In this document: piece after piece, positions 1 to 64,000 of the stretch
Position numbering within the stretch: the first letter of the stretch is position 1
Layout: the number at the start of each line of letters is the position of its first letter
Source of the DNA: a virus
Virus record (IMG/VR): IMGVR_UViG_3300028920_000057
Span: 24,897-88,896 of that record
Length of the DNA: 64,000 bases
Reading direction: 5' to 3' (one strand)
Notes under the pieces: generated by a model
Databases searched by the model: none
Seen by the model: the letters and a program-made list of their open reading frames with translations, nothing else
What the model was told of the DNA's origin: nothing
Position numbers and translations under genes: made by a program

Positions 1-3000
1 TCGTCCTGTCTTGTTCGTCCCAAAAGCTCAGGTCGTCAGATAATGCAGACGTGACGTCTCTATACTTGCCCTTATAATGAGTATATAATTTGAATACTAT
101 TTTATTATCAAAATCAAGATCCAATCCAGTCTTGAAATTAAGTGCTTCAAGTCCGAAATCAAAACTTACTGTGTTAGTAATGTTTGAGTCTCCGTAAATA
201 TAAGGAGTAGGAACAGGCTGATCGTAAGTGACCGTTACGTTATAATTAGGAATAGCCTCAATCGTATGTAGTCTCTGGTAGAATGAGCCGGTTGTGATCT
301 TATTATCTGCGATAGTAAAATATGGTTGTTTTGTCTCGTCAGTATATTCCTCCACGGTAGGAGTAAGTGCAAGCTCCGTGTTTTTAACAGTTGGGATGAT
401 GTTGTACTTAACGGCGAGCTTTCCTGTAGATGCGAGATTGCTGTAAGATTGTCCCAACGTAGGTGCTTCTCGAGTAATTTTCACGCTCTGAGGATTAACC
501 TTAATCATCGGACCTATCAATCTAACTGTCCAGAACTCGCTATTATATGCATCAATAAGCGTATTTATATTGCCTGCGGCTTTTGGAATAATATCGTAGT
601 ATGCATTTTTAATGACCCCATGTGGACTATCGAGCGTAATTGGCGATAGATCTGGATCTGGATCTGCGAAGTTGTTTTCTAGAGTGCTGGTTTCAGGGCC
701 GGCACTTGAAGAAGATCCTTCATTAACATTCAAAATGTCAGAAATGGATACGAGCGAACTTTCAGACAATTCGACTTCTTCCGCAATCCGTTCTTCAAAT
801 CCCGCAAAAGCGCGTTCCATATTGGTTTCAATTTCTCCAAGAGCTTCTTCCATTCTTTGAACGATATCAAAGTATCCAGTATTTCCATATCTGACAATAG
901 TCTCTGTTTGTTGGAGGCGTTTATCTTCTTCATATTGCAGGGCTCTATTAACGGTATCTATCATTAAAGCTGTGCCGTTATACAGGTCGCCGGCAAAAGT
1001 ATATGGAGCATTCAACTTGATGGTATCAGCGTCTTCATCAAAAGTCTCTGGAGTATAATCTGTGTCAATTATAATGGCCGTCGCACTAACGGCAGTAATA
1101 GTGTGTTTGCCGTCGTAAGAATCTGTATTCTCAATTGTAACGATATCATCCACTCTAAAGGAATGTTGTACCGTATTCTCAAGCTTAATTTCCAAACGGG
1201 TCAAACCATCTCCGGCACTTTGAGCAGATCCCGTTAGATAGCCATCTATCCTGCGTATTATAGACTCGGGAATCGTTACGTCACGATGTCCAAAATAGTC
1301 TGCATAATAATCCAGCTGTTCATCCAGCCTGATCCAGCTATCTGTAAAGTATCGATCATATCCGCCAAATTCAGCAAGATCAAGCATAGTGGCATTCTTA
1401 AACAGATTGATCTGACGATATGTCGGGAATCCTTCAAGCTGCGAAATAGCATAAACACATCCCGAACTACTTGAAGATGAAGATCCTTCTTCTGAATCTG
1501 TGGGGCATGTAAATTCCCTGATTACTTCGTCGATATAAATCTTATAATAATAATTGCCAAAGACATTCAGTCCAGGACAGAACTCGTATGGCCCCGCTGA
1601 ACTCGAAGGAATCTCGCAGCTTGACGACAAGGCGCTACTTGAAGAAGACAGAGATGATGAGGAAACCTCTTCTGCAGAAGAAGATGAGGCCGCTCTATTG
1701 TCGATACCACAGACATCCAAGGTGATATCTTCAAAAGCGGTGCGGAATATCGTGTACTTCTTGGGGTTGCTATATAGCCAGGCTGTTGCGTCCAACAAAG
1801 TTAACATTGCATCTGTGCCGAATGTTTCGCTCACAAACGTACGTCTAAGTATAATCATATTTGCACTTGGTGCGTCTGATACGACGTATGTGCCATTGTA
1901 ATTATCTGTCCCGCGAATAGTAACAGATGAGCCTAAAGTAATTCTGTGATCAGGTATATAGAGGCCGAATTTTGTAGAATCTCCGACACTTATTGCGTGT
2001 CCGCCGCTAAGAGAAAACTCTAATTGAGGAAGAGGATATATCGTATAAAAGGATTGCCCGCTCCTATTGTCGTAGCCGCTTCCTCCTCCGCCAAAGATTG
2101 TATTCCACAAATCATCAAAATCCACTGCTGCCAACCCCAATCCCTCTTCTTCGATAATTGAGCTGGAACATGAAGATGACGAAAGCAGTGCTTGCTCTTG
2201 TGAGCTGCTGCAACTGCTGCTGCCACCGCTACTGCAACTGCTGCTGCTTGCTGCCTCTTCCTCAATTTCTGAGAAAGGATCATAATTAATTACGAACTCC
2301 GGCGCCATAATAAGCCATTGATGCTTTGTTCTACCGTACAAGTCCTGCGGAGCCCACCTTGGAGAATAGCCATATGTAAGCTGGTATGGCACATATTGCG
2401 GTACAATAAATCTGTCTTCACCAGGAGTTTTATATTTACAATAATCGGTTCCCGTAGAGAAATTGCAGGTAGGAGAATTGGGATCCAGATCTCTCAAGTA
2501 TCTATAGGATTTCACGTTCTTAAAGAAATCAAAGCCCTCGTTTTGTACTTTAGAGAACTTAGGCTGATTCAGATTTAATTCAGACTGACTGCTTCCCTCA
2601 TACCAGAATACGTTGATATGGTAGTCAAGCAATTCCTGTTCATCTTCTACATCAAGAGGATCTTTTACATGTTGAAGCGCGTACTTCGCAAGTCCGATAA
2701 AAGACAGCGGCAAATCGGTTCTGTACTCTGTGTCCGTCAGATTCTTGGGAGGATATACGTTGACCATCACCCATGCATTAAACAGGGCCAGGTTGTCGAT
2801 GAAGTTTTCTGCCGGATCACTACAATATAAATCTTGCGATATAGAGCTATACTCAATTAATGTAGCCGTGCTTAATCCGATAGAATCCCAAGGAATACTC
2901 AAAAGAGATGCAGGTATATTGAAATCATCCGCGCCTATCCCGGCCCAATTTGCTTCACCACCAAGCAGGTTTGATTCAAAATCATACTTGATGGCGTCGG

Positions 3001-3034
3001 CCATCTGGAAATCTTTATTGATTGCTAATGGCAT
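1..3034 (-). CDS. Large virion structural protein (baseplate/tail-fibre associated), partial, >1010 aa, several poly-Ser tracts
   Basis: ATG at 3034-3032 with GGAG RBS, N-terminus MPLAINKDFQMADAIKYDFESNLLGG. Not in the ORF track, consistent with no stop before the window edge; I checked the frame is open at both ends and at the Ser tracts. Contains EEEAASSSSCSSGGSSSCSSS and SEEGSSSSSSSG, and two similar beta-rich segments (HRITLGSSVTIRGTDNYNGTYVV / HSFRVDDIVTIENTDSYDGKHTI). Confidence 0.75.
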   Translation of the reverse strand, partial: MPLAINKDFQMADAIKYDFESNLLGGEANWAGIGADDFNIPASLLSIPWDSIGLSTATLIEYSSISQDLYCSDPAENFIDNLALFNAWVMVNVYPPKNLTDTEYRTDLPLSFIGLAKYALQHVKDPLDVEDEQELLDYHINVFWYEGSSQSELNLNQPKFSKVQNEGFDFFKNVKSYRYLRDLDPNSPTCNFSTGTDYCKYKTPGEDRFIVPQYVPYQLTYGYSPRWAPQDLYGRTKHQWLIMAPEFVINYDPFSEIEEEAASSSSCSSGGSSSCSSSQEQALLSSSSCSSSIIEEEGLGLAAVDFDDLWNTIFGGGGSGYDNRSGQSFYTIYPLPQLEFSLSGGHAISVGDSTKFGLYIPDHRITLGSSVTIRGTDNYNGTYVVSDAPSANMIILRRTFVSETFGTDAMLTLLDATAWLYSNPKKYTIFRTAFEDITLDVCGIDNRAASSSSAEEVSSSSLSSSSSALSSSCEIPSSSAGPYEFCPGLNVFGNYYYKIYIDEVIREFTCPTDSEEGSSSSSSSGCVYAISQLEGFPTYRQINLFKNATMLDLAEFGGYDRYFTDSWIRLDEQLDYYADYFGHRDVTIPESIIRRIDGYLTGSAQSAGDGLTRLEIKLENTVQHSFRVDDIVTIENTDSYDGKHTITAVSATAIIIDTDYTPETFDEDADTIKLNAPYTFAGDLYNGTALMIDTVNRALQYEEDKRLQQTETIVRYGNTGYFDIVQRMEEALGEIETNMERAFAGFEERIAEEVELSESSLVSISDILNVNEGSSSSAGPETSTLENNFADPDPDLSPITLDSPHGVIKNAYYDIIPKAAGNINTLIDAYNSEFWTVRLIGPMIKVNPQSVKITREAPTLGQSYSNLASTGKLAVKYNIIPTVKNTELALTPTVEEYTDETKQPYFTIADNKITTGSFYQRLHTIEAIPNYNVTVTYDQPVPTPYIYGDSNITNTVSFDFGLEALNFKTGLDLDFDNKIVFKLYTHYKGKYRDVTSALSDDLSFWDEQDRT

Positions 3035-3047
3035 TTATCTCTCCGTA

Positions 3048-3788
3048 TTAAGCGCCAGAAGAATCGGAAGAAGAATCAGAAGACGATGAAGATTCTTCTT
3101 CAGAACTACTGGACTCTGATGATGATGAAGACGATTCGCCGGAAATCGGCGCTGTCGCATCTAAGCCCCTTGGATCTGGCTGATAAACAACATTTCTATC
3201 CGTAAGCTGCGAAGCTGTAACTTTATGTGGATTGTTATAGTCCGCTATATGTTCGTCCAAAGTTTGCTGCGATACCTGGAGTCTGTTTAAGATATCGCTT
3301 TTTGCTGCCGCAGTAGTATTGGCTGCATTATCTATTTGGGTTTCAAGCCTGTCGGTATTTGTTTCCAGCTTGTTCGTAAGTGTTTCAAACTTGGTTTGAA
3401 CCGTAGTGAGCAAACTTGAAAGAGTCGTATTGATAGTCTGAATAGACGTAAGCTCGTCTTTGGTGGTCTCAATAAACTGTTCGATTGCTGTATCTAATTT
3501 GGCGTCGATATAGCTTTTCAATTCCCCGATAGACTCCTCTCTGGCAGTGGAAAGGGCCTGGGTATATTCCTGTACGACTTCGTTCATCTTCTCCCGAAGC
3601 TGAACAAATCTGCGAGCTACTGCAAGTTCAACTTCCTTTGCCGCATCCTCGACCTCATATTTAAATGCGTCGATGGATTCTGCCAGGACCTGCATATTTT
3701 TATTGATAGCATGCCCCCAGTTGTTGTCTCCTGGATTGAAATAAACTATCTGTTGGCCTGTTAAGCCAGGTAAACTTGTTATTGACAT
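3048..3788 (-). CDS. Coiled-coil tail fibre/baseplate-associated protein with C-terminal poly-Ser tail
   Basis: Long heptad-like helical region; HIADYNNPHKVTASQL resembles the H..d..NPH.VT..Q motif of phage fibre proteins; GGAG RBS; in the baseplate module. Confidence 0.55.
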   Translation of the reverse strand: MSITSLPGLTGQQIVYFNPGDNNWGHAINKNMQVLAESIDAFKYEVEDAAKEVELAVARRFVQLREKMNEVVQEYTQALSTAREESIGELKSYIDAKLDTAIEQFIETTKDELTSIQTINTTLSSLLTTVQTKFETLTNKLETNTDRLETQIDNAANTTAAAKSDILNRLQVSQQTLDEHIADYNNPHKVTASQLTDRNVVYQPDPRGLDATAPISGESSSSSSESSSSEEESSSSSDSSSDSSGA

Positions 3789-3801
3789 TTATAGACTCCT
3801 A

Positions 3802-6800
3802 TTAATTACCAAAGTCTTCATCCCACTGATATCCCCATCCATCTTTATCTCCATCATAATAATTATCATTACTCGTATATGCCGGAGCAGATGGCGCGCT
3901 GAATACAGTAAAATCGGTTTCTATCTTAATGGGCGGATTATAATTAATGCCTTGGCTCGATGTTTCGTCTGGGTCATAGATTATTCTATGTCTACCCTTG
4001 CCTTGACCGTTATAAAGAGCGAAGTCTGTATCGACTATTAAAGCTTCGCTGAATTCTCCGGTTAATTTGATATAGAAAAATCCCCGCTTATAGCGAATAT
4101 CATAATCGATCTCGGTATATTCGCTCGTCAGATCTGTTTCGTATTCAATATATAGTTCTGCCGTATAGACATCGTCGCTTAGCAGTGTAAGCTTATCGTT
4201 TTCATCTATAGAGAACTGAACCTCTTGAAGTTCAACGCTATGATCTGTCATAATAATAGGAGCTTGAGGATTATGCTCTTGAGATAGAAAATAATGCTCG
4301 TCCGGCAAAACTGTAACGTAGTGATTTTCATCTACAATTGTTCCATCTATATCTACGATCTTCAAAGATAGATTATATATAGACGCAGAGCTCGACAGAG
4401 AAGAAGATGAGCTGGTAGGAGATTGTTCTTTGATGTAGAGTTCTTGATCGGCTCTGCAATATACTATATTGTTAATATCTCTCAGCTCTCTACCATCAAG
4501 CGCTTCCGATAAAGAATCTGGATCAAGCTTATAGTAAACAAGATCGGTTAACAGCTCTCGTCTTTTATCTATGTATAGATAGAACTGCATCTCTCCGATA
4601 TAGAAGAATCCCGGCTTGACCTGTGGATTATAATTGTCTGCGACACCAACAACCTCTAAGTCTTTAAAGATCTCGAAGTCCTCCAATGTTGCATTGACGC
4701 CACTCTGTATATCAGTAAGCTTTGTCCCATTTACATGATATGTTTCCGATTCTTCCGCGTCAACCCTCCCAAGCAATTGGCCGTTTGCATCAAGAAGCCA
4801 AGAGAAAAATCCGTCGTTATATGCCCTTAGAGTTCCTCCTCCGACCAGGTTTTGGGATATCATGTCCCATCTATCTCGGCCTGCAATTTGTCTGTCCCAG
4901 GTATCGTGAATCAAATTGCGAAGCTCTATAGCTCTATTGTGAGTTCTGTTCAGTTCTTGTGCCGTAATACTTAAGTCTTGAAAAGCCGCAAACGCATCTT
5001 CATCAAAAGTATCTATCCTTACAGGAAGATAATCCATTGAAATATTAACCGTATCGCCATCCACGTCTCTCAGATTGATTGCCCTCAAAGTATCCATCGT
5101 CGTCAAGCCTATTTCACTATCTATCGTGAAGCCTTCGGCCTGTAATTGACGAACCAGATCTCCTATTGATAAACTCGTTAAATCAATCTCGTATTCATAA
5201 TATCGATACTGCACTTCTACGCTTGTCGTTTTAGCTGGATCAGCATAATGATTAAACTGCAAGATAGTAGAGAATTCGTCGTGAGAATATAATGCAGCAG
5301 GATATATTTTGTCGTCAACCTTTACGCTTATGATATTACGGATAGGATATGATAATGTAACATAAGCATAATTTGTGTCAGGCTGAACTGTCTCGGTTAT
5401 TACGGCATCTGGCTGAGAAATATAAAGCATTTCCTTGCGTTTTATCAGAGCCATATTATCTCTGATAGATATGATGCTGGAGATTATTTCTCTGCCGAGC
5501 CTTAGAGTAATGGCATTCAAGATGTCTCGATTGTTACAGCCCGTAGCATAATTTGTACTATAATCGATCATCCTGTTTTTATATCTGTAATTTGATTCTC
5601 CTTCAAGACGAGGAAAATCCCGTATCAAACCATGTTCATCAAGCAGATTAAAATACGGAGCATAAGCAATATCATAGCTAGACAATCCTGTAAGCGTTGC
5701 ATATTCTTCTCTAAAGACAATATCGTTTGTGTCGTCGTCTATAAAATAATAGTCATATTTTAATTCGATCTCCCGCGTAACAACGACGTCCGTAGTTGAA
5801 GAAACAAAGATCTTGTATGGATCTTCAAAAGTCCCGATAAGAGATATGGTGCCGGTTTCCAGGAAGTCAGAGTTAGACAAAGCAACACGTTTTGTAACCG
5901 TCAGGATGTTATCTTCTTCTTCCGGGGCGTCAGGCGTAATCCATAATAGACTATATGTATATTCTGAAGCCCCACTTGAGCTCGACGAGGAAGACGAGGA
6001 TGACGCTTCCTCACCATCTCGAACAAGAGCTACTATGTTTTCATCTTGTAAATATATGTCGATTATTTCTGATGTCGCTTCATCCAGAACACCATTTGGC
6101 ATTAATTCTTCAAGAGTATATCTGTATACAACCGAGCCATCAATAGTTTTAATAATCTGTCCATTATCAACAGAGAACTCTTGAGGATATAGAGTACCAA
6201 AGAATTCTACTTTGAAATCAAAGAACGATTTACCAGTTGTAAACGGTTCGTCAATCGCCGCTTCTGTATCGGAAATACGAGCATACGTCGCAGGAGTTCT
6301 GCGATACATGTCGTTTATACTATTCGTATAGTAAACTCTTCTACCATCGCCCATCAAATAATAAGGATCTGTTTCATTGGTAAGTAACCAATATGGAGTT
6401 TCGTCTGCCTTTCTTGACCATCCGTGATGCTCATAGTCGAGCCATAAGGCGATCTTTGCTCCGGCCGGATCTCCCTCTATAGTTATTTGTGTCAACTCTC
6501 TGGCGTCGGAATCCTTTAAATCAATCACAGAGCTAAAATCCGAGACCTCATAGCTATAATCGGCTCCAGTAGTAATGTTGGCGCCCTCGAGTGTAATTTT
6601 GCTTATAGAGCCTCCTGAGACGCTTAGATAGAATGGTCGATTCCTTGCTATTTGTACGGATAGATATTGGGTGTATCCATCCGCCGTTTCTATCCAGTTA
6701 AGATAGCCGTCTTTAACGTCCATAGAAAAGTCGGAATTACTAATTAGATTAACTGGATCATTGAGATAATCGTCATCAGAAACATGCGGCGTGACATAAA

Positions 6801-7020
6801 GTGCGCTTGGCATGTTGAGGATCGTAGTAGATAAATGCTGGCCGGTAGATATGGCAGATTGATATTCCAGAACATCGGTCAAGATTTCCCCCATAACAGG
6901 GCTCATCAATCTACGCCAATTAGAATTTACCTTCCCACGAAAAGGATGCCATTCAGGAAAACGATTCGCAAACCGCGTAGTTTGCTCATTGTAACCTTCA
7001 AGTCTTATTTTTGTCTGCAT
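3802..7020 (-). CDS. Baseplate wedge/tail structural protein (1072 aa)
   Basis: Directly after the baseplate-J-like gene. LDEHGLIRDFPRLEGESNYRYKNR resembles the 'LD..G...R..gE.d..YR.R' wedge motif. Acidic, with two poly-Ser tracts. Confidence 0.6.
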   Translation of the reverse strand: MQTKIRLEGYNEQTTRFANRFPEWHPFRGKVNSNWRRLMSPVMGEILTDVLEYQSAISTGQHLSTTILNMPSALYVTPHVSDDDYLNDPVNLISNSDFSMDVKDGYLNWIETADGYTQYLSVQIARNRPFYLSVSGGSISKITLEGANITTGADYSYEVSDFSSVIDLKDSDARELTQITIEGDPAGAKIALWLDYEHHGWSRKADETPYWLLTNETDPYYLMGDGRRVYYTNSINDMYRRTPATYARISDTEAAIDEPFTTGKSFFDFKVEFFGTLYPQEFSVDNGQIIKTIDGSVVYRYTLEELMPNGVLDEATSEIIDIYLQDENIVALVRDGEEASSSSSSSSSSGASEYTYSLLWITPDAPEEEDNILTVTKRVALSNSDFLETGTISLIGTFEDPYKIFVSSTTDVVVTREIELKYDYYFIDDDTNDIVFREEYATLTGLSSYDIAYAPYFNLLDEHGLIRDFPRLEGESNYRYKNRMIDYSTNYATGCNNRDILNAITLRLGREIISSIISIRDNMALIKRKEMLYISQPDAVITETVQPDTNYAYVTLSYPIRNIISVKVDDKIYPAALYSHDEFSTILQFNHYADPAKTTSVEVQYRYYEYEIDLTSLSIGDLVRQLQAEGFTIDSEIGLTTMDTLRAINLRDVDGDTVNISMDYLPVRIDTFDEDAFAAFQDLSITAQELNRTHNRAIELRNLIHDTWDRQIAGRDRWDMISQNLVGGGTLRAYNDGFFSWLLDANGQLLGRVDAEESETYHVNGTKLTDIQSGVNATLEDFEIFKDLEVVGVADNYNPQVKPGFFYIGEMQFYLYIDKRRELLTDLVYYKLDPDSLSEALDGRELRDINNIVYCRADQELYIKEQSPTSSSSSLSSSASIYNLSLKIVDIDGTIVDENHYVTVLPDEHYFLSQEHNPQAPIIMTDHSVELQEVQFSIDENDKLTLLSDDVYTAELYIEYETDLTSEYTEIDYDIRYKRGFFYIKLTGEFSEALIVDTDFALYNGQGKGRHRIIYDPDETSSQGINYNPPIKIETDFTVFSAPSAPAYTSNDNYYDGDKDGWGYQWDEDFGN

Positions 7021-7083
7021 AATTATATCCTAAATGGTGTACTTCCGATTGGTTTACTAAAAAGTATATCCTATCTAGTATAA

Positions 7084-8229
7084 TTAGAAATAAACCCGGA
7101 CAGGCTCAGTTACAGTAATGTCAAAGAGAGCCAATTCGTCATCCTTGAGTGTATATGTCTTATCCTGCTGAACGATCCCGTCAATACACAGCTTCAATAC
7201 TCTGCCAGTTACACCAGGATTCGCGGCAAATACGGGGTCTAAAGCCTCTGATGGATTTATTAAATCTCCAACACTGGCTGTCGATAAGACCGTACCAAAT
7301 TCTCTCTTAAGATTATTTTGAATTGTAAGCTGTTGTGTTTCAGAGAGTTGAAGTCCACTGAATTGATATTCAACGTAGACAGAAACATATTTTGGACCTT
7401 CAACAATAACCGTAGAACCAGCAGGTGCAACCGCTAAGACATTACCTCTAACACGATCGACCGTAGATGGGCTAACGGTATTGCCCTCGGGAATAACAAG
7501 AATATAGATAACGCCGGGACCGAACTGGTCTGTATTAATGATAATGTCGCTAACTCCCGTCACAGATAATGCCGCGAGCCTTACTGCGGTTTCATTGCCT
7601 GTTTCTGACGCAAGATGTGCCTGAGAGATTCTATATCGGTAATTGTTATCTGTCTCAACTTCCTGTCCATTCGCTATTGCTCCCAAGTTTGTAACGCTTA
7701 ATCCTTCAATATCAATACTTGTCAACGCTCCAGCAGAAACATTATAGACCTCACCTACTTCAAGTCCTATTACGGGGACAAAAACAGAAGATGCAAAATC
7801 GTCTTCAAGATAAGTATCGGCCGAGACCTGATATGAAATCTCTCCAGTAGTGTCCGTAATGACTGTGCCTTCCGGGACTTTATAGCCGATACCATTATCA
7901 AATGGTAAATAATCTGCGAGAACTCCTGTTGTCGTACTGATAAGAACGTTTTGATCTTGAGCAGAAACATTGGCTGGGACCGCTTCTAATCGGCTAAGAC
8001 CAAACAGATCTTCTCCAATCAAATCCAGATATCCAGCTTCAGCAGATCGTAAAAATGCAGAAGAAGTTACAAATCTAATGTCCCTCAGAATATCTATTCT
8101 TTCATCCAAAAAGGCGTCTACAATGGCCCTAACTACACTCCCTGTAGAGAAAGCATTTAAGCCCTGAACGCTTAATCTGGAAAAAACACGGTCTGCAATT
8201 GTGGAGGGTGCGGTTTGTTCTATAAACAT
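7084..8229 (-). CDS. Baseplate J-like (Mu gp47-type) wedge protein
   Basis: GSVVRAIVDA, AEAGYLDLIGEDLFGLSR, GEVYNVSAGALT, GQEVETDNNYRYRI, VTGV and GPGVIYILV match the Baseplate_J pattern. Confidence 0.85.
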   Translation of the reverse strand: MFIEQTAPSTIADRVFSRLSVQGLNAFSTGSVVRAIVDAFLDERIDILRDIRFVTSSAFLRSAEAGYLDLIGEDLFGLSRLEAVPANVSAQDQNVLISTTTGVLADYLPFDNGIGYKVPEGTVITDTTGEISYQVSADTYLEDDFASSVFVPVIGLEVGEVYNVSAGALTSIDIEGLSVTNLGAIANGQEVETDNNYRYRISQAHLASETGNETAVRLAALSVTGVSDIIINTDQFGPGVIYILVIPEGNTVSPSTVDRVRGNVLAVAPAGSTVIVEGPKYVSVYVEYQFSGLQLSETQQLTIQNNLKREFGTVLSTASVGDLINPSEALDPVFAANPGVTGRVLKLCIDGIVQQDKTYTLKDDELALFDITVTEPVRVYF

Positions 8230-8240
8230 CTGTTATCTCC

Positions 8241-8693
8241 CTATTGGCTATCTATATATGATAACTTACCTGTGCTAAGATGCAACCTGAAGGATATCGT
8301 CGCCTCTTCGCCTGTATGATATTCTTCGTTTTGATCTACATATTCTATGTTCTTTATTCTCAAGGTTATAGAAATCTGATCAGGAAATTCAGTATGAGGA
8401 TATATTATAACATCATAATCCGCAGGCGCCAGCAAGAATTCTTTGGCCAGTGCCCGCTGGATGTCGTTCTTGATTCGGTTATATGTTTCCTCGTTATTTG
8501 GAGACCCCGCATGCCGTTCAAGGCCCGCCATGGCCCCGGAATCTGGACGCCATTCCAGAGGGCTGGTAAGAACTCTGAAAATAGCAGACTGGACGAGAGC
8601 CAAAGGTTCATCTGCTATCTTTAAGTCCCCATTTTCTATAACGAGGTCCATGTCCTCGTCTAACAAGATGTCTTTTATATTAAATACGGCCAT
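8241..8693 (-). CDS. Baseplate wedge / sheath-initiator protein (gp25/DUF2634-like)
   Basis: DILLDEDMDLVIENGDLKI...QSAIFRVLT..EW.P...AGLE...G.PN pattern, 150 aa, immediately before baseplate J. Confidence 0.7.
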   Translation of the reverse strand: MAVFNIKDILLDEDMDLVIENGDLKIADEPLALVQSAIFRVLTSPLEWRPDSGAMAGLERHAGSPNNEETYNRIKNDIQRALAKEFLLAPADYDVIIYPHTEFPDQISITLRIKNIEYVDQNEEYHTGEEATISFRLHLSTGKLSYIDSQ

Positions 8694-10153
8694 TAGTTTC
8701 TCCGAATAAATTCATCTATATCAGATTTTGTGTTTTGTCCCGTAGATTTATCAAAGATATTTACTGCACTATCGATGACGTTGTTAGAATCTAATCCGCC
8801 CCGAGCTATCTGAGATTTTGGTAATCCCTTTTCATTGTTTTGCTCTCTGGCTTCTTTCGCATATTCTTCTAATCTTTCCTCTATACCAGATTTCTCTAGT
8901 GTATATTCAAACCCTTTAAGCAGCGCCGCCATGCCCGCAACCATAATAGCCTTATCCCCTAATTGGCCCAAGGCTCTGTTCCACGTTTTTACGCCAGTAA
9001 CATTATTACTATCAAACCATTTACCTAGAATATTCGGTTTCCATCCTTTGAATTCGAATGAGAACGGCTGAGGTTTGTACCATACTTTCTGACTAAGGTT
9101 CTTGTAAAACTTGTTCATCTTTAATGCGGCCAGCCCTACCTTGGTTTCGAGAAACTGACTGCCGGCCTTCTTCTTTTTGTTCTTATTCTTATTAGAACTT
9201 TCCCCTCTGGTTTTATCTCCGAGCTCGAGAGATGCCTCTCCTGCAAAGATTCCTTTTGCCTTATTCTTCATCAAGCTCTCTACCTTTTTATAGGCCTTAG
9301 ACTTCTTTATTTTAGACTTAAAGGTATTCTTGATTTCATCAATGGTCTTATTTATAACTTGCTCGTCAGAGAAATCTTTCTCATCTTTCGTGACTCCTTT
9401 ATTGCCCACTGCGGCGGCTTCTGTATCCAAGATGGTTTTTCTAAAGTTCTCATCATAGTTAACCAGTTTGGGATTAGCACTTTCAGGAGGGACTCCAACG
9501 GTTACTTCAAGCGCTGTTTTCTCTGGATCAATATAAAAATCATAAACCTCAGCTCCGTTATAATTGATTGTGAATGTCTCAACTTTATCTCGTATAACAA
9601 GTTCAGCTTTCTTTTCTATCTCTTTAGTGAAAATAGAATCTCCGAATATTCTACGGGCAACACGACGTCCTTTTGCAGACCCGCCAGCGGCTCGCGCCTT
9701 TGATAAAACCGTAGTTACTCTCTGGATCGCACCTCTATAAACTTCAAAAGGAACGGCTCGAACTTCCAGTGTTATAATAGCGCTGGTAGGGGGAATACAA
9801 TTCTTGTATTCATTTTGAAAATCGTGAGCATCCTTTTTGACGCCTTCCACGTCCCGAAAGGCCTGCTGAGTTACGCTAGTTGCAACTACATTTTTCTGCC
9901 CCAAAGTAACGTCTTTTCTATTCACCGCCTCTATTCCTGCTACTGCTTGTGTTTTTATCTCATTTGCAGTATCAAGCGCTTGCTGTTTAATCTCTTCGGA
10001 AGCGGCTTCATATGTATCGTAGTTCTTTTTAATCTCTACCTTTTTGGGCTTCCAGCTCATAATGCGATAAAGAGTCCTCTTATTACGCGCAACCTGGTTA
10101 AAGGTTTTTGAACTATCAAGCGTCTGAGTAGTTTGCACATTAGGCGGAGGCAT
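8693..10153 (-). CDS. Hypothetical baseplate-module protein (Lys-rich, 486 aa)
   Basis: Long ORF; its stop overlaps the next start (TAATG). Lies between the hub and wedge genes. No recognisable motif. Confidence 0.6.
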   Translation of the reverse strand: MPPPNVQTTQTLDSSKTFNQVARNKRTLYRIMSWKPKKVEIKKNYDTYEAASEEIKQQALDTANEIKTQAVAGIEAVNRKDVTLGQKNVVATSVTQQAFRDVEGVKKDAHDFQNEYKNCIPPTSAIITLEVRAVPFEVYRGAIQRVTTVLSKARAAGGSAKGRRVARRIFGDSIFTKEIEKKAELVIRDKVETFTINYNGAEVYDFYIDPEKTALEVTVGVPPESANPKLVNYDENFRKTILDTEAAAVGNKGVTKDEKDFSDEQVINKTIDEIKNTFKSKIKKSKAYKKVESLMKNKAKGIFAGEASLELGDKTRGESSNKNKNKKKKAGSQFLETKVGLAALKMNKFYKNLSQKVWYKPQPFSFEFKGWKPNILGKWFDSNNVTGVKTWNRALGQLGDKAIMVAGMAALLKGFEYTLEKSGIEERLEEYAKEAREQNNEKGLPKSQIARGGLDSNNVIDSAVNIFDKSTGQNTKSDIDEFIRRN

Positions 10154-10162
10154 TTTGATCTC

Positions 10163-13100
10163 CTATAAGTTTGTTGTTATTTGTTCTCTTGCTTCTTCAA
10201 TTGCACGGGCAGTCTCTTCGGTACGCTTAATGAATCTAACGGTACCACGCCGCAGTGATAGCCAGAAATTACTAAAACCGAGCTTAAAGTCACGCTTTAA
10301 TATATCGTCAGCCTGTTGATTTGTCCAGTCGTTCTTTTCCCAGCCATCCAATCCGGCAACAAGAGGCTCTCCTTTATATCTCATAGGATGAATCCTGCAA
10401 GGATTTCGTCGAGACAGCCCCTTGCTATCAATCCCGGCCCATCCAAACGCAGTCGACGTATGCCCCACGGCCGATATTGTAGGAAATGGGATTCCCAAAA
10501 ACGAAGAGGTCGTACCCCCACGAGCCTTGGCGGACGCATATTGTGTCGCAGAAATCGTGGCTCCCGCAGCGATCATGGCAAAACCTAGTCCATACAGCGT
10601 AAATAAACCTGGGGATGCCAATACCGCAATAGCTCCGACGCCCCACCATGCAAGTTCTGCTACCGATTGCTCAATCACCCTTTGCGATTCCATATCTTCA
10701 TTGGCAAAAGATATTAAGTGAGGAGTGATCGTTGTCGTAAACCCTGTCTGATTATTATATAAATGGACAACCCTCTTTACCTCAAAGTTTCCTCTAAGGT
10801 CCCGCACGCTATCTTCTAAAGTCACAATATCATAGGGATTTACCTCGGGCTTACCCAGGGTAGTAACGTTGCCCTGATACATCTCTCTGAGATAATCTGC
10901 TAGATATCCATGTCCAACCTGTGCAACCTTAGCTTCAAACCATGCTGATTCAGCCGCATTTCTGTCAAAAGCCGTAACAGGGATATCGTCTTGCAGTAAA
11001 GGAGAAAACGCAACAACGTGACGAACCATGTCTCCTGCACCCAGAGAGCTTTCTGGGCTTGCGGCCGCACTCCCAGTATTGGGAGTCCATAGAGTAACAC
11101 TGTTTGCCATATGGGCCTTACTCGCTATGATATCGTCGGATATAATATCCATGTCCGTTATAATGTGAGTGTCTCTGAATGGCTTGCGGTTTGGAGGAAT
11201 TCTTAAAACAGATTTGTCGATACCGACACTCATCTGCTCTCCTCTTGTAGGCATGTTTTTATTACGTATCTTTGTAGCACTCCTGGCTAAGACAGAAAGG
11301 TAGGTCTTTATAAAATCGTCCCCCAAAGCTATTTTTCTTGGTGCATAGATCGGCTGACTTGCCATAGGGTCTGAATCGTCATAGCCCACCTGTTCGCTTA
11401 GAAAACTAAACGCATAAAACTTCTTTGCTGTTTCCTGAAGTTTTGCCTTTATTCCGCCCCTGCCGAGACCAACTATTAAAGACCTAAGACTTATATAGCC
11501 TACATATTCAATTTTATCTGTTGCAAGAAATGCAAAATATAAGATTGGAAAATCTAAGCCCGCAGGAACAAGTTTTTCTACATGCGGTAATGTAGAAACT
11601 TTACTGATAAGGCTTTCGAATATCTGTGAAACAAGGAATCCTGTACCTGCAGTTACTTTTAATACTTTAGATATATTTACACCTATTTCTTCTGCCGTAT
11701 AATTAAATCTGCCTCCAGGGATCTTCACGTTCTCAGGTTTAGACAGAAAGTTTATAAGCGCGGAACTGAATGGAAGATTTCTTTCCTGTATGCTTTGTAC
11801 AAAATCGTTGTAGTCAACCGATGAGATTATCTGAACCCCTGTTGCTTCGGAGTTCGGGATGTCTATCCAATTACCGCTAGAAGGTTTTTTGAGTTTGACA
11901 AAAGCCCTTAGTGCTTCCAGATAATCGGCATTCCATATGTTTTTATGTTTTTGAAGCTTGTCTAATGCTGTAAAAATAGTTTGCCCATACTCTGACTCTC
12001 GGTCAACATCTTTTAGATCTACGTTAATTAGCTCAACCAAATTCGAGTTTCGAATCTCTTTCATGTCTGCAGAGATGGCGGCTTCTCTATAGAATACATC
12101 GTTAAACACTTTATGTACACCTGTATTTTTAAGTACGGTTATAATTTCATCTGTATTTCTTATATCGCTGTATTCCAGAAAACCTCCTGGCAAATAACTT
12201 GGGTAGTCACCATACTCATCGTCGCTAATCGTATGTACATACCGTGTCTTAAAACTAATAAGGTCTCCACGGGCAAACATGCGCCATAAACGAAGGAAGC
12301 AACGAGAGATATCTATCGGACTAAGATCTGTGGCTCCATTATAAACTAAATCGTTAGAACGGGCGATTTTTTCTCTTGTTGTATATGCGAATTTTATCTC
12401 TGTCTTTGTGCCGCTGATATCGTTATCTTCCGGCTTGCCGTCAAACGCAGGCAATCCTCGTCCCGGATAATAGTAGGTATCTCGTGCAATAATATTGCTT
12501 TCGCTAGGATTGTATTGTATATTATTGAGCCGATTATACATAACCATGTCTTGCGTCACATTGGATGTACAGATATAAACACCATCTTTAGGACCGAAAT
12601 ATAGAGTAGCCCTCTCATCATAGGGCTTAATCGCGATGGCATAGCCTGGAATATATCTTCTCATACTATAGATATTATCAAGGATAGGGCCGTTACAATA
12701 CCATTTTGATCCTTGTACAAGATTGAATGGATTCAATAGATTAGGAGAAGTGCCATGGTTTGGAAGGTTGTATAAATTATCGTTACATGTATCATTCATA
12801 CCAAGCCATTCTTCAGCTCGGAACCACCCCTTGGCAGTCACGTAATCGGGAGATTTACTTTTGGACTTCTCATGAGCATCAGCTGTTGTCCAATTTGCAG
12901 AATATTGATAGGGCTCCCACTTACCAAGATGTTCGGCATAATGAAGCATGTCCGTAATAATTGTGGGAAATGCGTTAAATGCGCCAGTCCAACTTTCTTC
13001 AAGATGACGCATAAGCTGATAATCATAGCCCTGAGCAACAAGTCGAATTATCTTACCAGGCTGAACTTCCGCTACTTGCCCCGTAAATATAATCGGGTTC

Positions 13101-16100
13101 TCATCATCAACAGAAGAATACCCCGCACGAATTTGAATCCTTACTCCCGGCTTCAATCTAAAGGAAACGATATCTCCAATAGCGGTTTCGGATAATTCTC
13201 CAGATTCTATCACCCGCCCTTTTTGGCCAAGCCTGTACTTGCCTTTGGAAACTAGGGTTGTCGTAACCTCTTCTCCTTCAATAACGTCTCTTGGATCTAT
13301 CTTTAATTTGCGATAATCTGGCTGATTCGTTAAAACGCCAGAGAAGTTAGTCAGTTCAACCGTGGCCCCAGAAACAGATTCTTTCTCGTGCATAACTGCT
13401 ACAGAGATGATTGAATCATAATTATAAAGCTTGGACCAGTTTTGGAATACAGCCTGATTTTCCTGCAGGAAGTATAATTGAACAGTAGGAAAAGCCTTGC
13501 GTATATCGTATACACGATTACTTTTATTCATCTGTCTTAGACGAACTATGTCTGGCGTATATGTGCTGTTAAACACATCTACTAAATTTCTTCCTTTGTC
13601 CTTTTTAGGGTTAATAATTTTCTCTACTTCTTTTTGTCCTTTGTCTTTATCTTCTTTAGACTTAATTCCGATACTATGGTTTTGTAAATCGGGATCTTCC
13701 TTTATTAAATTGCGAACTTCCTTTTGCCTTTTCTTTCTATATTCCGCTATTGTCTCTGCAGATTTAACAGCTTGCTTTTTAGTTATCTTGTCTACCTTAA
13801 TAGATCTTTCCTTATTAGCATCTCTCTTTGTGCTTATAAAAATGCCATGTTGCGGGATTTCTTTTGCATCATGCCTTGAGTTTTCGTAGTTCTCCCGAAA
13901 AAGTTGCACTGGCATAACCGGCTTATTATGATTGACTTTTTTACTCGGCTTTATAGATATATCGGGCTTCTGTTTCCCCGCCACGCCATACGGGACATAG
14001 TATTGCCAGCCCGGTTCAACAAGATTGTTGCCACTACGTGCTACCCCCTCTTTGTTTCTAACACCAAATTTGTTTATAGGAGGCATAACTCCAAGCTGTG
14101 CATATGTAGGTAAATTCTCAATCTCTGTAAAGATATTCTTACGATTAATGCGGGGTATTTCCCCAAATTCTTCTAGAGAAGAGGCAAGCGCTTCGCTGGC
14201 TGCAGTTATATTGTCAAGCCTTTTCTGAGCCCTGGTTCTTTTATCTCCTGTAAAAACCTTATTGTTCGCAAGCTCATCATTGAGAACCTCTACTCTCTTA
14301 TCTATATTGTTGATTGAACTTTTGATATTCCGTATAATGTCATCTCTATTTTTATGGATGAGGCTAATAAAGGCTGCAGATTCATCTCCCAACCTTAAAA
14401 CAGAACGCAGTTTATTTGATTCGGATGTTAATATAGAATCTCCAATCCTTAACGAAGCAGTATATAACGCCTGTGCTTCAGTCAGCATATTCAGAACATT
14501 AACTCCTGGATGCCCCAATTGGCCATAAACATCGTTATAAGTCGGAAGATTAAGATCTGCATGAGCAGTTTGACGCAACTTGACTTTCTTATACAGCTCT
14601 TGGATAATAGGATCGTCCGGGGCTGTTACGGCAAATATCGCAGATAAAAGCTCTTTATATGCATCTATCCTCAACGCGCTTTCGATCATAGTACGCACGG
14701 CCTTCTGCACATTTGCGTCTTCCCTATTCTTATACAGTAAACCAGAAAGCTCATAAATACAATATGCGAGGAAATTACCAGAGGTGAAGCGCTGGCGAGA
14801 TCTTGCCTGCTTAATTTGTGCGGCTCGGAATAGAGATCCGAAGACTCTTGTGACTAACCATCCTGTCGGAAACGATACGTCTTCTTCATTATAAAACGCT
14901 ATGCGATCATTAATGAACAGCGACTCCAATCCTTCTGTTCGATATCTTCCCATAAGCCCCATCTGTTTACGAGATATGTTCGGATTTAGATCGGTTTTCT
15001 TAATAAGGTCATTTAAAGAATCTTGAGTAAGAGAAATGAAGTTGATACCTTGGGCAACCCACAAAGAACCTTTTTTTTCTATAATTCTGAATATAGTAGC
15101 ATAACCATGAGGGTCTACGCTAAACCATTTCTTTGCATTGGAAGGGACAGAACTCGGTGAGACCTGAATAATCCCGGCGAATTGCATCGCCCTCATATAT
15201 GCATTCCATGCAACACGATCTTCATTCGATGAAAAAACATTGAATTCATTAATTATCTTGAATATAGGACAGTTCTCTTTAATAGCAAATTTATACGGAT
15301 ATCTTCTTCGATTAGTGTCGGTTAAACTTGGATCATCCAAATTGTCAAACTTGGCCAGAATATCATGCCCTTTACCCACTGCGACATTAGTACTCTTCTT
15401 ATATGCTCTTTCAAAGAACGGAGTATATGCAATTTTATCTGGTACGTTCCTATTGGCTATCAGAAACTCATCGTCTTCATCCGGGTTTGTATATTGCAAT
15501 AGAATAGGAATTTCTTTAATCTTGTCTGCGTCTTCTGCTTCTGTGAAGAATTTGTTGGGGCCTATCAACATACGCCATATACGAGTAGACACTGCCGTAT
15601 GTTGTATTTTCCTATTAAACAAAACCTCCATTAGAGTATCTACTATATCATCTTGTTCCTGTTCGCTTGCCTCAAATACATTGGGTAGTGCAACCAAATC
15701 AAGATTTTCATTATGAGAATCCATATAACCAGATTCTATCATGTCAAATGTAACAAGAAACCATCCTGGACTACCTTGCTTGTCTGCTATTTTGATAGAC
15801 TGCAAAATAAATTGTTTGTTCCCAAAGATATTCGTAACGGGACTTATAACCTGGACCTTTGTAGGAAATATTTCATGAAAGGTAGATCTTGCAACCTCTT
15901 GCATAAGCTTGTCTACTTTACGAATCTCTGTTATTGAATCCAGATTGTTTGTACTTAAAGTGATAGATGCAAATGAGTTTCCCTTGCCCGCATATTGACA
16001 AGTTGGTATCTCGGACGCTTGCAGAGGTATTGTTTGTATATTGTTTGCTATGCTATAATTAATTGATTCGACATGTACGTTATATATGTTATCGAGATTT

Positions 16101-18568
16101 GTGTCGTTGCCCCTTGAATAAGGATACATTTTCAGCTGTATATTTTGTGTTGTTTTAGTATAAGAAAGGTTTTCTATATCCTTTTGTGTCAGATAAGCAA
16201 GGATCGGATAGGTATACGAGAATATGAGAGGCGCGTCCTTTTCTCCCAAGGCATTGTATGGTGCAATCCTCTCTCTGATGTTCGCAGATTCATCTAAATA
16301 CGTTTTGTCTATCCAATCTGTTACAACGGGAGTTCTGGCTAAATCTGATTCATATATATCATATTGTTTGTTAAGACCCGCAACTCCATAGCCCTCCTGA
16401 AATGCTCCCTCTATGGTTGCGATATACCCAAAGTTCGGAGCATACGGCATATAGTTGAAGAAAGAGAATCTCATTGTGGCATGTAAAGCTTCGGGGGCAT
16501 TGGGAACTGTAGATATACTTAATCCCTTAAATACCATCGGGACCCAGTTATCTATAAACTTTTTAGCAAGAACTTCAGTATGAGCTTTTGAAGTATATTT
16601 GAATGAATCCTGAAAATCAGCTTCATCCTTACGATCCTTTTCTGTCCTGTAAGATGCGAGGATGCTACGAATCTTTTCGAATTGTTGATCGTCATGAAAT
16701 CCCTTGGGGCTTGAAAGTCCTATTGTGGTTTCAATCGTTTCTAATCTACGCTTCATCTCTGCGAGAGTGACAGCGGATGCATGTACTGACTGAGAAGGGA
16801 CGGCGTCTATTCCTCGTACTACAGGAGACCACGAATCAGAACCTCCAAAATCGTTGAACTCAATAATGTTACGCCCTTTTGGGATCGTACTGAATGGGGC
16901 ATATATATAAATTGTATCATGGGGTTCTGTCCCGAACTTGGTAAAATCACTTGGACCCATCATGGCATTGAATTCATGTGCATATCCTGTCGTTTTACTT
17001 CTCGTAAGAGTATCAAAAGAAGCAAAACTGCTTGCAGATATATGTCGGGTCATAAAATAAAAGTGCTTGTTTACCATCTCATTAAAGCTTGCAGGCCTTA
17101 CAATCCTTAACTTTATAGTAAATATGTCGTCCTGATTTGCTATGCGGAATTTGTTTTCCAATTCGTAATACGGATACTGATTGGCTAACGCAGGATTGTG
17201 AGAAGTTTTACCTGCCCATCCCGCTAGACTTGCAGCATCCATTTTGTAGATTTCAAATGCCGACGTCTTTTTGATAGATCTAAATGCATTAGGGGGTAGA
17301 ACAAGATTGTCATCTCCTTGAGGGGTCGTTAACGCAACGCCGGTTTTGGGGTTAAAACCATTTGCATAAATATCGGGAAGAGCTTTGGCTGAGTTCCAAA
17401 CACCCGTTCCTGAAGCACTTGACGTTTTACCCGCTTCCAGATAAGGTTTATCTTTAATCCCCGCATTACCTGCGTTTGCAAGAGACATGGGAAACGCGAG
17501 GCCTTGCTGTGCCAATACTGCGTTTTGATTCTTTCCGTTAGCATATATCTCTGTCAAGGTTCGACCATATACTCCTTCGTCTCCCTTTTTAAGAGTGACA
17601 GCATCGTAGGGATCCCAGAAGTTTTTAGCCTGTATAGCATGGGTTTCCTCATAGGTAGTCGCACTCCTGTCGTACCATTCCTGTCCTGGCAAATTGTCGT
17701 GAGCAGTTTCGTAACAATCAATACCTACGATCCTTAGTTCTTCTCGGTTAGGAAGCCGGATGCTGTCTCCGTCTTTTATATCTGTTCCCGCAGCTTTGAG
17801 ACTTATCCCCTCTATTGCTGTCAAGCCTTTTCGAGACGCATCAAGTACCGTATCCGATATCCCATCACCATAAGATCCAATATCGTTGACGGCACATTTA
17901 ACAAACTGATCTACAAGCTTATCAACGGTAGGAGCTTCGTTTGGGCAATGCTTACCTGATAAGAAATTATATTTGTCTATAGCGATTTTATAGTATCTTT
18001 TGACTTCACTTATAACTTGTCTTGCGGCATATACGGGGTCCTTATCAATAAGCTCGTCTATGTATTGCCTTCCTGTCTTATCGACAGTCTTAGTAATAAC
18101 TTCGAGAACCGCTTGTAAACAAATATCTCTTGTTGCGGCATATACAAATTCTGGATAGAACAATTTGTCAACAATAGTCGATGTTAATAACAGGCCTGTC
18201 TGCCCCCTATTGACACCCAGGGCTTCCTTCCTTGTCTTTTCATATTGATCTTGTTCTGCCTGAAGTTGTGCGAGTTGTTCTTTGTTAAATAATGATTCAA
18301 TATAGATAGATGCGAGAAGATCGCTTTGAACATTAATAAATGGCATAGAATTATGTAGAGCAATAAGCGGCCTGAGTTTTGTGTTGATATCCCTTTCGTT
18401 AGGAAACACTACGCTGAATTGAATCTCAAACGCAGAAGATCCAGAAGGAATGGCCTGTGGCATTCCTCCCCGTATAGCCGGAATGATTGCATTCTTTTTA
18501 ATATCCGCAATTACCAGTGAATCTGGATCGACCGTAAGCTCTACATGCCCTATTCTTATATTTGCCAT
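10163..18568 (-). CDS. Giant baseplate hub/tail protein (2801 aa) with internal SNase (thermonuclease)-like domain
   Basis: Hub-like motifs LKPGVRIQIRAGYS...IFTGQVAEVQPG..IRLVAQG and MYQGNVTTLGKPEVNPYDIVTLED..RDLRGNFEVKRVVH....GFTTTITP. SNase motifs DGDSIRL, RIVGIDCYE, GVYGRTL, GLA, GVW. Hydrophobic segments near the C-terminus. Confidence 0.7.
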   Translation of the reverse strand: MANIRIGHVELTVDPDSLVIADIKKNAIIPAIRGGMPQAIPSGSSAFEIQFSVVFPNERDINTKLRPLIALHNSMPFINVQSDLLASIYIESLFNKEQLAQLQAEQDQYEKTRKEALGVNRGQTGLLLTSTIVDKLFYPEFVYAATRDICLQAVLEVITKTVDKTGRQYIDELIDKDPVYAARQVISEVKRYYKIAIDKYNFLSGKHCPNEAPTVDKLVDQFVKCAVNDIGSYGDGISDTVLDASRKGLTAIEGISLKAAGTDIKDGDSIRLPNREELRIVGIDCYETAHDNLPGQEWYDRSATTYEETHAIQAKNFWDPYDAVTLKKGDEGVYGRTLTEIYANGKNQNAVLAQQGLAFPMSLANAGNAGIKDKPYLEAGKTSSASGTGVWNSAKALPDIYANGFNPKTGVALTTPQGDDNLVLPPNAFRSIKKTSAFEIYKMDAASLAGWAGKTSHNPALANQYPYYELENKFRIANQDDIFTIKLRIVRPASFNEMVNKHFYFMTRHISASSFASFDTLTRSKTTGYAHEFNAMMGPSDFTKFGTEPHDTIYIYAPFSTIPKGRNIIEFNDFGGSDSWSPVVRGIDAVPSQSVHASAVTLAEMKRRLETIETTIGLSSPKGFHDDQQFEKIRSILASYRTEKDRKDEADFQDSFKYTSKAHTEVLAKKFIDNWVPMVFKGLSISTVPNAPEALHATMRFSFFNYMPYAPNFGYIATIEGAFQEGYGVAGLNKQYDIYESDLARTPVVTDWIDKTYLDESANIRERIAPYNALGEKDAPLIFSYTYPILAYLTQKDIENLSYTKTTQNIQLKMYPYSRGNDTNLDNIYNVHVESINYSIANNIQTIPLQASEIPTCQYAGKGNSFASITLSTNNLDSITEIRKVDKLMQEVARSTFHEIFPTKVQVISPVTNIFGNKQFILQSIKIADKQGSPGWFLVTFDMIESGYMDSHNENLDLVALPNVFEASEQEQDDIVDTLMEVLFNRKIQHTAVSTRIWRMLIGPNKFFTEAEDADKIKEIPILLQYTNPDEDDEFLIANRNVPDKIAYTPFFERAYKKSTNVAVGKGHDILAKFDNLDDPSLTDTNRRRYPYKFAIKENCPIFKIINEFNVFSSNEDRVAWNAYMRAMQFAGIIQVSPSSVPSNAKKWFSVDPHGYATIFRIIEKKGSLWVAQGINFISLTQDSLNDLIKKTDLNPNISRKQMGLMGRYRTEGLESLFINDRIAFYNEEDVSFPTGWLVTRVFGSLFRAAQIKQARSRQRFTSGNFLAYCIYELSGLLYKNREDANVQKAVRTMIESALRIDAYKELLSAIFAVTAPDDPIIQELYKKVKLRQTAHADLNLPTYNDVYGQLGHPGVNVLNMLTEAQALYTASLRIGDSILTSESNKLRSVLRLGDESAAFISLIHKNRDDIIRNIKSSINNIDKRVEVLNDELANNKVFTGDKRTRAQKRLDNITAASEALASSLEEFGEIPRINRKNIFTEIENLPTYAQLGVMPPINKFGVRNKEGVARSGNNLVEPGWQYYVPYGVAGKQKPDISIKPSKKVNHNKPVMPVQLFRENYENSRHDAKEIPQHGIFISTKRDANKERSIKVDKITKKQAVKSAETIAEYRKKRQKEVRNLIKEDPDLQNHSIGIKSKEDKDKGQKEVEKIINPKKDKGRNLVDVFNSTYTPDIVRLRQMNKSNRVYDIRKAFPTVQLYFLQENQAVFQNWSKLYNYDSIISVAVMHEKESVSGATVELTNFSGVLTNQPDYRKLKIDPRDVIEGEEVTTTLVSKGKYRLGQKGRVIESGELSETAIGDIVSFRLKPGVRIQIRAGYSSVDDENPIIFTGQVAEVQPGKIIRLVAQGYDYQLMRHLEESWTGAFNAFPTIITDMLHYAEHLGKWEPYQYSANWTTADAHEKSKSKSPDYVTAKGWFRAEEWLGMNDTCNDNLYNLPNHGTSPNLLNPFNLVQGSKWYCNGPILDNIYSMRRYIPGYAIAIKPYDERATLYFGPKDGVYICTSNVTQDMVMYNRLNNIQYNPSESNIIARDTYYYPGRGLPAFDGKPEDNDISGTKTEIKFAYTTREKIARSNDLVYNGATDLSPIDISRCFLRLWRMFARGDLISFKTRYVHTISDDEYGDYPSYLPGGFLEYSDIRNTDEIITVLKNTGVHKVFNDVFYREAAISADMKEIRNSNLVELINVDLKDVDRESEYGQTIFTALDKLQKHKNIWNADYLEALRAFVKLKKPSSGNWIDIPNSEATGVQIISSVDYNDFVQSIQERNLPFSSALINFLSKPENVKIPGGRFNYTAEEIGVNISKVLKVTAGTGFLVSQIFESLISKVSTLPHVEKLVPAGLDFPILYFAFLATDKIEYVGYISLRSLIVGLGRGGIKAKLQETAKKFYAFSFLSEQVGYDDSDPMASQPIYAPRKIALGDDFIKTYLSVLARSATKIRNKNMPTRGEQMSVGIDKSVLRIPPNRKPFRDTHIITDMDIISDDIIASKAHMANSVTLWTPNTGSAAASPESSLGAGDMVRHVVAFSPLLQDDIPVTAFDRNAAESAWFEAKVAQVGHGYLADYLREMYQGNVTTLGKPEVNPYDIVTLEDSVRDLRGNFEVKRVVHLYNNQTGFTTTITPHLISFANEDMESQRVIEQSVAELAWWGVGAIAVLASPGLFTLYGLGFAMIAAGATISATQYASAKARGGTTSSFLGIPFPTISAVGHTSTAFGWAGIDSKGLSRRNPCRIHPMRYKGEPLVAGLDGWEKNDWTNQQADDILKRDFKLGFSNFWLSLRRGTVRFIKRTEETARAIEEAREQITTNL

Positions 18569-21500
18569 TAGAATCTTCCTGTATTCCTTTGATGATGACT
18601 ATACATAAAGTTAATATCGTTTGTCATATTGTCGTTGACGTTAACGCTTCCTGTCATGCCTGCCGTGTTCATCATATTTACTACGCCAGGAACATCCGAC
18701 GAGTAGCCATTAGCCACCATTCTGCTTCCTATTGCGCTCTGCTGATGCAGATAAGCGGGAGGAGCGGTTATGGCTCGCTGGGTCACTGAGGGATCTACTT
18801 CTTGGACGGGAGTTGGAGGCAGTAGTTCTCCTGTGTCTCCAAACATTCCTGCCATAGCAACCCCTCCAGCAAAAGCAACCAGTCCTGCAATAGCCCCCCG
18901 GCCTTCAGGGATTAGAGACCTAGATAGGATTGTGTTGATCAATTTACCTTCTTTTGCCTTACCGGCAGCTCTTGTTGTTGCCTCTAGAATCTTCTCTTGA
19001 GCATCTTTAGACGCTCTTCCCGACTCAACAGCCTTCTTCATAGAATCTCTGAACGCACTACGAGCCATATCGGGATCGGCCACTCCCACTCCTACGGCGG
19101 CCTGAACCGCATGCAATAGAGGAATACCTGCTTCTGGAGCTAAGTCGTCAAGCTTATGCTTAGCCAAATATTCTTGGGTTCTGTAGAATAATTCCGATAC
19201 ATACTCAGCACTTTCGCCTTTGGCCTGTTTGCTTGTAAGAACTCGCATGGTTTTAGCAAGAAGATCGGCACCAGATTCTATTTCTTTTAACTTGCCAGGA
19301 GTGTCTGCAGTTCTCTTTGCCAACACCTCTCTCAGTATATCGGCCATACCTCCAAAACGCTCGTCGTCCAGAAGGTACATATGTTCTTTACCTTTTGAGA
19401 CCTTTTCGGTTAATGACAAGAAAGCTTCGTTTGGCAAAGCCTGGTCTCCAATATCGAGCATAAACTTACCTTTATGCTCACTAAGAAGTTTTCCTAAATG
19501 AGTATTGACTCCTGCTAATTTAATGTCTTCATCAGTAATTCGACGCCCCAAAGAAGCTTTAAAGCTATCAATAAAATCTGTACGCTCTTGAGCTCCTAGA
19601 GTATGTCCTCTTTCCATCTTTTGCAGCAAAGCATACATACCCTTGGCACGCAAAGCGTTGTTTATAGCTTTGGTGTCCTTGAACTCACGAATCCTTGCCT
19701 CACTAAGCGTAAAGCTTAGAGCGTCATACAGACCGGGTAGCAATTCCTTCTTTTTTATACCGGTTTCAGTAACCCATCCGGCCGCTTCTCCGAAGAGAGC
19801 TCCTTGCTCCAGCGCTTCTCCGCTAACTGCGGCTAGGACTCTGGCTGATAAGTTGGACACCTTTCCGGTTTCCAGCCCATACTCCAGCTGTCCTTTAATA
19901 ATGCGCTCCCACTTATTATCTAAAGCGCCGAACTGTCTTCTATATGCCTGTTTGATTTTATGTAGTTGAGCATCTACTTTGGTCTTTGCCTTAATATTCT
20001 CTGGCCGCATTGGTTCGCCAGACTGTCTCATCTGCGCTCGAATCCTGTCTTCTTCAGCACTAACTCTATTTATGATTCTGGCCAGCTCATCTCTTTCAAC
20101 ATCGGCGCTCAGTTCTCTTACTGCTTTCAATGTCTGATAGCCTGTTGCATAATACTGAAGTTCTCCCAGCATCTCTTGCTGAGTGGCCTGAAACCCCTTG
20201 TCTACCAACCTTCTCATCGCGTTAGAAGCTGTGCGGCCTGTTGGGAGAAATGTCAAAGAGCCCATATCAAAGTCGAAGTCCCCTTTTGCCAGCTCGATAA
20301 GTAGTCCGCCTACAGCCGCCTTGCCCCTAGCTACTTGTGGATCCGATATAAGTCGTACTACCTGTTGGTTGGTTGTGCTTAGATCGGGCCACCTGCGATA
20401 GATACCAAAGGCTTTGTCGGTATCTTTCATGCCGGTACCACGCATGAACTCCTTCATGTCGTCAGGATTAATAAAGACGGTTGCCAAGTCTTCTGCAATT
20501 TGCCTCGCGCCCTTACTGCTCTTAAGCAGCTGTCGTAAATCTCCAGTATATTGTCCTGTTCTAAATTCATGAGCGATTTTATTAGCCAGCCTAAAAGCTC
20601 GAGTTCCCTTTTTGTGAACCGCTCCTATCTGCATAGGATGAACTATCGCGCCTTCCTCTTCAATCCAGAATGCCTTGGCGATTGATCCTCCTTTACCTCG
20701 CATGGCGTTTCCCATGGTGGATTTGAATTCGTTTTCAATAGTCTCAGTAAGAACCTGGGCATGGGCGATTCTCTCATCAAGAGACAAAGACTTGTCGGCC
20801 AGGCTTTCTGCAAACTCGACTGCCGCATTATATATCTTAGCTCTTGTCTTTAGAGCTGGCATACCAAAAGCTTTCTCATCAAGATTTCTCATAAGCTCTT
20901 CGTTGCTCGCAAAACCTATTCCTCTTTCAAACACCTGCTTTAATATCATCGCCCGTCGACCTGTCCAGAATTCGCTTCGGGTCATGATTGTGTCAAGAAA
21001 CTCATCAGTGAAATCAGCTCTATTTGAGAACTTCATTCTAAAGCCCATTGTTGCTGCATCTGTATCTTTAGGACGTCTGTGCCCTAATCTTTTGGAGGCG
21101 TCTTTGAACAACTCTCTCAGTGTTTCTGGAGAATCTTGATCTAAGGGATTTGACTTGACCTCGAAGAATTTAGATAACATGCGCGCCCCTCGCATCGTTT
21201 CATCCGAGGCCGCACCGACATCTATGTCTATAACTCTCCCCGCCTTTCTCATCACGTCTAAGTAGTCTCCCTGGAAGAACGGTAGCGCAGTATCAACCTG
21301 CATCATTGCACCACGTAGATACTTAGCGTTTGACCCTTTAATAATAGCCTCTCTAAGCTGGCTTTGGCGATAAACATATGCGGCCATACCACCTTCGCTG
21401 CCAAAAGCTCTCCCGGTAATCATAAGCTGATCTCGAAAGGTGGTTTTCATTGGACTAAAGGTTCCCATTGTAGCCTGTTCGCTCATCTCTGTCTGCCATA

Positions 21501-24141
21501 AATTAAATGCAGTCAGCAATTCTCGTTTTACTTTCCTGGGTATGTTTCTTTGGCGAGCCATTCTTAATATAGCCCTCTCGGGAGATTTGCCTTTATACGT
21601 CTCTAAGAATTGTTCTGCCGTTTTAGGAAATTCACCTTTAAGTTTATCTCCTCCGAAATGCCTCCCGTACAACTCAACAAAAGCATCTCGGCCTGTCTTG
21701 TATCTTCCTCGGACCTTTAATTTTCTAGTCTGAGTTTGAGCAACAGAACGAGCATGTATCCGAGCATCTCTTCGGGGAGTACTTGCGCGATACAAAGGAG
21801 CGCCTCCAACTCCGCCAGCCTGCTCGGCAGTAGCTCTTGTCTTAGTCAATACAATGCCTTCTGCTTCGTTTATCAGCTTTTCGTCTACCGCATGAACTGC
21901 TGCGACGGGAATCCTTCTCCTCCCCTTTATATCTCTTTGAGCATAGAAACCTTCTGGATCACCATAGATTTCTTCGAAAAAGCCTACATTACCTTTCAAC
22001 TTTTCTTTGGGGCCTACTCTGTTCTGTTCAGCAGTAGCCTTGATTTCATCAATGACGACTGCGGGAGACTCTGTCAAGTCTTCACCATAGGTCCATGTCG
22101 CCCTAACTTCCTCAGACAAAGATCCCTGTGTATGCTTTAGTGAAACAAGTCCAGTATGAAGGGCTCGAATTTCTTTTGCTACATACTCTTCTGTTTCACC
22201 TGCTACTTGTCTGGTCTCAATAATCTGAGCTAACAAAGCCCCTTTCTTGGCAAAGACGTCTCGATCAAGAGCTTCTTTTCTTAGAACTCTAAGGGTCTGC
22301 GTCTGAGGATCGATACCCCAACGATTAAAAGTCTCTGTTGTCTTTGTTAGTATTGAAGGATCTAAATAAGGGTTGACCTGAAACATTCCTGACGCTTTAT
22401 TGGCTACAGTCGGAGACCCAATAGCTCCTAAAGAAAACTCTGGTACCAACAGGGGGAAATCAGCAGCTTGAGCTCGAGCCCATTTATTGTACTGACTCGT
22501 ATACTCTGCTACAGACATCTTCCCAAAAACAATGTCGCGACCCATCTCTTTGAAGCCCCAAGCGCGTCCTTGTTCTGTAATTGTTTTTCCTTTTCTTGCC
22601 AAGCCAACTAAATAGTCAACAAACTCCTCTTGATAAGCACCGTGTACAAAGGCAACACCAGCTTGCATGTGAGGAGTCGCTTTGTAACCAACGTTACGAG
22701 ACAATGCGCTAACCAATTTTCCGTACAAACCTCCCGCTTTCTTTGGAGAGGCTACAGATATATCTATTCCCATCTTTCTGGCCGCACGCAGTTTAAGTCC
22801 TGCTTGACCCGTTAGATTCCATGATGTCGTGTTAGCCAGGGCTTTGGCTGGGCCTTCTCGCTGATAAGTCCTCTCTGATAGACCGAAAAACTCATGAATG
22901 GACATCTGATTCTCAAATAGAATAGAAGATGTAGTTCCGCTAAACAGTTTTTGCATCCTGCTACCAACCGCTCGATTCCACATATCTATCGCTTCACTAG
23001 TCGCTCCGACCATAGTCTTATCTTTTAAAATATAACCACTCTTGCTTTTTTGTAAAACCTGACCATATGTACTGATTTCATCTCTTGTAAACGCAGGCAG
23101 TATCCGATGGATGTCTGAAGTCGGGTCAGACATCTGCTCGCCAAGCACATTAAATGCCTTCTCTGCGTTTAGAACAACCTCGCCTTTTTTGTTCACGTCT
23201 TGAAGATCTTCGAACACGATTCGAGCGGAATGCAAGACCTGTTCTATAGCTCCCAGCTTATCGCTGACTTGTCTCTGTCGTGGTCTGGATGGCTCGTAGA
23301 ACTTCTGAAATCTATCTACTAGCGATCCTTTTAATCGCTTAAACTTCCCTGCGGCTGAAGAAGCATCTCTCCATTCATCAGAATTGATCGCCTTAAATAC
23401 CTGAGCCAAGACGGCTTCATTGTATGGCATCAGCACAGCACTTTTACCAGCCTGGGTGGCAGACAATCCAAACCCCTCAAGGCCTTCGGTAGCCACAAAG
23501 CCCGCAATCGGAGCCACGTTCATACCCCTACCATAAGAGCCGAAAACTCCTGTAATAAACGGTAAGCGAGTTTCGCCAATAGTTCTATCTCCTATAGAGG
23601 CTCGTAGCGACATAGAGAAAGTAGCGCCAGCTAAAGCATCTTCTTTCCCAGATCTTGCTAAGGTATTAATGGCTCTTTTGCTTAGGCTTGAATCAAGAAC
23701 AAACTCAAATTGTACACCAGTGTCTTTTTGTATCTGGGCAAATTGTTTCTGCACATTCTCCAGCTGTCTTACGTAGTTCTTGGCATGTTCAGACCCCGTT
23801 CTGAGTCCTTTGACATCTATGAAATCGATAAGATCTTTATTTTGATCGACCGTATATTCTGCTATCTGCTGTTGGATCCTGGCAATTTCTTTAACGTCTG
23901 TAATAGAGACTCCTCCGACGGGTCTGGCTTCTATATCTGGACGCAACTCGATGTCTCGAGTATATTTACTGGGTTGCCTGACAACACTAGTTACACCTTT
24001 GATAGGCCTGGACGCGGCTCGAGATGCAAGCATAGACTTCTGCTCCCGACCAATGGCTTTACCAGTGATCAGAGTGTCGGCCTCCTTTGCTGCTTGGACC
24101 ATCTCTTCAAACATATCTATCTTAAAACGCGCTTTGGCCAT
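18568..24141 (-). CDS. Putative virion-associated single-chain two-barrel (DPBB) DNA-dependent RNA polymerase (1857 aa)
   Basis: Beta'-like motifs in canonical order: MRGKGGSIAKAF (cf. LKGKQGRFRQNL), TVFINP, GIYRRWPDL (RxP, 20386-20397) and GDFDFD (DxDxD, 20266-20280) about 38 residues later. Located inside the tail module. Confidence 0.7.
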   Translation of the reverse strand: MAKARFKIDMFEEMVQAAKEADTLITGKAIGREQKSMLASRAASRPIKGVTSVVRQPSKYTRDIELRPDIEARPVGGVSITDVKEIARIQQQIAEYTVDQNKDLIDFIDVKGLRTGSEHAKNYVRQLENVQKQFAQIQKDTGVQFEFVLDSSLSKRAINTLARSGKEDALAGATFSMSLRASIGDRTIGETRLPFITGVFGSYGRGMNVAPIAGFVATEGLEGFGLSATQAGKSAVLMPYNEAVLAQVFKAINSDEWRDASSAAGKFKRLKGSLVDRFQKFYEPSRPRQRQVSDKLGAIEQVLHSARIVFEDLQDVNKKGEVVLNAEKAFNVLGEQMSDPTSDIHRILPAFTRDEISTYGQVLQKSKSGYILKDKTMVGATSEAIDMWNRAVGSRMQKLFSGTTSSILFENQMSIHEFFGLSERTYQREGPAKALANTTSWNLTGQAGLKLRAARKMGIDISVASPKKAGGLYGKLVSALSRNVGYKATPHMQAGVAFVHGAYQEEFVDYLVGLARKGKTITEQGRAWGFKEMGRDIVFGKMSVAEYTSQYNKWARAQAADFPLLVPEFSLGAIGSPTVANKASGMFQVNPYLDPSILTKTTETFNRWGIDPQTQTLRVLRKEALDRDVFAKKGALLAQIIETRQVAGETEEYVAKEIRALHTGLVSLKHTQGSLSEEVRATWTYGEDLTESPAVVIDEIKATAEQNRVGPKEKLKGNVGFFEEIYGDPEGFYAQRDIKGRRRIPVAAVHAVDEKLINEAEGIVLTKTRATAEQAGGVGGAPLYRASTPRRDARIHARSVAQTQTRKLKVRGRYKTGRDAFVELYGRHFGGDKLKGEFPKTAEQFLETYKGKSPERAILRMARQRNIPRKVKRELLTAFNLWQTEMSEQATMGTFSPMKTTFRDQLMITGRAFGSEGGMAAYVYRQSQLREAIIKGSNAKYLRGAMMQVDTALPFFQGDYLDVMRKAGRVIDIDVGAASDETMRGARMLSKFFEVKSNPLDQDSPETLRELFKDASKRLGHRRPKDTDAATMGFRMKFSNRADFTDEFLDTIMTRSEFWTGRRAMILKQVFERGIGFASNEELMRNLDEKAFGMPALKTRAKIYNAAVEFAESLADKSLSLDERIAHAQVLTETIENEFKSTMGNAMRGKGGSIAKAFWIEEEGAIVHPMQIGAVHKKGTRAFRLANKIAHEFRTGQYTGDLRQLLKSSKGARQIAEDLATVFINPDDMKEFMRGTGMKDTDKAFGIYRRWPDLSTTNQQVVRLISDPQVARGKAAVGGLLIELAKGDFDFDMGSLTFLPTGRTASNAMRRLVDKGFQATQQEMLGELQYYATGYQTLKAVRELSADVERDELARIINRVSAEEDRIRAQMRQSGEPMRPENIKAKTKVDAQLHKIKQAYRRQFGALDNKWERIIKGQLEYGLETGKVSNLSARVLAAVSGEALEQGALFGEAAGWVTETGIKKKELLPGLYDALSFTLSEARIREFKDTKAINNALRAKGMYALLQKMERGHTLGAQERTDFIDSFKASLGRRITDEDIKLAGVNTHLGKLLSEHKGKFMLDIGDQALPNEAFLSLTEKVSKGKEHMYLLDDERFGGMADILREVLAKRTADTPGKLKEIESGADLLAKTMRVLTSKQAKGESAEYVSELFYRTQEYLAKHKLDDLAPEAGIPLLHAVQAAVGVGVADPDMARSAFRDSMKKAVESGRASKDAQEKILEATTRAAGKAKEGKLINTILSRSLIPEGRGAIAGLVAFAGGVAMAGMFGDTGELLPPTPVQEVDPSVTQRAITAPPAYLHQQSAIGSRMVANGYSSDVPGVVNMMNTAGMTGSVNVNDNMTNDINFMYSHHQRNTGRF

Positions 24142-27100
24142 TAAAATCTCCCTGAGTACCTATACTTATAAGCGTCAAAAGTTGACCTGCGATCATACAT
24201 TATATCAATATTGGCGTGATTGTCACCTACGGCTCCCACGGTTGGCATGGAGCTTATTTGCATATTGTTAATAGGCATGGAATATGATGCTGCAATCATT
24301 TCGTCACCAATCGTAGCCATATTTGGCAATGTGATTAGGTTTTTTATGTAAGGTCGCGATCTATCTAAGTCTCGCTCGTCGGCTCCCCAGAATCCATAAT
24401 CATGGACATCTCTGCCGTCGAACTGGACAGACGCCAGTTTAATATCATCAAGAGAGACATCTGGTCTCCATCCGGCCCAGCCTGGCCCAGGCATAGGAGT
24501 TCCCGCAACAGACGCCTGCGATTGCTGAAGAGCCTGCATATTTGCTCCCAGACTGCCACCCCTGGCTTGCCATATCTTTTGAAGCATTGGAGCCATATAA
24601 TCTGGAACTTCCCTTAGAATGTCCTCGTGATACTCAGAGGGAGCGTGAGAGAAGTCCAGAAGAAAACGGCGATCCGCCTTCGGTAAAGCGAGATATGCAT
24701 TTTCTATAAATTCTTGATTTGCACTTCCGTAATCCAGTCCTCTCATGGTTCGACCATGTATTTTGTCCAAACGAGCCACAACATCATTCCTGCCCGCTCT
24801 CTGAGCTATATCAGATAGAACTTCGACCTTTTGAGCCTTCATGCTGTCAAAATATGTTTCTATTTCACGACGGCGCTGTTCTTTCTCCCAGTGGTCTCCG
24901 GTGTTAAGTAGATTAGAAACGACGCCTGCTCCCATACCTCCTATTCCTAAAACCATTGCGCTATACGGGTCTCGACCCAAAACAGCAAAAGCAGCACCAG
25001 AAGTAGCTGAATCAATCACATCTCGAGAAGCCATCTGTCTCATATATGGAATCAGCATGGAATCTATCGGCTGAGTCCAATCGTAGAAATCATCACCCAC
25101 AGTTATTCTGTCTCTATAGAGGTCTAGAGGAGTCTGTCTCTGATAGAGTTTAGAAAAAGCATAAGGAATATGAGGTAAGGATGGCTTGAGTCCCATCGTC
25201 CAGCTGGTCGAGGGATTTACAGAGAAGGCCGCAGAATGGTCTGTCTTAATTAATGTGCTGGGCTGCCCTTGGCCTCCCATAAATGGAGATCCCGGAAATA
25301 CCTGAAAGCCACCTGAAGCGTTGTATCCGTTATGAAAGTTAGATACCATTGGGTTTATTTCATCGCGAGTTCTCATTCCAGGTAGAAAACGGCGAAGCAA
25401 CTCTGTTGAACCTATAGCTCCTCCCAGATCCATATCATAATAAGCCCTACTTGTAGAATAAAGGTCTGTCGCATTTTGCCAACGCCGACCTTCAGCAAAA
25501 AAGTCCGACGTACCCGTTAGCTGCTTCTTAGCAAAGCCAATAATAAACCCGCGCATCCCCCAAAAGGTCTTAATTCGATCAAGAGTCTGTCCTGCAGCAT
25601 CTAAAAGGCTGGGAACTCTAGGTACTGTAAAACCAGGATTGATAGTCTCATATCCAAGCTCGCTCGCTATTTGCTGAAGTTCGTCTTTTTTACCTCTCTT
25701 CTGAATAAAGTCTCGAATAGCATGACCATGCATTATCTTTGTAGGTTTTAGTCCCTCACCTATAGTCGCCCCAAGTAGAGGACCAATTATAGGTACGTCC
25801 GTAAAGAGCTGGCCCGTAAGAGGGTACGGCTGATTATAATAATTTCTGCGCTCTGTATAGTACGGATCGGTTCCCGGAAGTCCTGTCCAAGAGGTTAGAG
25901 GAGTTCTCAAAGGAAGGGTTAAGGGAGATACATTGAGAAAATATGCGCCTTTGCCCCCATAGATATCATATGGCTGATCTTCCATCTGCCTGGCAATGTA
26001 ATGCTTACGCATTCTAGTTATATCACCACCAGCATAATCTTGAGGGCCAAGACCCCACCACCTGTTCTCTCGTATGGGAACCAGCTTCTCTCCCATATAC
26101 TCAGCCCGCAGATCTCTCCAATCCTTCATTGTAGCAGAGGTTCCTAAAGCCAAACCTCCTACAACGGCACCAACCATCCCACCTCGAGTTTTAGCTGTAG
26201 CTTGCCCGATATCGCTTAGAATTCCTCTGTTTGCGGCGCGCTTTGAAGCCAGCCTCTTACCTATGGCGCCTCCAACAGCAATGCCGGCAAGGCCTCTAAA
26301 CGCATATCCAAGGAATGAATCTGGCAAACCTGGGAAAACAGCGTCTACGCCTTCGGCTACTGGCGTCATAGTATAGTTGGTAATTGCTTGCTGGCCGACC
26401 TTAAGAGTCCCGTAGGTGGCTAATGCAGATTTCTTCAGTCCTACATCACCAAATGGATTCGCTTTTTCTACCAGATAATCAAAGAAGTGAAGACCTTCCC
26501 ATGCGAGATATGCCCCAACTCCTGTTAACGCTGCCGCTCCCAAGAATTGCATTGGCCCCATAGGCTTAACACCTAAGCCGGTAAGAGCTTCGATTAACCT
26601 TACTGTGGTTTGAGATCCTTGTGCAGCCTTAATCTTCAGGCTGTTCATAAAGCCGCCTTCGTAGGCCATGTACTGAGCTGAAACAGGACTACTCGGCTTC
26701 AGTCCTCGGAACGCATTTTGTCTACGCTGCTTAGGGCTCGGGTCTACCTTTCCAAAAGGACTGGCTTCACGCCCAGACTGCACTCTCCTGAGCCTGCGCA
26801 GTCTTTCCATACTAATTCTACCCTTCTGAGTCCGGGCAAGAATTAGCTCTTCTTCCGTTAAGTGCGCGTATTGGCTTGTCTCAATCCCAAGCTTATTCGC
26901 AATTCTTTCGAATAAGTCTAGCTGGTCTTCTCCTTTTACAAAGCCTCGCTTGGGATGCCAGACTATTCCTTCCGCACCAGAGTATTTTGGATGTGGCGTG
27001 GTTTTCCCGAAGCGTTTGAACCAGTCAAATATTTTACCGTATACAGTCTTAGGTTCTACTGCGTGTCTTGAGGAATAGACATCTAATCCCTTGCTGGTCA

Positions 27101-28259
27101 GCCATTCGTCAACAGAGGCGGTAAGAGGAGTAGCTCCGGTGTCTGCATTATATACAAAATTTAGTCTACGCCCTGTCGCTCCCTCGATCAACTCATTTAA
27201 AGAGGGTCCTCCTCCTATTTTTTTATTAAAGATAGCTTCGAGTATTGGGTGGTCATAGAACCCTTTTTCAATAAGACCTTTTCTAGTCCTGCCGGTTGCA
27301 GCGTCTTTATATCCTCTTAAAGGCTTTGTGGAAGCATACCGCTCGTCCATAGAAGCGATGCCGCGTGCAGCAGAAGAATCTGTAGCATATATCTTATAGC
27401 CACTGCCGAGCTTCTGTAGCTCACCCTCTCTAATAGAGAACAGTTCGTCGTCAATAATAAAGCCTTGCTCTGGCTCAAACCCGAGCATCGCCATATTCTT
27501 CGCACTAAGACGTGCAGTAAGAGGTCCTTCTCCTGAAAAGATAAAATCTAAAGGATTGCCAACAAAGGGATAGCGGAGTCTTTCAGTTAAAGCCTTTTGA
27601 ATACTTCCCGCAGTAAAGGCTTCCGTTATAACTCCTTCTTTTCTATTAAGAAATACTCCTCGGTCTATGATCTCTTCGCCAGTCAGCAGAGGATCTGCTT
27701 TGCGACGCATTTGCTTCATTGCTATAAGATCTAGCTCGTCCATCTCCCTGCCAAAGATGGTAACGGTCTCCCTGCCGCCTCCGATAGGCTTGGCTGCTCC
27801 TGCTCCGACTCTCTCGTATTCCGATACAACGTGCTCTACGTTTAGGTACTCATATCCCTCTGGCAAGTTCGTATGTAAGCCCTCGGGTCTGGAGAATCTT
27901 CTCTTGATGGCTTTTTTGAGATTCCTCTGAAGCTGTTGTCTTACAGAGTCTGGAGTAGACATAAATTGTGTGTATTGCCTACTTATCTCTGGTAGTAAGC
28001 CCCGAGAAAATGTCCTAGTAGAACTAAGAGAGGAAAGAGATTCACGAAAGTTGTGACCCAGTCGGCCCAGCTTCATAGACAGAGGCTCTAACATATACCT
28101 TGCATCGGCAAATGCTCCTGCCGTAGACTGTCTTAGAGCTCTGTAAGCTCCAATACCCAGGCCTACCCCAATCAGAGTGGCTCCAATCTTTAATGCCGCA
28201 CCCACCCCATCGGGCTGTTGAGGTCTTTCAGGATATGCTGTTGGATCATAAGGAGGCAT
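24141..28259 (-). CDS. Tape-measure-like / ejected virion protein (1372 aa)
   Basis: Follows tube genes and two chaperone-like genes; basic, Gly/Ala-rich, several hydrophobic segments. Confidence 0.55.
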   Translation of the reverse strand: MPPYDPTAYPERPQQPDGVGAALKIGATLIGVGLGIGAYRALRQSTAGAFADARYMLEPLSMKLGRLGHNFRESLSSLSSTRTFSRGLLPEISRQYTQFMSTPDSVRQQLQRNLKKAIKRRFSRPEGLHTNLPEGYEYLNVEHVVSEYERVGAGAAKPIGGGRETVTIFGREMDELDLIAMKQMRRKADPLLTGEEIIDRGVFLNRKEGVITEAFTAGSIQKALTERLRYPFVGNPLDFIFSGEGPLTARLSAKNMAMLGFEPEQGFIIDDELFSIREGELQKLGSGYKIYATDSSAARGIASMDERYASTKPLRGYKDAATGRTRKGLIEKGFYDHPILEAIFNKKIGGGPSLNELIEGATGRRLNFVYNADTGATPLTASVDEWLTSKGLDVYSSRHAVEPKTVYGKIFDWFKRFGKTTPHPKYSGAEGIVWHPKRGFVKGEDQLDLFERIANKLGIETSQYAHLTEEELILARTQKGRISMERLRRLRRVQSGREASPFGKVDPSPKQRRQNAFRGLKPSSPVSAQYMAYEGGFMNSLKIKAAQGSQTTVRLIEALTGLGVKPMGPMQFLGAAALTGVGAYLAWEGLHFFDYLVEKANPFGDVGLKKSALATYGTLKVGQQAITNYTMTPVAEGVDAVFPGLPDSFLGYAFRGLAGIAVGGAIGKRLASKRAANRGILSDIGQATAKTRGGMVGAVVGGLALGTSATMKDWRDLRAEYMGEKLVPIRENRWWGLGPQDYAGGDITRMRKHYIARQMEDQPYDIYGGKGAYFLNVSPLTLPLRTPLTSWTGLPGTDPYYTERRNYYNQPYPLTGQLFTDVPIIGPLLGATIGEGLKPTKIMHGHAIRDFIQKRGKKDELQQIASELGYETINPGFTVPRVPSLLDAAGQTLDRIKTFWGMRGFIIGFAKKQLTGTSDFFAEGRRWQNATDLYSTSRAYYDMDLGGAIGSTELLRRFLPGMRTRDEINPMVSNFHNGYNASGGFQVFPGSPFMGGQGQPSTLIKTDHSAAFSVNPSTSWTMGLKPSLPHIPYAFSKLYQRQTPLDLYRDRITVGDDFYDWTQPIDSMLIPYMRQMASRDVIDSATSGAAFAVLGRDPYSAMVLGIGGMGAGVVSNLLNTGDHWEKEQRRREIETYFDSMKAQKVEVLSDIAQRAGRNDVVARLDKIHGRTMRGLDYGSANQEFIENAYLALPKADRRFLLDFSHAPSEYHEDILREVPDYMAPMLQKIWQARGGSLGANMQALQQSQASVAGTPMPGPGWAGWRPDVSLDDIKLASVQFDGRDVHDYGFWGADERDLDRSRPYIKNLITLPNMATIGDEMIAASYSMPINNMQISSMPTVGAVGDNHANIDIMYDRRSTFDAYKYRYSGRF

Positions 28260-28270
28260 AGATATTCTCC

Positions 28271-28912
28271 CTATTTAGTCTTCGAGGGATCGGCTGTCTT
28301 AATGTCAAAGGAGGCTTGTGACTCTCGGTTGATAAACTCTATACCAGAGATCAGCTCCATGATCTCAAAACAATTGAGATCATCAAGACTCGAAAGAGAT
28401 AGGGCTGGCAGCCATTTACGTATAAACCAGTCCATACCCTTTTCAACGTCCCCTCTCTCGAGAGTCTCGCGAGCCATATTCTTAACTTCGCAGATAGCCT
28501 CGATAGAGTGGAAGCCACTGCTTTCAAGAAGGATTTGTTTAATTTTACTGTCTATCCCCGCCTTGAGATTATTTGAAAACTCCGGGTCGTCAAATATTTC
28601 TCTGGTAGGATAGAAGATGTTGTCGCTGAATACATCGTAGATATCATATGCCGGGCCGACCATTCTTTCTACTGTCTCATAGATTTTAAATTGTCTTCTT
28701 GTTAGAGGACTGTAAATTAAATCTATATCATTGACCTTACAGTAAAAAACATAGCTATGTTTCTTTCTGGCTTCTACGATATATTTTGTGAGATAAGAAG
28801 GGACAGTTCCATTGTTCGACTGTCCCATAATGTCGACTATAGAATGAGAGAGAGCGTCGTCAGTTGCGTCGCCCCCCGTCATGAATTCTTGTATCAAAGA
28901 TTCTTGATTCAC
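28271..28912 (-). CDS. Tail assembly chaperone-like protein 2
   Basis: Position before the tape-measure-like gene; LIYSPLTRRQF resembles YIYRPIMRPEH of the upstream gene (likely paralogues). Confidence 0.5.
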   Translation of the reverse strand: MNQESLIQEFMTGGDATDDALSHSIVDIMGQSNNGTVPSYLTKYIVEARKKHSYVFYCKVNDIDLIYSPLTRRQFKIYETVERMVGPAYDIYDVFSDNIFYPTREIFDDPEFSNNLKAGIDSKIKQILLESSGFHSIEAICEVKNMARETLERGDVEKGMDWFIRKWLPALSLSSLDDLNCFEIMELISGIEFINRESQASFDIKTADPSKTK

Positions 28913-28914
28913 GT

Positions 28915-29514
28915 CTACAGCTTAATAGGTTGAACATCCACATGACCAAAATCACTAGAACTTAGGATAGTGTTACATAACGTAGAGCTTGTACCAGCTC
29001 GCGTCCCTCGGCCACCGTCGCGGAGATCAAATGGCGTAAGTCTTGGAAATAGAGTGCACGAGCAGACAATCTTCTCTTCAATTTGCTCACGATTGATACC
29101 TTCTGTGTTCACGATCTTTCTATGCTCTGGCCTCATAATGGGGCGATAGATATATATACCGCTTGGCAGCTCTACAAAATAGATATCTTGATATTGCTCT
29201 TTCAGCTGCAGAATTAGCTCTGGAGGACAATCATCTGGCAGATAAGGTAAAAGCTCTAAGAGCCATTGGGGATACTCGATTCTACTGTCTTCTTGAGGTG
29301 CAAGAGGATCGATGGGTTCCTGTTGTTGCATCTGGGCTGAAGGTTGGGGAGTCTGAAGAAGAACATTCTCTCCCGATCCCATTTCTGAGGATAGTGCCTG
29401 CATATCTGCATTAAGATCTGCTTTTCCGTGATCCGCAGTCAAATCAACCGGGGGTGCTTCCGGTACTACCGGAGTTTCGCTCTTCTGAGCTCTTTTTGGT
29501 GGGTTAAGTTTCAT
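28915..29514 (-). CDS. Tail assembly chaperone-like protein 1
   Basis: I..LKEQY.DIY....IYIYRPI.R.E...E..IV..C.LFP...AG..STL...I...S.F pattern; position after the tube genes; GGGAG RBS. Confidence 0.6.
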   Translation of the reverse strand: MKLNPPKRAQKSETPVVPEAPPVDLTADHGKADLNADMQALSSEMGSGENVLLQTPQPSAQMQQQEPIDPLAPQEDSRIEYPQWLLELLPYLPDDCPPELILQLKEQYQDIYFVELPSGIYIYRPIMRPEHRKIVNTEGINREQIEEKIVCSCTLFPRLTPFDLRDGGRGTRAGTSSTLCNTILSSSDFGHVDVQPIKL

Positions 29515-29526
29515 GCTGTGTCTCCC

Positions 29527-30528
29527 TTAAACAATAGTTTTAGCAAAAAATGAGTAGGCTTCTTTAATGTTTTCTCGGTCGCCTACATGAACCGATGTCG
29601 CCTCTGTATTGAAGTAACAATCCCTAAGTACCTTACGGTGCTTTCCGTCTGCACCGAATTCAATTTCGATATCTATTTTATGACCATTATTATACATGTC
29701 ATCAAAAAACGAGCTCCCTACTAAAGATTTCTTGTATTTTTCAATCGTGACAGGCGATTCGGGAGGCTTAACGGCTTTCTCGTTAATTCCATTATTGATA
29801 ATATTGGAATTAGTTTTATTCTCTTCAATCCGATATTCTATATCGTTTGCGATACTGGCGAGGTTATTGTAATTATCTTTTAGATCCTGATCTGCCGGAG
29901 TCGAATCGGTATTCTCCAGGATGTCGATTCTGTCGCTAATCTCGTTGATCGCATTACTAAAATCCTCTCGCAAATAGTTGACGATCCGAACGGAAGAATC
30001 ATACTCATTGCCTCCTTGCTCTGAATCTAGATAGGCTTGAGTATTCGAGAGATACAGAGTATTCTCTTGCTGAAGAGACGTCAACACAACCCTCAACGTA
30101 GGCACGCTCCAGAGAGGACCAATCAATCTGCTACTCCCTCTGCCTAACACTTTTTGTAGGGCAGACAAAAAGACTAAGCCACTTCTGTGGTTTGCGCTAT
30201 TTGCACCGTAAGTGTCTTCCAGTAACGCCTGCTCTTCTCTAGACAGGCCTTCTTCTAGAACTTCGGGTGCTCCGAGACTATACAATAGAACGGCGGCTAT
30301 AGAATCCTTATAATTCTTATTGACCATCAGCATTCCGCTAACCAATTCTCTTCCAGAAGTAACTGCGGCGAATTGCTTATCTCTATACCCATAGAGGGGG
30401 ATCTTCTGGTTTGATGCCTCATAAGTTATGCCGCAAGCATCGTCCATTAATATCGAAGGACGGCCCTGTACGCGGATATAGATAGCTATATCTGGCACCA
30501 TAAAATAAGGAGTTTTAGCTTTACTCAT
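29527..30528 (-). CDS. Tail tube-like / tube initiator protein (third paralogue)
   Basis: GITYEASNQKIPLYGY...AVTSGRELVSGML and the C-terminal E.YSFFAK parallel the tube proteins. Confidence 0.6.
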   Translation of the reverse strand: MSKAKTPYFMVPDIAIYIRVQGRPSILMDDACGITYEASNQKIPLYGYRDKQFAAVTSGRELVSGMLMVNKNYKDSIAAVLLYSLGAPEVLEEGLSREEQALLEDTYGANSANHRSGLVFLSALQKVLGRGSSRLIGPLWSVPTLRVVLTSLQQENTLYLSNTQAYLDSEQGGNEYDSSVRIVNYLREDFSNAINEISDRIDILENTDSTPADQDLKDNYNNLASIANDIEYRIEENKTNSNIINNGINEKAVKPPESPVTIEKYKKSLVGSSFFDDMYNNGHKIDIEIEFGADGKHRKVLRDCYFNTEATSVHVGDRENIKEAYSFFAKTIV

Positions 30529-31150
30529 TGGTTATTTTCTCGTATAGCCCATTAACAGTATTCACGCCTATGCGTACGTCATTTATAAGCTGTGTCGCAT
30601 CCATTCCGAAGTCCAGATATTCTCTTGCAACATAGCTGTAGGTCTGTTCTGTGTATATATCATTTATAGATACGACAGTTCCGCTATCCATTAGGCTCAC
30701 ACCTATCAGATATGCGGACGAAGTATCTACTCCGTACTCGTTAGATTGTGATAATTGAACATTAAACGGCAGGGTTCTATCGAACGATCTGAAGCCGCGA
30801 ACATCCAAATGTGCAGATTCAACATAGTTCTTAAAAAGATCCTGAATCTTATCTTTATGTATCTTTACAAAAACTATTGTTCCGCTGACAGTACGTGTTC
30901 CTTTTTTGTATGTCTTCGGAGAGTCGTATCCAATAGCTCTTACAGGAGCCAAATCTCTATGTGCAGAGATAGATATAGTCTGCAGATTTCCTATTGTATA
31001 GTACGCACCGAGGACTGCATTCTCGCCATCAGCAGGGATTACATCTAGGGGGTTGACAGAAATTGAGGCAACAATGTCGGTACCGGAAAAGGAGTTGTAG
31101 TGGGCTGCTTTATTGATATTATTATCATCTGTAGTATTAACCGTCATCAC
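30521..31150 (-). CDS. Tail tube-like protein (second paralogue)
   Basis: SFSGTDIVA, GNLQTISISAHR..APV..IG...P..Y.KG.RTVSG.IVF, LPFNV.LS..NEYG and YSYVARE align by eye with 31206..31853. Confidence 0.7.
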   Translation of the reverse strand: MMTVNTTDDNNINKAAHYNSFSGTDIVASISVNPLDVIPADGENAVLGAYYTIGNLQTISISAHRDLAPVRAIGYDSPKTYKKGTRTVSGTIVFVKIHKDKIQDLFKNYVESAHLDVRGFRSFDRTLPFNVQLSQSNEYGVDTSSAYLIGVSLMDSGTVVSINDIYTEQTYSYVAREYLDFGMDATQLINDVRIGVNTVNGLYEKITNE

Positions 31151-31162
31151 TACTCCCTAAGT

Positions 31163-31197
31163 AAAAAAAACAGCCGGCCTATAAGAGACCGGCTGTT
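31163..31197 (-). terminator. Intrinsic terminator after the major tube gene
   Basis: Minus strand AACAGCCGG-tctcttatagg-CCGGCTGTT followed by a T run, just after the tube stop codon. Confidence 0.75.
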
Positions 31198-31205
31198 CGT
31201 ATCTG

Positions 31206-31853
31206 TTATTGAGGAAGATTCGCGTTTCCTGCAGAACTTGCCGAAGAATACTCGTCGGCAGTTTTGCCTTGAGGATTCCAATGGACAATTTCACGAGCCA
31301 GGAAGCTACACGTTTCATCCGTCGTGATGTCGTCAATTGAGATACCCGCACCATTATTCATCAGTTCAACGCCACGGATTTCCATCCCTGTCCTGACGCC
31401 ATATTCATTGGCGGCAGAAATTACGACGTTAAACGGCAGAATCTGATCGAAATACCAGTTAGGAACCTGTCTAGTTACAAGCCGCTGATCAAAGCTGCCT
31501 GAATTTAACTGACCCGGATCTTTCTTCCAGTATTTATATCCAACAGTGCTAGCATTGAGCTCGCCAGTTTGAGCAAGCGGATTTACGTTGCCGCCAGTCA
31601 AAGTATTGAGTTCATGCAACAGGGCGGATCTATCGAACACAGCGAACACAAGTGCGCCTGCGATCCCTCGCTTGCCGCGAGAGAATGTCCGGGGATTAGC
31701 ATATCCCATTGTGTAAATGGGGACCTTTTCCCTTGTCACAGAGTATGACAATCCCTGAAGTTCGCCAACCCATTTGCCGGCGAACGTCACGACCATGTCT
31801 ACACCCGAGAACCCGTTATAGGTCCTGTTGAAGTTTACATTATTATCAGCCAT
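31206..31853 (-). CDS. Major tail tube protein
   Basis: Immediately after the sheath gene, strong GGAGGT RBS, own terminator; FSGVDMVVTF, GELQGLSYSVTREKVPIYTMG..PRTFSRGKRGIAG. Confidence 0.8.
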   Translation of the reverse strand: MADNNVNFNRTYNGFSGVDMVVTFAGKWVGELQGLSYSVTREKVPIYTMGYANPRTFSRGKRGIAGALVFAVFDRSALLHELNTLTGGNVNPLAQTGELNASTVGYKYWKKDPGQLNSGSFDQRLVTRQVPNWYFDQILPFNVVISAANEYGVRTGMEIRGVELMNNGAGISIDDITTDETCSFLAREIVHWNPQGKTADEYSSASSAGNANLPQ

Positions 31854-31864
31854 GGTTCACCTCC

Positions 31865-33712
31865 TTATGATTTACTTAAATCAAGTTCAACTAGAACCTT
31901 GACGATTTCGAAAGCAGGTACGATGACTGCTTTTACGCTGACTTGGCCAAGCACGGCCTGATCCTCGGTTTGTTCAAGCGAGAATTCATACCGATTAATA
32001 AAGCCATTGCCATCATCAACCAACTGTCTAAACATGTCGTCCAGATCGGCTCGCATACCATTGAGGCGGGCAGAATTGCCAGCTTCGCCAATATACGGAT
32101 CGGCAACGCGCCGTATCAAATCCATAACCTTGGCCGTAATACGGACGGTGGTTAGGTTTGTATAGTCGCTCCGACGATACTGATCGATATTGTAGGCGGA
32201 CGTAATCCCTCTTGCCACAACGTATCCCCGACCAGGCTTTCTGATGGTGATAACGTAGCGTGCTGCAACAAGGTCGTCTGCGTCTGAACGCTTAATGTCT
32301 CTGATTGACTGGAAGCCATCAATAGACTTATTGGTTGTAGAGCTGTTTTCAGGCAGCCTTAGAACCAGCGCCAGGTACTCACCCACGCCATTAGACACGT
32401 ACGTGCGTTCACTCGGAGCCCCAATCAGGCGCAACGTCTGATCGCCATATGTGTTGCTGGAAACACCTTCCATGGCGCCAAGGCTAACCCATCGACCGAG
32501 GTCGACTTTGTTGCCATGAGCATCCACGATGTCGCCAGTAGAACCTCCGGGATTTGCACTTGCACCCCCGGTGGCCTTCCACATACGATAAGTCGTAGGA
32601 ACCAGATCGGATTCGCCAGCCGTATGGCCATCGAGTCCAGAGCTATTAGTGAAGTCCTTCGCATCGTCAATAAAATCGTTCCATTCGGCAAGAGTAATGC
32701 CGAAGGAATCCGTAGTTGAGGGATTATAACCTCTGAACGCTCGCCGGAAAGCGGTTTGCATCAGTCCTCTAACGGTATTGAATTCTGTTTCAGTACCATC
32801 AAAGACTTCTACAGCGCCCAAAAGCTCAGTTCCCTCTATAGGCGTTTCTGTCACAGTTATGATGGCGGCATCGTCATCATAGCTTGCGACATAATAATCT
32901 CTACTACCTGTGGAGTAATAGACGGTTATTTTAGCGCCTACATATGGAATACCCTCGCCCTCGAAATCTCCCGAAGATGAAGATGAGTTCGCAAGCAACG
33001 TAGAATCAATTACGATCTGCTTGGTAGCAGCGTCAATAGAATCAATGTTGACCTGAGCAATGCTAAGCTTATTAAAATAAGACGTAGCAAATGCGTCACG
33101 GAATTGCTTGAATCTGATAGGAAGTCGGCCAATGGCTGAAATGACAGCGTCATTTTCCAGGCTGGCATCTTCACAGAAGTTAGCAAGCTGATATGCGAAA
33201 TCACCCGAATCACCATCGTAGGTGCGAGTGGTATTATCTGAATCGTATACCTGAGTCAGGTCTGCCCGAAGATCAGCATAAACACCTGGGATATAAACAA
33301 TATCCAAGGTATGATTAAGCAGATTCTCAAACGTTTCCTGAAGAGCAGTGTATCTTTCAGTTTCGGTCACAATGTGACCGTTGAAATTGGAGTTGCCGCA
33401 GTAAAGAAAACCTTCCTCACCCCAACCATGAGCGATCTTGACAAACTCTACCGTAACACCCTTTGAGACCTCCGCAATAGCTTTTGTAAGCTCGCTCGGC
33501 TTAGTGCCGAAGTCGTCGTTGATCGCAGGGTGAAACGTGGAATATCTGTCAGCGCTCGAATCCGTTAGGAGCACTGGGTCATTAAGGGGTATGTCTGCAG
33601 TCGTTACGCCCAATACCGTAATTTTGGTACCGGGAGCAGGACGTTCAACACGAAGATTCCCGTCATTCAGCGACACCACAGTTCCTGGTAAATTAGGGAA
33701 TTGTGAAGTCAT
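31865..33712 (-). CDS. Contractile tail sheath protein
   Basis: N-terminal FPNLPGTVV; C-terminal SDYTNLTTVRI...IR.VADPYIGE..N...GQVSVKAVIVPAFEI..V typical of sheath C-terminal domains; 615 aa. Confidence 0.85.
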   Translation of the reverse strand: MTSQFPNLPGTVVSLNDGNLRVERPAPGTKITVLGVTTADIPLNDPVLLTDSSADRYSTFHPAINDDFGTKPSELTKAIAEVSKGVTVEFVKIAHGWGEEGFLYCGNSNFNGHIVTETERYTALQETFENLLNHTLDIVYIPGVYADLRADLTQVYDSDNTTRTYDGDSGDFAYQLANFCEDASLENDAVISAIGRLPIRFKQFRDAFATSYFNKLSIAQVNIDSIDAATKQIVIDSTLLANSSSSSGDFEGEGIPYVGAKITVYYSTGSRDYYVASYDDDAAIITVTETPIEGTELLGAVEVFDGTETEFNTVRGLMQTAFRRAFRGYNPSTTDSFGITLAEWNDFIDDAKDFTNSSGLDGHTAGESDLVPTTYRMWKATGGASANPGGSTGDIVDAHGNKVDLGRWVSLGAMEGVSSNTYGDQTLRLIGAPSERTYVSNGVGEYLALVLRLPENSSTTNKSIDGFQSIRDIKRSDADDLVAARYVITIRKPGRGYVVARGITSAYNIDQYRRSDYTNLTTVRITAKVMDLIRRVADPYIGEAGNSARLNGMRADLDDMFRQLVDDGNGFINRYEFSLEQTEDQAVLGQVSVKAVIVPAFEIVKVLVELDLSKS

Positions 33713-33723
33713 TTATTTTCTCC

Positions 33724-34758
33724 TTACTGAATATCCACTTTTTTGTTGTTATGGGCAAAGAGCACTTGCTCGTAATTCCCATTTCCTTGCATAAATGCAA
33801 TCTTCAGTTCTTTTAGTAGAACATCTTCAGTCGAGTATAACTCTTCTGTTCTTACGCCATAAACACAGGTAGTTCCAACAATGTCATTGCGCCAGCGAGT
33901 GACATTATATTCTGGTCCCTGCTGTAGAAACAATACGTCAACAACGCCATTCTCTTTGAAGATATTTCTATAACGCCTCATGAACGTGCGGAACCAGCGT
34001 GCCAGCCGTGATGTCGCCTCGTTCGTAGGTGTCCAGCATTGAAAATATACTTCAGAATCAAAATGTTGACCAAATACTGTTTCCATCTTATTTGTTAACG
34101 GATTCGCTCTTTCTTCTCTTCTCTGGGGCACGAGTTGTTTAACGCCACTTCTAAAAAACTCTCGGCCTCCAGGCGAGTAATCGTGAACCTTATAACAAAT
34201 ATGATCCATAAAAGCTTCGGTAGCGTTCCGCTGTATTTCTTCTTCAGTATAATATCTATTGATATCATCAGAAGCCGGATATGCATGTAAAAACTTTACA
34301 TGCTTCGCATTATCGAAGTCTAAGCGTAATACATCTGTTCCATGTACCGGCGCCGTCGCACCACTGTGAGCCTCGAGTGTCACAGAATGCTCATCTACAT
34401 CGGAATGAACCTGGCCAATAGTATAAACCGCATTGGTTGTCAGATTCAATACTTTATCTCCCTCTTCCAGATAGCGAGCAAAGGGAAATCTAATCATAAA
34501 GCGATTTGATTCGCTTATTGATTGCCAGTAAGATTGATATCCCTTTAATCCCAAGTCTACCATATCGAGGAAATCCTCGATTACGCAGTCCCGTCGTGCC
34601 AGCGATCGCTCTTCTGCGCTGGGAGGTAACATTTCCAAGTCTGGATGGAGCAAATAAGCACTATTCTCATAGTTGTTCCGGTGTTGAACAGGCTTAAGTC
34701 CCGGAAGTTTTTCCTTATGCTCTCCAAACGTTCTTTTATCTACTTTCGCTTTACTCAT
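33724..34758 (-). CDS. Neck / tail terminator-like protein
   Basis: Directly upstream of the sheath gene; GQHFDSEVYFQCWTPTNEATSRLARWF resembles tail-completion proteins. Confidence 0.5.
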   Translation of the reverse strand: MSKAKVDKRTFGEHKEKLPGLKPVQHRNNYENSAYLLHPDLEMLPPSAEERSLARRDCVIEDFLDMVDLGLKGYQSYWQSISESNRFMIRFPFARYLEEGDKVLNLTTNAVYTIGQVHSDVDEHSVTLEAHSGATAPVHGTDVLRLDFDNAKHVKFLHAYPASDDINRYYTEEEIQRNATEAFMDHICYKVHDYSPGGREFFRSGVKQLVPQRREERANPLTNKMETVFGQHFDSEVYFQCWTPTNEATSRLARWFRTFMRRYRNIFKENGVVDVLFLQQGPEYNVTRWRNDIVGTTCVYGVRTEELYSTEDVLLKELKIAFMQGNGNYEQVLFAHNNKKVDIQ

Positions 34759-35032
34759 TTAGCAAATTCTTAGTAGCGTTTGTTATGATTGACCTAATAT
34801 CCTTAATTGTATCCGCATAGTGTCTAGCGTCAACCTTGAGGTTATTGGCCAGGTATTTGAGCTCTATTTCTCTATAGTCTTTATAGGAAAAGACAAAAAC
34901 GACGCGAACTCCTCTTGGATTAGCATCCTTCGGAGGCGTCTTTTCTATTCTGAGAGGCTCAAGTCCGCTCGTGATACATGCGGCGACTTTTTCAATATCG
35001 CCAACCCTGATTTCTCCCTTGTTCTTGGCCAT
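34751..35032 (-). CDS. Small conserved-type phage protein (DUF5659-like)
   Basis: 93 aa, overlaps both neighbours; D...AA.....G....RVVFVF.....Y..N.L.VDA..Y pattern. Confidence 0.45.
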   Translation of the reverse strand: MAKNKGEIRVGDIEKVAACITSGLEPLRIEKTPPKDANPRGVRVVFVFSYKDYREIELKYLANNLKVDARHYADTIKDIRSIITNATKNLLNE

Positions 35033-37059
35033 TAGCTAAAATATTCCGTATATTGTGGTAATTGATAATATCGGCTGGCTCCCTTAATTGTCGGGAACTG
35101 CCATCCCTGTTTTGTTGATAGATATGTATAGGTACGAGTCCTGAAATTGGGCTTTGTCGTTCTGTGCATACTTCCTTTGATTGCAACCACAAATTGTACC
35201 CCTGTACCGCATAGTACCTTAAGTGCCCGTCGTGCACTTGCGACTTCATCGACAATGCCGTCTTCTTTAGGATTGCGCTTAGTGTTCGAGGCCCTGGCTC
35301 CTACTCTGACGTTATAATCTCCAAGTCGTTTCGAAACCCCTCTCGAGACCGCCGTATCAATATAGGTCAAATCATAGAAATCAAGCAAGGTTTTCTTATA
35401 TGCATATGTGATAGCATCTTCCGGCGGTTCACATAGGTCATATGACATACAGGCTAATTTCCAGGCTTCTATAGAATTCTTCAGAATCATCCTGAGAATC
35501 TTCTCGTCAGAATGTTTATAATTCAGCCCTTCAAGTTCAAGGCGGATAAGATCAATATCAGAATAGATAGGGAACAAACCGGTCATAAACCATTTATGAA
35601 GTTCATTATCCGTAGTCCAGACCATAACGGCGCCATTATCGTCCGCCTGTGACCTCAAGCCAGATTTGATGTAGATGTTAACATCTGTATTCAACGTAGG
35701 ACCTTCATATGTGACAGTAATGCTCGACGAACTCGACACTTCTGGTTCTGAAGATTCACTATCGCTCGAACTTGAAGACTCAGGAGTAGGAGTCTCTCCG
35801 TCTTCTGCGGAGGAAGAAGTATCTTCAGTAGACGAAGTAGATATAGACGACGTTGACTCAGAGCTGGAGGAAGATTCTTCTTCAGCCTCTTCTTCTCTTG
35901 GATCTGTGTTGGAAATATAATATCCCCATGCCGTGCCTTGAACCTCTTGTGTGTCATCGCACCCAGCGATAATGGTTACAGAAAAGTTCTGGTTTGGCGT
36001 AATGGCTATTTCTTCGACTACATAATTGTCATTCGTACTAATACAACCACTATCAAATAAGGTTTGGCCAAGTTGATGAACGATAAATTGATCTTTCACC
36101 TTGAACGAACGATACTTCAAATAGGCAGTTTCAGAAGCTCCAAAGTTGTATTCTCTTGTTTCTTCTCCTACAACGCCTTCTCTGTAGATGTTGTATTCAG
36201 TAACTGTCGTAGTTTCGGTAGGGCCAGAAGGTAAAGAGGATGAAGATGAAGACGAACTGGATGCCTCTTCATATTGCTGGGCCTCCCAGTCTGCGAGCGT
36301 CCCCGGATAAGTAATAAGGACGTCATTCCCTTGAATATAATAATTAACATCAGGAAATAACTTGTCGTTTCTATTATCCAGACAAAATGCCGACGTTCCT
36401 TCTGCTGCATAAGAATCTTCAAAGTCTTCTACATCATAGACCATTGCCCTGATATCTACCATAGGCTTATGCTCTAATATGATATATTCTCTGGCAGAAG
36501 CCAGATCTACTGGACGATTGAAGGTTAATCGAATACCATTCTCGGCTATAAACGCAGGAGAAACAAGCATCTCGCCATGCGCAGGTTCCATATCTACAAA
36601 TTCTAAAGGAATCGTCTCTACTGCGATAGGTTGGTCGTCAATGACAACATAGACAGTCTCTGTCTCTTGAGGCGCATTTTCTCTAGGACTTGACGCAACA
36701 ACCGCAGAAGGAGCCCTGACACCAGTAGTAAATAAAATAGTTTGTGTTTGTAGAACGGAATTGCCGTCTGTGTCTTTAACCTCTCCTACAAACTGGCTGA
36801 GATCTTTACCTGAAATAATGATCTTATAACCTGTTTGTTCATTGAGAGATAATGCAGGAAGAACCTTTACCACGTTGCCAGAAGTAACATAGCTTGCACG
36901 AACTGGTGTAGAAGTATCACGATTCAATAGCGCTATAGTGCCGCTATTAACAGAGGCTGAATCAATATCCTTATTAAAAGTTAGCGTAATAGTGTTTTCT
37001 ATCTGAAAGTTGTTGTCTCCACTCGTAGGGGAACTTCTAACAAGAATAGGAGTTGACAT
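35032..37059 (-). CDS. Ig-like (Big_5-type) domain head/neck structural protein with Ser-rich linkers
   Basis: N-terminal SSP..G......I.LTFNKDIDSASV...P...L...T.Y.I.I..V.D.DGN...F.TG Ig-like pattern; C-terminal SKRLGDYNV resembles head-tail adaptors; long Ser/Glu tracts. Confidence 0.65.
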   Translation of the reverse strand: MSTPILVRSSPTSGDNNFQIENTITLTFNKDIDSASVNSGTIALLNRDTSTPVRASYVTSGNVVKVLPALSLNEQTGYKIIISGKDLSQFVGEVKDTDGNSVLQTQTILFTTGVRAPSAVVASSPRENAPQETETVYVVIDDQPIAVETIPLEFVDMEPAHGEMLVSPAFIAENGIRLTFNRPVDLASAREYIILEHKPMVDIRAMVYDVEDFEDSYAAEGTSAFCLDNRNDKLFPDVNYYIQGNDVLITYPGTLADWEAQQYEEASSSSSSSSSLPSGPTETTTVTEYNIYREGVVGEETREYNFGASETAYLKYRSFKVKDQFIVHQLGQTLFDSGCISTNDNYVVEEIAITPNQNFSVTIIAGCDDTQEVQGTAWGYYISNTDPREEEAEEESSSSSESTSSISTSSTEDTSSSAEDGETPTPESSSSSDSESSEPEVSSSSSITVTYEGPTLNTDVNIYIKSGLRSQADDNGAVMVWTTDNELHKWFMTGLFPIYSDIDLIRLELEGLNYKHSDEKILRMILKNSIEAWKLACMSYDLCEPPEDAITYAYKKTLLDFYDLTYIDTAVSRGVSKRLGDYNVRVGARASNTKRNPKEDGIVDEVASARRALKVLCGTGVQFVVAIKGSMHRTTKPNFRTRTYTYLSTKQGWQFPTIKGASRYYQLPQYTEYFS

Positions 37060-37325
37060 TAAAGTGCCTCCATAATTTCTTTCTTCTCTGCTTCTGTTCT
37101 GTTGTCTCGTTCTTCCATCGCCCTTTGACGCCTTGCTACCTCTTCTTCATCTGTTATCTCGATCTTTACAATGCCATCTTTATTGGTGACTTCAACATGA
37201 GCTTCTTCAGATTCTGTGATAGGCGAGATTGAGCCCCAATTGCGTCTCGGGTCATTCTTTGGCACTTCTTCTTGAGGTTGTGGGCTGCGGTGGTCACTAA
37301 GATTAATAACATTTGTCGGTTGCAT
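37059..37325 (-). CDS. Hypothetical protein (88 aa)
   Basis: GAGGGG RBS; TAATG overlap with the next gene. Confidence 0.55.
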   Translation of the reverse strand: MQPTNVINLSDHRSPQPQEEVPKNDPRRNWGSISPITESEEAHVEVTNKDGIVKIEITDEEEVARRQRAMEERDNRTEAEKKEIMEAL

Positions 37326-37345
37326 AATATGCCCCTCTTTATATG

Positions 37346-37373
37346 AAAAAACCCCTGGCCGAAACCAGGGGTT
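37346..37373 (-). terminator. Intrinsic terminator after the major capsid gene
   Basis: Minus strand AACCCCTGG-tttcgg-CCAGGGG-TTTTTT. Confidence 0.8.
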
Positions 37374-37397
37374 CTTAATATCGCACTACATAGTGGA

Positions 37398-38792
37398 TTA
37401 GGTAGCGCTGGAACTGGAGCTGTCTTCAATTCCCGCAGAAATTGTCGGCAGTTCACCGTTTGAGATGTCCCAGGTAACCTTATCTTCCATGAAGTAGGCT
37501 TGGTCGATTGCGATGTTCTTAAGAACACGCGCAGCTTTACCCTGGTTAACGTTAATCATGGAGTACCGTTCCCGGAACTTCATTTTATAAACGTCAACCC
37601 GAGGATCGTTCCAGTCTTCAGTGTAGAGGTCTTCGTCGACGACGAGCAAACCTGCCTGATCGGCCTGAAGCAGAACGATGTCGGTGACCCACTTGCTCAG
37701 AGTGGTGTTCCAGGTTACAGGAGCATAAGGCGTAACAACAATGTTGAAGCCTAAGCCACCATAGCCAGGTACCTGGAATGCGAACGTTGCATTGGCGGCT
37801 CCGCCAACTGAAGTACCGGAAGTGGCACCCAGTGCGACAGATTGACCAACGTTCTGTCCGTAAGGTACGTTAACACCAAGCTGAGGAGCATAGACGGATC
37901 CACCCGTAGGAGGAGTCCAGAATGCGCCACCTTGACCACGGAAGAACTGTTCCCGAAGGATCGGATCTTTCGCGAAGATTGTCCATGCAAGCGGATGACA
38001 GACAAGCGTGTTGAGGTGCCAGCCTTCTTGCAGGGCGTCAATGTAAGCGTCAACCAGATCGTCAACGATAAGGGTCCAGTTACCATTACCATTGATATCA
38101 CGACCTTTGGACCGGCGAGCGCCGGAGGCAATGTTGTCGATATAGGTAGAACCCAGGTTGAAGATAAGGTCGGAAGCTTTCTTTTCTTTATGACGAATCA
38201 GAGCCTGACGCGCCTGACGGGCATGCAGGTTAACGACGTCAAATGCGGAATAACGGATAGCTTCTTCAGTGAAGTTTACCGCGATACCGACTTTCCCGAT
38301 CGTGGCGGTTACTGAACCGCTGTAATCGAGAGCCAGTTCGGGGTATTCTTCGCCTTCTGCCATATCGAGCTCGAGGTTACCGGCTGCGCCTACGGCGGGG
38401 AAGGTGATTGAAGTACCGTTTTGGAATCTTACTTGCGTAAGCATCCGAGTAAGCGGGTTGTCCTGCGGAAGAGGTTCCCGAACCACGTTGGCGACAACGT
38501 GAGGAATCAGGTTCCGGTATTCAGCAGATGTGACAGCATCGCTCGTTTTGCTGGCTAATTCGACTGATTTGTCAATCAGATCTGGAAGCTCAACATGCTT
38601 GTCAAGCTCACGGTGGTAACCGTTATCTTTCCAGATTTGAGTCCACAGAGCAAGGCGGTCCCGAACTTCCTGTTTTTCAGTCTTCGGTTTAGCTTTGTCG
38701 TCTGCTTTTTCGATCTGGCCTTTGACAACAGCGTGCAGTTCTTCCATAACCTTATCAACTACAGCCATAGCATCTTTTTTTACATTATCCAT
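37398..38792 (-). CDS. Major capsid protein (HK97 fold)
   Basis: LIP..VANVVREP, MAEGEEYPE, IGKVGIAVNFTEEAIRYSAFDVV, WNDPRVDV..MKFRERY; GGAGG RBS; follows protease and decoration genes; has its own terminator. Confidence 0.88.
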   Translation of the reverse strand: MDNVKKDAMAVVDKVMEELHAVVKGQIEKADDKAKPKTEKQEVRDRLALWTQIWKDNGYHRELDKHVELPDLIDKSVELASKTSDAVTSAEYRNLIPHVVANVVREPLPQDNPLTRMLTQVRFQNGTSITFPAVGAAGNLELDMAEGEEYPELALDYSGSVTATIGKVGIAVNFTEEAIRYSAFDVVNLHARQARQALIRHKEKKASDLIFNLGSTYIDNIASGARRSKGRDINGNGNWTLIVDDLVDAYIDALQEGWHLNTLVCHPLAWTIFAKDPILREQFFRGQGGAFWTPPTGGSVYAPQLGVNVPYGQNVGQSVALGATSGTSVGGAANATFAFQVPGYGGLGFNIVVTPYAPVTWNTTLSKWVTDIVLLQADQAGLLVVDEDLYTEDWNDPRVDVYKMKFRERYSMINVNQGKAARVLKNIAIDQAYFMEDKVTWDISNGELPTISAGIEDSSSSSAT

Positions 38793-38806
38793 GTTTAGAC
38801 CTCCGT

Positions 38807-39640
38807 TTACACGTTAACGTTGATAAGGACTCGCCATTTCGAAGACTCATTACCCGCAGCGGTATTAGACGCATGCGTTTGGGTAGTGGCGCCAAGGAAA
38901 TGGGCCGGCAGACCTGCGCCTGCTGGAGAGTCGATTGTGCCATACAGATTCAGACCAGGGGCTCCCTGAATCCGATCCATACCATCAAGACCGTCGGTAA
39001 TCTTGCCAACTTTGTAGCATTTACCGAAAGTGTTTTCCATGGTGATTTTGATTGACGCAACGTCAGCAAAGTCGGCAGCTACGGCCGGTCTCCAATAACC
39101 AGGAGCGGCATTGTCAGGAAGAATCAAATCGCCCTGAGCAACATCAATCTGCGTGGTATTGATGATCGGATACTCAACGAGCCAGTTTGTAGAAACGGTT
39201 TTATGATCCGTTTGAACCTGGTAGTTGAGGTAGCCTGAATTGCTTGTGTTTGCGACAAAATCAAAGAACGCATAGCCAACCAGTTTATTGGCAGGCTGCG
39301 TAGCGGTATCGCCATCAGCAGCAGCATCGCCTGCACCAAGTGCAGCACTTGCGCTGTAAGCCGGCGTACCCCAGGTAACGTCATTGGCACCATAGGTCAG
39401 GGTATTGCTTGCGCCGCAGTTAGCAAGCACAAACTGATTCCACTGATCCAGTGCAATGAGTTGCCCAGCCTTAATTACGACTGGGAATGCTTGACCGCCT
39501 TGATACTTGATCTCCTGGACTGGAAGATAAGGAGCAACCTTGTTGGAACAACGAGGATGATTACCTTCGGAAATTTCCTTGAAGATACGAGTCTCTTGGC
39601 CATAGCCATAAGCAGTTCTCATACTATTAGTATCAGACAT
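38807..39640 (-). CDS. Capsid decoration/cement protein
   Basis: Between protease and MCP, strong GGAGG RBS; VAPYLPV...VVIKAGQLIALD pattern. Confidence 0.6.
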   Translation of the reverse strand: MSDTNSMRTAYGYGQETRIFKEISEGNHPRCSNKVAPYLPVQEIKYQGGQAFPVVIKAGQLIALDQWNQFVLANCGASNTLTYGANDVTWGTPAYSASAALGAGDAAADGDTATQPANKLVGYAFFDFVANTSNSGYLNYQVQTDHKTVSTNWLVEYPIINTTQIDVAQGDLILPDNAAPGYWRPAVAADFADVASIKITMENTFGKCYKVGKITDGLDGMDRIQGAPGLNLYGTIDSPAGAGLPAHFLGATTQTHASNTAAGNESSKWRVLINVNV

Positions 39641-39655
39641 TTTGAAACCTCCTTA

Positions 39656-41212
39656 TTAGAGAACGTCTTTTACGTCTTTGTTTTCACTGTCGGCTTTGTC
39701 TTCCTTGCGTTCCGACTTGTCATCTTTCGATGTGTCGGACAGCGTAGGATCGTCAACAGTGCTCTTGTCCACATTGCTTTCACTGAATTTCTCCAGATCG
39801 GCAATCTTCTGTTCGAAGTCAGCCTTCTCGTCTTCTACGGCGTCTCTGAGAGAGTCCATAGTGCGAGTGGCGAGCTTCTGCTTATAGGCATCGATATTGG
39901 CCTTTGTTTCAGCTTCGTCTTTGCCTTCAAGCTCAGAAATACTTGCATGACCGGTGATTTTCCTCATGAGATAGAGCTGATCGGCGATCAAGCCAATAAC
40001 TTCGGCTTTGCTGTCATCAAGCTTTTTCTGAAGAGATTCTTTTTCTTCATCAGCTTTATCAAGCTTAACCTGAAGTTCTGCCTTTTCATCGACAAGCTTC
40101 TTGTTCTCACGATTCACGATCTCGAGAGCAGTATCCTGGGCGTTGTCTTGGGTTTTAGTTTGTTCACCCATGGATTTCTCCTGTGAAACGTTGTTAATGT
40201 TTTCCTTCGCATCCTGTGCTTTTTCTTCTGGGGTAGATTCATTAGAGTCATTGTCCCCGGTAGCCTCGTCCTCTTCGACTGCTGGCATGTCGATCTGAAC
40301 TGTGGTCTTCCCCGTTGTCGTCTGATTAACTTCATCTTCGACGTCGTCAATCAGCAGGCTCTCCTGAACCTTTAATGAATCGCTCATTACCATTCCCCGT
40401 ATGGCGTTGACCGGCGATACGTAATGACGCGAAATCATTATATCTTTAAGAGCATCAAAACTTGCGTTTTTAACGCCAAGTTCGTCTGCTATCTTTTTAA
40501 AGTTTAATACTTTAGCTTTTTCCTGGGCAGGTACTGGTACGAATGATACTTCAAAATAATCAATAACATCCGTTATCAGAAACATATCCAGAGCCTTGCC
40601 CTTCTTATGAGTTCCAATTTTAACAAGCGGTGAATCATCTGTCAACTCCGCCTTTCTTCCAGGCCAATGTTCACATTCCTGAGAAAGAGACCAATCCCTG
40701 CCACAATGGGAACAAATAGGAAATGCAAGCTGCTGAGAAGTTGATACCGTAGCATATCTGCCATCAATAACTCTTTGCTGAGCATCCTCGTCCGTAATAT
40801 CGGTAGTCAGAATGACGCGGCCTGAACCTTCACCTTTCTTGGTAGCATATGCGAAATCATATTTAAACTTCTTGGCATCTTTTTCGAACTTTTCAAAGCG
40901 CGATTTAACGACCCTACCGATGGTAGCGTCGGGATTCTCCTGATCATGTCCTTTCAAGACTGGCTTATCGTAGGGCTCGGTGAAGCGAAGGTAATTCTTC
41001 TGCACGCTTGGTCCCCGATACATTCGTCGATTAACTATGCTACCGGATCTCGTTGCATCCAGGTCGATCCTCAAGGCTGTAGAAACCTCATCACTCGATA
41101 CGCCGTCTGTGGTTGCCCGTCTCTTTGAGATATCATAGAACTTATCCAGCTTGTTCAGGTCAACAATCCCTGAGCCAATACTGAAATGATCTAAACTAAA
41201 TAAATCTGCCAT
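39656..41212 (-). CDS. Prohead protease fused to a C-terminal coiled-coil scaffold region
   Basis: N.R.Y, PYDKPVLKGHD, IGRV, DGRYATVS, CSHCG..C.H, EVSFVPVPA; acidic coiled-coil C-terminal third; directly after the portal gene. Confidence 0.75.
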   Translation of the reverse strand: MADLFSLDHFSIGSGIVDLNKLDKFYDISKRRATTDGVSSDEVSTALRIDLDATRSGSIVNRRMYRGPSVQKNYLRFTEPYDKPVLKGHDQENPDATIGRVVKSRFEKFEKDAKKFKYDFAYATKKGEGSGRVILTTDITDEDAQQRVIDGRYATVSTSQQLAFPICSHCGRDWSLSQECEHWPGRKAELTDDSPLVKIGTHKKGKALDMFLITDVIDYFEVSFVPVPAQEKAKVLNFKKIADELGVKNASFDALKDIMISRHYVSPVNAIRGMVMSDSLKVQESLLIDDVEDEVNQTTTGKTTVQIDMPAVEEDEATGDNDSNESTPEEKAQDAKENINNVSQEKSMGEQTKTQDNAQDTALEIVNRENKKLVDEKAELQVKLDKADEEKESLQKKLDDSKAEVIGLIADQLYLMRKITGHASISELEGKDEAETKANIDAYKQKLATRTMDSLRDAVEDEKADFEQKIADLEKFSESNVDKSTVDDPTLSDTSKDDKSERKEDKADSENKDVKDVL

Positions 41213-41215
41213 TTT

Positions 41216-43090
41216 CTACTCCGTTTCAAAGGTTGCACAATACGTGTTTATATCTTCGGTTATATTTGGTAATTCATCAGAAATCTGGTCAATTACCGCC
41301 GCAATATGATGCTTTTGATTGTCTCGGCAATACTGCAGCAACCTGAGAGTATGGCTCTGTAACCTATTTTTTAATACATCAGGAATTATAGTACAATCCT
41401 GCGGCACGTCAACCCCCGCTTCTTTGAAGCGTTCCAGCATATAGCTAGTGGCTATCGAGCCGACTCTCTCAAGTATCGTTCCGGTCATGGCTTTTGTAAA
41501 GTATTCATTGAAGCCATCTTCTGGCATTTCTGTGAATATATTTCGTATAACTTTAATCTCATTTCCGGCATCATGTTCAAACACATTCTTAACCAATTTG
41601 GTCTTTGTAGCCTTGGTTCCGTGCTGATTTGTTGGCTGGTTCTTGGATGTCGTGCTATTCTGAGAGGCGGTAGATGCGGCAAGCGCGGCCTTTGCTTCTG
41701 CCTCAGCCTTCATCTTGGGAATATCGATGCGCTCAAGCGCTCGCTCTCCTGAAACCCCAGCTTTTGGCATAGGCTTAAGCCCCATACGTTTACGAGCTTC
41801 TTCTTCTGTAATTGTGTTGCCCTGAAACAATCCCTGCTGATGATTTTCATTAGCCCTAACCGCTTCTCTATCAAGGGTCCCAAATCCAAATTCTGGCAGA
41901 GTCTCATAAGATAAAGGAAAGCCGCCGTCTAGAACGAAATGGATAAATAGATGATAGGTAATACTATCTGCAATAATATCGTTGATTTCACTACAGCGAT
42001 CCAACATGGCCTTGTCTATAGACTCTGCCGTGTTTCTATTACTGGAGTCGCCTCGACCTAGGGCGATTTCGGATAGACCCAATGTGGCAAGAGATCTTTT
42101 CTCGAAATACTGAAGATATGGCTGAACTTCAAGGGCCTTTCCTTCTGCGCCTACTACTGCGATTTTGTGGCGGTGAGAGGTTACAACCGAGCCTTCTGTG
42201 GGCATTTCTTGTATCTCGTCCTTAACTTTCTGTATCTCAAGATCATCAGAAGGATAATCGTCGGTTCCGACTATATACTGGAAAAGAGGAAAGATGTGAC
42301 TGGAAATAAGCATTTCCACCATTTCCTCTATTCTCCTCAAAGATCGAATATCCTCTAGAGCAGGAACGACAAAAGGCGTCCCATAGGCATGGCCTTCTTT
42401 TCGGCGCCAATCGAGATGAATTATATCTTCAGGTTTGAAGTTGCGATGCTCACCGATATTATAAATATACTGGCGATAACGGACAGGCTTGCCCCATTTA
42501 TTCCGCTTAACCGTCATAGAAGGAGGGTCTGCGAAGAAAATGCCGGCAATCGGCTCCATAGGCTTGCCATGATAATTGTAAATTTTCCCAGTTGTCCTAG
42601 TTTCATCCCTGACAAGAACTATATAAACATTAGAGTATTTGATCGTGTCACGAATGATCTTTCTTACCATCTGTTTTGTTGTAAGCCCTGTATTGACAAA
42701 GATTTCGAACAACCTTCTTTTAATATGCCTAACTATTCTTGGATCATCACCACCAATTTTGAAACCTTCTTTCATACATATTTCAATGTGCTTGTCGAAA
42801 GATCTTGAGACAAATCCCTCTGTGTCCTCAGCCTGAACAATCTCGGCCATATTATATTCATATTCCTCAAAGCCTTGCGTACCTCCGTTCCATCTTGATC
42901 TATAGATTGCGTTTTTATAAGCTAAAGCTTTGCTGTTAAGCATCTTTTGGATTTTGATACGTTGAGGGACAGAACCCCCGGTAGGCTGAACTGGATCGTC
43001 CTCGGGAATACCTTGCGTCAAATCCCTTTGTCCTTCTGGTTCGACCGGCTTTCTTGACACAAGATTCTTAAAATAGGAGAATACACCCAT
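41216..43090 (-). CDS. Portal protein
   Basis: FKPEDIIHL...YGTPFVVPALEDIRSLRRIEE, PLFQYIVGT, GDSSNRNTA, ITEEEARKRMGLKP; position between TerL and protease. Confidence 0.85.
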   Translation of the reverse strand: MGVFSYFKNLVSRKPVEPEGQRDLTQGIPEDDPVQPTGGSVPQRIKIQKMLNSKALAYKNAIYRSRWNGGTQGFEEYEYNMAEIVQAEDTEGFVSRSFDKHIEICMKEGFKIGGDDPRIVRHIKRRLFEIFVNTGLTTKQMVRKIIRDTIKYSNVYIVLVRDETRTTGKIYNYHGKPMEPIAGIFFADPPSMTVKRNKWGKPVRYRQYIYNIGEHRNFKPEDIIHLDWRRKEGHAYGTPFVVPALEDIRSLRRIEEMVEMLISSHIFPLFQYIVGTDDYPSDDLEIQKVKDEIQEMPTEGSVVTSHRHKIAVVGAEGKALEVQPYLQYFEKRSLATLGLSEIALGRGDSSNRNTAESIDKAMLDRCSEINDIIADSITYHLFIHFVLDGGFPLSYETLPEFGFGTLDREAVRANENHQQGLFQGNTITEEEARKRMGLKPMPKAGVSGERALERIDIPKMKAEAEAKAALAASTASQNSTTSKNQPTNQHGTKATKTKLVKNVFEHDAGNEIKVIRNIFTEMPEDGFNEYFTKAMTGTILERVGSIATSYMLERFKEAGVDVPQDCTIIPDVLKNRLQSHTLRLLQYCRDNQKHHIAAVIDQISDELPNITEDINTYCATFETE

Positions 43091-45633
43091 TATACTGTCC
43101 TCATAACTCGTTTAAGTAATTCTGACTGGTTAATGTCCTCAAAGCAGGACTCGATATTTTCTATACTCAGAGATCCGCTCGCAGCCCCTTCTCCTACACT
43201 CTTGATAAATAAATCTCTATTTCTAAGATTCGCCCCAACAGGATTGATCGGGATATCATTATCTGTGTAAAATGCTTCTGTATCGCTAAATGTATTAAAG
43301 ATAGAGGGTTGCAGAATCAAATCCTTTAAATTCTTTGTTTGAATCCGTTTCAGTTTCCGGCTGTTTTTACTACCAGTTCCGTCTCCAGATATAACGTCGA
43401 GATCGGTGATAACCTGATTTTCAAAATCATCTTGTGCTATTCCAGAAAGATTATTATAAAATATGTAATCATTTTGTCTACCCGACTCCTTCAGGGCGGC
43501 ATCAAGCAGGCGTCTTGTGTCTGGATCTTCAAACGGATCACCAGTCAAAGCACAATTATTCCCTCTTTCAACCGCTTCTATTATAGCGTCTATCAAGATA
43601 AATAAACTGCGGGCCCATTTCTGTTCTTTAAGAATGGAAATCTTATAATCCAGAGTCATTGTAGATAGATCTATCTTTTCCAAAATATCGTCTATCAACT
43701 CGTCCAAAGTTACCTTCATTTCTTCTATAGTATTCAACATAAATCTAATTACTACGTTTAACGGCAAACAGTTCATTAGAAATTGCATCGCTTCTGAATC
43801 AAGCCATTTGAATACATAATTAAAGATTTTATCAAAAGTCTTATTGATAATAGCAACAAGAGACGCTCGCGCCTTGGCAAGCATGTCGTCATAAATATCC
43901 GACATCATTTTATTTAAAAAGGCTCCAAGATCAAACGTAAGACCCTTAGCAAATAGCTGAAGTATAGACCGGATAGAATGTAACAAAGATACGTCGACTG
44001 CCCCAAAATATCTTACAAAACAGCAGATTGCGGCTGCAACCCACGGGTCATCAGTTAAAAATGCGGCGAGCCTATTTGTCTTTTCGTTATACGCACATGC
44101 CTGTTGGTGAAATGCATCTTTAACATTATCAAGCATTTTAGACGGACTGAATATATCTTTTGCAGCATCACTGATCGCTTCGCGGCTTGCTTTCCCAGAA
44201 GGCCTGTTCTTTCCGAACAAAGGATTGTCATATTCAACTACTTCCTGGGTTGGCTTAATTTTAACAGAACCTTTATCTGCTACTCCCGAGCTCACACTTC
44301 CTCCGGCTCTAACTGCTCGATTAAATGCTTGGCGCTCGGTATCGATACTAGTACTTACCGGATCTGTACGAACGGGCTCCTGGTTGGTTGCTTTAGCTTC
44401 TTCGGCAAACATGGGAGAGAAATTAGGAGCTTGTTCAAGACTGTTTTGTACGTCATAAATCATGGATTCCAATTCAGGAAGCACGAACCAATGAGAAAAG
44501 TCTTCTTTTCTCGCAGGAGTAACGGCATTTATAGTAAGCCATGAAATACCGTATTCATAAATTATATCATAATCTCCTCTTCTGAAATAAGACTTGATAA
44601 CATCAAGAACATCTTCAGAAAAACCTATTGCTTCTGAAAAGTCTGCCAGTGTCTTTCCCTGGAATCGGCCATAAGGAATGGGCTCGTTATTGGCAAGCGC
44701 CTTGGCGGCATCAACAATTTCCGCCTTATCTATATCTCCAGCATCTTCGGGCAGCACGACAAGGTCTAGTACTGTCTCGACTTCTTCTGCGAGAAGACCC
44801 TCAATAAGAAAATGCATAGCTAAACCTATGATGATCTGCATTATCATGATAAAAACGCCCGCAGGATTAGGCATAAGAGTTGAAGCTTTAGACTGCAAAT
44901 ACGTCTGTGGTGCTTTCCACATGGCAAGTTTATGGTTGAGAAAATATAAGACAACAAGCGCAGCGCCATATACAAGCAATTCCGCAAGAGCACTCGGCCC
45001 ACTTGCAATAACTCTTTCCCTCCATCCAAATGCCGGCTCGCTGAAATTGGGAGTATTGAATTCACCGTTCTTGGCGGCTTTGTCTCTCATTTGATTTTGA
45101 TATAACTCCCATGCCTTAATTGAATCTTGCAAGATTTGACTATCCTGCATATCGTTGCCAGTAAGCTGTTCGAGAAAAGTGGAACCTATAAACTCTGCCT
45201 GTTTAACTTTGCGATCTACGACCTCTTGCCACATCGGAAAATATATCTTATCATGATTAGGGGTTGATCCTGGGAAAACCCGACTGATAGCCTTGCGTAC
45301 TGTATCCATCCCTTCAACAGGTATATAAAGCTTTTCTCTGGCATTCTGTGCATTTTCTATCATACTTCTCAGGAGTATTGCCTTGCCTGCAACAGAATAA
45401 AGATTTGCGAATATCTGATCTTCATCTGTTATAAGAGACTTCTCTGTTTGCACGCGACTCATATTCTGGCTAAGAGGAGCTTTAAGATCTCCATAGGCTG
45501 GGATACCTGCCGCTTTTAATTCCCTAATTGCATCTTCAAGACTTCCGGCTTTATCCATTATAGTCCTGATTTCATCAGTAACTTCACGACGTACGTCCGG
45601 TTCTATCGTTGGTTTTTTTCTTCTAATGGCCAT
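43090..45633 (-). CDS. Hypothetical 847-aa helical protein between terminase and portal
   Basis: Long ORF with stop/start overlaps at both ends; two hydrophobic segments; no recognised motif. Confidence 0.65.
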   Translation of the reverse strand: MAIRRKKPTIEPDVRREVTDEIRTIMDKAGSLEDAIRELKAAGIPAYGDLKAPLSQNMSRVQTEKSLITDEDQIFANLYSVAGKAILLRSMIENAQNAREKLYIPVEGMDTVRKAISRVFPGSTPNHDKIYFPMWQEVVDRKVKQAEFIGSTFLEQLTGNDMQDSQILQDSIKAWELYQNQMRDKAAKNGEFNTPNFSEPAFGWRERVIASGPSALAELLVYGAALVVLYFLNHKLAMWKAPQTYLQSKASTLMPNPAGVFIMIMQIIIGLAMHFLIEGLLAEEVETVLDLVVLPEDAGDIDKAEIVDAAKALANNEPIPYGRFQGKTLADFSEAIGFSEDVLDVIKSYFRRGDYDIIYEYGISWLTINAVTPARKEDFSHWFVLPELESMIYDVQNSLEQAPNFSPMFAEEAKATNQEPVRTDPVSTSIDTERQAFNRAVRAGGSVSSGVADKGSVKIKPTQEVVEYDNPLFGKNRPSGKASREAISDAAKDIFSPSKMLDNVKDAFHQQACAYNEKTNRLAAFLTDDPWVAAAICCFVRYFGAVDVSLLHSIRSILQLFAKGLTFDLGAFLNKMMSDIYDDMLAKARASLVAIINKTFDKIFNYVFKWLDSEAMQFLMNCLPLNVVIRFMLNTIEEMKVTLDELIDDILEKIDLSTMTLDYKISILKEQKWARSLFILIDAIIEAVERGNNCALTGDPFEDPDTRRLLDAALKESGRQNDYIFYNNLSGIAQDDFENQVITDLDVISGDGTGSKNSRKLKRIQTKNLKDLILQPSIFNTFSDTEAFYTDNDIPINPVGANLRNRDLFIKSVGEGAASGSLSIENIESCFEDINQSELLKRVMRTV

Positions 45634-47606
45634 TAAAAGGATCTCCCTTTACGTCCTGATGACATAAGTTTCATAAATTTAGAACGGCCGCCAAATGTGA
45701 CACCTCTCTTATCTTGAGACTCTTTAGTTCTACTCATGACATGAAAGGATTTGCCCCCCTTGACAAAATCTTTACTGGGGTCATCCGGCTCCTTGCGTGG
45801 CGCTTGTATTAAAGTGTCTTTGGCAATTTGTGATTCAAACGTTTCTTCTTTCAGTACCTTAAATGGCATAAAAGCGATATGGCCGCCAGATGCGACTTTG
45901 GCTATATCGGAGAATTCCATAGTAATAGCAAAGACAGACAAAAGCCAAGCTACCGCCTCGTGATCTTTACCTTGGGAATAGACAGGAATGCCAGTGGGCG
46001 TATAGCGCTCGATCTCAAGGTTTCGAAGTTGATCTACAAGTCCCCCTTCTTCGTTCTCGAAGTGGGGGAATGCGCACATATCGTTCTCGACTCGACGTAC
46101 CGCAAGATCTATCATCAGAGATTTATTCTGCTTCTCTATTTTCTTCTTTGAAACAGGATCTCGAATTATTGTCTTCCCATGCATATGTATCGCTTTAGCC
46201 GCTTTTAACAGCTTATCGTTATGAGCCTCTTTTGCATAAGCTCTCAACATTTCAAACTGAGCATTACCATATCCGGCATCCAGATAAATATAGTTCGCAT
46301 TCCATTTCTCGAACATCGTAATAATATCTCTGATAGCCGTTAATTGGGTAAATTCGTCCGACATACTTGTTTTCTTATCTACCACAACATAACGGTTGGA
46401 TACTCTGTCAAACTCAGTAACGATAATAGGAATGCCGTTGGCAGCTCCATTCCAGTCTACTCCGATGCAATATATGTTATTCGGATTGTATCGATCAATG
46501 CCATACTTATAAGTATAAAGCGAATCAATAAGTTTGTTAGTAGGAAATACGCCTCCTTCTACAGTCCCGAATTCTGCTTCTATTTCATGTTCCCATGCTG
46601 CTCTGGAATATTGCGCCCTCAGAAGGCGCTCTGTCTTGTCTGTCCATTCTGGAGATTCCTTTGCAGATACGTGGAAATGTTTGAAGCCCTGACGCTTATC
46701 TGTGCAGAACCCATAGAATTTACCGCGCTTACCAGACGGAGTAGAAGTTACCCATAATTCAGTATCTTTAGAATCTGTAATAATCGCTATAGTAGATTCG
46801 ATATCAGAGTCTGGGATATAATCAACTTCATCCATATATATAATCGTAGCACCCTGACCACGGGTCTTATCTGATTTAGATCCCGTCTTAGATCCCGTAC
46901 AAAACCCTTTTGCCTGAGAATTATTTCCCATCTTATAGATTTGATTGGGAGATTTTGTTCTGCGGTTTTCAGATTCGCAAAGGGTATTAGAATTGACAAT
47001 AAGTTCGTCTATCTTCTCAAATATTTCGTCTACCTGTGGCTGATAAGGAGCAAGAACAAGAACGCGCTCTGCGGCCTGTTTTTCATCTTCGTTGAGACGA
47101 GCGAGTTGCATCCTATGAAGAATGCGCCCAACCTGAGAGTGCGTTTTCCCACTCCTTCTTCCCCACCTAAGAGCCTTCATACGAGCCGTGCAACAAACAG
47201 CATCTTCCTGATACCACCGAAGATTAATTCCCAATTCTTGTTTAAACCACACTACAGGATTAAACATACCCGCTACGGCGAATTCCTCGTCGGACATCCC
47301 TCCTTCTATTCGTCCAAGCCCACATCTTAAATCTCCATGACATTCTACGGGGAACATGTCTGTTTCGGGCTCTGGTTTGCCAGCAATCTGTCTGTTAATC
47401 TTTTGTTCTTCTGTCTCTTTTACATCAAGCTCACCGTTGATATATGCTTCTCTATATTCTTGGATGCAAGCTCGGCACATAGGACTGTCACTATAGGCAC
47501 AGCCGGTTTTATTCTCACAAATCCATTTATCGAACTTTTCACCACGAGCTTTACGCTCGGCAAAGGTCTCCTCGGCATCTTGTTGGCTGAGCACTTTTTC
47601 AGACAT
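45633..47606 (-). CDS. terL: Terminase large subunit
   Basis: LRWYQ (adenine binding), GRRSGKT (Walker A), IIYMDEVD (Walker B), TSTP (motif III), nuclease IGVDWN, YLDAGYG and DH. Confidence 0.93.
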   Translation of the reverse strand: MSEKVLSQQDAEETFAERKARGEKFDKWICENKTGCAYSDSPMCRACIQEYREAYINGELDVKETEEQKINRQIAGKPEPETDMFPVECHGDLRCGLGRIEGGMSDEEFAVAGMFNPVVWFKQELGINLRWYQEDAVCCTARMKALRWGRRSGKTHSQVGRILHRMQLARLNEDEKQAAERVLVLAPYQPQVDEIFEKIDELIVNSNTLCESENRRTKSPNQIYKMGNNSQAKGFCTGSKTGSKSDKTRGQGATIIYMDEVDYIPDSDIESTIAIITDSKDTELWVTSTPSGKRGKFYGFCTDKRQGFKHFHVSAKESPEWTDKTERLLRAQYSRAAWEHEIEAEFGTVEGGVFPTNKLIDSLYTYKYGIDRYNPNNIYCIGVDWNGAANGIPIIVTEFDRVSNRYVVVDKKTSMSDEFTQLTAIRDIITMFEKWNANYIYLDAGYGNAQFEMLRAYAKEAHNDKLLKAAKAIHMHGKTIIRDPVSKKKIEKQNKSLMIDLAVRRVENDMCAFPHFENEEGGLVDQLRNLEIERYTPTGIPVYSQGKDHEAVAWLLSVFAITMEFSDIAKVASGGHIAFMPFKVLKEETFESQIAKDTLIQAPRKEPDDPSKDFVKGGKSFHVMSRTKESQDKRGVTFGGRSKFMKLMSSGRKGRSF

Positions 47607-48331
47607 TAATACCCCATTCCCTGAATACGGTTGTGTTGAGGCTGTGTGTTACGCATCATCCCACTCATAGCGGCGCCAAAGCCCAGTGCGGCAATGCCTC
47701 GGACGGCTCTGTTCTTCATAATTCCTCCGATAGCACGTCCCGATGGAATCTTAGACGTAGAAAGAAAGCGCCCGGTTGCACCCAGACTGGCATACGCAAT
47801 ATAGCCGCTTATGGCTCCTTTCATAATTCCTGTAGAACCTCCCGCCGTACGAACCGAAGCTCCTTGAACATCAGAGGCCCCGGTCGCGTCTAGATAGTCG
47901 TGCTGAAGTCCTGCTGCGCCAACGTTAGATCTGGCGGCTGCTTCAGACAATAGAGCAACTCCGGCTCCGGCTCCGACCAAACCCCCTGCGATAGCGTGCG
48001 TCGTGCGCGTAAATCCTTCGCCTGGAAGTCGCGATACTGCCTTCGACATCTTGCGAAGACCTCCTTCTCGAAGAGCTTCGAGGGTTCGATACATAGTTCT
48101 ACTACCTCCAAGTGCCATCCCTGCAAGCCCACCAGCGATCGCGGCTCCGACTCCTACTCCGCTAAAAACAGTCTGAGCAGTTAATGCGGCCTCAATAGCC
48201 TGGTTCTCACGTTCGTTTACAGGACTCGCGCCCCTATCGGAGGAGAAAGGGCCGACAATGTTGGCTCCAGCAGCAGCGATCCCGGCGCTACCAATGCCTC
48301 CTGCCATTAAAAGCTTTCTTATAGTTGCCAT
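47606..48331 (-). CDS. Gly/Ala-rich hydrophobic protein, putative internal virion/ejection protein
   Basis: Several GxxxG hydrophobic helices, basic; coupled to terL by TAATG. Confidence 0.5.
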   Translation of the reverse strand: MATIRKLLMAGGIGSAGIAAAGANIVGPFSSDRGASPVNERENQAIEAALTAQTVFSGVGVGAAIAGGLAGMALGGSRTMYRTLEALREGGLRKMSKAVSRLPGEGFTRTTHAIAGGLVGAGAGVALLSEAAARSNVGAAGLQHDYLDATGASDVQGASVRTAGGSTGIMKGAISGYIAYASLGATGRFLSTSKIPSGRAIGGIMKNRAVRGIAALGFGAAMSGMMRNTQPQHNRIQGMGY

Positions 48332-48343
48332 TGTATTTTCCTG

Positions 48344-49219
48344 TTATTGGTGTACCACCGTGGCTTCTCTGCCAAACACTTGTCGCAACTGCGACTGCGT
48401 ATTATGTATAGCCGCAAGAGATCTCTGTCTCATGGTAGCGGCACCTCTGTTATCAAAGAATTGTCCTCCCATTTCAGTCATAGTGAATTCCTTTTGTTTC
48501 CGTAGTGAGCGGCCATAGGACGCTACCCCTTCGTAAATATCTCCGTACGCAGAAGTAAGACCCATTATCCCTTGAAAGGCAAAAAACTTGGCGGCACCAT
48601 GAAAAGCCAAGCCAGCCCATTCCATCCCCTTAGCCATACCGATACTTCCTTTTATTGGAATCTCTCCCAACAGAGGTAATCTCAATGTCGCCTTGTTAGA
48701 TACCGCCCTCTCAAGAGCTTCGGACATCACTTTGCTTTCACTAAACGCTTGTTCTAAAGCAGCCACTGGCCGGCTTTTGGCAAACATAACACCGCTTTTT
48801 CTAGCTCTCCGTTTGGCTATCTGCTCAAACTGCCCAAAGGTGCGCCTGTCAAATTCCTTGATGCCTGTGGGTCTCCATGCTGTATCGTCAAAAACTCGCC
48901 TAATAATACCACTATGTACACTCTGTCGGCCAATTGCCAGGCCCGGCTGAGTTGTACCAAATATCCTTTGAGCAAAGAACTGTTTCTTGCTTGCCATCTT
49001 GACTTCTGCTTCAAAGGCTTCGCTGGGAACTCCGGCAAACTGAGCCATAGCGCTTGCAGTAAATCCATACGCCCCCCTGGTGGCGAACTGTTCTATCGCA
49101 GTGTTGACGACTAGGTTCCCCGCGAATGATGCGATCCCTTCTTCGCCAAATGGGGTTGCCCATCCCGTTGCCATGAACGATGGGTCGTACTCGGAAAAAG
49201 CAGCTGGATTAATAGGCAT
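48344..49219 (-). CDS. Putative internal virion/ejection protein
   Basis: Basic, Gly/Ala-rich; C-terminal AATMRQRSLAAIHNTQSQLRQVFGREA; GGAG RBS. Confidence 0.5.
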   Translation of the reverse strand: MPINPAAFSEYDPSFMATGWATPFGEEGIASFAGNLVVNTAIEQFATRGAYGFTASAMAQFAGVPSEAFEAEVKMASKKQFFAQRIFGTTQPGLAIGRQSVHSGIIRRVFDDTAWRPTGIKEFDRRTFGQFEQIAKRRARKSGVMFAKSRPVAALEQAFSESKVMSEALERAVSNKATLRLPLLGEIPIKGSIGMAKGMEWAGLAFHGAAKFFAFQGIMGLTSAYGDIYEGVASYGRSLRKQKEFTMTEMGGQFFDNRGAATMRQRSLAAIHNTQSQLRQVFGREATVVHQ

Positions 49220-49227
49220 ATTAGCTC

Positions 49228-51363
49228 CTATACTAGAGCGAGACCGTGAGGCCTGCTGTTAAACTGTTCTGTATGCCGATAGGGGTGTCTATATACATGC
49301 CCCGGCTTATAGTTTACCATTGCACGAGATGTCTGTTGATTATACTTTATCATTTGCGGCTGTCTACTCGGCATTGCCGGACTTGGAGGAATGACTTTAT
49401 TGTTCTGGCTTCCACTCATAACATACGAACCTAGAGCAAGGCCAATACCTCCAATAATCGTTCCTTTAGCCATTTTGCTTTGTCTAATATTCTTTGCCAA
49501 GGCATTGAATGTCTCTGCAAAATAGCCTCCTCCCGACATAACTCCTTTCTCGACCTTTTGAGCAATCTTCTCGCCCGCCTCGTTATACAGCTCGCCGAAC
49601 TTCCTAGTACCAGGCATTAGTCTGTCTCGAATCCCGGTAAAAGCTCGACCAAAAGCCAAGTCTGCATCATAACCAGCGCTGCCGTAAATTCCGTAAGCAG
49701 TTACTCCCAACAAGCCTACGGCTGCGGCCATCGTCGGATGACGCATCTTTTCTCCTGGCCGACCTCTATCGTTCAGGATGTTATGTGTAGTAGATACTGC
49801 GGCATAGCCAAGGAGCCCTAGAGATCCAAATCGTGCAATCTTCCCTCCAAAAGATGAGACTCTGTCCCCCATCACGTGAGAAAGGGATGCTTTGAGATTC
49901 GGATAGCCTGGTACAATCTTGTTTGCATTCCATGTCGCGGCTCCAAGCCCTCCTGCAATCATTGCGTCGACAAATGGGTCACTCGGATCTCCTGCCCATC
50001 TGTCCAGAGTCTCTTGCGCAGGAGACTTACTCATGAAACGATAAGCAGTAAAGCCGCCAAGCATACCTATACCAACGCCCAGCCAGCCCATCTTTCTGCC
50101 AGTCTCGCCCAGAGTACCTTCAAAAAGCGCAACTGTTCTATTAATTTTTATCTTCTCTGAGATCTCCTCGGCCGTATCAGTCATAAACTCGAGCTTCTTG
50201 GTCCTCACGAACGGCTTTCCGTCGTCTCCCAGATAAAGGTTCTTTTCTACATTGGCCTTTTCTGCTCTGGCTCTTTTCTTTTTCTTAGCCTGATCTACCT
50301 GTCCTGCTCGAGTCTGTACTTGAGGAAATCCCGGAGCCACCTTTGTCCAGCTATCCTGCATACCTGCGACGACTTCCCCTTCGTCAGTCACTACGGCGAA
50401 TTGCGTCAGAATATCATTACCAAGGGTATCGGGCAGGGCTGAGTGAGCTGTCTCAACATGAATACGAACGCCATCGATTTCAAGCGTCTTACCAGGACGA
50501 CGTCCGGTATTCGGATTCGCAAGGATATCTTCCTGCTTAAGACTTGGAACAAATCCCTCCGGCACGTTCTCTCCAAAGGGGATCTCTTGAGTGTCGATCC
50601 ATCTCAGCTTGTCATTATGGATCGCATCCTTTAGTCTCGTAATAAGCTTGTATCGTTTGGAGCGTTTATCCTTTATTGTTCTTTGTACTGCGCGGAAATG
50701 ACCGTATAAACGTTGTGCATCGAAATCTCGCACATTGTGTCCAGTAACTGTTCCGGCATGTTCAAACAGATAGATCATCTGTTCCAGCTGTTCGTCTGAA
50801 AGAGCCTTGCCCGCTAAGTCTCCATATGTAATATTGCCCCTAAAAACCTTTTGGGCCCCTTTCTCAATAATTTCGTCAGGCTTTGCTTTCTTATGAGCAT
50901 CACTTATGAGTCGTGGATCTTGTAGCGCATCAAAGTTAAACAGGGTACTGATTTTTTCCCCTGTCTTGACATTGTGTTGAGTAACGTGCATGGAGATCTG
51001 AAACACCGCCTCGGCATTACCAAGGCCGGTAGTTTCAAGATCGAGGAAGATATTGAGAGATCTATTCTTGAAGGATTTAGATTTGACAGTGTCCTGCAGA
51101 TTAAGGAAAGCCTTGTTGTCGTCCAGCCAGCCGGATCTCCTGCCAAACTTATATTTGTAACGGTGGCCACCCTCGGTAATGACGGATAGCGCCTGGTCTT
51201 CTGCCTTGGTCAGTGGCCTCATTACGCCTTTGCGGCCAGAATGAACGTCTGTTGCCTCCGGGTCCCAGACGTAGGGGTAATCTTCACCATAAAGGTGATA
51301 GATAACACTCCCTTCGGTAAACTTCACTCCGCCTTGTTTGGCTGTTTTAGGCCTCTTCGCCAT
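49228..51363 (-). CDS. DEDDh (DnaQ-like) 3'-5' exonuclease domain fused to a Gly-rich membrane-like C-terminal region
   Basis: ExoI IFLDLETTGL, ExoII GHNVRDFD, IDT, ExoIII AHSALPD; C-terminal half has about five GxxxG hydrophobic segments. Confidence 0.75.
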   Translation of the reverse strand: MAKRPKTAKQGGVKFTEGSVIYHLYGEDYPYVWDPEATDVHSGRKGVMRPLTKAEDQALSVITEGGHRYKYKFGRRSGWLDDNKAFLNLQDTVKSKSFKNRSLNIFLDLETTGLGNAEAVFQISMHVTQHNVKTGEKISTLFNFDALQDPRLISDAHKKAKPDEIIEKGAQKVFRGNITYGDLAGKALSDEQLEQMIYLFEHAGTVTGHNVRDFDAQRLYGHFRAVQRTIKDKRSKRYKLITRLKDAIHNDKLRWIDTQEIPFGENVPEGFVPSLKQEDILANPNTGRRPGKTLEIDGVRIHVETAHSALPDTLGNDILTQFAVVTDEGEVVAGMQDSWTKVAPGFPQVQTRAGQVDQAKKKKRARAEKANVEKNLYLGDDGKPFVRTKKLEFMTDTAEEISEKIKINRTVALFEGTLGETGRKMGWLGVGIGMLGGFTAYRFMSKSPAQETLDRWAGDPSDPFVDAMIAGGLGAATWNANKIVPGYPNLKASLSHVMGDRVSSFGGKIARFGSLGLLGYAAVSTTHNILNDRGRPGEKMRHPTMAAAVGLLGVTAYGIYGSAGYDADLAFGRAFTGIRDRLMPGTRKFGELYNEAGEKIAQKVEKGVMSGGGYFAETFNALAKNIRQSKMAKGTIIGGIGLALGSYVMSGSQNNKVIPPSPAMPSRQPQMIKYNQQTSRAMVNYKPGHVYRHPYRHTEQFNSRPHGLALV

Positions 51364-52195
51364 CGGTTACCTCTACTTCTATGACCTTTTCTTTGTCTTC
51401 TTGTGCTTTTTTATTAAGCTCACGTTTAGCGGCGTTGGCAAAGGCCGATACAATGGAACTTGCATCTTTCGTGTTGCCGGCACCAGCCTTTACTCTTGCC
51501 TTTCGTGTTGCCACGAGGTCGTCCAGTAAACGACCCTTTTCCTTCCCAAGCTTGGATATAACGTTGATTCTCGGATTTTCAATTTCTGTCATGATAGGAT
51601 CACCGTTGTCATCTACTCCGACGCATTTTTCTCTAACCGTCTGGGGATCCATCGCCATCTCCCAGTTGGCTCTAAGCTGAAGTATTTCGAGCTCTGCGAG
51701 TTCGTTGATCTGGTTTCGGTCTATAGCCATCATCTCATCATCTGAATCAACCTCGAGTTCCACCATCTTTTGTTTCTTCCAGTTGTCAAACAAATGGGTT
51801 TCAACAGGACATGGTTTTAAAAGAGGAGGGCTAAGCTCTGCCTTAACTACGGGACACATATTATAATATGGGCATTTCTGCCCTAGACAGATCATGGGTA
51901 CCGCAGCTTGATATCCGTCTACCATGCGTCTGGCAAATTGTGCCAGCGTTTTCATGGCAGCTTCTGTAACTACCAGTTCCTGCCCTTCGGGCATAAGCGC
52001 CAGTAAATTTTGTATAATAGGGTCTTTAACTGTCGAAGATCTTGTGAGAGTAAGGACGTTGTCCTGTCCCTTCAGCTGATGCTTCTGAGGACGTTTCTGG
52101 AGATAGGTAGCATTACACCCCGTCGAGGATTCTACGACTGTTGTATCTTCCTGTGGCTTTTCCAACTCGTCGTCTGGGCTGAACTTGTCACTCAT
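51347..52195 (-). CDS. Putative terminase small subunit (Cys-cluster protein)
   Basis: PMIC...C.Y..MCP.......CPVE followed by a helical region ending L.ATRK; near terL. Start revised to ATG 52195 because of a GGAG RBS. Confidence 0.45.
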   Translation of the reverse strand: MSDKFSPDDELEKPQEDTTVVESSTGCNATYLQKRPQKHQLKGQDNVLTLTRSSTVKDPIIQNLLALMPEGQELVVTEAAMKTLAQFARRMVDGYQAAVPMICLGQKCPYYNMCPVVKAELSPPLLKPCPVETHLFDNWKKQKMVELEVDSDDEMMAIDRNQINELAELEILQLRANWEMAMDPQTVREKCVGVDDNGDPIMTEIENPRINVISKLGKEKGRLLDDLVATRKARVKAGAGNTKDASSIVSAFANAAKRELNKKAQEDKEKVIEVEVTDGEEA

Positions 52196-52288
52196 TCTTA
52201 CTCCCATATAAGTAAGCCACCGTGGTTCGCGACACCCCGAAGGGTCTAAGCGTGGTGGCTGTTGAAAAAACATACCATTATTTTCATC

Positions 52289-52312
52289 AAAAAAGACTCC
52301 CCGAAGGGAGCC
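52289..52312 (-). terminator. Intrinsic terminator with a UUCG loop
   Basis: Minus strand GGCTCCC-TTCG-GGGAGTC-TTTTTT. Confidence 0.75.
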
Positions 52313-52404
52313 ATAAACAGTGCCATGACAAAGTCATAAGCAGGTTTTGATACGCAGTCCGTATTCGGACTGACGCTTGGGGCTCGAGTCGTATGAGCCT
52401 CAAC

Positions 52405-52557
52405 TTATTTGAACAAGCCCTTAGACTTGCTTCCTAGACCAGAACCAGGAGTCTGGTTATTGGGAGGAGGCGTGGGCTGTCCCGGAATCTTAACTGGTTT
52501 CGTTGCTGAAAGATTCGGCTGCGTAGCAGCAATCTGATTCGAACTTGTAACTGCCAT
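52405..52557 (-). CDS. Small Pro/Gln-rich protein (50 aa)
   Basis: MAVTSSNQIAATQPNLSATKPVKIPGQPTPPPNNQTPGSGLGSKSKGLFK; GGAG RBS overlapping the lipase stop; below the ORF-track cutoff. Confidence 0.55.
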   Translation of the reverse strand: MAVTSSNQIAATQPNLSATKPVKIPGQPTPPPNNQTPGSGLGSKSKGLFK

Positions 52558-52566
52558 TTTCAACTC

Positions 52567-53343
52567 CTACAAAAGTTTTTCCAATGCTTTTACATAACCT
52601 TCGACACTGTGATCTTTATAAGACCACGGACTGAATGTGCAGACCCAATCTGCGAGCTCGTCGAGTTTCTTCATGTAATAACCTTTACTATGGATTCTGA
52701 CTGGCTTGCCTGCATGCTTATAGATCTTAAACGGAGGTAACGCGGGGACTACGTCATTCTGCAGCCTAATGCGCCATGTTTCATCAATTTGTGAATGAGA
52801 CTTGGCAAACGTCTTATCTCCCGTCTTTGGGGACCCAAAAGTATAACACGCCGAGATATAGCCATAGGCCCTCATATCCATCGCACATTGTTGTGCAAGT
52901 GGTCCGCCCATACTGAAGCCGGCGCAGTAAACTTTTGCAACTTCCAATGACCTCATTGCTTTTTTAATTGTTTTTGCAACAGCATGGTAAGCCGCATGAT
53001 ATCCAAGATGAACCTTGCCTGCGAAGTTATCTCCAGGTTTACGGTTGATAAATTGCGCATTTGTTTTCCAGTCTTTAAGGTTCCATGGCTCTGTACCTCT
53101 GAAGACTATGGCGCATGCTGTCTTTGACAACTTGAAGATACCAACCTGAACATCGAGTTCTTTATTTTCGATCGATTGATACAGTCTTGGATTATTGGCA
53201 ACCTCAATCGACCTTATCTCCGAACAGAGCGTTGCAAGGTCATGTGCCATTTTTACGTCGAGTCCTTTTGGGGGAATCGTTTTATCTTTCCAGCGACCAA
53301 ACCAGCCCGATATTTTTTTCATGATTTTCTTTAAAGCTTGCAT
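52567..53343 (-). CDS. Class 3 lipase (alpha/beta hydrolase, Lipase_3)
   Basis: VFRGT, VHLGY, nucleophile elbow GFSMGG, YTFGSPKTGD, NDVVPALPP, YKHAG, DHS; catalytic triad appears intact. Confidence 0.88.
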   Translation of the reverse strand: MQALKKIMKKISGWFGRWKDKTIPPKGLDVKMAHDLATLCSEIRSIEVANNPRLYQSIENKELDVQVGIFKLSKTACAIVFRGTEPWNLKDWKTNAQFINRKPGDNFAGKVHLGYHAAYHAVAKTIKKAMRSLEVAKVYCAGFSMGGPLAQQCAMDMRAYGYISACYTFGSPKTGDKTFAKSHSQIDETWRIRLQNDVVPALPPFKIYKHAGKPVRIHSKGYYMKKLDELADWVCTFSPWSYKDHSVEGYVKALEKLL

Positions 53344-53507
53344 TATTTACTCCAAAATAATGTTATAAGCCAGTATATTATACACGTAACAGGGGTAAAT
53401 ATCAAGACCGCCCCTGTCATCACTACATTTGTGAGCCTAAAGTGGTAGTCATCCGCATCTCTGGCTTCCTGTAAATACGAGCGAATACCATCGCAAATAG
53501 CTTTCAT
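53343..53507 (-). CDS. Small membrane protein (54 aa, one C-terminal TM segment)
   Basis: GAGGT RBS; MKAICDGIRSYLQEARDADDYHFRLTNVVMTGAVLIFTPVTCIIYWLITLFWSK; TAATG coupling to the lipase. Confidence 0.45.
   Translation of the reverse strand: MKAICDGIRSYLQEARDADDYHFRLTNVVMTGAVLIFTPVTCIIYWLITLFWSK
53377..53405 (-). promoter_or_regulatory. Sigma70-like promoter TTGATA-N17-TATAAT
   Basis: Near-consensus -35/-10 with a 17-nt spacer, about 35 nt upstream of the lipase ATG. Confidence 0.65.
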
Positions 53508-53531
53508 ACAAAATACCTCGTTAGGTTAGAA

Positions 53532-53696
53532 TTAGTTTGCTTGAATCAAGCGGATAAGAAAGATTGCGTCCCGATAGTTTGTCAGACCGTCGCGGACATA
53601 CTTTCTCCAAATGAGATGAGAATTGAGGTGGTCGTATTGGGTAAGGAACTGGGGTGTGCGTTGACGCAGTAAGGTCAACGCATCTTGTTTACTCAT
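53532..53696 (-). CDS. Small hypothetical protein (54 aa)
   Basis: MSKQDALTLLRQRTPQFL...; start overlaps the end of the epimerase gene. Confidence 0.45.
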   Translation of the reverse strand: MSKQDALTLLRQRTPQFLTQYDHLNSHLIWRKYVRDGLTNYRDAIFLIRLIQAN

Positions 53697-54648
53697 AGTA
53701 ATCTTTGTACCATTCAACAAAAGCTTCCACCCCGTTTTCTACCGACACAACCGGTTTATAGCCAATATGTTCGAATAAACTATCCGTACTGGCATACGTC
53801 ATCTTCACATCGCCAAGCTGCATAGGCATAAGGTCTAACAGGGCCTCTTTTCCGGTAGCTTTTTCTATAGCGGCTATGAAGTCCATCAGGCGAACCGGTT
53901 CACCCCGCCCGATGTTGAACACCTTCAGGCCCGACGGCTTGAAGGTCACTCCCTTGATCCCTGCAACGATATCGTCCACGTAGGTGAAATCGCGCATAAG
54001 ATCCCCATTATTATACACAGGAATGGGTTCTCCTGCAAGGATCTTCTTTGTAAAGATAAATAGAGCCATATCCGGCCTACCCCATGGCCCATATACTGTA
54101 TGAAAGCGCAGACCAGTACACTGCATATTGTATAGCTTATTATATGCATGAGCCATAAGTTCGTTGCATCGTTTTGTAACACCGTAAAGAGAAGACTGAG
54201 TGTCGCATTTATGCGACTCTTTAGATGGAAACTCTGTCGAGTCCCCATAAACTGAAGAACTTGACGCATAAACAATGTGTCTAACAGGCCAGTGCCTGCA
54301 GCACTCTAACACATTTAAGAATCCTGTAATATTTGAATCTATATAAGTCTGAGGAGATTCCAAGCTATGACGAACGCCAGCTTGAGCAGCTAAGTGAATT
54401 ACATAATCTATATTACATGCAAGAAAAATTTTCTCTAGCCCTGCTCGATTTTCGAGTGAATCCTGGGTAAACTTGAAGTTGTCATAGATAGTAAGGCGTT
54501 TTAATCTCGCTTCTTTAAGACTGACATCATAATAGTCATTCATATTGTCATATCCAATGACTGTATGCCCAACATCCAGCAGTTTCTTTGCGGTATGAAA
54601 ACCTATAAAGCCTGCTGCCCCGGTAAGTAATATCTTTAGAGTCGCCAT
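53689..54648 (-). CDS. NAD-dependent epimerase, UDP-glucuronate 4-epimerase-like (extended SDR)
   Basis: TGAAGFIG, DNMNDYYDVSLKEARL, HLAAQAGVRHSLE, YASSSSVYG, YGVTK, GLRFHTVYGPWGRPDMA, RDFTYVDD, FNIG, GDV..TYA. Start revised to ATG 54648. Confidence 0.92.
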   Translation of the reverse strand: MATLKILLTGAAGFIGFHTAKKLLDVGHTVIGYDNMNDYYDVSLKEARLKRLTIYDNFKFTQDSLENRAGLEKIFLACNIDYVIHLAAQAGVRHSLESPQTYIDSNITGFLNVLECCRHWPVRHIVYASSSSVYGDSTEFPSKESHKCDTQSSLYGVTKRCNELMAHAYNKLYNMQCTGLRFHTVYGPWGRPDMALFIFTKKILAGEPIPVYNNGDLMRDFTYVDDIVAGIKGVTFKPSGLKVFNIGRGEPVRLMDFIAAIEKATGKEALLDLMPMQLGDVKMTYASTDSLFEHIGYKPVVSVENGVEAFVEWYKDYYE

Positions 54649-55892
54649 ACGTATTGCCCCGATTTTGGTTCCACACAACCTTTGACGTCAATTATTACGT
54701 CATATTCATCAAAGAATCCCTTTTGTTTAAATTGCTTATGGTCAACAGCTACAATAGCTATTGCCATATCCTGCGGTTCGATAGGTTCAATACCAAATAC
54801 CCTTTTCATTGACAGACTGTCAACATACGGATCCATTCCTTCTACTATAACCCCATACTCCTTCAATTCTTTTATTATATCAACTACCTTTGAATTCCTT
54901 AAGTCAGGACAATTAGCCTTAAAAGTAAGACCATAGATATGAAATGCCGCTGAAGCCAAATTCCGGGCCATCATTAACTTTATTGCCTTAGACGCTACAA
55001 AGCGCCCCATCGAATCATTTATCCGTCTCCCGGCCAGGATTAGCTCTGGATTGTACCCTACAGCCCGAGCCTTGTATGTAAGATAATAAGGATCAACACC
55101 TATACAGTGACCTCCTACCAGACCCGGCTTAAAGTCAAGAAAATTCCACTTGGTACAAGCTGCCCTTAAAACCTCAAGAGTGTCAATTTGCAATTTGTCA
55201 AATAGTAAAGCCAGTTCATTCATAAGGGCTATATTCAAATCACGCTGGGTGTTCTCAATAACCTTGGCCGCCTCAGCAACCCTGATAGATGAACACCTGA
55301 ACGTACCAACCTTGACGATCGTATTGTAGACCGCCTCGACTACGTCGAGTGCGTCCTCATTAGAAGCGGATAGGAGTTTGGTAATTTTAGACAAAGTGCG
55401 CCGCTTATCACCAGGGTTGATCCTTTCAGGAGAATAACCAACAAAGAAGTCCTTGTTGTAAACAAGGCCCTCGCTCTCAAGAATAGGAATACAAACCTCC
55501 TCAGTAGTACCAGGATAGACGGTTGACTCATAGACAACTATATCTCCCTTAGATAAGACACTCGCGGCCAGACGAGATGCCTCGATCAAAGGAGTAAGGT
55601 CCGGCTTCTTGTGGTCGTCCACTGGTGTAGGTACTGCCACAATATAAAAATCACACTTGGCTATGTCTTTAGAATCAAAAGTGTATTTGACGTCCGTAGC
55701 AAGCAAGTCCTTAATGGCTACCTCGTAAGTGCGATCAACACCCTCCCTGAGCTCACCAATACGCTGTTTGTTGACATCAAAACCGATAACGCGTCCGAAT
55801 TTACCCAAAGCTACAGCAACCGGCAACCCAACGTAGCCCAAACCAATTACTGCAACCTTCCTGTTATGTCCATTTTTAGGTGTAATGCGCAT
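54636..55892 (-). CDS. UDP-N-acetylhexosamine 6-dehydrogenase (TviB/WbpO-like, UDP-glucose/GDP-mannose dehydrogenase family)
   Basis: IGLGYVGLP, VAVPTP, YESTVYPGTTEE, GYSPERINPGD, AEAAKVIENTQRDLNIALMNEL, TKWNFL.FKPGLVGGHCIGVDPYYL, GLTFKANCPDLRNSK. Confidence 0.93.
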   Translation of the reverse strand: MRITPKNGHNRKVAVIGLGYVGLPVAVALGKFGRVIGFDVNKQRIGELREGVDRTYEVAIKDLLATDVKYTFDSKDIAKCDFYIVAVPTPVDDHKKPDLTPLIEASRLAASVLSKGDIVVYESTVYPGTTEEVCIPILESEGLVYNKDFFVGYSPERINPGDKRRTLSKITKLLSASNEDALDVVEAVYNTIVKVGTFRCSSIRVAEAAKVIENTQRDLNIALMNELALLFDKLQIDTLEVLRAACTKWNFLDFKPGLVGGHCIGVDPYYLTYKARAVGYNPELILAGRRINDSMGRFVASKAIKLMMARNLASAAFHIYGLTFKANCPDLRNSKVVDIIKELKEYGVIVEGMDPYVDSLSMKRVFGIEPIEPQDMAIAIVAVDHKQFKQKGFFDEYDVIIDVKGCVEPKSGQYVWRL

Positions 55893-55920
55893 TCGTGTAG
55901 TCTCCCAGAAGTTTTACAAC

Positions 55921-55949
55921 ATTATACCCATATAGGGTAGAAAATGCAA
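55921..55949 (-). promoter_or_regulatory. Sigma70-like promoter TTGCAT-N17-TATAAT at the head of the minus-strand block
   Basis: Perfect -10, 17-nt spacer, about 30 nt upstream of the dehydrogenase ATG, which has a GGGAG RBS. Confidence 0.7.
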
Positions 55950-56025
55950 ATAATATATTTTAAGACAAAGACGCGCCCGGATCCGAAAAGCTGACATATA
56001 TGAGCCCCCCGGGGTTGTTTTCCGT

Positions 56026-56122
56026 GCGTGTGATCGAAGCGATATTTAAGCGTGCGCGTAACCTGAAGGACACTCGCTCCCGCGTGTGATCGAAGCGATA
56101 TTTAAGCGTGCGCGTAACCTGA
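56026..56122. repeat. Perfect 41-bp direct repeat, two copies (56026-56066 and 56082-56122)
   Basis: GCGTGTGATCGAAGCGATATTTAAGCGTGCGCGTAACCTGA twice, 15-nt spacer, in the non-coding strand-switch region. Confidence 0.95.
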
Positions 56123-56297
56123 GCCTATAGGCGAAGGCAGGTGGAGTGTTTCCGTCCGCGTGACCATTTTCTCTCTTTCTCCTTTATACGGACTTTACTT
56201 TCACCGTTTCGAGCCCCTGGGTTAGTTATTACTTCTTTACCGTACATGGGGAGTACCTTTAATTATCTTTTTAATCTTTTTACTATTAGGAGTTATT

Positions 56298-56525
56298 ATG
56301 ATTACTTCAGCTATTAACCTCAAATCTCTTCCCTTTATTAACTTTGATGAAATTGGTTTAAATTGTATGTTTGATGCTGATTATGCATTTATTAGAGAAT
56401 CTAAAAGAACAGGTAAACGTTTTATTCACACATACCATGATAAGAACGAATTCAAACAAGTAATAGTAGAAGAAATGTCAGTACCTAGTACTGCATTCCA
56501 TAAGAAGTTCTTCCGTGTTATCTAA
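56298..56525 (+). CDS. Small early-type hypothetical protein (75 aa)
   Basis: AGGAG RBS, AT-rich codons, followed by a hairpin cassette. Confidence 0.7.
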   Translation: MITSAINLKSLPFINFDEIGLNCMFDADYAFIRESKRTGKRFIHTYHDKNEFKQVIVEEMSVPSTAFHKKFFRVI

Positions 56526-56542
56526 TATACCTACTTGTATAT

Positions 56543-56580
56543 AAAGGGTACTACTATGTAGTACCCTTTTTTTATTTAGT
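56543..56580 (+). terminator. Hairpin/T-tract cassette copy 1
   Basis: AAAGGGTACTAC-TAT-GTAGTACCCTTTTTTTATTTAG. Confidence 0.75.
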
Positions 56581-56658
56581 ATACCCTCAATAGCTATATA
56601 CCTGTAGTAGCGAACCCCTATATACCCTTATTAGCCACCCTTATTATGGAGCAGTATC

Positions 56659-56724
56659 ATGACTCGTTATATCCCCTTTATTATTATTGCCACTGTTACA
56701 GTATGTGCTATGTGTATACTGTAA
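56659..56724 (+). CDS. 21-aa hydrophobic micropeptide
   Basis: GGAG RBS; MTRYIPFIIIATVTVCAMCIL; the only RBS-led ORF I found between two cassettes. Confidence 0.5.
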   Translation: MTRYIPFIIIATVTVCAMCIL

Positions 56725-56755
56725 GTACCTCTCTACTATAACCCCCCCCTACTAT

Positions 56756-56793
56756 AAAGGCCCTTCCTATAAGGGCCTTTTTTATTTAGAACG
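56756..56793 (+). terminator. Hairpin/T-tract cassette copy 2
   Basis: AAAGGCCCTT-CCTAT-AAGGGCCTTTTTTATTTAGAACG. Confidence 0.75.
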
Positions 56794-56832
56794 AACCCTT
56801 TACTATCATTAACCTATATATGGAGCAGTGCT

Positions 56833-57003
56833 ATGAAAGACAGAAAGAACATGACCAATGAAGAAGTGATCGCCCACAACGTAGCAGTAACCAAGAAACT
56901 GGATCACCCTGACGACAGAAGGGCGATGATAGCAGGCGCTATTAAAAAGCAGCCCCACAAGAGGGCTCTGTGGGAGGAGGTCCTGAGAAGGGCTCTCTCA
57001 TAA
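56833..57003 (+). CDS. Small early-type hypothetical protein (56 aa)
   Basis: GGAG RBS; MKDRKNMTNEEVIAHNVAVTKKLDHPDDRRAMIAGAIKKQPHKRALWEEVLRRALS. Confidence 0.65.
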   Translation: MKDRKNMTNEEVIAHNVAVTKKLDHPDDRRAMIAGAIKKQPHKRALWEEVLRRALS

Positions 57004-57016
57004 GACCCCCCTATAG

Positions 57017-57055
57017 AAGGGCCTCCTTATGGAGGTCCTTTTTTATTTTAAACGG
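57017..57055 (+). terminator. Hairpin/T-tract cassette copy 3
   Basis: AAGGGCCTCC-TTAT-GGAGGTCCTTTTTTATTTTAAACGG. Confidence 0.75.
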
Positions 57056-57111
57056 ACCTTACTATTGGGAACTTGTCCATCCCTTACCATTTTTTTATGA
57101 AAGGAGCTACT

Positions 57112-57492
57112 ATGCTCGCAGTTGGTTTTACACTTTTTCTCATCGCTTTTGTAGGAGCTATGTTCCTGCAAACAAAACGGTACGCATCTATGGTGCGTAA
57201 AACGATCGAAATTAACAACAAACAGGCCAGAGACCGGGACCTGAAGAACGTCGAGCGATGCTATCAGAATCACTTGATTCGCTTAGTCCAAAAGCAGCAT
57301 CGTATGATGCGCCAGATGGACCGTCAAGACCGTGCTCTCATAAGAGAGATGGTTAAGAACGGAGAAAAAAGAAATCGCGCCAAAACACAGTGGATGATCG
57401 ATCACCTTGGCCCGAAGTCTGTGTTAGAGAAAAGGCACGACACAGAAGGAAAACGATTCGAAGCATATTCATTATGCGAAGGGAGGATGTAA
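57112..57492 (+). CDS. Hypothetical protein with N-terminal TM segment
   Basis: AAGGAG RBS before ATG 57112; MLAVGFTLFLIAFVGAMFL followed by a basic helical region. Confidence 0.65.
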   Translation: MLAVGFTLFLIAFVGAMFLQTKRYASMVRKTIEINNKQARDRDLKNVERCYQNHLIRLVQKQHRMMRQMDRQDRALIREMVKNGEKRNRAKTQWMIDHLGPKSVLEKRHDTEGKRFEAYSLCEGRM

Positions 57493-57725
57493 TGGACCAG
57501 ATACAAGACGCCCTGATCGATCTCGTCAAAGAGGTCGAATACGAACTAGAAGACAAAGGTCTGGCATCATGGGATGCAGACCAGGCTGAGGCCTTCGGGC
57601 CTTTGGTCGAATTCATGGCAACTCTGGAAGACGCTGTCTTCCACATCAACGTACTGGCTGAGTACTCCTTTGACAACACGCCTTCGGTCATTGCCTCTAT
57701 GGCCTTGACTGAATCCAAGGCATAA
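57492..57725 (+). CDS. Small acidic hypothetical protein (77 aa)
   Basis: GGGAGG RBS and TAATG coupling at 57490-57494. Confidence 0.65.
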   Translation: MDQIQDALIDLVKEVEYELEDKGLASWDADQAEAFGPLVEFMATLEDAVFHINVLAEYSFDNTPSVIASMALTESKA

Positions 57726-57737
57726 TCCCACCACACT

Positions 57738-57776
57738 AAGGGGCCCTTAATTGGGTCCCTTTTTTATTTTAAACGG
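57738..57776 (+). terminator. Hairpin/T-tract cassette copy 4
   Basis: AAGGGGCCC-TTAATT-GGGTCCCTTTTTTATTTTAAACGG. Confidence 0.75.
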
Positions 57777-57912
57777 TCGTTATTGGCCCCTCATGGTTAT
57801 CGGTCGCGCCATGAGGTATATGAGCGCGTAAGTCTCGTCAGTTGATTAAGTTCAACGTGAGCTGCTGCATAGGCCACTTTATTAACTCCCATTATCTTGG
57901 AAAGGATTAACC

Positions 57913-60900
57913 ATGGGAAAAGCAATTGTTAAAGCCCTGAATATGGGCATCAGCTTTGCACACCTGCTCGTGCTCACGCTGTTTGGTCTTTTTGAGAGCA
58001 GAAAGGAGAACTGGGTCGGCAGGGGCGTAGTTCTCGACAAAAACAACCTTCCTGCAGAAATAAAAAGGGCGCTTACGGGCGTCGGCAGAAAACCGCTTTA
58101 TCGCAAGATGAAGCGCAACATCGTTACTGCAGGAGCTGAACTCGTATACTTCTGCAGTAATCCTGACCAGTTCGCTGGTCAATACGGACTCACATGTGGA
58201 TTCTTTGAATGTGAAAACATTCTGGGGATCAATGTGTACAAAAGAGTTGTTGGTGCACGCAAAGTGTCTGGGGGTCCAGTGCCCTATCAACAACTAGAGT
58301 GCAAGGTGTCGCCCTGGTTTGATGAGAATGGTAAACGAAAAATAGTACTTATGTACAAAGCCTTTGTCAAGCTAAATGGCAAGGGCCGAATGAAACATCC
58401 CATTGAGGAAAGTCTTGGAGGGCGCTATGTCTACATGGTGTCTGAAAAGAACACCAGATACATGGACGTTAATGTTTACTCAATCACCTGGGAAGAAGCG
58501 GCCAAGGTCGGCTTCCGAAGAGATGAAGACGGTAAGATCAAAGGCGCGAAAAAGATCCTGCGTCGAATCTTCCGGCACACCGGAGTCCCAGAGGTCACCC
58601 GGAACATGATTGCTGCGGGAGGCTACGTGGATCCCGATCGTGTAGCGATTAACTGGGATGTCCATAAAGATGGTTGTGCCCTGATGACAACCAAGTTCGC
58701 CAATCGTATTGCCAGAACTCAAGGCAAGGTTGTCGAAATGAACAATGGCACTGTCACGCTCGATGGCAGAATTAAACAGGGAGATACTGCCATGGGGCAG
58801 ATGATGGGTGGCACGTTTAAGAAGATGATGTGGATCTTCGTGGATAAGATCCAAGGTCATCCCGAAGCCGACATCATGCTGTATGGACGTCACTTTGTGT
58901 CCAAAGCCCACGTACAGCCCATGTTCAAGGGTTGTCACGTCAGCTTCTGGAAACACCGCCACAACTTCAGGGCTACCGTGAATCTCGGTATGGCCTCAGT
59001 TCTGGAAGGGGTTGGCAAAGCCATCATCCAGGATCTCAAGGTTAGGATCGACGAACTCAAGGCTGATCCTGAGCAGGTCCTGGTAAATGATTCCAGGATG
59101 CCTCTGATAAGAATGCTGAAGAAATTCGGCGTCAAAGAAGAGTATGTAAAACTCATGACTCTTGTCAGGGCTCGTGGTGCCCTCATGTCTAAGTTCAAGA
59201 TGTTAGACGGTACTGAGAAGAAGTATCGTTGGCGTCTTCGCGGAACTGGCTCCGGCCATATCATGGGGTATCACCATGAGACCATGAAGGGTGTCATTCC
59301 TCAGAAACAGGCAAGGTGGCTTCAGAGTCTTGAAGGCAAGAGCTTCAAAGAACTGAATGGTGTATGTCCCGTTGTGATAAACAAAGACGGCACCCTGCTG
59401 TTCACCACCCTGAAGATGGCAGACACTGTGTTCCACCATCGATTTGATACTGCCGACTTTGATGACACAGCTCACGTTATCAAGGTTGGTGAAACGGAGC
59501 CCAAGCGGTTCAAGGCTGTGATGTATCGTTTCCCTGTAAGGAGAAATGGCGTTATCTATGCTGACGTATGGGACTCCAATTCTGATAGGGATTGGACGAA
59601 GTACGACCTGGAAATTATCTGGGGCAAGTACTCTAACACAGAAGATCCGTTCGAATGCGCTCCCAAGGATGGGAACGTTGTAGTAACTGATCCTGAAGAC
59701 ATAAAGGCGCTTGAAGCCAAGTATGTCAAGGCATGCGAAGAATATGCTGCCCAGGAGGCTGTTACGGCTGAAGAGCTGCGGAAGGAGATAACCAAAAAGG
59801 AAGAGGAGCTGATCAACTTTGGGGCCTGGTTCCTAATCCACCTCGCGTGCAGGTTTATCCTGAATTATCATAGAAAGTTTGGGATTCGGTTCTCAGTCGG
59901 GAGAGGGGCGCTCGTGATAACTATCGCAAGCATATCTCCTTCTGACGTGCTAGACTGGTCTTTAGGTCTGGCTAATCTCCCGGAAGACCTTACCAGAGAG
60001 GGTCTCCTCGAAGGTATGGAAACCTTTAAGGACGCCGTCAGAAACGGAGAGCTTCTGGCTCCCAGATCTATGGCTCGTGTCAACCCTCGTGCTCTTGGAG
60101 TCTGGTCTGCAGATGAAGAGCAGTATGCGGATTTTGAAGGTGAAGAGTATAAGGAAGCCCTAGCCTCCAGAACCTTTGAGGATGAGTATGAACAGGACAA
60201 TGTCCAGATTCAGGAGATACTCAAAGAGTTCAAAGCCACCATTGACAATCAGATTGATGTCGCGCTTGATGCGGCAGAAGAGCTGATCTGTCCCGGTGGT
60301 GGAGATTGGGACGACGTAAACTCCGGGGCCTGGCACCTTGGCAAACGCATTGGCGCCATCCATTGGCAAATGGGTGAACTGGCCAAGAACCTGAATAATC
60401 TCGGTCTGTCTAAGGCTGAGAAAAACGAGTTCTGGCGTAAGCGCCAAACAGCGTTAAATCATCTGACTCGACAAATGATAGACAACTGCCTTCCAAAGGC
60501 TGGTTCGTACAAATCTCGGCGTAGATATGTCGAGACTCTTGGATGGCATTTATTCGAATTCATGGTGATAGACCGGAAGTACCGGTATTTCACCCATGAT
60601 CGAGGCTTTGACCTGGCCTGTATGGGCCTGATCAGAGAACGTGCCGGTATGCTGGGGGCGTTCAAGTGTCAACGCCACCGTACTGGGCAAAAGTCGAGGT
60701 GGTATGACCAGGCCGTGAAAACGGTAGTAGGTCTCACCGATGTGGCATTCAGCATGATTGGCATTTCAGAACACAATGCCAAAAACACCCTGAAGCTCAC
60801 TCGGGAGATCAGGTGGTGCAACAGAATTGCTGGTCGTGATGCGGCTGGCAATTTCCTGGATGAAGATCAGATTGATGCTCTGAATGAAAAAGAGCTTAAA

Positions 60901-61047
60901 AGTCAGCGGGATTGGGATCAGCGTCCTGCGGACATCAACCCTGAACTCGTCAAAGAAGTGAACGAATTCATTAAGTCCTGGTACGAGAATGAGTTTGTTA
61001 AGCAGGACAAAACAGAAGAGGAGGATGAAAATGTCTCATCTATTTGA
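57913..61047 (+). CDS. 1044-aa protein, possible divergent single-chain two-barrel RNA polymerase (YonO/cellular-RdRP-like)
   Basis: The ORF is clear (AAGGA RBS). KDGCALMTTKFANRI...GQMMGGTFKKMMWIF...ADIMLY..HFVSK resembles the DPBB-B pattern DG.g.i...a..Q.R..g.KG..DI.l...K; ADFDD (59452-59466) is followed by YRFP. Function is inference. Confidence 0.45.
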   Translation: MGKAIVKALNMGISFAHLLVLTLFGLFESRKENWVGRGVVLDKNNLPAEIKRALTGVGRKPLYRKMKRNIVTAGAELVYFCSNPDQFAGQYGLTCGFFECENILGINVYKRVVGARKVSGGPVPYQQLECKVSPWFDENGKRKIVLMYKAFVKLNGKGRMKHPIEESLGGRYVYMVSEKNTRYMDVNVYSITWEEAAKVGFRRDEDGKIKGAKKILRRIFRHTGVPEVTRNMIAAGGYVDPDRVAINWDVHKDGCALMTTKFANRIARTQGKVVEMNNGTVTLDGRIKQGDTAMGQMMGGTFKKMMWIFVDKIQGHPEADIMLYGRHFVSKAHVQPMFKGCHVSFWKHRHNFRATVNLGMASVLEGVGKAIIQDLKVRIDELKADPEQVLVNDSRMPLIRMLKKFGVKEEYVKLMTLVRARGALMSKFKMLDGTEKKYRWRLRGTGSGHIMGYHHETMKGVIPQKQARWLQSLEGKSFKELNGVCPVVINKDGTLLFTTLKMADTVFHHRFDTADFDDTAHVIKVGETEPKRFKAVMYRFPVRRNGVIYADVWDSNSDRDWTKYDLEIIWGKYSNTEDPFECAPKDGNVVVTDPEDIKALEAKYVKACEEYAAQEAVTAEELRKEITKKEEELINFGAWFLIHLACRFILNYHRKFGIRFSVGRGALVITIASISPSDVLDWSLGLANLPEDLTREGLLEGMETFKDAVRNGELLAPRSMARVNPRALGVWSADEEQYADFEGEEYKEALASRTFEDEYEQDNVQIQEILKEFKATIDNQIDVALDAAEELICPGGGDWDDVNSGAWHLGKRIGAIHWQMGELAKNLNNLGLSKAEKNEFWRKRQTALNHLTRQMIDNCLPKAGSYKSRRRYVETLGWHLFEFMVIDRKYRYFTHDRGFDLACMGLIRERAGMLGAFKCQRHRTGQKSRWYDQAVKTVVGLTDVAFSMIGISEHNAKNTLKLTREIRWCNRIAGRDAAGNFLDEDQIDALNEKELKSQRDWDQRPADINPELVKEVNEFIKSWYENEFVKQDKTEEEDENVSSI

Positions 61048-61486
61048 GGTTGAGTCAAAGAACAAAAGCGGCGTGGTGACTATCCGATCACTGCGCCGTG
61101 TCAAATTCGGTGATGGCGGTAGAGATATCGTCACCATCGATATTGGCTGCAAAGAAGGGTCCAAGACACCCTGGATCAGATATAACCGCAATAAGGGCAA
61201 AAGCCACAAAGGGTGTGAGCTCAAAGGGGCGAAGTGGTATGCTTCGTTCCAGCGGTTCTATCTGGAACAATTCACGGAAGACATGATCGACACGGAAGTC
61301 GAACTTGGACCCACGGTTAAAATTAAGAAGAGAGCAGATGCCGCCGATGTGGTACCTGTTGTAACCAAAATAAGAAAAGACGAGCTCGTTCCTGAACTCA
61401 CCATTCAGGAAGAGCCAGTCGCTGAAGTTGAACTCATGGAAGAGTTCGACGATGGAATCATGGAGGTCGATGATATTGGTATGTAA
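61031..61486 (+). CDS. Hypothetical beta-rich protein with acidic C-terminal tail
   Basis: GGAGG RBS before ATG 61031; overlaps the end of the 1044-aa gene; ends EEFDDGIMEVDDIGM. Confidence 0.65.
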   Translation: MSHLFEVESKNKSGVVTIRSLRRVKFGDGGRDIVTIDIGCKEGSKTPWIRYNRNKGKSHKGCELKGAKWYASFQRFYLEQFTEDMIDTEVELGPTVKIKKRADAADVVPVVTKIRKDELVPELTIQEEPVAEVELMEEFDDGIMEVDDIGM

Positions 61487-61538
61487 TTTAAATCGGAGGT
61501 CCTTCGGGGCCTCCACATTAATAACAAAGATCTGACTG

Positions 61539-61582
61539 AAAGGCCTAGAGCTTATGCTCTGGGCCTTTTTTATTTTAGACGG
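61539..61582 (+). terminator. Hairpin/T-tract cassette copy 5
   Basis: AAAGGCCTAGAGC-TTAT-GCTCTGGGCCTTTTTTATTTTAGACGG. Confidence 0.75.
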
Positions 61583-61626
61583 CATTATGCCGTTACTATC
61601 ATTTAATCTTTTATAGGAGAATTGTT

Positions 61627-62031
61627 ATGAGAAAGATCAATGCAACCCCGCTGGAAGTCCACGAAAACATGAAAGCGCTGGCACTGAAGCATTGGGACGC
61701 TTTAACCCACACAAATGGTTATCAGATATCCAGTATCAAAGCAAAACTGGTCGCGTTGGAAGACAAGCTGAACGAGGGGTGGAAGAAGGTCAACTTTAAG
61801 AACGAGAACGTCTTCTCCCGCCTGATCAAAGAACTCGCAGTTGCGAAATCCTATCAGCTTGATGACGAGCCTCATGGAAAGGTCCTGAATGCGGGCAGTA
61901 AGTGGTATCGGATCTCCATCCTTGATGGAGACGTGACCTTCTACGAGTGGGACGGCCTGACAGATAAGGAGAGGGATCGCAGAAAAGGGATGTTCAATGT
62001 CCGTGGCTCCTTCGAAGGAGGTTGCCACTAA
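61627..62031 (+). CDS. Hypothetical protein (134 aa)
   Basis: AGGAG RBS; flanked by cassettes. Confidence 0.7.
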   Translation: MRKINATPLEVHENMKALALKHWDALTHTNGYQISSIKAKLVALEDKLNEGWKKVNFKNENVFSRLIKELAVAKSYQLDDEPHGKVLNAGSKWYRISILDGDVTFYEWDGLTDKERDRRKGMFNVRGSFEGGCH

Positions 62032-62051
62032 TCAACCTGATCTAACTAAAT

Positions 62052-62094
62052 GCCCTGGAGCATTATGCTCTGGGGCCTTTTTTATTTTCTACGG
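62052..62094 (+). terminator. Hairpin/T-tract cassette copy 6
   Basis: GCCCTGGAGCA-TTA-TGCTCTGGGGCCTTTTTTATTTTCTACGG. Confidence 0.75.
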
Positions 62095-62169
62095 ACCTCC
62101 AAGTGTTAACATTTGCAGCAGGAGGCTCTAAGCAGGAGGTCTTTTAAGGGGGGGGTATTTTTGCTCCGC

Positions 62170-62290
62170 TCGCGTCGCTCGCTACGTATTCGCTCGCGTC
62201 GCTCGCTCAAGTCCTCTCGCGTCGCTCGCGTCCTGTTGGTCGCGTCGCTCCCAACTAGGGTCGCGTCGCTCCCCTACGCTCGCGTCGCTC
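62170..62290. repeat. Array of six TCGCGTCGCTC 11-mers
   Basis: Copies start at 62170, 62194, 62217, 62240, 62261 and 62280; intergenic. Confidence 0.9.
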
Positions 62291-62396
62291 GCGTATCCCG
62301 AAATAACGGTGAAATCTTAATTCCAAACAGAAATAAAGGTGAATTAAGAAAAAAGAGTGTTTGAAGTTTTTTAAAACCTTAACAGAAGGAAGACCT

Positions 62397-63041
62397 ATGA
62401 TTAAAAGTAAAGTAACCGGAAATGTCGTGACGTCCGTTGACGTGTCCAAGATTGCAGTCCGCAATCAGGGCATTGCCGAAACCGCAGCAAAAGACGGTGC
62501 ACTTGCGTGTCGTCTGTGGATTTCGAATGGCCGTGAGGCTACTGACAAATCCGCCGGCTCCAAGGCAGGTATTCGTCTGCAGCTGTCTCTCGTAGACGCT
62601 GAAAAGAATGAGCTTCTGGACTTTGAGTCCAATGAAGACGCAAGCTTCGTCAACAAGATGGAGCAGTTCTTCTGCGGCACACGTCCCCAGGGAGCTCCCC
62701 GTTCCAAAATCAACTATCAGCATGCGGGTGTCCATACCAGGGCAGTCGTTGACGGTAAGCCGTACGAGATGCAGATTCCCCTGTATGAAGATGCCGGTGA
62801 AGGCCTGAAGCTGATGGGCAATATCGTTATTACCTTCGAAGCTAAAGCTGCCAAGACCAGCCTCGGCGAAAACATCCCCGTAACCTCCGGGTTCGGCGAT
62901 AACCTGGCGTCCTACTTCAAGCGGATAGAAGAAGAACAAGACGCAGAAGCGGAACGCCTCGAACAGGAACTCAAGCAGAAGCAGAGCACCGAAGTGGTTG
63001 ACCCTGATTCAGCAAAGAGCACCGTTGAATACGGTGCATAA
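62397..63041 (+). CDS. Hypothetical protein (214 aa)
   Basis: GAAGGA RBS before ATG 62397; acidic helical C-terminus. Confidence 0.7.
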   Translation: MIKSKVTGNVVTSVDVSKIAVRNQGIAETAAKDGALACRLWISNGREATDKSAGSKAGIRLQLSLVDAEKNELLDFESNEDASFVNKMEQFFCGTRPQGAPRSKINYQHAGVHTRAVVDGKPYEMQIPLYEDAGEGLKLMGNIVITFEAKAAKTSLGENIPVTSGFGDNLASYFKRIEEEQDAEAERLEQELKQKQSTEVVDPDSAKSTVEYGA

Positions 63042-63171
63042 TCACCCTAGGGAGAGTAAGACTTGGACATAGCTACGCATCCGCTCATTGGAAGCTAGGT
63101 ATAAGGCTACGAGCTGTTAAGGCAAGTCTTGCTCCCCCTTTTTTTCACACCAGTTATCAGAAAGAAATATC

Positions 63172-63741
63172 ATGAACCTCGAAGCCATCATCAAAAGTAC
63201 TTTCATGGCCAACCCGAAGCACGCTGCCACCCTCGTCGGCCAGCGTCCCTTTGGGTCGCAGTGGTCAGAAGAGTATACGCCCGAAACCGAAGATGACCTC
63301 GCTGCCATTTTTGCTGAAGCCCAGGAAATCCCCTTTGAAGGGATGCCCGCAGACACAGCTATCCCCATCTGCCGTTACTTCCGTCTTGAAGCGGGTGAGA
63401 TTTGTGGCAAAGAACGTTTTCTCCTGACAAATGACATCGCTCCCGACATGGAAGTCGTAGTGAGAGCCGGAGCCCATGGCCTCGAGCTTGCGCTGACCAA
63501 CCGCGATGACGACCTTGACCGCGAAGTTTCCAAGGCATGGCTCATTGTTGGGCCGGCTGAAGACGAAGAAGGCAACAGCCTTGCTGAAACCGAGAATCCT
63601 ATGATGGTCTGGACTGCCTATCCCGGCAGCATCACTGCCAGACTACCGAAGGATTTCTTTGAAAAACACAGCCTCGTTGAGGGCGACACAGTTCCTCACG
63701 AGATACTGTCCCAATACCCCAACTGTGCAGTTAAATACTGA
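63172..63741 (+). CDS. Hypothetical protein (189 aa)
   Basis: Clean ORF with codon usage like its neighbours; LIVGP...MVWTAYPG motif. Confidence 0.7.
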   Translation: MNLEAIIKSTFMANPKHAATLVGQRPFGSQWSEEYTPETEDDLAAIFAEAQEIPFEGMPADTAIPICRYFRLEAGEICGKERFLLTNDIAPDMEVVVRAGAHGLELALTNRDDDLDREVSKAWLIVGPAEDEEGNSLAETENPMMVWTAYPGSITARLPKDFFEKHSLVEGDTVPHEILSQYPNCAVKY

Positions 63742-63892
63742 TTTTCCATAGCTACACTCTTAGTGCAGAGATAAAGAGCAGAGTGTCGCAGTAAGAGAAA
63801 AGACTCCAATCCTTTCAACCAGGTTACCTGTCCTGGATAAACCTGCTCAACAGGCTTTTTATTATCACACCATTTATTATTAAGGAAATATC

Positions 63893-64000
63893 ATGAACAA
63901 ATGGCTCACAATCTCAATCGTCAGCGGAGCAGCTACCGCTGGTTTTCTTGCTGGCAAATTCTCAGACCAGATTGTAAAAGGCTCCAAAGCAGCCGCTGGT
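63893..64000 (+). CDS. Partial CDS with hydrophobic N-terminus
   Basis: AAGGA RBS; MNKWLTISIVSGAATAGFLAGKFSDQIVKGSKAAAG runs off the window. Confidence 0.5.
   Translation, partial: MNKWLTISIVSGAATAGFLAGKFSDQIVKGSKAAAG

Follow-up and report, generated by a model that had tools for sequence, protein, structure and literature searches.

Why should a tailed phage carry runs of serine on so many of its structural proteins, and do two nucleotide-sugar genes that lie ahead of its packaging and structural genes have anything to do with them? The window analysed, a 64-kb stretch of DNA, forms together with another 25 kb an 89-kb contig that makes up ~46% of a roughly 190-kb genome, that of a large uncultured tailed myophage with a distant likeness to Bacillus phage 0305phi8-36 and Moorella phage MTATph1. 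An earlier note on the window had described Ser tracts in six structural proteins and read them, with the sugar genes, as a virion glycosylation system. All six sets of tracts are present where they were reported (Table 1), and the pattern goes on beyond the window, in the contig's remaining 25 kb. There, an (SSSS[S]E)n array extends over ~240 aa of an 876-aa protein (p876), which also has a Ser tract at its N-terminus, an 819-aa protein (p819) ends in S11-N-S6, and a 658-aa protein (p658) is 16% Ser.

Table 1. Features of the window bearing on the Ser tracts and the sugar genes
Feature	Position	Strand	Basis or remark
Nucleotide-sugar 6-dehydrogenase, TviB-like (UDP-GlcNAc/GalNAc 6-dehydrogenase type)	54636..55892	-	all three Pfam UDPG_MGDP_dh domains
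Extended-SDR nucleotide-sugar 4-epimerase, closest to UDP-uronate 4-epimerases	53689..54678	-	Pfam Epimerase, 2e-53
Class-3 lipase gene	52567-53343 (unit 52295..53405)	-	separates sugar genes from packaging/structural block
Lipase unit, sigma70-like promoter	53405-53377	-	consensus match only
Lipase unit, terminator-like hairpin	52312-52295	-	consensus match only
Major capsid protein (MCP), HK97 fold, 464 aa	37398..38792	-	PHROG major head protein; Foldseek HK97 fold
MCP tag SSSSS	37407-37421	-	2 residues from C-terminus; IEDSSSSSAT codons 37401-37430
675-aa protein (p675), N-terminal Big_5 Ig-like domain	35032..37059	-	Pfam Big_5, 1e-14; gene adjoins capsid gene
p675, EEA+S9	36235-36261
p675, S/E/T-rich stretch	35722-35874		three S5 runs
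Tail sheath, 615 aa	31865..33712	-	PHROG tail sheath; VIA Z 23 to phi812 sheath
Sheath tract ANSSSSSGD	32972-32986	-
1072-aa baseplate-module protein (p1072)	3802..7020	-	adjoins gp6-like wedge gene 7084-8229
p1072, EEA+S10	5974-6003
p1072, PTSSSSSLSSS	4399-4413
246-aa protein (p246)	3048..3788	-	weak PHROG matches: virion structural and tail fibre proteins
p246, S/E/D tail	3078-3134		last ~30 residues; three runs
Fibre-like protein p1294 (1294 aa)	2..3034	-	5' 1011 codons in window; starts at 3034, runs past window's left edge
p1294, seven Ser runs	2237-2248, 2171-2182, 1634-1687, 1463-1483, 704-715		some interleaved with Cys

The tracts are real and far above chance. Run statistics cover the contig's full set of 49 proteins (28,169 aa): runs of at least four Ser number 70 against 0.96 expected, runs of at least five number 39 against 0.07, and no residue other than Ser forms runs above chance. 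The runs use a mixture of codons (identical neighbouring codons 0.17 vs. 0.19 expected), which bears out the argument that selection acts on the protein. The acidic leader holds up as well: an acidic residue lies within three residues upstream of 19 of the 30 runs (36% expected; p = 0.002), with Glu enriched at -2 (14/30) and -3 (10/30), and Ala or Glu occupying position -1 in 16 of the 30. The carriers are 12 unrelated proteins, not paralogues, and every one of them is of fibre, baseplate-module, sheath, Ig-domain or capsid type. Internal, packaging and non-structural proteins, 14,780 aa in total, contain no run, against an expectation of 16 (P = 9e-8, i.e. ~1e-7). TerL, the portal and the early proteins had been said to be free of runs, and they are, as are the three giant proteins and the tube-like proteins. 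An SSSS in the epimerase falls within ASSSSVYG, which we take to be a conserved enzyme motif of SDR epimerases.

Two details of the original description need amending. The 1072-aa 'wedge' and the 675-aa 'head protein' owed these labels to where their genes lie and to nothing else; neither PHROGs nor Pfam assigns the first to a family, and Big_5 is the sole domain they give for the second. Nor do the two proteins share an identical 13-mer: EEA plus nine Ser is common to both, but the 1072-aa protein has ten Ser and the Ig-domain protein nine.

Are the tracts more than low-complexity insertions, easily generated and surviving without function in tolerant exposed loops and termini? MCP tags are 4-6 Ser long and stand at the very C-terminus, in this phage within a segment (residues 453-464) that is disordered in the AF2 model. 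Such a tag is kept in six of eight relatives at 54-90% identity, and it persists though the variable spacer before it has fully diverged; more distant homologues (0/80) and the MCPs of TerL-related loci lack it. Relatives at 50-59% also carry Ser tags.

The sheath has the core fold of contractile tail sheaths (VIA Z 21-23 over ~317 aligned residues with phi812, pyocin R2 and CIS sheaths), ~317 of its 615 residues aligning with minimal sheaths of about 350-385 aa. In its confident AF2 model (mean pLDDT 86.6) the Ser loop is the only disordered internal loop, residues 242-251 being the sole internal segment below 50, and it belongs to a small beta region (216-305). A 77%-identical relative keeps the tract. 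A 49%-identical sheath is without that insert and has its own TSSSSTSSSS ~40 residues further on, in a different loop of the same region. Any run of four Ser occurs in only 3 of 150 sheath representatives. These comparisons support conservation of the tags in relatives or their independent re-creation there. No tract occurs in the tube-like proteins, over which the sheath lies.

Structure prediction had been suggested as a check on surface exposure. Where modelled, the tracts do lie in disordered terminal tails or loops, and we infer that they would be exposed in the assembled particle. Such positions tolerate insertion and would also suit near-neutral sequence, as would the recent tandem duplication behind one array; that the runs consist of Ser only, with the mixed codons expected in the absence of slippage, that an EE[AE] leader recurs in unrelated proteins and that the MCP tag outlasts its spacer nevertheless make a functionless origin quite improbable. 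The evidence instead supports the tracts being a shared feature, selected at the protein level, of outward-facing virion proteins.

A more serious alternative is that the tracts are polyserine linkers and tails and nothing else, that is, unmodified, flexible, hydrophilic and slippage-resistant spacers forming a hydrated, weakly acidic brush with no enzyme involved. Several of the longest tracts do resemble ordinary linkers between modules. The p876 array has on its N-terminal side an anchor domain, which p132 shares, and on its C-terminal side a carbohydrate-binding domain of the F5/8 discoidin type; it has a super-unit of 17 aa (51 nt) and includes a recent 51-nt tandem expansion, evidence that its length is able to drift. 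Most tracts of p1294, p658, p675 and p1072 are likewise internal, and no transferase was found in the 89 kb (~46% of the genome). There is also precedent, in that modular carbohydrate-active enzymes of Saccharophagus degradans and Cellvibrio japonicus have near-pure Ser runs between modules, including between carbohydrate-binding and catalytic modules (PMC2386152). Those linkers, however, are in secreted bacterial enzymes, whereas the present tracts are in phage particle proteins, have a Glu-rich leader and are in many cases very short. Such linkers also occur in modular enzymes of this kind in marine bacteria, Teredinibacter turnerae among them. Four of the tracts, moreover, are terminal (those of the MCP, p819 and p246 at the C-terminus, that of p876 at the N-terminus) and therefore cannot be interdomain linkers; the MCP tags have nothing to join, yet their conservation extends to relatives at 54% identity. 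The five-residue sheath insert is too short for a spacer, yet is kept in one relative and has a different tract nearby in another, and the common Glu-Glu-Ala leader suggests recognition. All in all we consider it less likely than not that spacers are the whole answer, but they are a strong competitor to modification.

What, then, might recognize the tracts? We tentatively propose, at chances somewhat below even, that they are selected surface tags serving as acceptors for an O-linked modification. Selection would have put flexible tags or spacers, often with a Glu-Glu-Ala/Glu leader, on the capsid C-terminus, the Ig-domain protein, the outer loop of the sheath and the baseplate-module and fibre proteins. 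A soluble cytoplasmic enzyme would recognize the runs on these many unrelated proteins and modify their hydroxyl groups, most probably by O-glycosylation and before or during assembly, giving the particle a hydrophilic and possibly acidic coat. The gene for the transferase would be among the ~100 kb not recovered, unless the host provides the enzyme. Ser tags and sugar-activating enzymes together look like a kit for sugar-coating a virus, whose attaching enzyme would lie outside the recovered half of the genome.

Known systems offer partial parallels. Mycobacteriophages have glycans on the C-termini of capsid and tail-tube subunits (Freeman et al. 2023 as cited in PMC12619734). As summarized there, virion O-glycosylation in Che8 and others resembles the present case in that the site modified would be a capsid C-terminal tail, in involving several virion proteins and in the presence of sugar-related genes. 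The mycobacteriophage systems so described are defined by phage glycosyltransferases and measured glycans, whereas ours is a candidate read from sequence; it belongs to a myophage of another host, its putative acceptors consist purely of Ser and follow an acidic leader, a uronic acid is the sugar to be expected from its enzymes, and the sheath rather than the tube carries a tract. In the models, acceptor-type Ser would indeed sit at exposed sites (the disordered MCP tail and the outer loop of the sheath), and their absence from the tube-like proteins is as expected for a tube under the sheath.

The p876 array invites comparison with the Ser-Asp repeat adhesins, in which the cytoplasmic enzymes SdgA/SdgB glycosylate acidic Ser repeats (PMC3794999, PMC8561734), and with the serine-rich repeat glycoproteins, glycosylated by GtfA/GtfB (PMC3794999, PMC8561734, PMC2952246). 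Like these it is a long acidic Ser-rich stalk presenting a binding domain, and in the known arrays O-GlcNAc is added in the cytoplasm by soluble GT-B enzymes. We do not place it in that class: its unit is SSSS(S)E and not an SD or SX dipeptide, the proteins are those of a phage and not anchored in a cell wall, and the contig (~46% of the genome) has no SdgA/GtfA-like or GT4/DUF1975-type gene.

The search for modifying enzymes was extended to the whole contig. No glycosyltransferase, kinase or other protein-modifying enzyme was detected in any ORF of the 89 kb (~46% of the genome), nor any GT domain in six-frame scans, so that the lack of a transferase already recorded for the window holds over this larger region. 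GT2 genes are present in four of five long relatives; since GT genes are widespread in the broader family of phages, the unrecovered half of this genome may plausibly hold one too. The GT-rich relatives, though, are without Ser tags, and a transferase alone therefore predicts nothing. Of the glycosylation system first envisaged, the shared, selected tracts and the sugar enzymes stand, but neither a transferase nor a kinase was found in the 89 kb (~46% of the genome). The latter result bears also on other O-modifications (phosphorylation, already named as an alternative in the earlier note, or a phosphodiester-linked group) and on direct binding of cations or mineral surfaces as in phosphoserine-rich acidic proteins. 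The Ser-plus-Glu composition is like that of acidic phosphoprotein repeats, but no kinase or phosphotransferase domain was found in the 89 kb and acidic residues precede the runs, whereas in known acidophilic kinase motifs they are downstream, and we regard modifications of this kind as very improbable.

The two nucleotide-sugar enzymes themselves are genuine, as judged by Pfam, NCBIfam and PDB matches. The dehydrogenase passes TIGR03026, a broader nucleotide-sugar dehydrogenase subfamily (369 bits; cut-off 190), falls below the cut-off of NCBIfam TviB (NF011729, the UDP-GlcNAc 6-dehydrogenase equivalog; 491 bits vs. 592), and has Cap5O as its best PDB match. The epimerase matches PDB entries 5u4q (380 bits) and then 6zl6, the UDP-GlcA 4-epimerase of B. 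cereus (178 bits); against TviC (NF011728, the UDP-GlcNAcA 4-epimerase equivalog) it scores 127 bits, below the cut-off of 760. A 6-dehydrogenase paired with an SDR 4-epimerase is the arrangement of TviB/TviC (Vi antigen), WbpO/WbpP and Cap5O-type cassettes. In our case, however, both proteins are below the TviB/TviC equivalog cut-offs, the epimerase is nearer to UDP-GlcA/GalA 4-epimerases, and there is no polymerase or transferase partner in the 89 kb (~46% of the genome). From their families, the two enzymes can be predicted to make a UDP-HexNAc-uronic acid or its C4 epimer.

Is this sugar destined for the tags? That the pair supplies it seems doubtful to us, although an acidic sugar would match the acidic surroundings of the tags. 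There is close to an even chance that, whatever the tags are, the sugar genes are unrelated to the virion, being an auxiliary cassette from a bacterial polysaccharide locus that would redirect the host UDP-HexNAc pool, alter the host surface in infection or serve DNA modification. Among cultured phages a dehydrogenase of this type is rare, and the two genes form a standard adjacent pair in bacteria of many phyla (46-56% identity), 34 of 80 bacterial loci having an SDR epimerase homologue next to the dehydrogenase. The sugar genes had been assigned to the same block as the structural genes. They do share a strand with the packaging and structural genes and immediately precede them, a position that speaks for a virion role, but they have promoter-like and terminator-like signals of their own: sigma70-like promoters precede the dehydrogenase and the lipase, and a terminator-like hairpin precedes the packaging/structural (late) block (consensus matches only). 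It appears that lipase and sugar genes make up separate sigma70-type units that end before the late block.

The dehydrogenase was found in the nearest (90%-identical) relative only, as an 82% ortholog on a contig of 109,237 bp, and in none of 160 TerL neighbourhoods and none of five long relatives. All of these neighbourhoods and long relatives are without tags, and are therefore uninformative on a link between tags and sugar. The pair has a G+C content like that of the rest of the contig, and its divergence from the relative's copy is about that of core genes (82% vs. 77-90%); it is therefore a stable resident of this genome, which counts against a cassette unrelated to the virion.

The 49 proteins encoded on the contig (28,169 aa) contain 70 runs of at least four serines where 0.96 would be expected, and 39 of at least five where 0.07 would be expected. 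In the same 49 proteins no run of four was found for Asp, Glu, Thr, Ala, Asn, Gln, Pro, Leu, Val or Ile; Gly has one and Lys two. All the Ser tracts listed in an earlier note on this DNA were found where it had placed them, and its remark that their codons are mixed also held, adjacent codons being identical at a frequency of 0.17 (0.19 by chance). Because the codons are mixed and identical neighbors are no commoner than chance, replication slippage is ruled out as the source of the short runs. Are the proteins that carry them simply paralogs? Once the Ser runs are masked no paralogs are found, and this explanation was rejected. The runs do have a typical leader: Glu is strongly enriched at positions -2 and -3, and either Ala or Glu immediately before the run (-1). 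In 19 of 30 runs at least one of the three preceding residues is acidic (36% expected, p = 0.002). A 13-residue sequence said to be identical in two proteins is in fact Glu-Glu-Ala plus ten serines in the 1072-aa baseplate-module protein and Glu-Glu-Ala plus nine in the 675-aa Ig-domain protein. The labels 'wedge' and 'head protein' given to these two agree with gene position but have no basis beyond it.

The IMG/VR record is a single linear molecule of 88,896 bp with a CheckV completeness of 46%; the window covers its bases 24,897-88,896. Two complete distant relatives, which have terminal repeats, measure 190 and 193 kb, so that more than half of the present genome is missing. Packaging, head, tail, baseplate and fiber genes form a block on the minus strand (see table), and the major capsid protein (MCP) and large terminase (TerL) are 24-30% identical to those of Moorella phage MTATph1, Bacillus phage 0305phi8-36 and Acinetobacter phage ME3. 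No tRNA gene was detected in the record. Several relatives (P0002-P0004, P0041, P0047, P0050) have intein (Hint/LAGLIDADG) insertions in their large terminases; the TerL of the present phage has none.

Features of the contig (window coordinates, or contig coordinates where prefixed L001)
Feature	Position	Strand	Remarks
Nucleotide-sugar 6-dehydrogenase	54636-55892	-	Complete; closest to TviB / UDP-GlcNAc-GalNAc dehydrogenase type
Extended-SDR epimerase	53689-54678	-	Best solved relatives 5u4q (380 bits) and Bacillus cereus UDP-glucuronate 4-epimerase
Class-3 lipase/esterase	52295-53405		Between sugar and packaging genes
p711 (711 aa)	49228-51363		Lineage-specific
p241 (241 aa)	47606-48331		Adjoins TerL; lineage-specific
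TerL	45633-47606	-
Portal	41216-43090	-
HK97-fold capsid protein (MCP)	37398-38792	-
Tail sheath	31865-33712	-
Two tube-like genes		-	In structural block
Three giant proteins (1372, 1857, 2801 aa)		-	Tape-measure and hub locus
gp25-like and gp6-like wedge proteins		-	In structural block
Ser/Cys stretches of p1294 (1294 aa)	2171-2248, 1634-1687		SSSSC..SSSC..SSSSC
p876 (876 aa)	L001:1449-4079		Fiber-like
51-nt tandem repeat in p876	L001:3196-3561		7.2 copies, 94% matches
132-aa protein	L001:4076-4474

The Ser pattern extends into the 25 kb left of the window, where each protein with Ser tracts has either a PHROG match among virion structural proteins or collagen or discoidin modules. The 876-aa protein (p876) begins MTSSSSSEE, holds an (SSSS[S]E)n array of about 240 residues and ends in an F5/8 discoidin domain. 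Within the array is a 51-nt tandem repeat, which points to recent expansion and probably to length polymorphism of a spacer. The 819-aa protein (p819) ends in S11-N-S6, and serine makes up 16% of the 658-aa protein. Conversely, the giant proteins, TerL, portal and their neighbors, the tube-like and small neck-region proteins and the non-structural proteins (14,780 aa together) have no Ser runs, although the average rate predicts 16 (P = 9e-8). The sole exception is an SSSS in the epimerase, within a stretch, ASSSSVYG, that we take to be a conserved motif of its SDR class. A tract is present on the sheath and absent from the tube that the sheath covers. This placement fits a rule by which only outward-facing proteins of the particle carry runs.

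Ser tags recur in close relatives. Among eight MCPs that are 54-90% identical to that of the present phage, six carry a terminal run of SSSS, SSSSS or SSSSSS with at most a few residues after it, and the spacer before the tag has completely diverged among them; the remaining two have SSSTTVV and STSITNP as their last residues. Further out, none of 80 more distant MCP homologs has a Ser run, no capsid protein is tagged among 160 loci around TerL homologs (28-44% identity), and these loci average 0.2 runs of five serines per 10,000 aa. A profile of the sub-clade MCPs, run against viral and genome contigs, found either relatives no more than 39% identical or none. The sheath is similar: NSSSSSGDF is kept in a 77% identical relative, whereas a 49% relative (whose 99,927-bp contig includes a 54% identical TerL) is without the 11-residue insert but has TSSSSTSSSS in another insert some 40 residues downstream. 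A third relative has about 80 additional residues at that place. Any run of four serines is found in only three of 150 sheath representatives. Contigs with tag-bearing relatives are 109,237, 99,927, 92,975 and 185,062 bp long. It is the presence of a Ser tract, not its exact position, that has been kept, which argues for function and against neutral drift; that the tracts are neutral insertions is quite improbable. Outside the tag-bearing sub-clade there is one isolated case, in a distant relative, where a gene situated between those for TerL and the capsid protein (L014:7969-8742) encodes 258 aa with S8-R-S6-R-S10 at the C-terminus.

Structure prediction places the sheath and capsid tags in disordered segments. 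The model of the sheath has high confidence (mean pLDDT 86.6, pTM 0.87) and matches solved sheaths with Z 21-23, about 317 residues being common with minimal sheaths of about 350-385 aa. Its Ser loop (residues 242-251) is the only segment besides the N-terminal arm with pLDDT below 50, and lies within a small beta region (216-305) at the site where relatives have insertions. Where published sheaths have extra domains on the core, these face outward, and the loop would likewise be on the outer side of the tail. The capsid protein is modeled with the HK97 fold and with its last 12 residues disordered; by comparison with other HK97-type capsids, the C-terminus may be exposed on the outer capsid face.

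Could the tracts be unmodified linkers or a brush? Plain polyserine linkers are documented (PMC2386152), and they account well for the long internal tracts, especially the array ahead of the discoidin domain. They leave unexplained, however, the conserved tags of four to six residues that terminate the capsid protein, the serine tails of both p819 and the 246-aa protein (p246), the five-residue sheath loop, and the Glu-Glu-Ala leader common to unrelated proteins, and as a general answer we consider them somewhat unlikely. A single trans-acting factor that would recognize Ser runs on unrelated virion proteins is the most economical account of the short and terminal tags and their leader. Tentatively, the tags may be modified, mainly by glycosylation. 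Precedents are the O-glycosylation of the C-termini of mycobacteriophage capsid and tube proteins (cited in PMC12619734) and the action of SdgA/SdgB on acidic Ser repeats (PMC3794999, PMC8561734). Phosphorylation or a similar modification is very improbable.

The earlier note proposed that the tags are acceptors for an acidic glycan coat, and named the two sugar genes as a UDP-HexNAc dehydrogenase and a UDP-glucuronate-epimerase-like gene. The naming was right, judging by family scores, solved relatives and bacterial pairing. The dehydrogenase scores 491 bits against TviB, under the equivalog cut-off of 592, and its best solved relative is Cap5O; homologs of the two enzymes adjoin in 34 of 80 bacterial loci. 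The dehydrogenase homologs in these loci are 46-56% identical and come from many phyla, and therefore give no host signal. The link of the sugar genes to the virion is weak. The 90% relative has a dehydrogenase ortholog (82% identical) together with MCP and sheath on its 109,237-bp contig; no homolog was found in the 160 TerL neighborhoods or in five long relatives, all of which are also tag-less. The best 120 dehydrogenase matches are filled by bacterial enzymes at 55-59% identity. Going by consensus matches only, the strongest sigma70-like promoters stand ahead of the dehydrogenase and of the class-3 lipase, and a good terminator-like hairpin ends the sugar/lipase stretch just before the 308-aa core gene (p308) that opens the packaging block. 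The lipase, with its near-consensus promoter and terminator-like hairpin, is an unusual accessory gene for its position. It is doubtful that the sugar attached, if any, would be a uronic acid made by the phage itself.

A transferase is the missing component. Every ORF of the contig was compared with Pfam, and most also with PHROGs, and a six-frame search was made for GT2 and GT4 families; neither a glycosyltransferase nor a kinase or any other enzyme of protein modification was found in the contig (46% of the genome). This proves nothing, because 54% of the genome is unseen and four of the five long relatives have GT2 genes. The GT-bearing relatives are without Ser tags, however, so that any transferase found later would still need tying to the tags. 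One distant relative (TerL 39% identical; G004) carries a 13-kb cluster (bases 24,400-37,500) with seven GT2-family genes, and its capsid protein is without a Ser tag. The accessory genes from the sugar genes to TerL were rejected as hidden transferases: p241 is Gly/Ala-rich and hydrophobic, p711 resembles a DEDD exonuclease in its N-terminal part and is Gly/Ala-rich and hydrophobic in its C-terminal part, and p308 and the 291-aa protein are core genes common to tag-less relatives. The p241 and p711 genes are absent from the 160 related loci. Periplasmic general O-glycosylation (PglL-type) was also rejected, since virions assemble in the cytoplasm.

The glycan-coat interpretation is partly supported, with real tags on exterior-type proteins and real sugar enzymes in its favor and, against it, the lack of a transferase in the contig and the weak sugar-virion link. 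In its full form, an uncultured myophage lineage of about 190 kb would coat the entire particle, from capsid and Ig-domain protein through sheath to baseplate periphery and fibers, with an acidic O-glycan of self-made HexNAc-uronic acid, placed on Glu-led poly-Ser tags by an unseen transferase; we think this unlikely. Such a coat, if real, would have no described precedent, either as a uronic-acid virion glycan or as a sequence-defined 'glyco-tag' in a phage outside the actinobacteriophages. To our knowledge, experimental proof of virion glycosylation is confined to a few mycobacteriophages, in which it shields particles from antibodies. The present case differs in concerning a jumbo-myophage lineage, in having the tag on the sheath rather than the tube, and in its possible acidic sugar. 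The kind of system, phage virion modification, is already known; its decisive component is outside the recovered DNA, and the case shows the limit of inference without a transferase there. If short poly-Ser tags generally marked modified particles in a way readable from sequence, metagenomes could be used to predict the surface chemistry of phages, which bears on how they adsorb to particles or mucus, on their colloidal stability and on their recognition by the immune system; the tags could also be portable handles to decorate engineered phage particles.

Some fiber proteins have further peculiarities. The Ser runs of the fiber-like 1294-aa protein (p1294) are interleaved with single Cys residues, and p876 is very Cys-rich outside its array. 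A 256-aa fiber-module ORF had only chance-level matches in the ESM Atlas. The 132-aa protein and p876 have a common N-terminal domain of about 90 residues (40% identity), after which each continues with collagen-like G-x-y; this domain looks like an anchor module that docks two different fibers on the particle.

Follow-up and report, generated by a model that had tools for sequence, protein, structure and literature searches.

A tape-measure-slot protein with an RNA-polymerase-like catalytic block in a distant relative of Bacillus phage 0305phi8-36: a candidate tail-delivered transcriptase

The locus described here raises the question of whether a phage can carry its own RNA polymerase inside the protein that occupies the tape-measure position of its tail. 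The window analyzed was a stretch of 64,000 nucleotides (positions 24,897 to 88,896 of IMG/VR virus record IMGVR_UViG_3300028920_000057); the source viral contig is 46% complete. One of its genes, P0001, had been predicted to encode a single-chain two-barrel RNA polymerase and to be coupled by TAATG to a tape-measure-like gene upstream and a hub gene downstream. The coupling was confirmed, with overlap of stop and next ATG at each junction. The upstream gene proved to be something else: P0004 is a homologue of gp145 of Bacillus phage 0305phi8-36, and P0001 itself fills the tape-measure slot. The features of the locus are listed in Table 1.

The gene order sheath, tube, chaperones, gp145-like gene, P0001 and hub is the order found in 0305phi8-36, where one gene lies between the chaperones and the tape measure (PMC2147016). 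P0001 adjoins the gp145-like gene and the hub gene, the same placement as 0305phi8-36 gp146. Its assignment to the tape-measure locus is based on synteny with 0305phi8-36, KLEB27-3, WH1 and ME3; no tape-measure match to P0001 was found in Pfam or PHROG. The hub was matched by tblastn to the hubs of 0305phi8-36, KLEB27-3 and others, and P0004 shows colinear matches to Moorella CDS0026 and KLEB27-3 gp031/033. Judged from its sequence, the phage is large and contractile-tailed, with a distant relationship to the lineage of Bacillus phage 0305phi8-36. In 0305phi8-36, gp145 and gp146 are both virion proteins by mass spectrometry, and the annotation of both WH1 gp095 and KLEB27-3 gp034 is that of a structural protein.

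Table 1. Features of the P0001 locus, with positions in the window and residue numbers in P0001
Feature	Position	Strand	Basis or remark
Two small genes (213 and 199 aa), slot of split tail chaperones gp143/gp144	28271..29514	-	Position only
P0004, 1372 aa, homologue of 0305phi8-36 gp145 (virion protein)	24141..28259	-	BLASTP E 5e-19
P0001, tape-measure-slot protein with internal RNA-polymerase-like catalytic block	18568..24141	-	Single 1857-aa frame
Candidate second barrel DPBB-B, residues 930-996, AKYLRG...LPFF...IDIDVG	21154..21354	-	By eye only
GKGGS, conserved Gly-rich motif just upstream of barrel region, residues 1149-1153	20683..20697	-	G1149 invariant
Region aligned to KLEB27-3/WH1-type DPBB-A (beta'-type barrel), residues 1173-1334	20140..20625	-	hhalign
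RRWP, [RK]xP motif, residues 1249-1252	20386..20397	-	P1252 invariant; R1250 = R/R/K
DFDFD, putative metal-binding Asp triad, residues 1288-1292	20266..20280	-	D1288/D1290/D1292 invariant
Candidate bridge helix, residues 1411-1447, Y..ETGK...	19801..19911	-	By eye only
Gly-rich hydrophobic, transmembrane-like segment, residues 1747-1768	18838..18903	-	Kyte-Doolittle 1.84
Conserved C-terminal tail ending GRF, residues 1790-1857	18571..18774	-	In most conserved window
Baseplate hub, 2801 aa, SNase domain and lysin-like region, downstream of P0001	10163..18568	-	Pfam SNase E 6.5e-8; PHROG 20474

A search of 1.8 billion representative proteins returned only two homologues of P0001, namely P0002 (39% identical) and P0003 (23%). 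About 11% of columns are invariant across the three family members overall. The three motifs on which the original prediction was built, GKGGS (1149), RRWP (1249) and DFDFD (1288), are all present in that order, and DFDFD is the sole DxDxD within P0001. Absence of the DxDxD from homologues had been named as evidence that would count against a polymerase; the motif is kept, as DFDYD in P0002 and, following K-D-P, as DQDMD in the 23% identical P0003. The RxP motif and the first Asp are separated by 35 intervening residues in each of the three members (RWP, RWP, KDP). The spacing is 33 in E. coli beta', ~35 in P23-45 gp96 and ~36 in phi14:2 gp66. RRWP aligns to NRYP of the Bacillus-phage proteins described below and to NRxP of RNA polymerase beta'. 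That neither the three Asp nor the RxP proline has changed in a homologue only 23% identical, and that the block ranks with the best-conserved windows, argues for selection on catalysis. Comparison of the three sequences thus supports the RxP...DxDxD block as a conserved, selected element.

Two finer points of the motif assignment held only in part. GKGGS is conserved, but its reading as beta' GKxGR is weakened by a doubtful equivalence to GKxxxxSGR. The SGRF strand of the Bacillus-phage relatives aligns ~25 residues beyond GKGGS, and MAFFT sets GKGGS on HGGT of WH1; in crAss-like polymerases, NGGSF is found at the start of DPBB-A. Phe at the fourth motif position is unusual, as had been noted, but crAss-like phages, with Ile or Val, already lack Gly there. 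The position is Gln in the same-slot protein of Acinetobacter phage ME3, a candidate polymerase.

The motif was also assessed against its background frequency. A DxDxD is not rare, as ten further ORFs of the same contig carry one. The literature filter [RK]xPx{20,100}DxDxD (Chaban et al., Supplementary Data 4) is matched by all three family members, by 7% of shuffled P0001 sequences (0.9% at a tight spacing of 32-40) and, in its loose form, by two unrelated ORFs of the contig. On its own, the P0001 family has no match in Pfam, PHROG, NCBIfam or PDB, and profile and PDB searches gave no direct match of the family alone to any RNA polymerase model or structure.

What ties the family to RNA polymerases is a set of proteins that fill the same slot in other phages. 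KLEB27-3 gp034, WH1 gp095, the Edson protein and six IMG/VR relatives are encoded where P0001 is, with the gp145-like gene preceding and the hub following. The KLEB27-3, WH1 and Edson proteins are longer than P0001 (2434-2515 aa vs 1857 aa) and carry the canonical SGRF...NRYPT...AD[YH]DGD, whereas the P0001 family has RRWP and DF-D-[FYM]-D. They are annotated only as structural or hypothetical, and no experimental test of KLEB27-3-type proteins was found in the literature searched. Pfam PF00623 (RNA_pol_Rpb1_2) matches all three (best E 9.7e-4, sub-threshold), and each is the sole PF00623 match in its genome (E 7e-5 to 9e-4). In the PDB, they match large subunits of RNA polymerases best.

With hhalign, the P0001 family was aligned to the KLEB27-3-type family over 144 columns (P 3.2e-5, probability 73%, six sequences). 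A further hhalign comparison with these Bacillus-phage proteins gave P 8.5e-5, and P was 7.4e-4 once the DxDxD was masked (z about 9); in neither case was the score equalled by any of 120 shuffles. Two more blocks match the KLEB27-3 family in the same order, the hydrophobic segment with P 0.014 and the C-terminal tail with P 0.009, the latter a score that 2 of 120 shuffles attained. Outside these three blocks, no similarity between the P0001 family and KLEB27-3-type proteins was detectable. A joint profile brought up the NRxP..DFDGD region of phiKZ nvRNAP beta' with E 3.4e-4, compared with E 0.36 when only the Bacillus-phage proteins were used. When the joint profile was built from seven sequences, RNA polymerases took all of the first seven places among its PDB matches. 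These alignments support homology of the P0001 block to the beta'-type barrel signature of the same-slot Bacillus jumbo phage proteins. Against gp96, gp66, the crAss profile and rpoC, hhalign recovered no more than the motif, 5-6 residues long (P 0.015-0.28). For the flanks, similarity to known families was weak (z of 0 to 2.4), in a test without power since known polymerases score z of -0.7 to 1.9 against one another.

The prediction of a single-chain two-barrel RNA polymerase therefore survives in one respect, the homology of the catalytic block to RNA-polymerase-like proteins in the same slot, but not in another, since no RNA polymerase was matched when the family was searched by itself. 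AlphaFold2 was run twice, on alignments of three sequences, and gave mostly helical, uninformative models (mean pLDDT 42.5 and 36.5); Foldseek output on these low-confidence models was meaningless. Candidates for other parts of a polymerase were picked by eye. Residues 930-996, the candidate for the second barrel, which in two-barrel polymerases contributes a pair of basic residues, are among the most conserved 60-aa windows and contain [KR]-x-L-R-G; neither hhalign nor the PDB profile search gave support for them. Residues 1411-1447 form the second most conserved window, with the Y-x4-GK spacing of the crAss consensus bridge helix. This candidate bridge helix lies ~130 residues past DFDFD, vs 168 in gp66, and has no statistical support; no recognizable clamp, bridge or trigger elements were found.

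Two virion-delivered polymerases were compared with P0001, of which gp96 is the nearest known counterpart. In the literature searched, Thermus siphovirus P23-45 gp96 is the only documented RNA polymerase fused to a tape measure, and gp96-type proteins are also found in P74-26, G20c and TSP4 (Chaban et al. 2024, PMC10770324). Like P0001, gp96 is very large and is encoded in the tail module, at the locus of the tape measure (PMC10770324). In both, an RxP lies about 35 residues ahead of the DxDxD, the transmembrane part follows the polymerase part (predicted in P0001) in the chain, and resemblance to other polymerases in sequence stops at the motif region. First-gene transcription during DNA entry is the role proposed for both, for P0001 by analogy. 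Homology between them is not detectable, however, with hhalign matching the motif only (P 0.11-0.23). P23-45 has a non-contractile tail of ~800 nm, whereas the phage studied here is contractile-tailed. The 5002-aa gp96 has its polymerase at the extreme N-terminus, DFDGD and a metallopeptidase domain; the 1857-aa P0001 has DFDFD at residue 1288 and no peptidase. The activity and structure of gp96 are known, whereas P0001 is known from sequence alone.

The second protein, phi14:2 gp66 (DFDID), is reported as a demonstrated virion-packaged RNA polymerase by Drobysheva et al. (bioRxiv 10.1101/2020.03.07.982082). Like P0001, it is very large and its gene neighbors those for virion structural proteins, and it shares DFDxD with a bulky non-Gly fourth position (Ile/Val in 95 gp66 relatives). 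YR.P lies ~36 residues upstream of its DFDxD, and a GGS motif at its barrel start resembles GKGGS of P0001. In contrast to P0001, gp66 belongs to a crAss-like phage (order Crassvirales), is not at the tape-measure locus and has a known structure and activity. A 95-sequence profile gave no homology beyond motifs (P 0.15-0.28, DFDxD or RxP fragments). In the gp66 crystal, as that preprint reports, the bulky fourth-position residue accompanies a Mg-incompatible conformation (bioRxiv 10.1101/2020.03.07.982082), a point that weighs against the polymerase reading of P0001.

The alternative that survives best is that P0001 is a plain tape measure or ejection protein that sets tail length and forms a membrane channel, its block being either what is left of an earlier polymerase domain or a conserved metal-binding or structural element, in each case inactive as a polymerase. 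P0001 does occupy the tape-measure slot, its prediction is largely helical, at low confidence, and its transmembrane-like segment and conserved C-terminal tail are shared with other slot proteins of the lineage. Two of these, 0305phi8-36 gp146 and the same-slot protein of Moorella MTATph1, have no DxDxD and function without it, so the basic role of the slot would be independent of the motif. In addition, the search for a second barrel found none, and the fourth motif position is not Gly. A protein with only these duties, however, accounts poorly for a highly conserved block whose Asp triad and RxP proline are invariant at 23% identity and whose flanks are still homologous to the canonical NRYPT...ADYDGD barrel. 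Nor do the two roles exclude each other, as the P23-45 chain combines a tape-measure role with an active two-barrel polymerase (PMC10770324). Taken together, we consider a plain tape measure unlikely, if still a serious candidate.

Another possibility is an enzyme with a different job, such as a two-barrel RNA-dependent polymerase, a primase-like protein or another nucleotidyl transferase, which might make a primer or short RNA at entry. The variant fourth position (F/Y/M) and the want of recognizable clamp, bridge or trigger elements leave room for another substrate. This reading seems improbable, since nothing in the present evidence points to another substrate and gp96 and gp66, both of the studied virion-delivered members, are reported to be DNA-dependent early-gene transcriptases. 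Least probable, and already disfavored, is that the motif arose by chance in a tail protein of low complexity that evolves fast: the frequent DxDxD, the filter matches in shuffles and unrelated ORFs and the isolation of the family would fit it, but not the conservation in all members, the 144-column alignment, the three colinear blocks or the score that stays significant after masking.

The explanation that we favor, by a cautious judgment, is that P0001 is a tape-measure-slot protein whose mid-part is a single-chain two-barrel RNA polymerase that has diverged strongly and acts as a tail-delivered early transcriptase. The putative polymerase would span about residues 900-1500, with the catalytic barrel at ~1170 to 1300 bearing R1250-x-P and D1288/D1290/D1292, and the C-terminal 110 residues would comprise the transmembrane-like segment and conserved tail. 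In the proposed sequence of events, the C-terminal part assembles P0001 into the tail. Contraction of the sheath would then expel P0001, its hydrophobic segment inserting into or tethering it at the membrane, and P0001 would carry out transcription of the earliest genes during DNA entry, the behavior demonstrated for P23-45 gp96. The fold, second barrel, activity, packaging and timing are what we infer for P0001. Its tape-measure position, together with a conserved catalytic signature of the kind seen in cellular-type RNA polymerases, makes it probable that the phage delivers a transcribing enzyme of its own by way of the tail. Delivery by this route agrees with the place of the gene in the tail module, the hydrophobic segment near the C-terminus and the precedent of P23-45 (PMC10770324).

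A broader and more tentative proposal, which we would put somewhat short of even, is that the lineage including the cultured phages KLEB27-3, WH1, Edson and ME3 builds a single-chain two-barrel RNA polymerase into its tape measure and ejects it through the tail, that the catalytic loop of the P0001 clade, with F/Y/M at a position where Gly is required in cellular enzymes, is inactive until ejection, and that an RdRP-type polymerase is found where the domain is lacking. The motif is present in KLEB27-3 and WH1, which lack an RdRP-type gene; 0305phi8-36 has a separate RdRP/YonO-type polymerase, orf99 (PMC2147016), and no motif in gp146. If true, tail-delivered two-barrel polymerases would also occur in jumbo phages with contractile tails, infecting Gram-positive as well as Gram-negative hosts, hidden in genes labeled structural or hypothetical, and would explain the large size of these tape-measure genes. 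Phages would have a broader range of host-independent ways to start transcription, and the RNA polymerase superfamily would gain very diverged branches with non-Gly catalytic loops.

The C-terminal hydrophobic helix had been suggested to mediate membrane tethering or auto-inhibition. Its Gly-rich hydrophobic sequence begins at residue 1749. No other segment of this kind occurs in P0001, and both homologues, P0002 and P0003, have kept this one. Because a hydrophobic helix is common to the tape-measure-slot proteins of the lineage, a role at the membrane or in a channel is plausible, but auto-inhibition found no support. In 0305phi8-36 gp146, the giant, fast-diverging assigned tape measure, only the last ~60 residues are conserved in the lineage (PMC2147016). 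The neighboring P0004 also has Gly-rich hydrophobic segments and, like P0001, ends in GRF, and the P0001 tail is weakly similar to its C-terminus (E 0.006).

The gene for P0001, the protein under study, is a single open reading frame within a run of minus-strand genes that includes every gene from position 2 to 55892 (Table). The source IMG/VR virus record is 88.9 kb, with an estimated completeness of 46%. In the direction of transcription, the order is terminase, portal, major capsid protein, sheath, two tube paralogues, genes of 333, 199, and 213 aa, the genes for P0004 and P0001, the hub gene with its staphylococcal-nuclease (SNase) domain and lysin-like region, and a baseplate wedge gene. 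This order marks the phage as large and contractile-tailed. The PHROG label of the tube paralogues is probably wrong because they follow the sheath gene. A nuclease at the tail tip, as seen in the hub, is unusual. A lipase, an epimerase/dehydratase, and a dehydrogenase are encoded beside the packaging genes.

Features of the window and of the compared loci, with coordinates
Feature	Location	Strand	Details
P0001	18568-24141	-	single 1857-aa frame
P0004	24141-28259	-	1372 aa, upstream of P0001
Baseplate hub	10163-18568	-	2801 aa; staphylococcal-nuclease domain, residues 278-392 (Pfam E 6.5e-8); region matching giant 'endolysin' PHROG 20474
Tail-tube paralogues	30521-31853	-	match phrog_9206, labelled 'major head protein'
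Genes beside packaging genes	52567-55892	-	class-3 lipase; NAD-dependent sugar epimerase/dehydratase; UDP-glucose/GDP-mannose dehydrogenase
P0005	57913-61047	+	1044 aa, early region
Early-region cassettes	56543-62100	+	GC-rich hairpin, then T6ATTT(T), then A-ACGG; 45 nt common to four copies, T-run core common to six
Iteron-like array	62167-62293		six copies of TCGCGTCGCTC, 19-24 nt spacing
G-R-F-stop with Shine-Dalgarno-like site, both giant genes	18568-18582; 24141-24155		window
G-R-F-stop with Shine-Dalgarno-like site, both giant genes	L002 9795-9812; 15290-15307		metagenome locus
Moorella phage MTATph1 CDS0027	L008:16540-20469		slot protein; RNase_T/DEDD exonuclease domain (Pfam E 5e-5)
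ME3_36, Acinetobacter phage vB_AbaM_ME3	L020:3173-7984		1603-aa hypothetical protein between gp145-like gene and hub

P0001 had been proposed to be a single-chain two-barrel RNA polymerase that is injected with the DNA. The sequence elements named in that proposal were recovered: GKGGS, RRWP, and DFDFD start at residues 1149, 1249, and 1288, in the claimed order; a Gly-rich hydrophobic stretch near the C-terminus starts at residue 1749; and TAATG, in which the stop overlaps the following start, couples the gene to both neighbors. P0001 contains no DxDxD other than DFDFD. The distance from RxP to the first Asp is 35 residues, compared to 33 in E. coli beta', and the spacing in P23-45 gp96 and phi14:2 gp66 is close to that of P0001.

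The best phage matches of the terminase, the hub, and P0004 all fall in one group, which comprises Bacillus phage 0305phi8-36, Moorella phage MTATph1, Bacillus phages KLEB27-3, WH1, and Edson, and Acinetobacter phage ME3, the last placed there by its terminase match only. The order in 0305phi8-36 is sheath, tube, tube paralogue, gp142, chaperones gp143/144, gp145, gp146 (annotated as 'hypothetical tape measure'), and the hub gp147; both gp145 and gp146 were detected in virions by mass spectrometry. P0004 is homologous to gp145 (E 5e-19, colinear segments) and, therefore, P0001 itself occupies the tape-measure slot. The original prediction had placed the gene between a tape-measure-like gene and the hub gene, which was right for the hub but not for the upstream gene. 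From this position and the mass-spectrometry data for the lineage, we infer that P0001 is present in the virion.

The enzyme carried in this slot seems to vary from one relative to another. DxDxD is absent from gp146 of 0305phi8-36 and from the Moorella phage slot protein, which has an exonuclease domain instead and whose gene precedes a transposase insertion. The slot proteins of KLEB27-3 (gp034, 2434 aa), WH1 (gp095, 2515 aa), and Edson contain SAKMDMSGRF, GLYGF-NRYPTIN, and KAD[YH]DGD in that order, a textbook signature of the beta'-type catalytic barrel. Pfam RNA_pol_Rpb1_2 matches all three (best E 9.7e-4), and in six-frame searches of the three genomes the slot protein was the sole match to this family (E 7e-5 to 9e-4). 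A profile of these proteins gave RNA polymerase large subunits (ASFV RPB1, phiKZ gp55) as its top PDB matches, and six further relatives were found on jumbo-sized IMG/VR contigs. In ME3_36, SREP is followed after about 40 residues by GGDHDQD, as seen by eye only; hhalign detected no similarity between this protein and P0001.

An exhaustive phmmer search of 1.84 billion representatives yielded only two relatives of P0001: P0002 (1831 aa, 39% identical, motif DFDYD) and P0003 (1813 aa, 23% identical, motif DQDMD). Word-index searches added no homologues, and an IMG/VR scan with the three-member alignment gave no match. A metagenome scan found one locus, L002, with a P0002-type protein and the same gene order as the window. 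Loss of DxDxD among homologues had been named as a possible refutation; the three Asp (D1288, D1290, and D1292) and P1252 are invariant in all three proteins, and residue 1250 is R/R/K, in a family where invariant columns make up only 11% of the total. Conservation by 60-residue window is among the highest across RxP-DxDxD, and also at 937-996, 1405-1464, and in the C-terminal 110 residues. DxDxD by itself is uninformative since 10 other ORFs of the contig contain one. The motif filter of Chaban et al., [RK]xPx{20,100}DxDxD (PMC10770324), was passed by 7% of shuffled P0001 sequences, and by 0.9% at the canonical spacing of 32-40.

Direct searches with P0001 or its family gave no polymerase match. 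Neither the protein nor the three-member family alone had a relevant match in Pfam, PHROGs, or NCBIfam, and phmmer and profile searches of the PDB found no polymerase. Likewise, no relevant match was obtained with tblastn against 50,697 phage records, no match in the ESM Atlas, and none in a six-frame search of the contig with PF00623. AlphaFold2 models from three-sequence alignments had mean pLDDT values of 42.5 (residues 800-1660) and 36.5 (1135-1330), and Foldseek on the former returned only noise. Comparison of the family by hhalign with the single sequences of gp96, gp66, rpoC, and rpoB aligned only the DFDxD hexamer or an RxP fragment, as did comparison with a profile of 95 crAss-like polymerases built here (P 0.015-0.28 across these comparisons). 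When the 46 residues preceding the motif were compared in an anchored test, z was 0 to 2.4 against known families; the test is non-discriminating in both its ungapped and gapped versions, which lack power, because structurally proven polymerases scored no higher than -0.7 to 1.9 when compared with one another. These results agree with the literature, in which two-barrel families share no significant similarity outside the motif region.

The link to polymerases came through the Bacillus-phage slot proteins. In whole-profile hhalign of the two families, the top two matches were colinear: the C-terminal tail (P 0.009) and P0001 residues 1244-1334 against the NRYPT...ADYDGD region (91 columns, P 0.0098). 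Restricting the comparison to this region gave a score of 35.6 (P 8.5e-5), and deleting the five motif columns on both sides left 29.7 (P 7.4e-4); 0 of 120 column shuffles reached either score (null 12.6 +/- 2). Using six distinct same-slot sequences extended the alignment to 144 columns (P0001 1173-1334), with a probability of 73% (P 3.2e-5). The hydrophobic segment of the P0001 family also aligned to the Bacillus-phage family (P 0.014), and MAFFT independently placed the R, P, hairpin D, K, and three Asp in invariant columns. Combining three Bacillus-phage sequences with two of the P0001 family in one joint profile gave a match to chain A of the phiKZ non-virion RNA polymerase (E 3.4e-4) at NRxP...NADFDGD, with 23.8 bits versus 13.4 when the P0001-family sequences were omitted. 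The best seven PDB matches of a seven-sequence joint profile were all RNA polymerase beta'/RPB1-type chains (E 0.022 to 0.43). The joint profile A9 gave no match to ME3, 0305phi8-36, or Moorella phage sequences.

The P0001 block is probably a genuine homologue of the beta'-type barrel. The reading we favor for P0001 is a tape-measure-slot protein into which a very diverged two-barrel RNA-polymerase core is built, together with a membrane segment and a C-terminus that would anchor it in the tail. We lean slightly toward the full reading, in which the polymerase is active and enters through the tail to transcribe early genes. The closest known system, P23-45 gp96, works alike, yet has no detectable homology to P0001. 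No description of two-barrel polymerases of the tape-measure-slot type in contractile-tailed phages was found in the literature searched.

By eye, residues 930-996 ([KR]-x-L-R-G, LPFF, then IDIDVG) resemble a beta-subunit barrel, in which K940 and R943 are candidates for the basic residues opposite the Asp triad. Also by eye, residues 1411-1447 (Y-x4-GK) resemble the bridge helix of the crAss consensus, and their distance from the motif is plausible. Neither candidate gained support from hhalign or PDB profile searches; profiles of blocks 900-1010 and 1400-1500 matched no polymerase in the PDB. Position 4 of the motif is Ile or Val in crAss-like polymerases, and ME3_36, from a cultured phage, has Gln there, another non-Gly variant (DHDQD). 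A preprint on the gp66 crystal describes the motif in a Mg-incompatible conformation (bioRxiv 10.1101/2020.03.07.982082).

GRF is the C-terminal sequence of P0001, P0002, P0003, P0004, and the L002 homologue of P0004. A tail common to P0001 and P0004 is suggested by this identical end and by pairwise BLASTP of the last 67 residues (33% identity, E 0.006); an HMM of the P0001-family tail did not recover P0004. The G-R codons (GGG AGA or GGA AGA) lie 7-12 nt upstream of the overlapping ATG and were read as Shine-Dalgarno-like GGAG/AGGA. Since these codons could double as a ribosome-binding site, the identical ends may partly reflect a nucleotide-level constraint from translational coupling.

The distribution of polymerases differs among the relatives. 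In 0305phi8-36, gp146 lacks the motif and an RdRP/YonO-type polymerase is encoded separately (PF05183, E 1e-20); KLEB27-3 and WH1 have the slot motif and no PF05183 gene, and the Moorella phage has neither. In these very few genomes, the pattern fits two alternative routes to phage polymerase supply. P0005 was considered as a second polymerase (DTADFDD, then YRFP) and was rejected by the [RK]xP...DxDxD filter. Searches of Pfam, NCBIfam, the PDB, and the phage records gave no match for it, and PHROGs gave only a marginal one (phrog_19131, function not known, E 0.004). The repeated early-region cassettes resemble a terminator joined to a promoter and might serve as signals to a phage polymerase; an iteron-like array lies just beyond them.

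Follow-up and report, generated by a model that had tools for sequence, protein, structure and literature searches.

The window analyzed here, a 64,000-nt stretch of the 88,896-nt contig of an uncultured marine-sediment phage, carries on its + strand a block of early genes, g1 to g8, which adjoins a repeat-rich strand-switch region. The genes are punctuated by six cassettes, each composed of a GC-rich hairpin and a T-rich tail. The cassettes and the elements associated with them are as follows.

56166-56201, + strand: hairpin-less box upstream of g1; a 24-nt T/C-rich block ending in TTTATAC, then GGAC-T-TTACTTT.
56280-56286, + strand: TTACTAT, beside the ribosome-binding site of g1; the motif is also present at 56800, 57059 and 61593.
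56298-56525, + strand: g1, the first early gene.
56543-56578, + strand: cassette 1; 12-pair hairpin, loop TAT, tail T7ATTTA, no ACG; 17 nt past the g1 stop; no counterpart at the syntenic place in the relative (L001, see below).
56756-56796, + strand: cassette 2; 10-pair hairpin, loop CCTAT, tail T6ATTTA, then GAACGAAC; 31 nt past the 21-aa g2, preceded by a C8 run and a TACTATAAAGG box (56742-56759).
57015-57057, + strand: cassette 3; 12-pair hairpin, loop TTAT, tail T6ATTTTA, then AACGGAC; about 12 nt past g3 (56833-57003), preceded by a C6 run and a TATAGAAGG box (57006-57020).
57738-57776, + strand: cassette 4; 9-pair hairpin, loop TTAATT, tail T6ATTTTA, then AACGG; 12 nt past g5; next comes the 142-nt leader of g6 (1044 aa), which is conserved and structured.
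61538-61599, + strand: cassette 5; 14-pair hairpin, loop TTAT, tail T6ATTTTA, then GACGG; 51 nt past g7; downstream a second small hairpin, GACGGCA-TTA-TGCCGTT (61578-61594), then TTACTAT (61593-61599).
62052-62096, + strand: cassette 6; 11-pair hairpin, loop TTA, tail T6ATTTTC, then TACGGAC; 20 nt past g8, the last gene of the block, followed by a G7 run and an iteron array (62148-62300).

The tail pattern TTTTTTATTT occurs exactly six times in the whole contig, always on the + strand and within 56.5-62.1 kb (starts at 56568, 56778, 57039, 57760, 61566 and 62078), as compared to 0.52 copies per window expected by chance. None of 100 shuffles reached six copies, the reversed control pattern had no match in the whole contig, and a search allowing two mismatches in the tail found no extra hairpin-plus-tail copy anywhere in the contig. 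All six tails lie directly 3' of a GC-rich hairpin of 9-14 pairs (dG -14.5 to -24.5 kcal/mol) with a G-free loop of 3-6 nt, mostly YTAT (TAT, CCTAT, TTAT, TTAATT, TTAT and TTA in copies 1-6), and T6 begins within 0-1 nt of the hairpin in all six copies as well as in both copies of the relative, whose hairpins fall within the same limits of pair number and dG. Copies 2-6 have ACG at offset 14, counted from the first tail position; copy 1 lacks it. An earlier note on this DNA, which had described these cassettes with their loops, the conserved tail with ACG in five copies and the second TTA-loop hairpin behind copy 5, and which expected a genome-wide search to find the motif in the early region only, is borne out on all these points. 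Stem sequences vary while pairing stays at 100%, and no stem position is conserved. They form two families, one of copies 2, 3, 4 and perhaps 1, the other of copies 5 and 6, so that part of the apparent covariation reflects shared descent; genuine double changes occur within each family. The claim of differing yet paired stems holds as to the pairing, but the stems are not six independent designs.

The cassettes are located 12-51 nt past the stop codons of g1, g2, g3, g5, g7 and g8 and are co-oriented with the genes. A GC-rich hairpin followed by a T-run, downstream of and co-oriented with gene ends, is the textbook arrangement of an intrinsic terminator, and near-matches to the cassettes in Rfam were confined to sRNA models ending in terminators. 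Judged from this anatomy and position, hairpin plus T6 very probably functions as a factor-independent terminator, in agreement with the terminator half of the combined terminator/promoter unit proposed in the earlier note. There is a cassette behind the last early gene and none in front of the first, which is the distribution of a terminator and not that of an N4-type hairpin promoter. The cassettes share with ordinary intrinsic terminators the GC-rich hairpin and the U-tract just past a stop codon; however, we know of no ordinary terminators with an invariant 12-17-nt tail common to paralogous copies and diverged genomes. The late-block terminators of the same phage (- strand, at about 31170, 34899, 37351 and 52294) end in simple runs of T6-T8 to which no ATTT(T)A is added, as had been noticed before.

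A single relative was found, with proteins 44-70% identical, and was compared via a 20-kb and a 4.9-kb piece (L001 and L002). A megablast search against the phage database gave no match, viral-contig scans with g6, the g6 homologue, two alignments and the leader DNA revealed no more relatives, and a genome-contig scan for further relatives likewise returned nothing. The relative contributes two more cassettes at syntenic sites, with stems that differ yet remain paired and with an identical tail, TTTTTTATTTTAA. One of them matches cassette 2 (L001 9813-9861, 86% identical over 51 nt) and cassette 3 (L001 9814-9864, 90% over 52 nt) and is syntenic with cassette 4 (L001 9826-9866). The other, at L001 13490-13535, which equals L002 1440-1485, is syntenic with cassette 6 and also stands before a G9 run and iterons. 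Within the tail, ATTT at positions 7-10 is the same in 8/8 copies of both phages, while the stems diverge; in place of ACGG, the relative shows TAGCC and ATGGCC. Neither phage has a hairpin cassette upstream of g1. Searching IMG/VR with CCTTTTTTATTTTANACGG retrieved 11 contigs of one unrelated phage family, each with a single ordinary terminator (tail T9ATTTTATACGG), which was judged a chance match.

Each of g3, g4-g5 and g8 lacks a homologue in the relative and is bracketed by cassettes; indeed, every gene that differs between the two phages is so bracketed, and within the flanking pairs 2/3 and 5/6 each copy is most similar to its partner. In a contig from another sample (run X3), which represents a third strain, a hairpin of the relative's type is joined to downstream sequence of the window's type exactly at the shared CCTTTTTTATTTTAA. 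From these comparisons we conclude that the cassettes are recombination joints at which genes were gained, lost or swapped, because all copies share at least 15 nt. Contig breaks of run X2 also fall at cassettes; these were set aside as evidence. The mode of evolution, as read from the two genomes, matches that of the PeSL (promoter-early stem-loop) cassettes of T4-type phages, repeats of a stem-loop terminator plus promoter (Arbiol 2010, PMC2839356; Comeau 2014, PMC4122927). Like PeSLs, the cassettes are composite stem-loop repeats concentrated among small early ORFans, they delimit the genes inserted or deleted between related phages, and they are themselves sites of recombination; the nt-1 type PeSL stem, A3-4G3-loop-C3T3-4, resembles the AAAGGCC...GGCCTTT found here. 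However, PeSLs carry a near-consensus sigma70 -35/N17/-10, whereas only 1/6 copies here reaches 9/12 positions; the conserved part here is the T-rich tail, and the phage is without evident relation to T4.

Upstream of g1, the 24 nt of the hairpin-less leader box are identical in the relative, with identity ending about 3 nt past TTTA; the T/C-rich box, followed by TACGGAC, is invariant in both phages. Aligned with cassette 3 (tail plus downstream part), the box agrees at 16/19 positions, which 0/300 shuffles achieved, although this similarity could be due to common descent rather than shared function. With the hairpin-less leader copies included, a T-rich box ending in TTT(T)A is present at seven sites in the window and three in the relative; a position-weight scan for further hairpin-less boxes found none scoring above the training sites. 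The motif TTACTAT, claimed to accompany several cassettes and to precede the first early gene, is indeed found at those places and is enriched (four copies in 1,194 nt of early intergenic DNA, as compared to 0.04 expected), but it is no fixed part of the unit, since its distance to the tail varies (10-17 nt) and it is absent from the relative. A role of TTACTAT as -10 element of g1 was rejected, since a message beginning about 7 nt downstream would lack the ribosome-binding site; the variable spacing and the absence from the relative speak against it as well.

No conserved -35/-10 pair was detected upstream of g1, and the + strand early block is without a sigma70-type promoter, whereas the - strand neighbour has a perfect, conserved TTTGCA-18-TATAAT. 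Cassette 5 alone reaches a 9/12 sigma70-like match (TTTAGA-17-TATCAT); in the other five cassettes, a scan and direct reading found no -35/-10 pair at proper spacing. The next ATG lies 44-142 nt downstream of the cassettes and is provided with an AGGAG-type Shine-Dalgarno site.

Three features, namely the conservation of the tail, the box in the leader and the absence of a sigma70-type promoter from the + strand, lead us to favor the reading that the cassettes are stop-restart units of the early block, used by a phage-specific RNA polymerase; we consider the chances of this reading to be even. The hairpin and the first six T would end the upstream message, whereas T6-ATTT(T)A together with ACG(G) at its fixed offset would form the core of a short T-rich promoter from which the next message starts a few bases past the stop. 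g1 would carry the box without a hairpin because there is nothing upstream to terminate, and the shared cassette sequence would double as a joint for the gain, loss and swap of genes. For the second half of this proposal, namely that the continuation of the tail is a promoter core recognized by a non-sigma70 phage polymerase, the arguments seem about balanced; a long U-tract with a single A could simply make a very good terminator. The combined terminator/promoter unit for a phage RNA polymerase, as suggested in the earlier note, is thus the best-supported reading of the sequence, short of proof. It is rather doubtful that the two functions coincide so closely that the T-run of the terminator and the promoter core are the same DNA, with release at T6 and re-initiation a few bases later. 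If they do, restart would occur at the A after ATTTT, ACGG would be the initial transcribed sequence of a signal of about 17 nt, which would serve as stop, restart and gene-swapping joint at once, and the enzyme would be a two-barrel RNA polymerase delivered by the contractile tail of the phage.

A candidate for the phage-specific, non-sigma70 polymerase, and thus for the reader of the restart box, is a protein of 1857 aa encoded in the tape-measure slot. It carries RRWPDLS...GDFDFD, and a homologue with 39% identity keeps RRWPDLS, about 35 aa and GDFD(F/Y)D. Searches with the 1857-aa protein gave no Pfam, PDB or Atlas match, its AlphaFold model has a pLDDT of 41, and hhalign against gp96 of the Thermus phage P23-45 returned nothing. 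In pre-early systems of the P23-45 type, one of the genes codes for a second polymerase that is not part of the virion. The 1044-aa g6 product likewise has no Pfam, PHROG or PDB match, only five relatives among 1.8 billion proteins, an unusable AlphaFold model (pLDDT 47) and no similarity to P23-45 gp64 (hhalign probability 0.1).

Terminator-restart layouts are already known from a few other phages. In P23-45, TSS/TTS pairs surround every pre-early gene, with TTS-to-TSS gaps of 6-49 nt, the pre-early promoter is the AT-rich tTTATTCCTTTA, and terminators have conserved loops (PMC10770324); its virion polymerase gp96 is fused to the tape measure (Nat Commun 2024, PMC10770324). Pre-early messages of P23-45 are leaderless, the TSS being the A of ATG. 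The two phages resemble each other: in both, a GC hairpin, similar in its loop and followed by a T-run, stands at the end of each of a series of small first genes, and in P23-45 each unit is reopened 6-49 nt on by the short conserved T-rich promoter tTTATTCCTTTA, to which the T-rich box here would correspond; in one P23-45 unit the hairpin runs directly into the promoter, and a P23-45-related phage has a hairpin with a TTATA loop, then TTTTTTATTCTTTTG. Terminator hairpins with a shared motif close to the presumed next start, a polymerase candidate in the tape-measure region and an early block diverging from the structural genes are found here, too. On the other hand, there is no detectable protein sequence similarity, and the box here, T6ATTTTA or TTTCTCCTTTA, matches the P23-45 promoter at only 8-9/11 T-rich positions. 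The leaderless messages of P23-45 contrast with leaders of 44-142 nt with Shine-Dalgarno sites, and the phage described here, of mesophilic marine-sediment origin, is contractile-tailed and possesses a separate tape-measure-like gene (1372 aa). Moreover, the layout of P23-45 was mapped experimentally, whereas the present one is predicted from the sequence. An apparent likeness between TTTA-TGGAC after the P23-45 promoter and TTTA-TACGGAC was discarded, since those P23-45 letters are the start codon of leaderless genes. By this comparison, the P23-45 pre-early region is a closer precedent than N4.

A strong rival, somewhat less probable than the stop-restart reading, holds that a single early operon starts in the leader and that the cassettes are nothing but its intrinsic terminators or attenuators. 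The tail would then be an efficient U-tract whose uniformity is maintained by duplication, gene conversion and phage-to-phage exchange, and downstream genes would be expressed by read-through, by antitermination or, as in PeSLs, from weak sigma70-like promoters. In its favor, the terminators are canonical in anatomy and placement, the stems form two descent families in which the copies flanking an inserted gene are nearly identical, and recombination inside the tail is directly seen. The relative, moreover, manages with two cassettes for the same core genes, an ordinary terminator of an unrelated phage family has a similar tail, and cassette 5 offers its 9/12 sigma70-like match. However, four strong terminators would then precede the 1044-aa gene, and this reading accounts neither for the ACG at its fixed offset nor for the box without hairpin before g1. 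The late block of this genome has terminators that dispense with ATTT(T)A, and upstream of g1 a conserved sigma70 promoter is missing, though perfect ones are in use elsewhere in the phage. In T7, processing divides a long early transcript into separate messages, and cassettes that mark RNase III-type cuts or protect 3' ends within one long early transcript would fit the hairpins after every gene or gene pair; the stems also covary, which indicates that structure is under selection. Such a function is very unlikely, given stems of 9-14 bp as compared to about 20 bp or more at RNase III sites, the lack of internal loops, a perfect T-run which processing sites do not need, and a conserved part that lies outside the helix.

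Signals acting at the DNA level, such as pauses in stepwise genome entry or replication/recombination sites formed by a cruciform and an A/T tract, would be compatible with the mosaic joint within the tail, with the G-run and iteron array next to the last cassette in both phages and with the neighbouring repeat-rich strand-switch region. Nevertheless, the copies lie strictly on one strand and behind stop codons, which points to a transcription signal, and recombination at 15-nt repeats needs no dedicated function; we regard this explanation as very unlikely. RNA processing and stepwise DNA entry had both been named as alternatives in the earlier note, and the present results favor neither. Least probable, to the point of being hardly credible, is the comparison with N4 hairpin promoters made in the earlier note, in which a hairpin extruded from supercoiled DNA is the promoter for an injected polymerase. 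It is true that the phage may inject a polymerase of its own and that hairpins with similar loops (mostly YTAT) recur in its early region. Hairpin promoters of N4 and LUZ7, though, have a 5-7-bp stem, a 3-nt loop with a conserved central purine and G, and conserved stem bases (PMC4496689, PMC9163698), and the cassettes differ in all of these as well as in placement: stems have 9-14 bp and no conserved base, loops are T/A-rich, 3-6 nt long and without the central purine and G, and a start 8-14 nt from the loop would land inside the stem or the T-run. The first gene has no hairpin upstream, whereas the last has one downstream. In addition, the N4 polymerase is T7-like, not two-barrel.

If the stop-restart reading is correct, the 12-17-nt box would be a candidate for the promoter of a phage RNA polymerase that is uncharacterised and probably injected, and it could be tested in vitro without the host; the pre-early layout of one gene per message would extend from Thermus siphoviruses to a marine myovirus. 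Should stop and restart in fact share the same DNA, a promoter would for the first time be defined for a new polymerase lineage that is encoded in the tape-measure slot and lies outside the Thermus siphoviruses. If the cassettes are terminators only, they would constitute an ordinary, though unusually uniform, terminator family. Either way, their positions show where early genes are gained and lost in this phage lineage.

The window makes up the final 64 kb of an 88,896-nt IMG/VR virus contig (completeness estimate, 46%), and the DNA runs that contain it are marine-sediment metagenomes. Virion and sugar-enzyme genes occupy the minus strand up to 55.9 kb; a plus-strand block of small early genes starts at 56.3 kb:

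56298–56525, plus strand, g1
56659–56724, plus strand, g2 (21 aa)
56833–57003, plus strand, g3
57097–57492, plus strand, g4
end at 57725, plus strand, g5
57913–61047, plus strand, g6 (1044 aa)
61031–61486, plus strand, g7
61627–62031, plus strand, g8

Downstream of g8 lie a G-run, six iterons (62148–62300) and more plus-strand genes with another upstream motif.

Six copies of the T-rich tail TTTTTTATTT lie in the window (chance expectation, 0.5), and the whole contig has no others; all are on the plus strand inside 56.5–62.1 kb, and directly 5' of every copy is a hairpin of 9–14 pairs with a ΔG of −14.5 to −24.5 kcal/mol. These units (cassettes 1–6, at 56543, 56756, 57015, 57738, 61538 and 62052) bear out the six copies, with the loops first listed, claimed in an earlier note on this DNA, and the genome-wide motif search it proposed, run over the whole contig, confines them to the early block; with two tail mismatches allowed, no additional hairpin-plus-tail copy was found in the contig. 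Copies 2–6 have ACG at offset 14, counted from the tail start, matching the five copies noted before, and the early intergenic DNA (1.2 kb) contains four TTACTAT versus 0.04 expected. The minus-strand late terminators near 31170, 34899, 37351 and 52294 indeed lack the conserved tail, being ordinary hairpins with T6–T8 and without the ATTT(T)A continuation. That the stems differ yet stay paired is borne out, all stem positions being paired in all copies. As a correction, the stems form two descent families (copies 2, 3, 4 and perhaps 1; copies 5 and 6), so their differences are not all independent, although both families contain double compensatory changes. The cassettes are co-oriented with the genes, 12–51 nt past stop codons. 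An additional GC hairpin without a T-run, GGAGGTCC-TTCG-GGGCCTCC, is located at 61494–61515, between g7 and cassette 5.

An exhaustive protein search with g6 yielded one real relative (44–46% identity), of which two metagenome contigs, L001 and L002, were compared with the window. The phages have in common g1 (70% identity), a small hydrophobic g2-like peptide, g6, g7 (39%), g9 and g11; the relative lacks g3, g4–g5, g8 and g10. Two cassettes occupy syntenic sites in the relative, one ahead of the g6 leader and one past g7, the latter with a G9 run and iterons behind it. CC/GG-TTTTTTATTTTAA is identical in window and relative, while the stems differ by paired changes; TAGCC or ATGGCC replaces ACGG, and TTACTAT is absent from the relative. 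The six-copy family thus is real; it is confined to the early block and kept in a diverged relative. Right after the stop codon, cassettes 2 and 3 (56742–56759, 57006–57020) and the relative's first cassette (L001 9818–9838) share a left flank of TAA, a C6–8 run and TA(C)TA(T/G)AA(A)GG, for which a terminator has no need. A T-run plus ATGAAAGGAG(C) forms a common translation-start context of several early genes in both phages (57087–57114; L002 1846–1873; L001 9150–9171, 9978–10003).

Judged by sequence, the cassette has the anatomy of a canonical intrinsic terminator, and the family has the placement to match. Rfam gave only near-hits, all sub-threshold, to sRNA models ending in terminators. 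In both phages the block's last gene has a cassette behind it and its first gene has none in front, which is the distribution of a stop signal and the opposite of that expected of an N4-type hairpin promoter. The promoters of N4 and LUZ7 have 4–7 bp stems with conserved bases, a conserved 3-nt loop with specific purines, and a start 8–14 nt from the hairpin (PMC4496689, PMC9163698), none of which is found in the cassettes. The comparison with N4 drawn in the earlier note is therefore not supported, by stem and loop features or by placement.

Intrinsic termination requires a hairpin and roughly the first 6–8 U. Tail positions 7–10 are invariant in all eight copies of the two phages, whose proteins are 44–70% identical and whose adjacent stems have diverged, and conservation extends to position 16–17 in the window copies. 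The phage's own late terminators lack such an extension. The cassettes are thus probably more than terminators. Lacking an upstream hairpin, g1 is preceded by a related leader box, a 24-nt T/C-rich block ending in TTTATAC (56166–56189) that is identical in both phages, with identity stopping about 3 nt beyond TTTA. In the window the box continues as GGAC-T-TTACTTT and matches the cassette 3 tail and downstream sequence (TTTAAACGGAC-C-TTACTAT) at 16 of 19 positions, a score reached by 0 of 300 shuffles; a strain variant from another sample has TTACTAT at the position of TTACTTT. If all six hairpins are efficient terminators, every unit behind one requires a signal to start, and the tail is the sole element common to all units. 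No conserved sigma70-type −35/−10 pair was found upstream of g1 on the plus strand, whereas a perfect one, TTTGCA-18-TATAAT, precedes the minus-strand sugar-enzyme genes (55950–55921) and is kept in the relative (L001 ~8895–8866), so the host reads ordinary promoters; a second, TTGATA-17-TATAAT, lies at 53405–53377, so host-type promoters serve the phage's leftward genes but not the plus-strand block. We infer, at about even chances, that the conserved tail is also a promoter at which a phage-specific polymerase restarts transcription, in the manner of Thermus phage P23-45. Of the combined terminator/promoter units proposed earlier, the terminator part stands on anatomy and placement; the promoter part would lie in the tail, conserved past the needs of termination. 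The main rival, in which the cassettes would be plain terminators or attenuators of a single uniform family, is less likely but strong.

The polymerase that reads the pre-early genes of P23-45 is a two-barrel enzyme fused to the tape measure; in Cappable-seq of the first seven genes, starts and stops alternate with stop-to-start gaps of 6–49 nt, the starts are preceded by a conserved AT-rich motif, tTTATTCCTTTA, and seven stops have a common 26-nt motif, from which the authors inferred an unusual termination mechanism (PMC10770324). The stop sequences listed there contain GC hairpins with similar ...CTA loops and T5–6; in one unit the hairpin leads straight into the promoter, and one promoter instance of a related phage has a hairpin with a TTATA loop, then TTTTTTATTCTTTTG. 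The leader box (TTTCTCCTTTA) matches the P23-45 motif at 9 of 11 positions and the cassette tail (TTTTTATTTTA) at 8 of 11; matches this short and T-rich give a lead but do not amount to a test. A parallel in this phage is that the gene of the candidate polymerase (1857 aa) occupies the tape-measure slot; the protein's RRWPDLS...GDFD(F/Y)D signature is kept in a 39%-identical homologue; Pfam, a PDB sequence search, ESM Atlas and hhalign against gp96 did not confirm the fold, nor did an AlphaFold model (pLDDT 41). No link between the 1044-aa protein and P23-45 gp64 was found. P23-45 messages are leaderless, but leaders of 44–142 nt with Shine-Dalgarno sites precede the genes here.

The cassettes also mark recombination boundaries. 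All units differing between the phages are cassette-bracketed, namely g3, g4–g5 (in whose place the relative has an unrelated 100-aa gene) and g8. In each flanking pair the two copies are most similar to each other: copies 2 and 3 share the C-run and TATAGAA left flank, copies 5 and 6 the stem. Cassette 1 is present in the window and missing from the relative, without a gene change alongside. A 549-nt contig from another sediment sample has one difference from the window in 98 nt downstream of cassette 4, while its upstream part is the relative-type hairpin; the switch lies inside the shared 15-nt CCTTTTTTATTTTAA, and since this is shorter than the assembler's 31-mer, a chimera is unlikely. 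The promoter-early stem-loops (PeSLs) of T4-type phages behave likewise at recombination boundaries, but bear near-consensus sigma70 promoters (PMC2839356, PMC4122927), which the cassettes lack.

Other non-coding features lie in or near the block. Between leader box and g1, 64 non-coding nt (56203–56266; L001 9084–9147) are identical in both phages, despite protein identities of 44–70%, and the variation in a third strain is confined to the inside of a possible CCCC...GGGG hairpin; they could be a structured 5' leader, a small RNA or a DNA site. Upstream of the leader, an exact 41-nt direct repeat occurs twice, along with three GCGTGTGA boxes (56026–56066, 56082–56122, 56148–56160); the relative has three CTG(C/T)GTGTGA boxes in unlike surroundings (L001 8968–9045). 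Lying at the strand-switch region, these elements may be operator-like sites. Also conserved is the 142-nt leader in front of the 1044-aa gene (57826–57925; L001 9915–10010), where a stem-loop retains the loop GATTAAGTTC through 3–4 compensatory changes and a second helix pairs TCCCAT with ATGGGA at the start codon, pointing to control of translation. Post-iteron genes have another intergenic design (63041–63171, 63742–63892; L002 2460–2562, 3380–3412), in which an CATAGCTAC box comes before a long structured region with a terminal T-run, and (T)CACACCAnTTAT then stands some 20 nt ahead of the ATG; its ACACCATTA/CACCCCATTT portion is also found in the relative, and it may represent a second promoter class.

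A G7–G9 run and an iteron array come after the last cassette in both phages (62131–62300; L002 1530–1640), the iteron sequences being unlike (TCGCGTCGCTC versus GCGCTCGCT). A transcript started or ended at the last cassette would border a likely replication origin.

Follow-up and report, generated by a model that had tools for sequence, protein, structure and literature searches.

The gene at positions 57913 to 61047 of the window (the whole 64,000-nt stretch of viral DNA that was analysed; plus strand, as for all features given below) encodes a 1044-aa protein, P0001, which we assign with a probability of about 0.6 to a new family with very few members, made up of two-barrel polymerases in a single chain like QDE-1, RDR, YonO and P23-45 gp64. 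The protein would most probably act as an early non-virion DNA-dependent RNA polymerase. The ATG is preceded by AAGGA, the frame is open throughout and the source is an uncultured phage from marine-sediment metagenomes. A search of 1.8 billion representatives yielded five full-length relatives, and the family comprises six representatives there at E ≤ 0.001, query included; P0004 and P0006 sit on contigs of 105 kb and 185 kb, respectively. As the family is this small and derives from uncultured marine-sediment phages, the polymerase assignment rests on prediction.

The family alignment (P0001, P0002, P0003/P0009, P0004 and P0006) has 21–45% identity. Its invariant columns include D253, K304, G325, H327, F328 and K331 in the N-terminal half, followed by P486, D515, D517, D518, R539, P541 and G546, and then by D593, G637 and P676-S-D678-x-L-D681. 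Columns that remain invariant at this level of identity indicate that the motifs exceed chance. The initial annotation had noted a DGC…Q…KK…DI…K series in the N-terminal half, and all of its elements are present (D253-G-C, Q296, K303-K304, D320-I321 and K331), with D253, K304 and K331 invariant and Q296 and D320 varying among relatives. It had also placed YRFP about 20 residues after an unusual aspartate motif, DTADFDDT, and this was borne out: DTADFDDT occupies residues 512–519 (nt 59446–59469), YRFP residues 538–541 (nt 59524–59535), and R539 lies 21 residues C-terminal of D518. Both the DxDD and the R-x-P are invariant among the relatives. Because D512 is not conserved, the metal motif is to be read as D-x-D-D and not as D-x-x-D-x-D-D. 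As for the later VGRGAL (662–667) and SDVLD (677–681), both exist, but VGRGAL varies among relatives and only the second belongs to an invariant segment. A motif scan found no occurrence of D-x-D-x-D in the entire 1044-aa protein and, together with the family alignment, no conserved R-x-P upstream of the aspartate motif.

Sequence searches gave no significant link to any polymerase family (Pfam, PHROG, PDB, hhalign, PF05183). The protein had no Pfam match at E ≤ 1, Pfam, PHROG and PDB sequence searches, run with either the single sequence or the profile built from the family, returned nothing meaningful, and the ESM Atlas held no usable match. The Pfam RdRP model PF05183 did not match anywhere in the whole record, in a comparison in which the Bacillus subtilis control genome did score, below the family cut-off, and hhalign of the family profile against the single YonO sequence gave nothing. 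Nor did tblastn with P0001 and P0004 against 50,697 phage genomes produce a match, IMG/VR scans with P0001–P0004 a relative, the P0004 scan of genome contigs any hit, or two more word-index homologue searches with alignments an added sequence. Palm polymerase families were likewise absent from the Pfam, PDB and family-profile sequence searches. Palm-domain readings (T7/N4-like, reverse-transcriptase YxDD, primase) were considered and dropped, on the grounds that homologues do not keep the K…YG-like spacing and that the predicted elements flanking the motifs appear to be barrel-like strands.

Structure prediction points to the two-barrel fold of QDE-1 and YonO as the most likely one for this protein. 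The crop model is predicted to contain two DPBB domains and a connector like those of the solved members, and in a comparison with 48,161 chains its sole extended structural matches, among the matches listed, were QDE-1, RDR2 and P74-26 gp62. The best of these, again among the matches listed, were Neurospora QDE-1 and plant RDR2 (PDB 2J7N, 7Y7P, 7EU0, 7RQS, 7W84), whose matches extend over both barrels and cover 216–243 residues; in the QDE-1 match 7y7s_B, model residues 13 to 420 fall onto QDE-1 683–1120. The full-length AlphaFold model, in contrast, was poor, and its Foldseek list meaningless. Since two-barrel matches were found and DxDD and R-x-P are invariant, neither a lack of double-psi barrels nor a lack of motif conservation counts against the initial annotation. 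PolD was missing among the structural matches listed, and neither crAss gp66 (6VR4) nor multisubunit-RNAP barrel domains were among the long ones.

The low confidence of the models (overall pLDDT of 55.8 for the crop and 47 at full length), the weak structural scores, the want of a significant sequence link to polymerase families and a metal motif departing from the universal DxDxD would all suit a protein that is not a polymerase, in which the motifs serve a nuclease, or an early protein with a metal-dependent or structural role, and AlphaFold has produced a QDE-1-like artefact from a shallow alignment. We consider this unlikely: the only long matches, among those listed, are three unrelated two-barrel RNAP families, the invariant residues are of the same kinds, and come in the same order, as those of the catalytic core in two-barrel enzymes, and an independent profile alignment lands on the catalytic barrel-B motifs of YonO.

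That alignment concerns the barrel-B-like region (residues ~240–335, 58630..58917), supported by invariant columns and by hhalign to the YonO family. It contains the invariant D253 (58669–58671), K304 (58822–58824) and G325xHFxxK331 (58885–58905), and hhalign sets D253 on the invariant YonO D249 and K304 on K271, with P = 0.034. Through YonO D249, D253 takes the position of the conserved barrel-B aspartate (Rpb2 D837/QDE-1 D709), and K304 aligns with a barrel-B basic residue, for which Rpb2 K979 and K987 are the reference; the Rpb2 K979 position is a glutamine in QDE-1. The invariant K331 may be the second barrel-B basic residue. In the crop model this region has low confidence (pLDDT 40–68). 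It is followed by a helical connector (residues ~352–432, 58966..59208) at a clamp-like position between the barrels.

The barrel-A-like region (residues ~444–593, 59242..59691) is seen in both the crop and the full-length model. In the crop model it comprises strands 446–452, 485–489, 495–498, 519–529, 532–538 and 547–554 and helices 464–472 and 500–511; residues 445–564 reach pLDDT 77–92, and the full-length model repeats the order of elements. The candidate metal-binding loop, invariant D515-F-D517-D518 (59455..59466), lies at a helix-strand junction, so that three invariant aspartates are kept in the arrangement D-x-D-D instead of D-x-D-x-D. In all known two-barrel RNA polymerases the DxDxD and a preceding Arg-x-Pro gate are reported to be part of a common eight-residue core (PMC2919709), with R-x-P 33–45 residues ahead of the aspartate loop in the solved enzymes. 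Here the upstream side offers only the invariant P486 (59368..59370), 29 residues N-terminal of D515, and the residue two positions before it is V/H/H/V/I in the family, with no arginine. The invariant R-x-P-x4-G, R539-F-P541-V-R-R-N-G546 (59527..59550), instead forms a turn between two strands beyond the loop. At the level of the protein sequence this reversed order, aspartate loop and then R-x-P, is real. A DxDD site of this kind in two-barrel polymerases was not described in the literature searched, and the best local alignment of DxDD to the YonO-family DxDGD by restricted hhalign was not significant.

In the solved two-barrel enzymes barrel A ends about 7 residues past DxDxD, whereas in the crop model three strands follow the DxDD and only two lie between the two helices. 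Barrel A thus appears to be remodelled in some way. A true circular permutation or re-threading of barrel A within the same enzyme class, with R539-x-P541 as the functional Pro-gate whose cis-proline loop arginine senses the 2'-OH of the incoming NTP from the strand after the aspartate loop, could explain the extra strands. It could also explain why the linker 473–484, where the canonical RxP strand is expected, is variable and only ~7 residues long in P0003, and why the R-x-P-x4-G and the hydrophobic strand after it are spaced just like QDE-1 R962-S-P964-A-H-F-P-S-D-I. However, the 29 residues from P486 to D515 are close to the 33 from Pro to Asp in bacterial beta', and CPVVINKDGTLLF resembles, by eye, the beta' FxPVLxEGxxIQL, features that would equally suit a canonical barrel extended by a hairpin; restricted hhalign favoured neither the upstream nor the downstream Pro-gate candidate (scores 6.5 vs 6.3). 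We regard a genuine permutation or re-threading as doubtful; it is compatible with the preferred reading of a two-barrel polymerase and differs from it only in the topology claimed. Thus, of the permuted or remodelled DPBB-A proposed in the initial annotation, the two-barrel fold and the remodelling are supported by the models, and circular permutation would be one possible form of the remodelling.

C-terminal to barrel A, the conserved hydrophobic helix FGxWFLVHLAARxIL (residues 636–656, 59818..59880; G637 invariant, pLDDT 55–75 in the models) is a bridge-helix candidate, and P676-S-D678-V-L-D681 (59938..59955), where conservation within the family peaks, would hold a trigger-loop-like position. 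Along the chain the two follow barrel A in the order expected for these candidate elements. The functional trigger-loop aspartate of QDE-1, D1116, lies ~30 residues past the bridge helix (PMC9508822).

By analogy with the solved relatives, the N-terminal barrel B of the putative polymerase would supply D253 and K304, possibly also K331, the helical connector would serve as clamp, and the barrel A carboxylates D515, D517 and D518 would hold the catalytic Mg2+, with helix 636–656 standing in for the bridge helix and PSDxLD for the trigger loop. The remodelling of barrel A would consist of a metal loop that has lost one residue relative to the DxDxD found universally elsewhere, of a usual Pro-gate site that retains the proline alone, and of the R539-x-P541-x4-G546 turn between two extra strands. 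This later element would likely provide the arginine that the active site otherwise lacks.

A proline-only gate is also known from PolD DP2, the archaeal family D enzyme and the only two-barrel DNA polymerase, in which GLAPHT replaces RxPxLH and only two of the three acidic positions are required (PMC7708050). A different substrate is accordingly conceivable, be it for a DNA polymerase or primase with PolD logic or for an RNA-templated enzyme like QDE-1/RDR; the closest structural matches, among those listed, are RNA-templated, and no replicative polymerase is visible on the partial contig. Yet PolD DP2 has PHT, with the steric-gate histidine, and NxDGD, both absent from the present family (V/C/A/F/V after P486; DxDD), all three aspartates are invariant with an invariant Arg-x-Pro nearby, and the characterised phage members of the clade, YonO, gp64 and gp66, are all described as DNA-dependent RNAPs (PMC5467207; PMC10770324). 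Another substrate is thus quite improbable, and DNA-dependent RNA synthesis remains the preferred function.

QDE-1 and RDR2 share with the 1044-aa protein the barrel-B aspartate, lysine, connector and acidic loop in that order, and the R-x-P-x4-(S/G)-x-I spacing is identical in QDE-1 (R962-P964…D970-I). They differ in that identity is 13–14% with no Pfam RdRP match, that QDE-1 has DYDGD and carries its RxP 45 residues before the first aspartate instead of 21 past the last, and that they are eukaryotic RNAi enzymes, whereas the phage gene is early by position. YonO of the Bacillus prophage SPbeta, a DNA-dependent RNAP that is likewise phage-encoded, single-chain and of comparable length (839 aa), has its barrel-B motifs HxDGC..M and xKG in register with the family, but its RSP stands ~43 residues before DNDGD and outside the motifs no similarity was found. 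The Thermus phage proteins P23-45 gp64 and P74-26 gp62 (PDB 8F72, 8F5M) are non-virion RNAPs whose partner is the tape-measure-fused virion RNAP gp96; they have no detectable sequence similarity to the 1044-aa protein, and host and genome size differ. gp64 was proposed as an RNAP owing to its canonical DxDxD signature (PMC10770324).

If true, a fold kept with a shortened metal loop and a relocated gate would show the extent of tolerance in the active site, would bear on double-psi barrel evolution by duplication, permutation and strand exchange, and would add to the phages known to deliver or produce a polymerase of their own that is not of the T7 type. gp64, gp96 and crAss gp66 were reportedly found through DxDxD motif searches, and such searches would miss DxDD enzymes.

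The candidate polymerase gene and a partner of ~150 aa form a two-gene unit between hairpin/T-rich cassettes. The unit opens the early region, which lies opposite the structural genes. The second polymerases of P23-45 and N4 have a comparable genome placement. The three-stage programme like that of N4 or P23-45 that the initial annotation proposed, with host-type late promoters, would be a putative one; a count of sigma-70-like sites showed no enrichment (39 vs 32.9 ± 5.9 expected), and no RNA data were present among the listed sequencing runs holding the phage. In the tail module, a 1857-aa protein carries RWP…DFDFD in the canonical order in its sequence, and hhalign of the family profile against it gave nothing; a 1372-aa tail protein has no BLASTP match, no DxDD and no DxDxD. 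A lineage that rebuilt its catalytic barrel, elsewhere unchanged from bacteria to eukaryotes, with a DxDD loop and a ribose-sensing RxP gate re-threaded or permuted past it, is a possibility that we put forward tentatively. In this phage its enzyme would come second in a cascade like that of P23-45, activated by a polymerase with the canonical motif that the tail delivers. The cassette at 57738..57775, a hairpin with TTTTTTATTTTAAACGG, lies ~140 nt ahead of the ATG, and the related phage L001 has one at the equivalent position with a different stem sequence. A conserved block occupies 57825–57905. The conserved downstream ORF (61025..61486, ~153 aa) belongs to no Pfam family and overlaps the polymerase stop codon; it shares 39% identity (E = 2e-18) with L001:13032-13457, where the overlap is kept, and the next hairpin with its T6ATTT cassette (61538..61575) closes the unit.

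The 1044-aa protein P0001, encoded by the ORF at 57913-61047 on the plus strand, was not recognized by sequence libraries, including Pfam, PHROGs and the PDB sequences. Only five relatives emerged when 1.84 billion representatives were searched exhaustively with phmmer: P0002 (46% identity), encoded on the syntenic contig L001 of a related phage, three more distant proteins at about 21-29% identity (P0003, P0004 and P0006), and P0005, a fragment. All the motifs listed in the initial annotation were found in P0001 where it had placed them, namely DGC at residues 253-255, KK at 303-304, DTADFDDT at 512-519, YRFP at 538-541 (nt 59524-59535) and SDVLD at 677-681. The DxDxD motif is absent from the whole protein, and its sole conserved RxP lies 21 residues past D518. 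In the homologue alignment, the columns invariant among full-length members are mostly catalytic-type residues and comprise D253, K304 and G325-x-H-F-x-x-K331 in the barrel-B region, P486, D515, D517, D518, R539, P541, G546 and D593 in the barrel-A region, and G637 and P676-S-D-x-L-D681 C-terminal to the barrels. The motif order noted initially is conserved, and is refined here to D-x-D-D and then R-x-P-x4-G; D512, Q296, D320 and VGRGAL are not conserved across full-length members.

The full-length AlphaFold model, based on a six-row alignment, was poor (pLDDT 47) and its fold search gave noise. A crop model of residues 225-740 had a mean pLDDT of 55.8, with values of 77-92 across residues 445-564, which hold the Asp/RxP region, and in Foldseek its nine best matches among 350,542 PDB chains were all QDE-1 (best E=0.022). 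The long matches listed belong only to three different two-barrel RNAP families, represented by QDE-1, RDR2 and P74-26 gp62 (PDB 8F5M), the last closely homologous to gp64, the non-virion RNAP of P23-45 (PMC10770324). The match scores are weak one by one; by our rough estimate, it would be very unlikely for three two-barrel RNAP families to be the sole long matches listed by chance, and the predicted structure points to the fold suggested in the initial annotation. In BFVD, the two leading matches, at probability 0.98 and 0.99, come from uncultured Caudovirales and are uncharacterised. Profile-profile comparison with the YonO family (a five-member alignment) had its one top-scoring local alignment at the barrel-B signature (P=0.034), where H-x-D253-G...F-x-K304-G/M of the P0001 family aligns with H-T-D249-G...V-K271-G, invariant in the YonO family. 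Along the chain, the invariant residues run from an Asp and two Lys of barrel B through a Pro and the acidic triad to a conserved helix and a conserved acidic loop, as in single-chain two-barrel polymerases (PMC2919709; PMC9508822). P0001 is most likely a two-barrel polymerase with a non-canonical active-site layout, from a family that numbers only a few sequences. DxDxD is treated in reviews as the signature motif of these enzymes (PMC2919709; PMC10770324), and in the searchable literature we found no paper linking DxDD with a double-psi barrel; what would be new here is a probable two-barrel polymerase family with D-x-D-D followed by R-x-P-x4-G, outside the DxDxD signature.

The layout of the solved enzymes was taken from a structure-based alignment (PMC10770324, Supplementary Fig. 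7) and from QDE-1 residues R962, P964 and D1007-1011 (PMC9508822). Solved barrel A is built from a pair of beta-beta-alpha-beta halves, of which the first is closed by the RxP Pro-gate, and DxDxD precedes the last strand, with the domain ending about 7 residues past the last Asp (PMC10770324, Supplementary Fig. 7). In both models of P0001, full-length and crop, a strand (446-452) and a helix (464-472) are followed by a hairpin (485-489 / 495-498), a helix (500-511) leading into DxDD, strands at 519-529 and 532-538, and R539-F-P...G546 with a further strand (547-554), so that predicted barrel A has three strands after the Asp loop and only two between the helices. We favour a remodelled barrel A, with the gate element shifted behind the Asp loop: the expected site of the canonical RxP strand (473-484) is a variable linker, of about 7 residues only in P0003, no arginine is found ahead of P486, and the R539-x-P541-x4-G-x-I spacing equals that of QDE-1 R962-S-P-A-H-F-P-S-D-I. 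Against this, the 29 residues from P486 to D515 are close to the Pro-to-Asp spacing of beta' (33), CPVVINKDGTLLF looks by eye like beta' FxPVLxEGxxIQL, and restricted profile runs favour neither the upstream Pro nor the downstream RxP as Pro-gate. Of the "circularly permuted or remodelled" barrel proposed initially, the reversed order of DxDD and RxP in the sequence is a fact and remodelling is likely on the models; a clean circular permutation is unproven.

The window covers the final 64 kb of an IMG/VR virus record of 88,896 bp (CheckV completeness 46%), and near-identical DNA is present in two marine-sediment metagenome runs. Its minus strand carries almost wholly structural genes (major capsid, terminase, three giant tail proteins), and the coding strand changes at about 56 kb. 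The P0001 ORF, starting at an ATG with AAGGA upstream, is the first large plus-strand gene, with a few small ORFs before it. Its stop codon is overlapped by an ORF of about 153 aa (61025-61486, plus) without a family match, which may act as an accessory or specificity subunit of the enzyme; the L001 counterpart shares 39% identity over 98 aa and the overlap with the polymerase gene.

We favour P0001 as a non-virion, early, DNA-dependent RNA polymerase, because the characterised phage members of the two-barrel clade are all DNA-dependent RNAPs (YonO, PMC5467207; gp64 and gp96, PMC10770324), because its gene heads the early side in a cassette-flanked unit with the overlapping ORF, and because the same genome encodes an 1857-aa tail-module protein (18568-24141, minus) with R1250-W-P...D1288-F-D-F-D (residues 1250-1292). 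In the latter, D-F-D-F-D comes 36 residues on from R-W-P, the canonical two-barrel RNAP order and spacing; the protein has no PDB sequence match and no similarity to P0001. Judged from these motifs, the two proteins would recall the virion/non-virion RNAP pair of P23-45. A different sugar specificity of P0001 stays a live rival, since the sole precedent for loss of the Pro-gate arginine is PolD, a DNA polymerase (PMC7708050), although the PolD steric-gate histidine is missing in the P0001 family.

Elsewhere on the minus strand, the largest tail protein (10163-18568, 2801 aa) has an SNase domain at residues 278-392 (Pfam, E=6.5e-8) and a C-terminal part matching a PHROG labelled endolysin. A 711-aa head/packaging-block protein (49228-51363) starts with a motif resembling, by eye only, a DEDD 3'-5' exonuclease (FLDLETTGL...) and ends in a glycine-rich hydrophobic region.

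Host-type late promoters, which had been invoked for a three-stage transcription programme, were not borne out: sigma-70-like sites show no enrichment either on the late strand (37000-56400; 39 vs 32.9 +/- 5.9 expected from shuffles) or in the early region (55800-64000; 14 vs 9.0 +/- 2.7), and the programme is not supported by the tests run here. A few 11/12 matches lie ahead of minus-strand genes, e.g. at 53405-53377; the one at 55950-55921 scores 10/12.

Six strong hairpins (stems 9-14 bp, loops 3-6 nt), each followed by exact TTTTTTATTT (6 observed vs 0.5 expected), were found on the early strand and none elsewhere, at 56543-56580, 56756-56790, 57015-57050, 57738-57775, 61538-61575 and 62052-62090 (plus). 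Two of these hairpin/T6ATTT cassettes bracket the polymerase unit, and L001 has exact copies at both equivalent places (9852 and 13520 of that contig), where the upstream hairpin differs in stem sequence. The cassettes may serve as terminators, as promoters for a phage polymerase, or in both roles. Between the upstream cassette and the P0001 start codon, the leader at 57825-57905 shares with L001 (9915-9990) the blocks TAAGTCTCGT.AG..GATTAAGTTC...TGAGCT.CT...TTTATTAACTCCCATT, more conserved than expected from a 44%-identical protein, and could contain a promoter or a regulatory element of the 5' UTR. In the late/early divergent intergenic region, a sequence of about 40 bp, GTGTGATCGAAGCGATATTTAAGCGTGCGCGTAACCTGA, was seen by eye twice in tandem at about 56028-56125 (plus).
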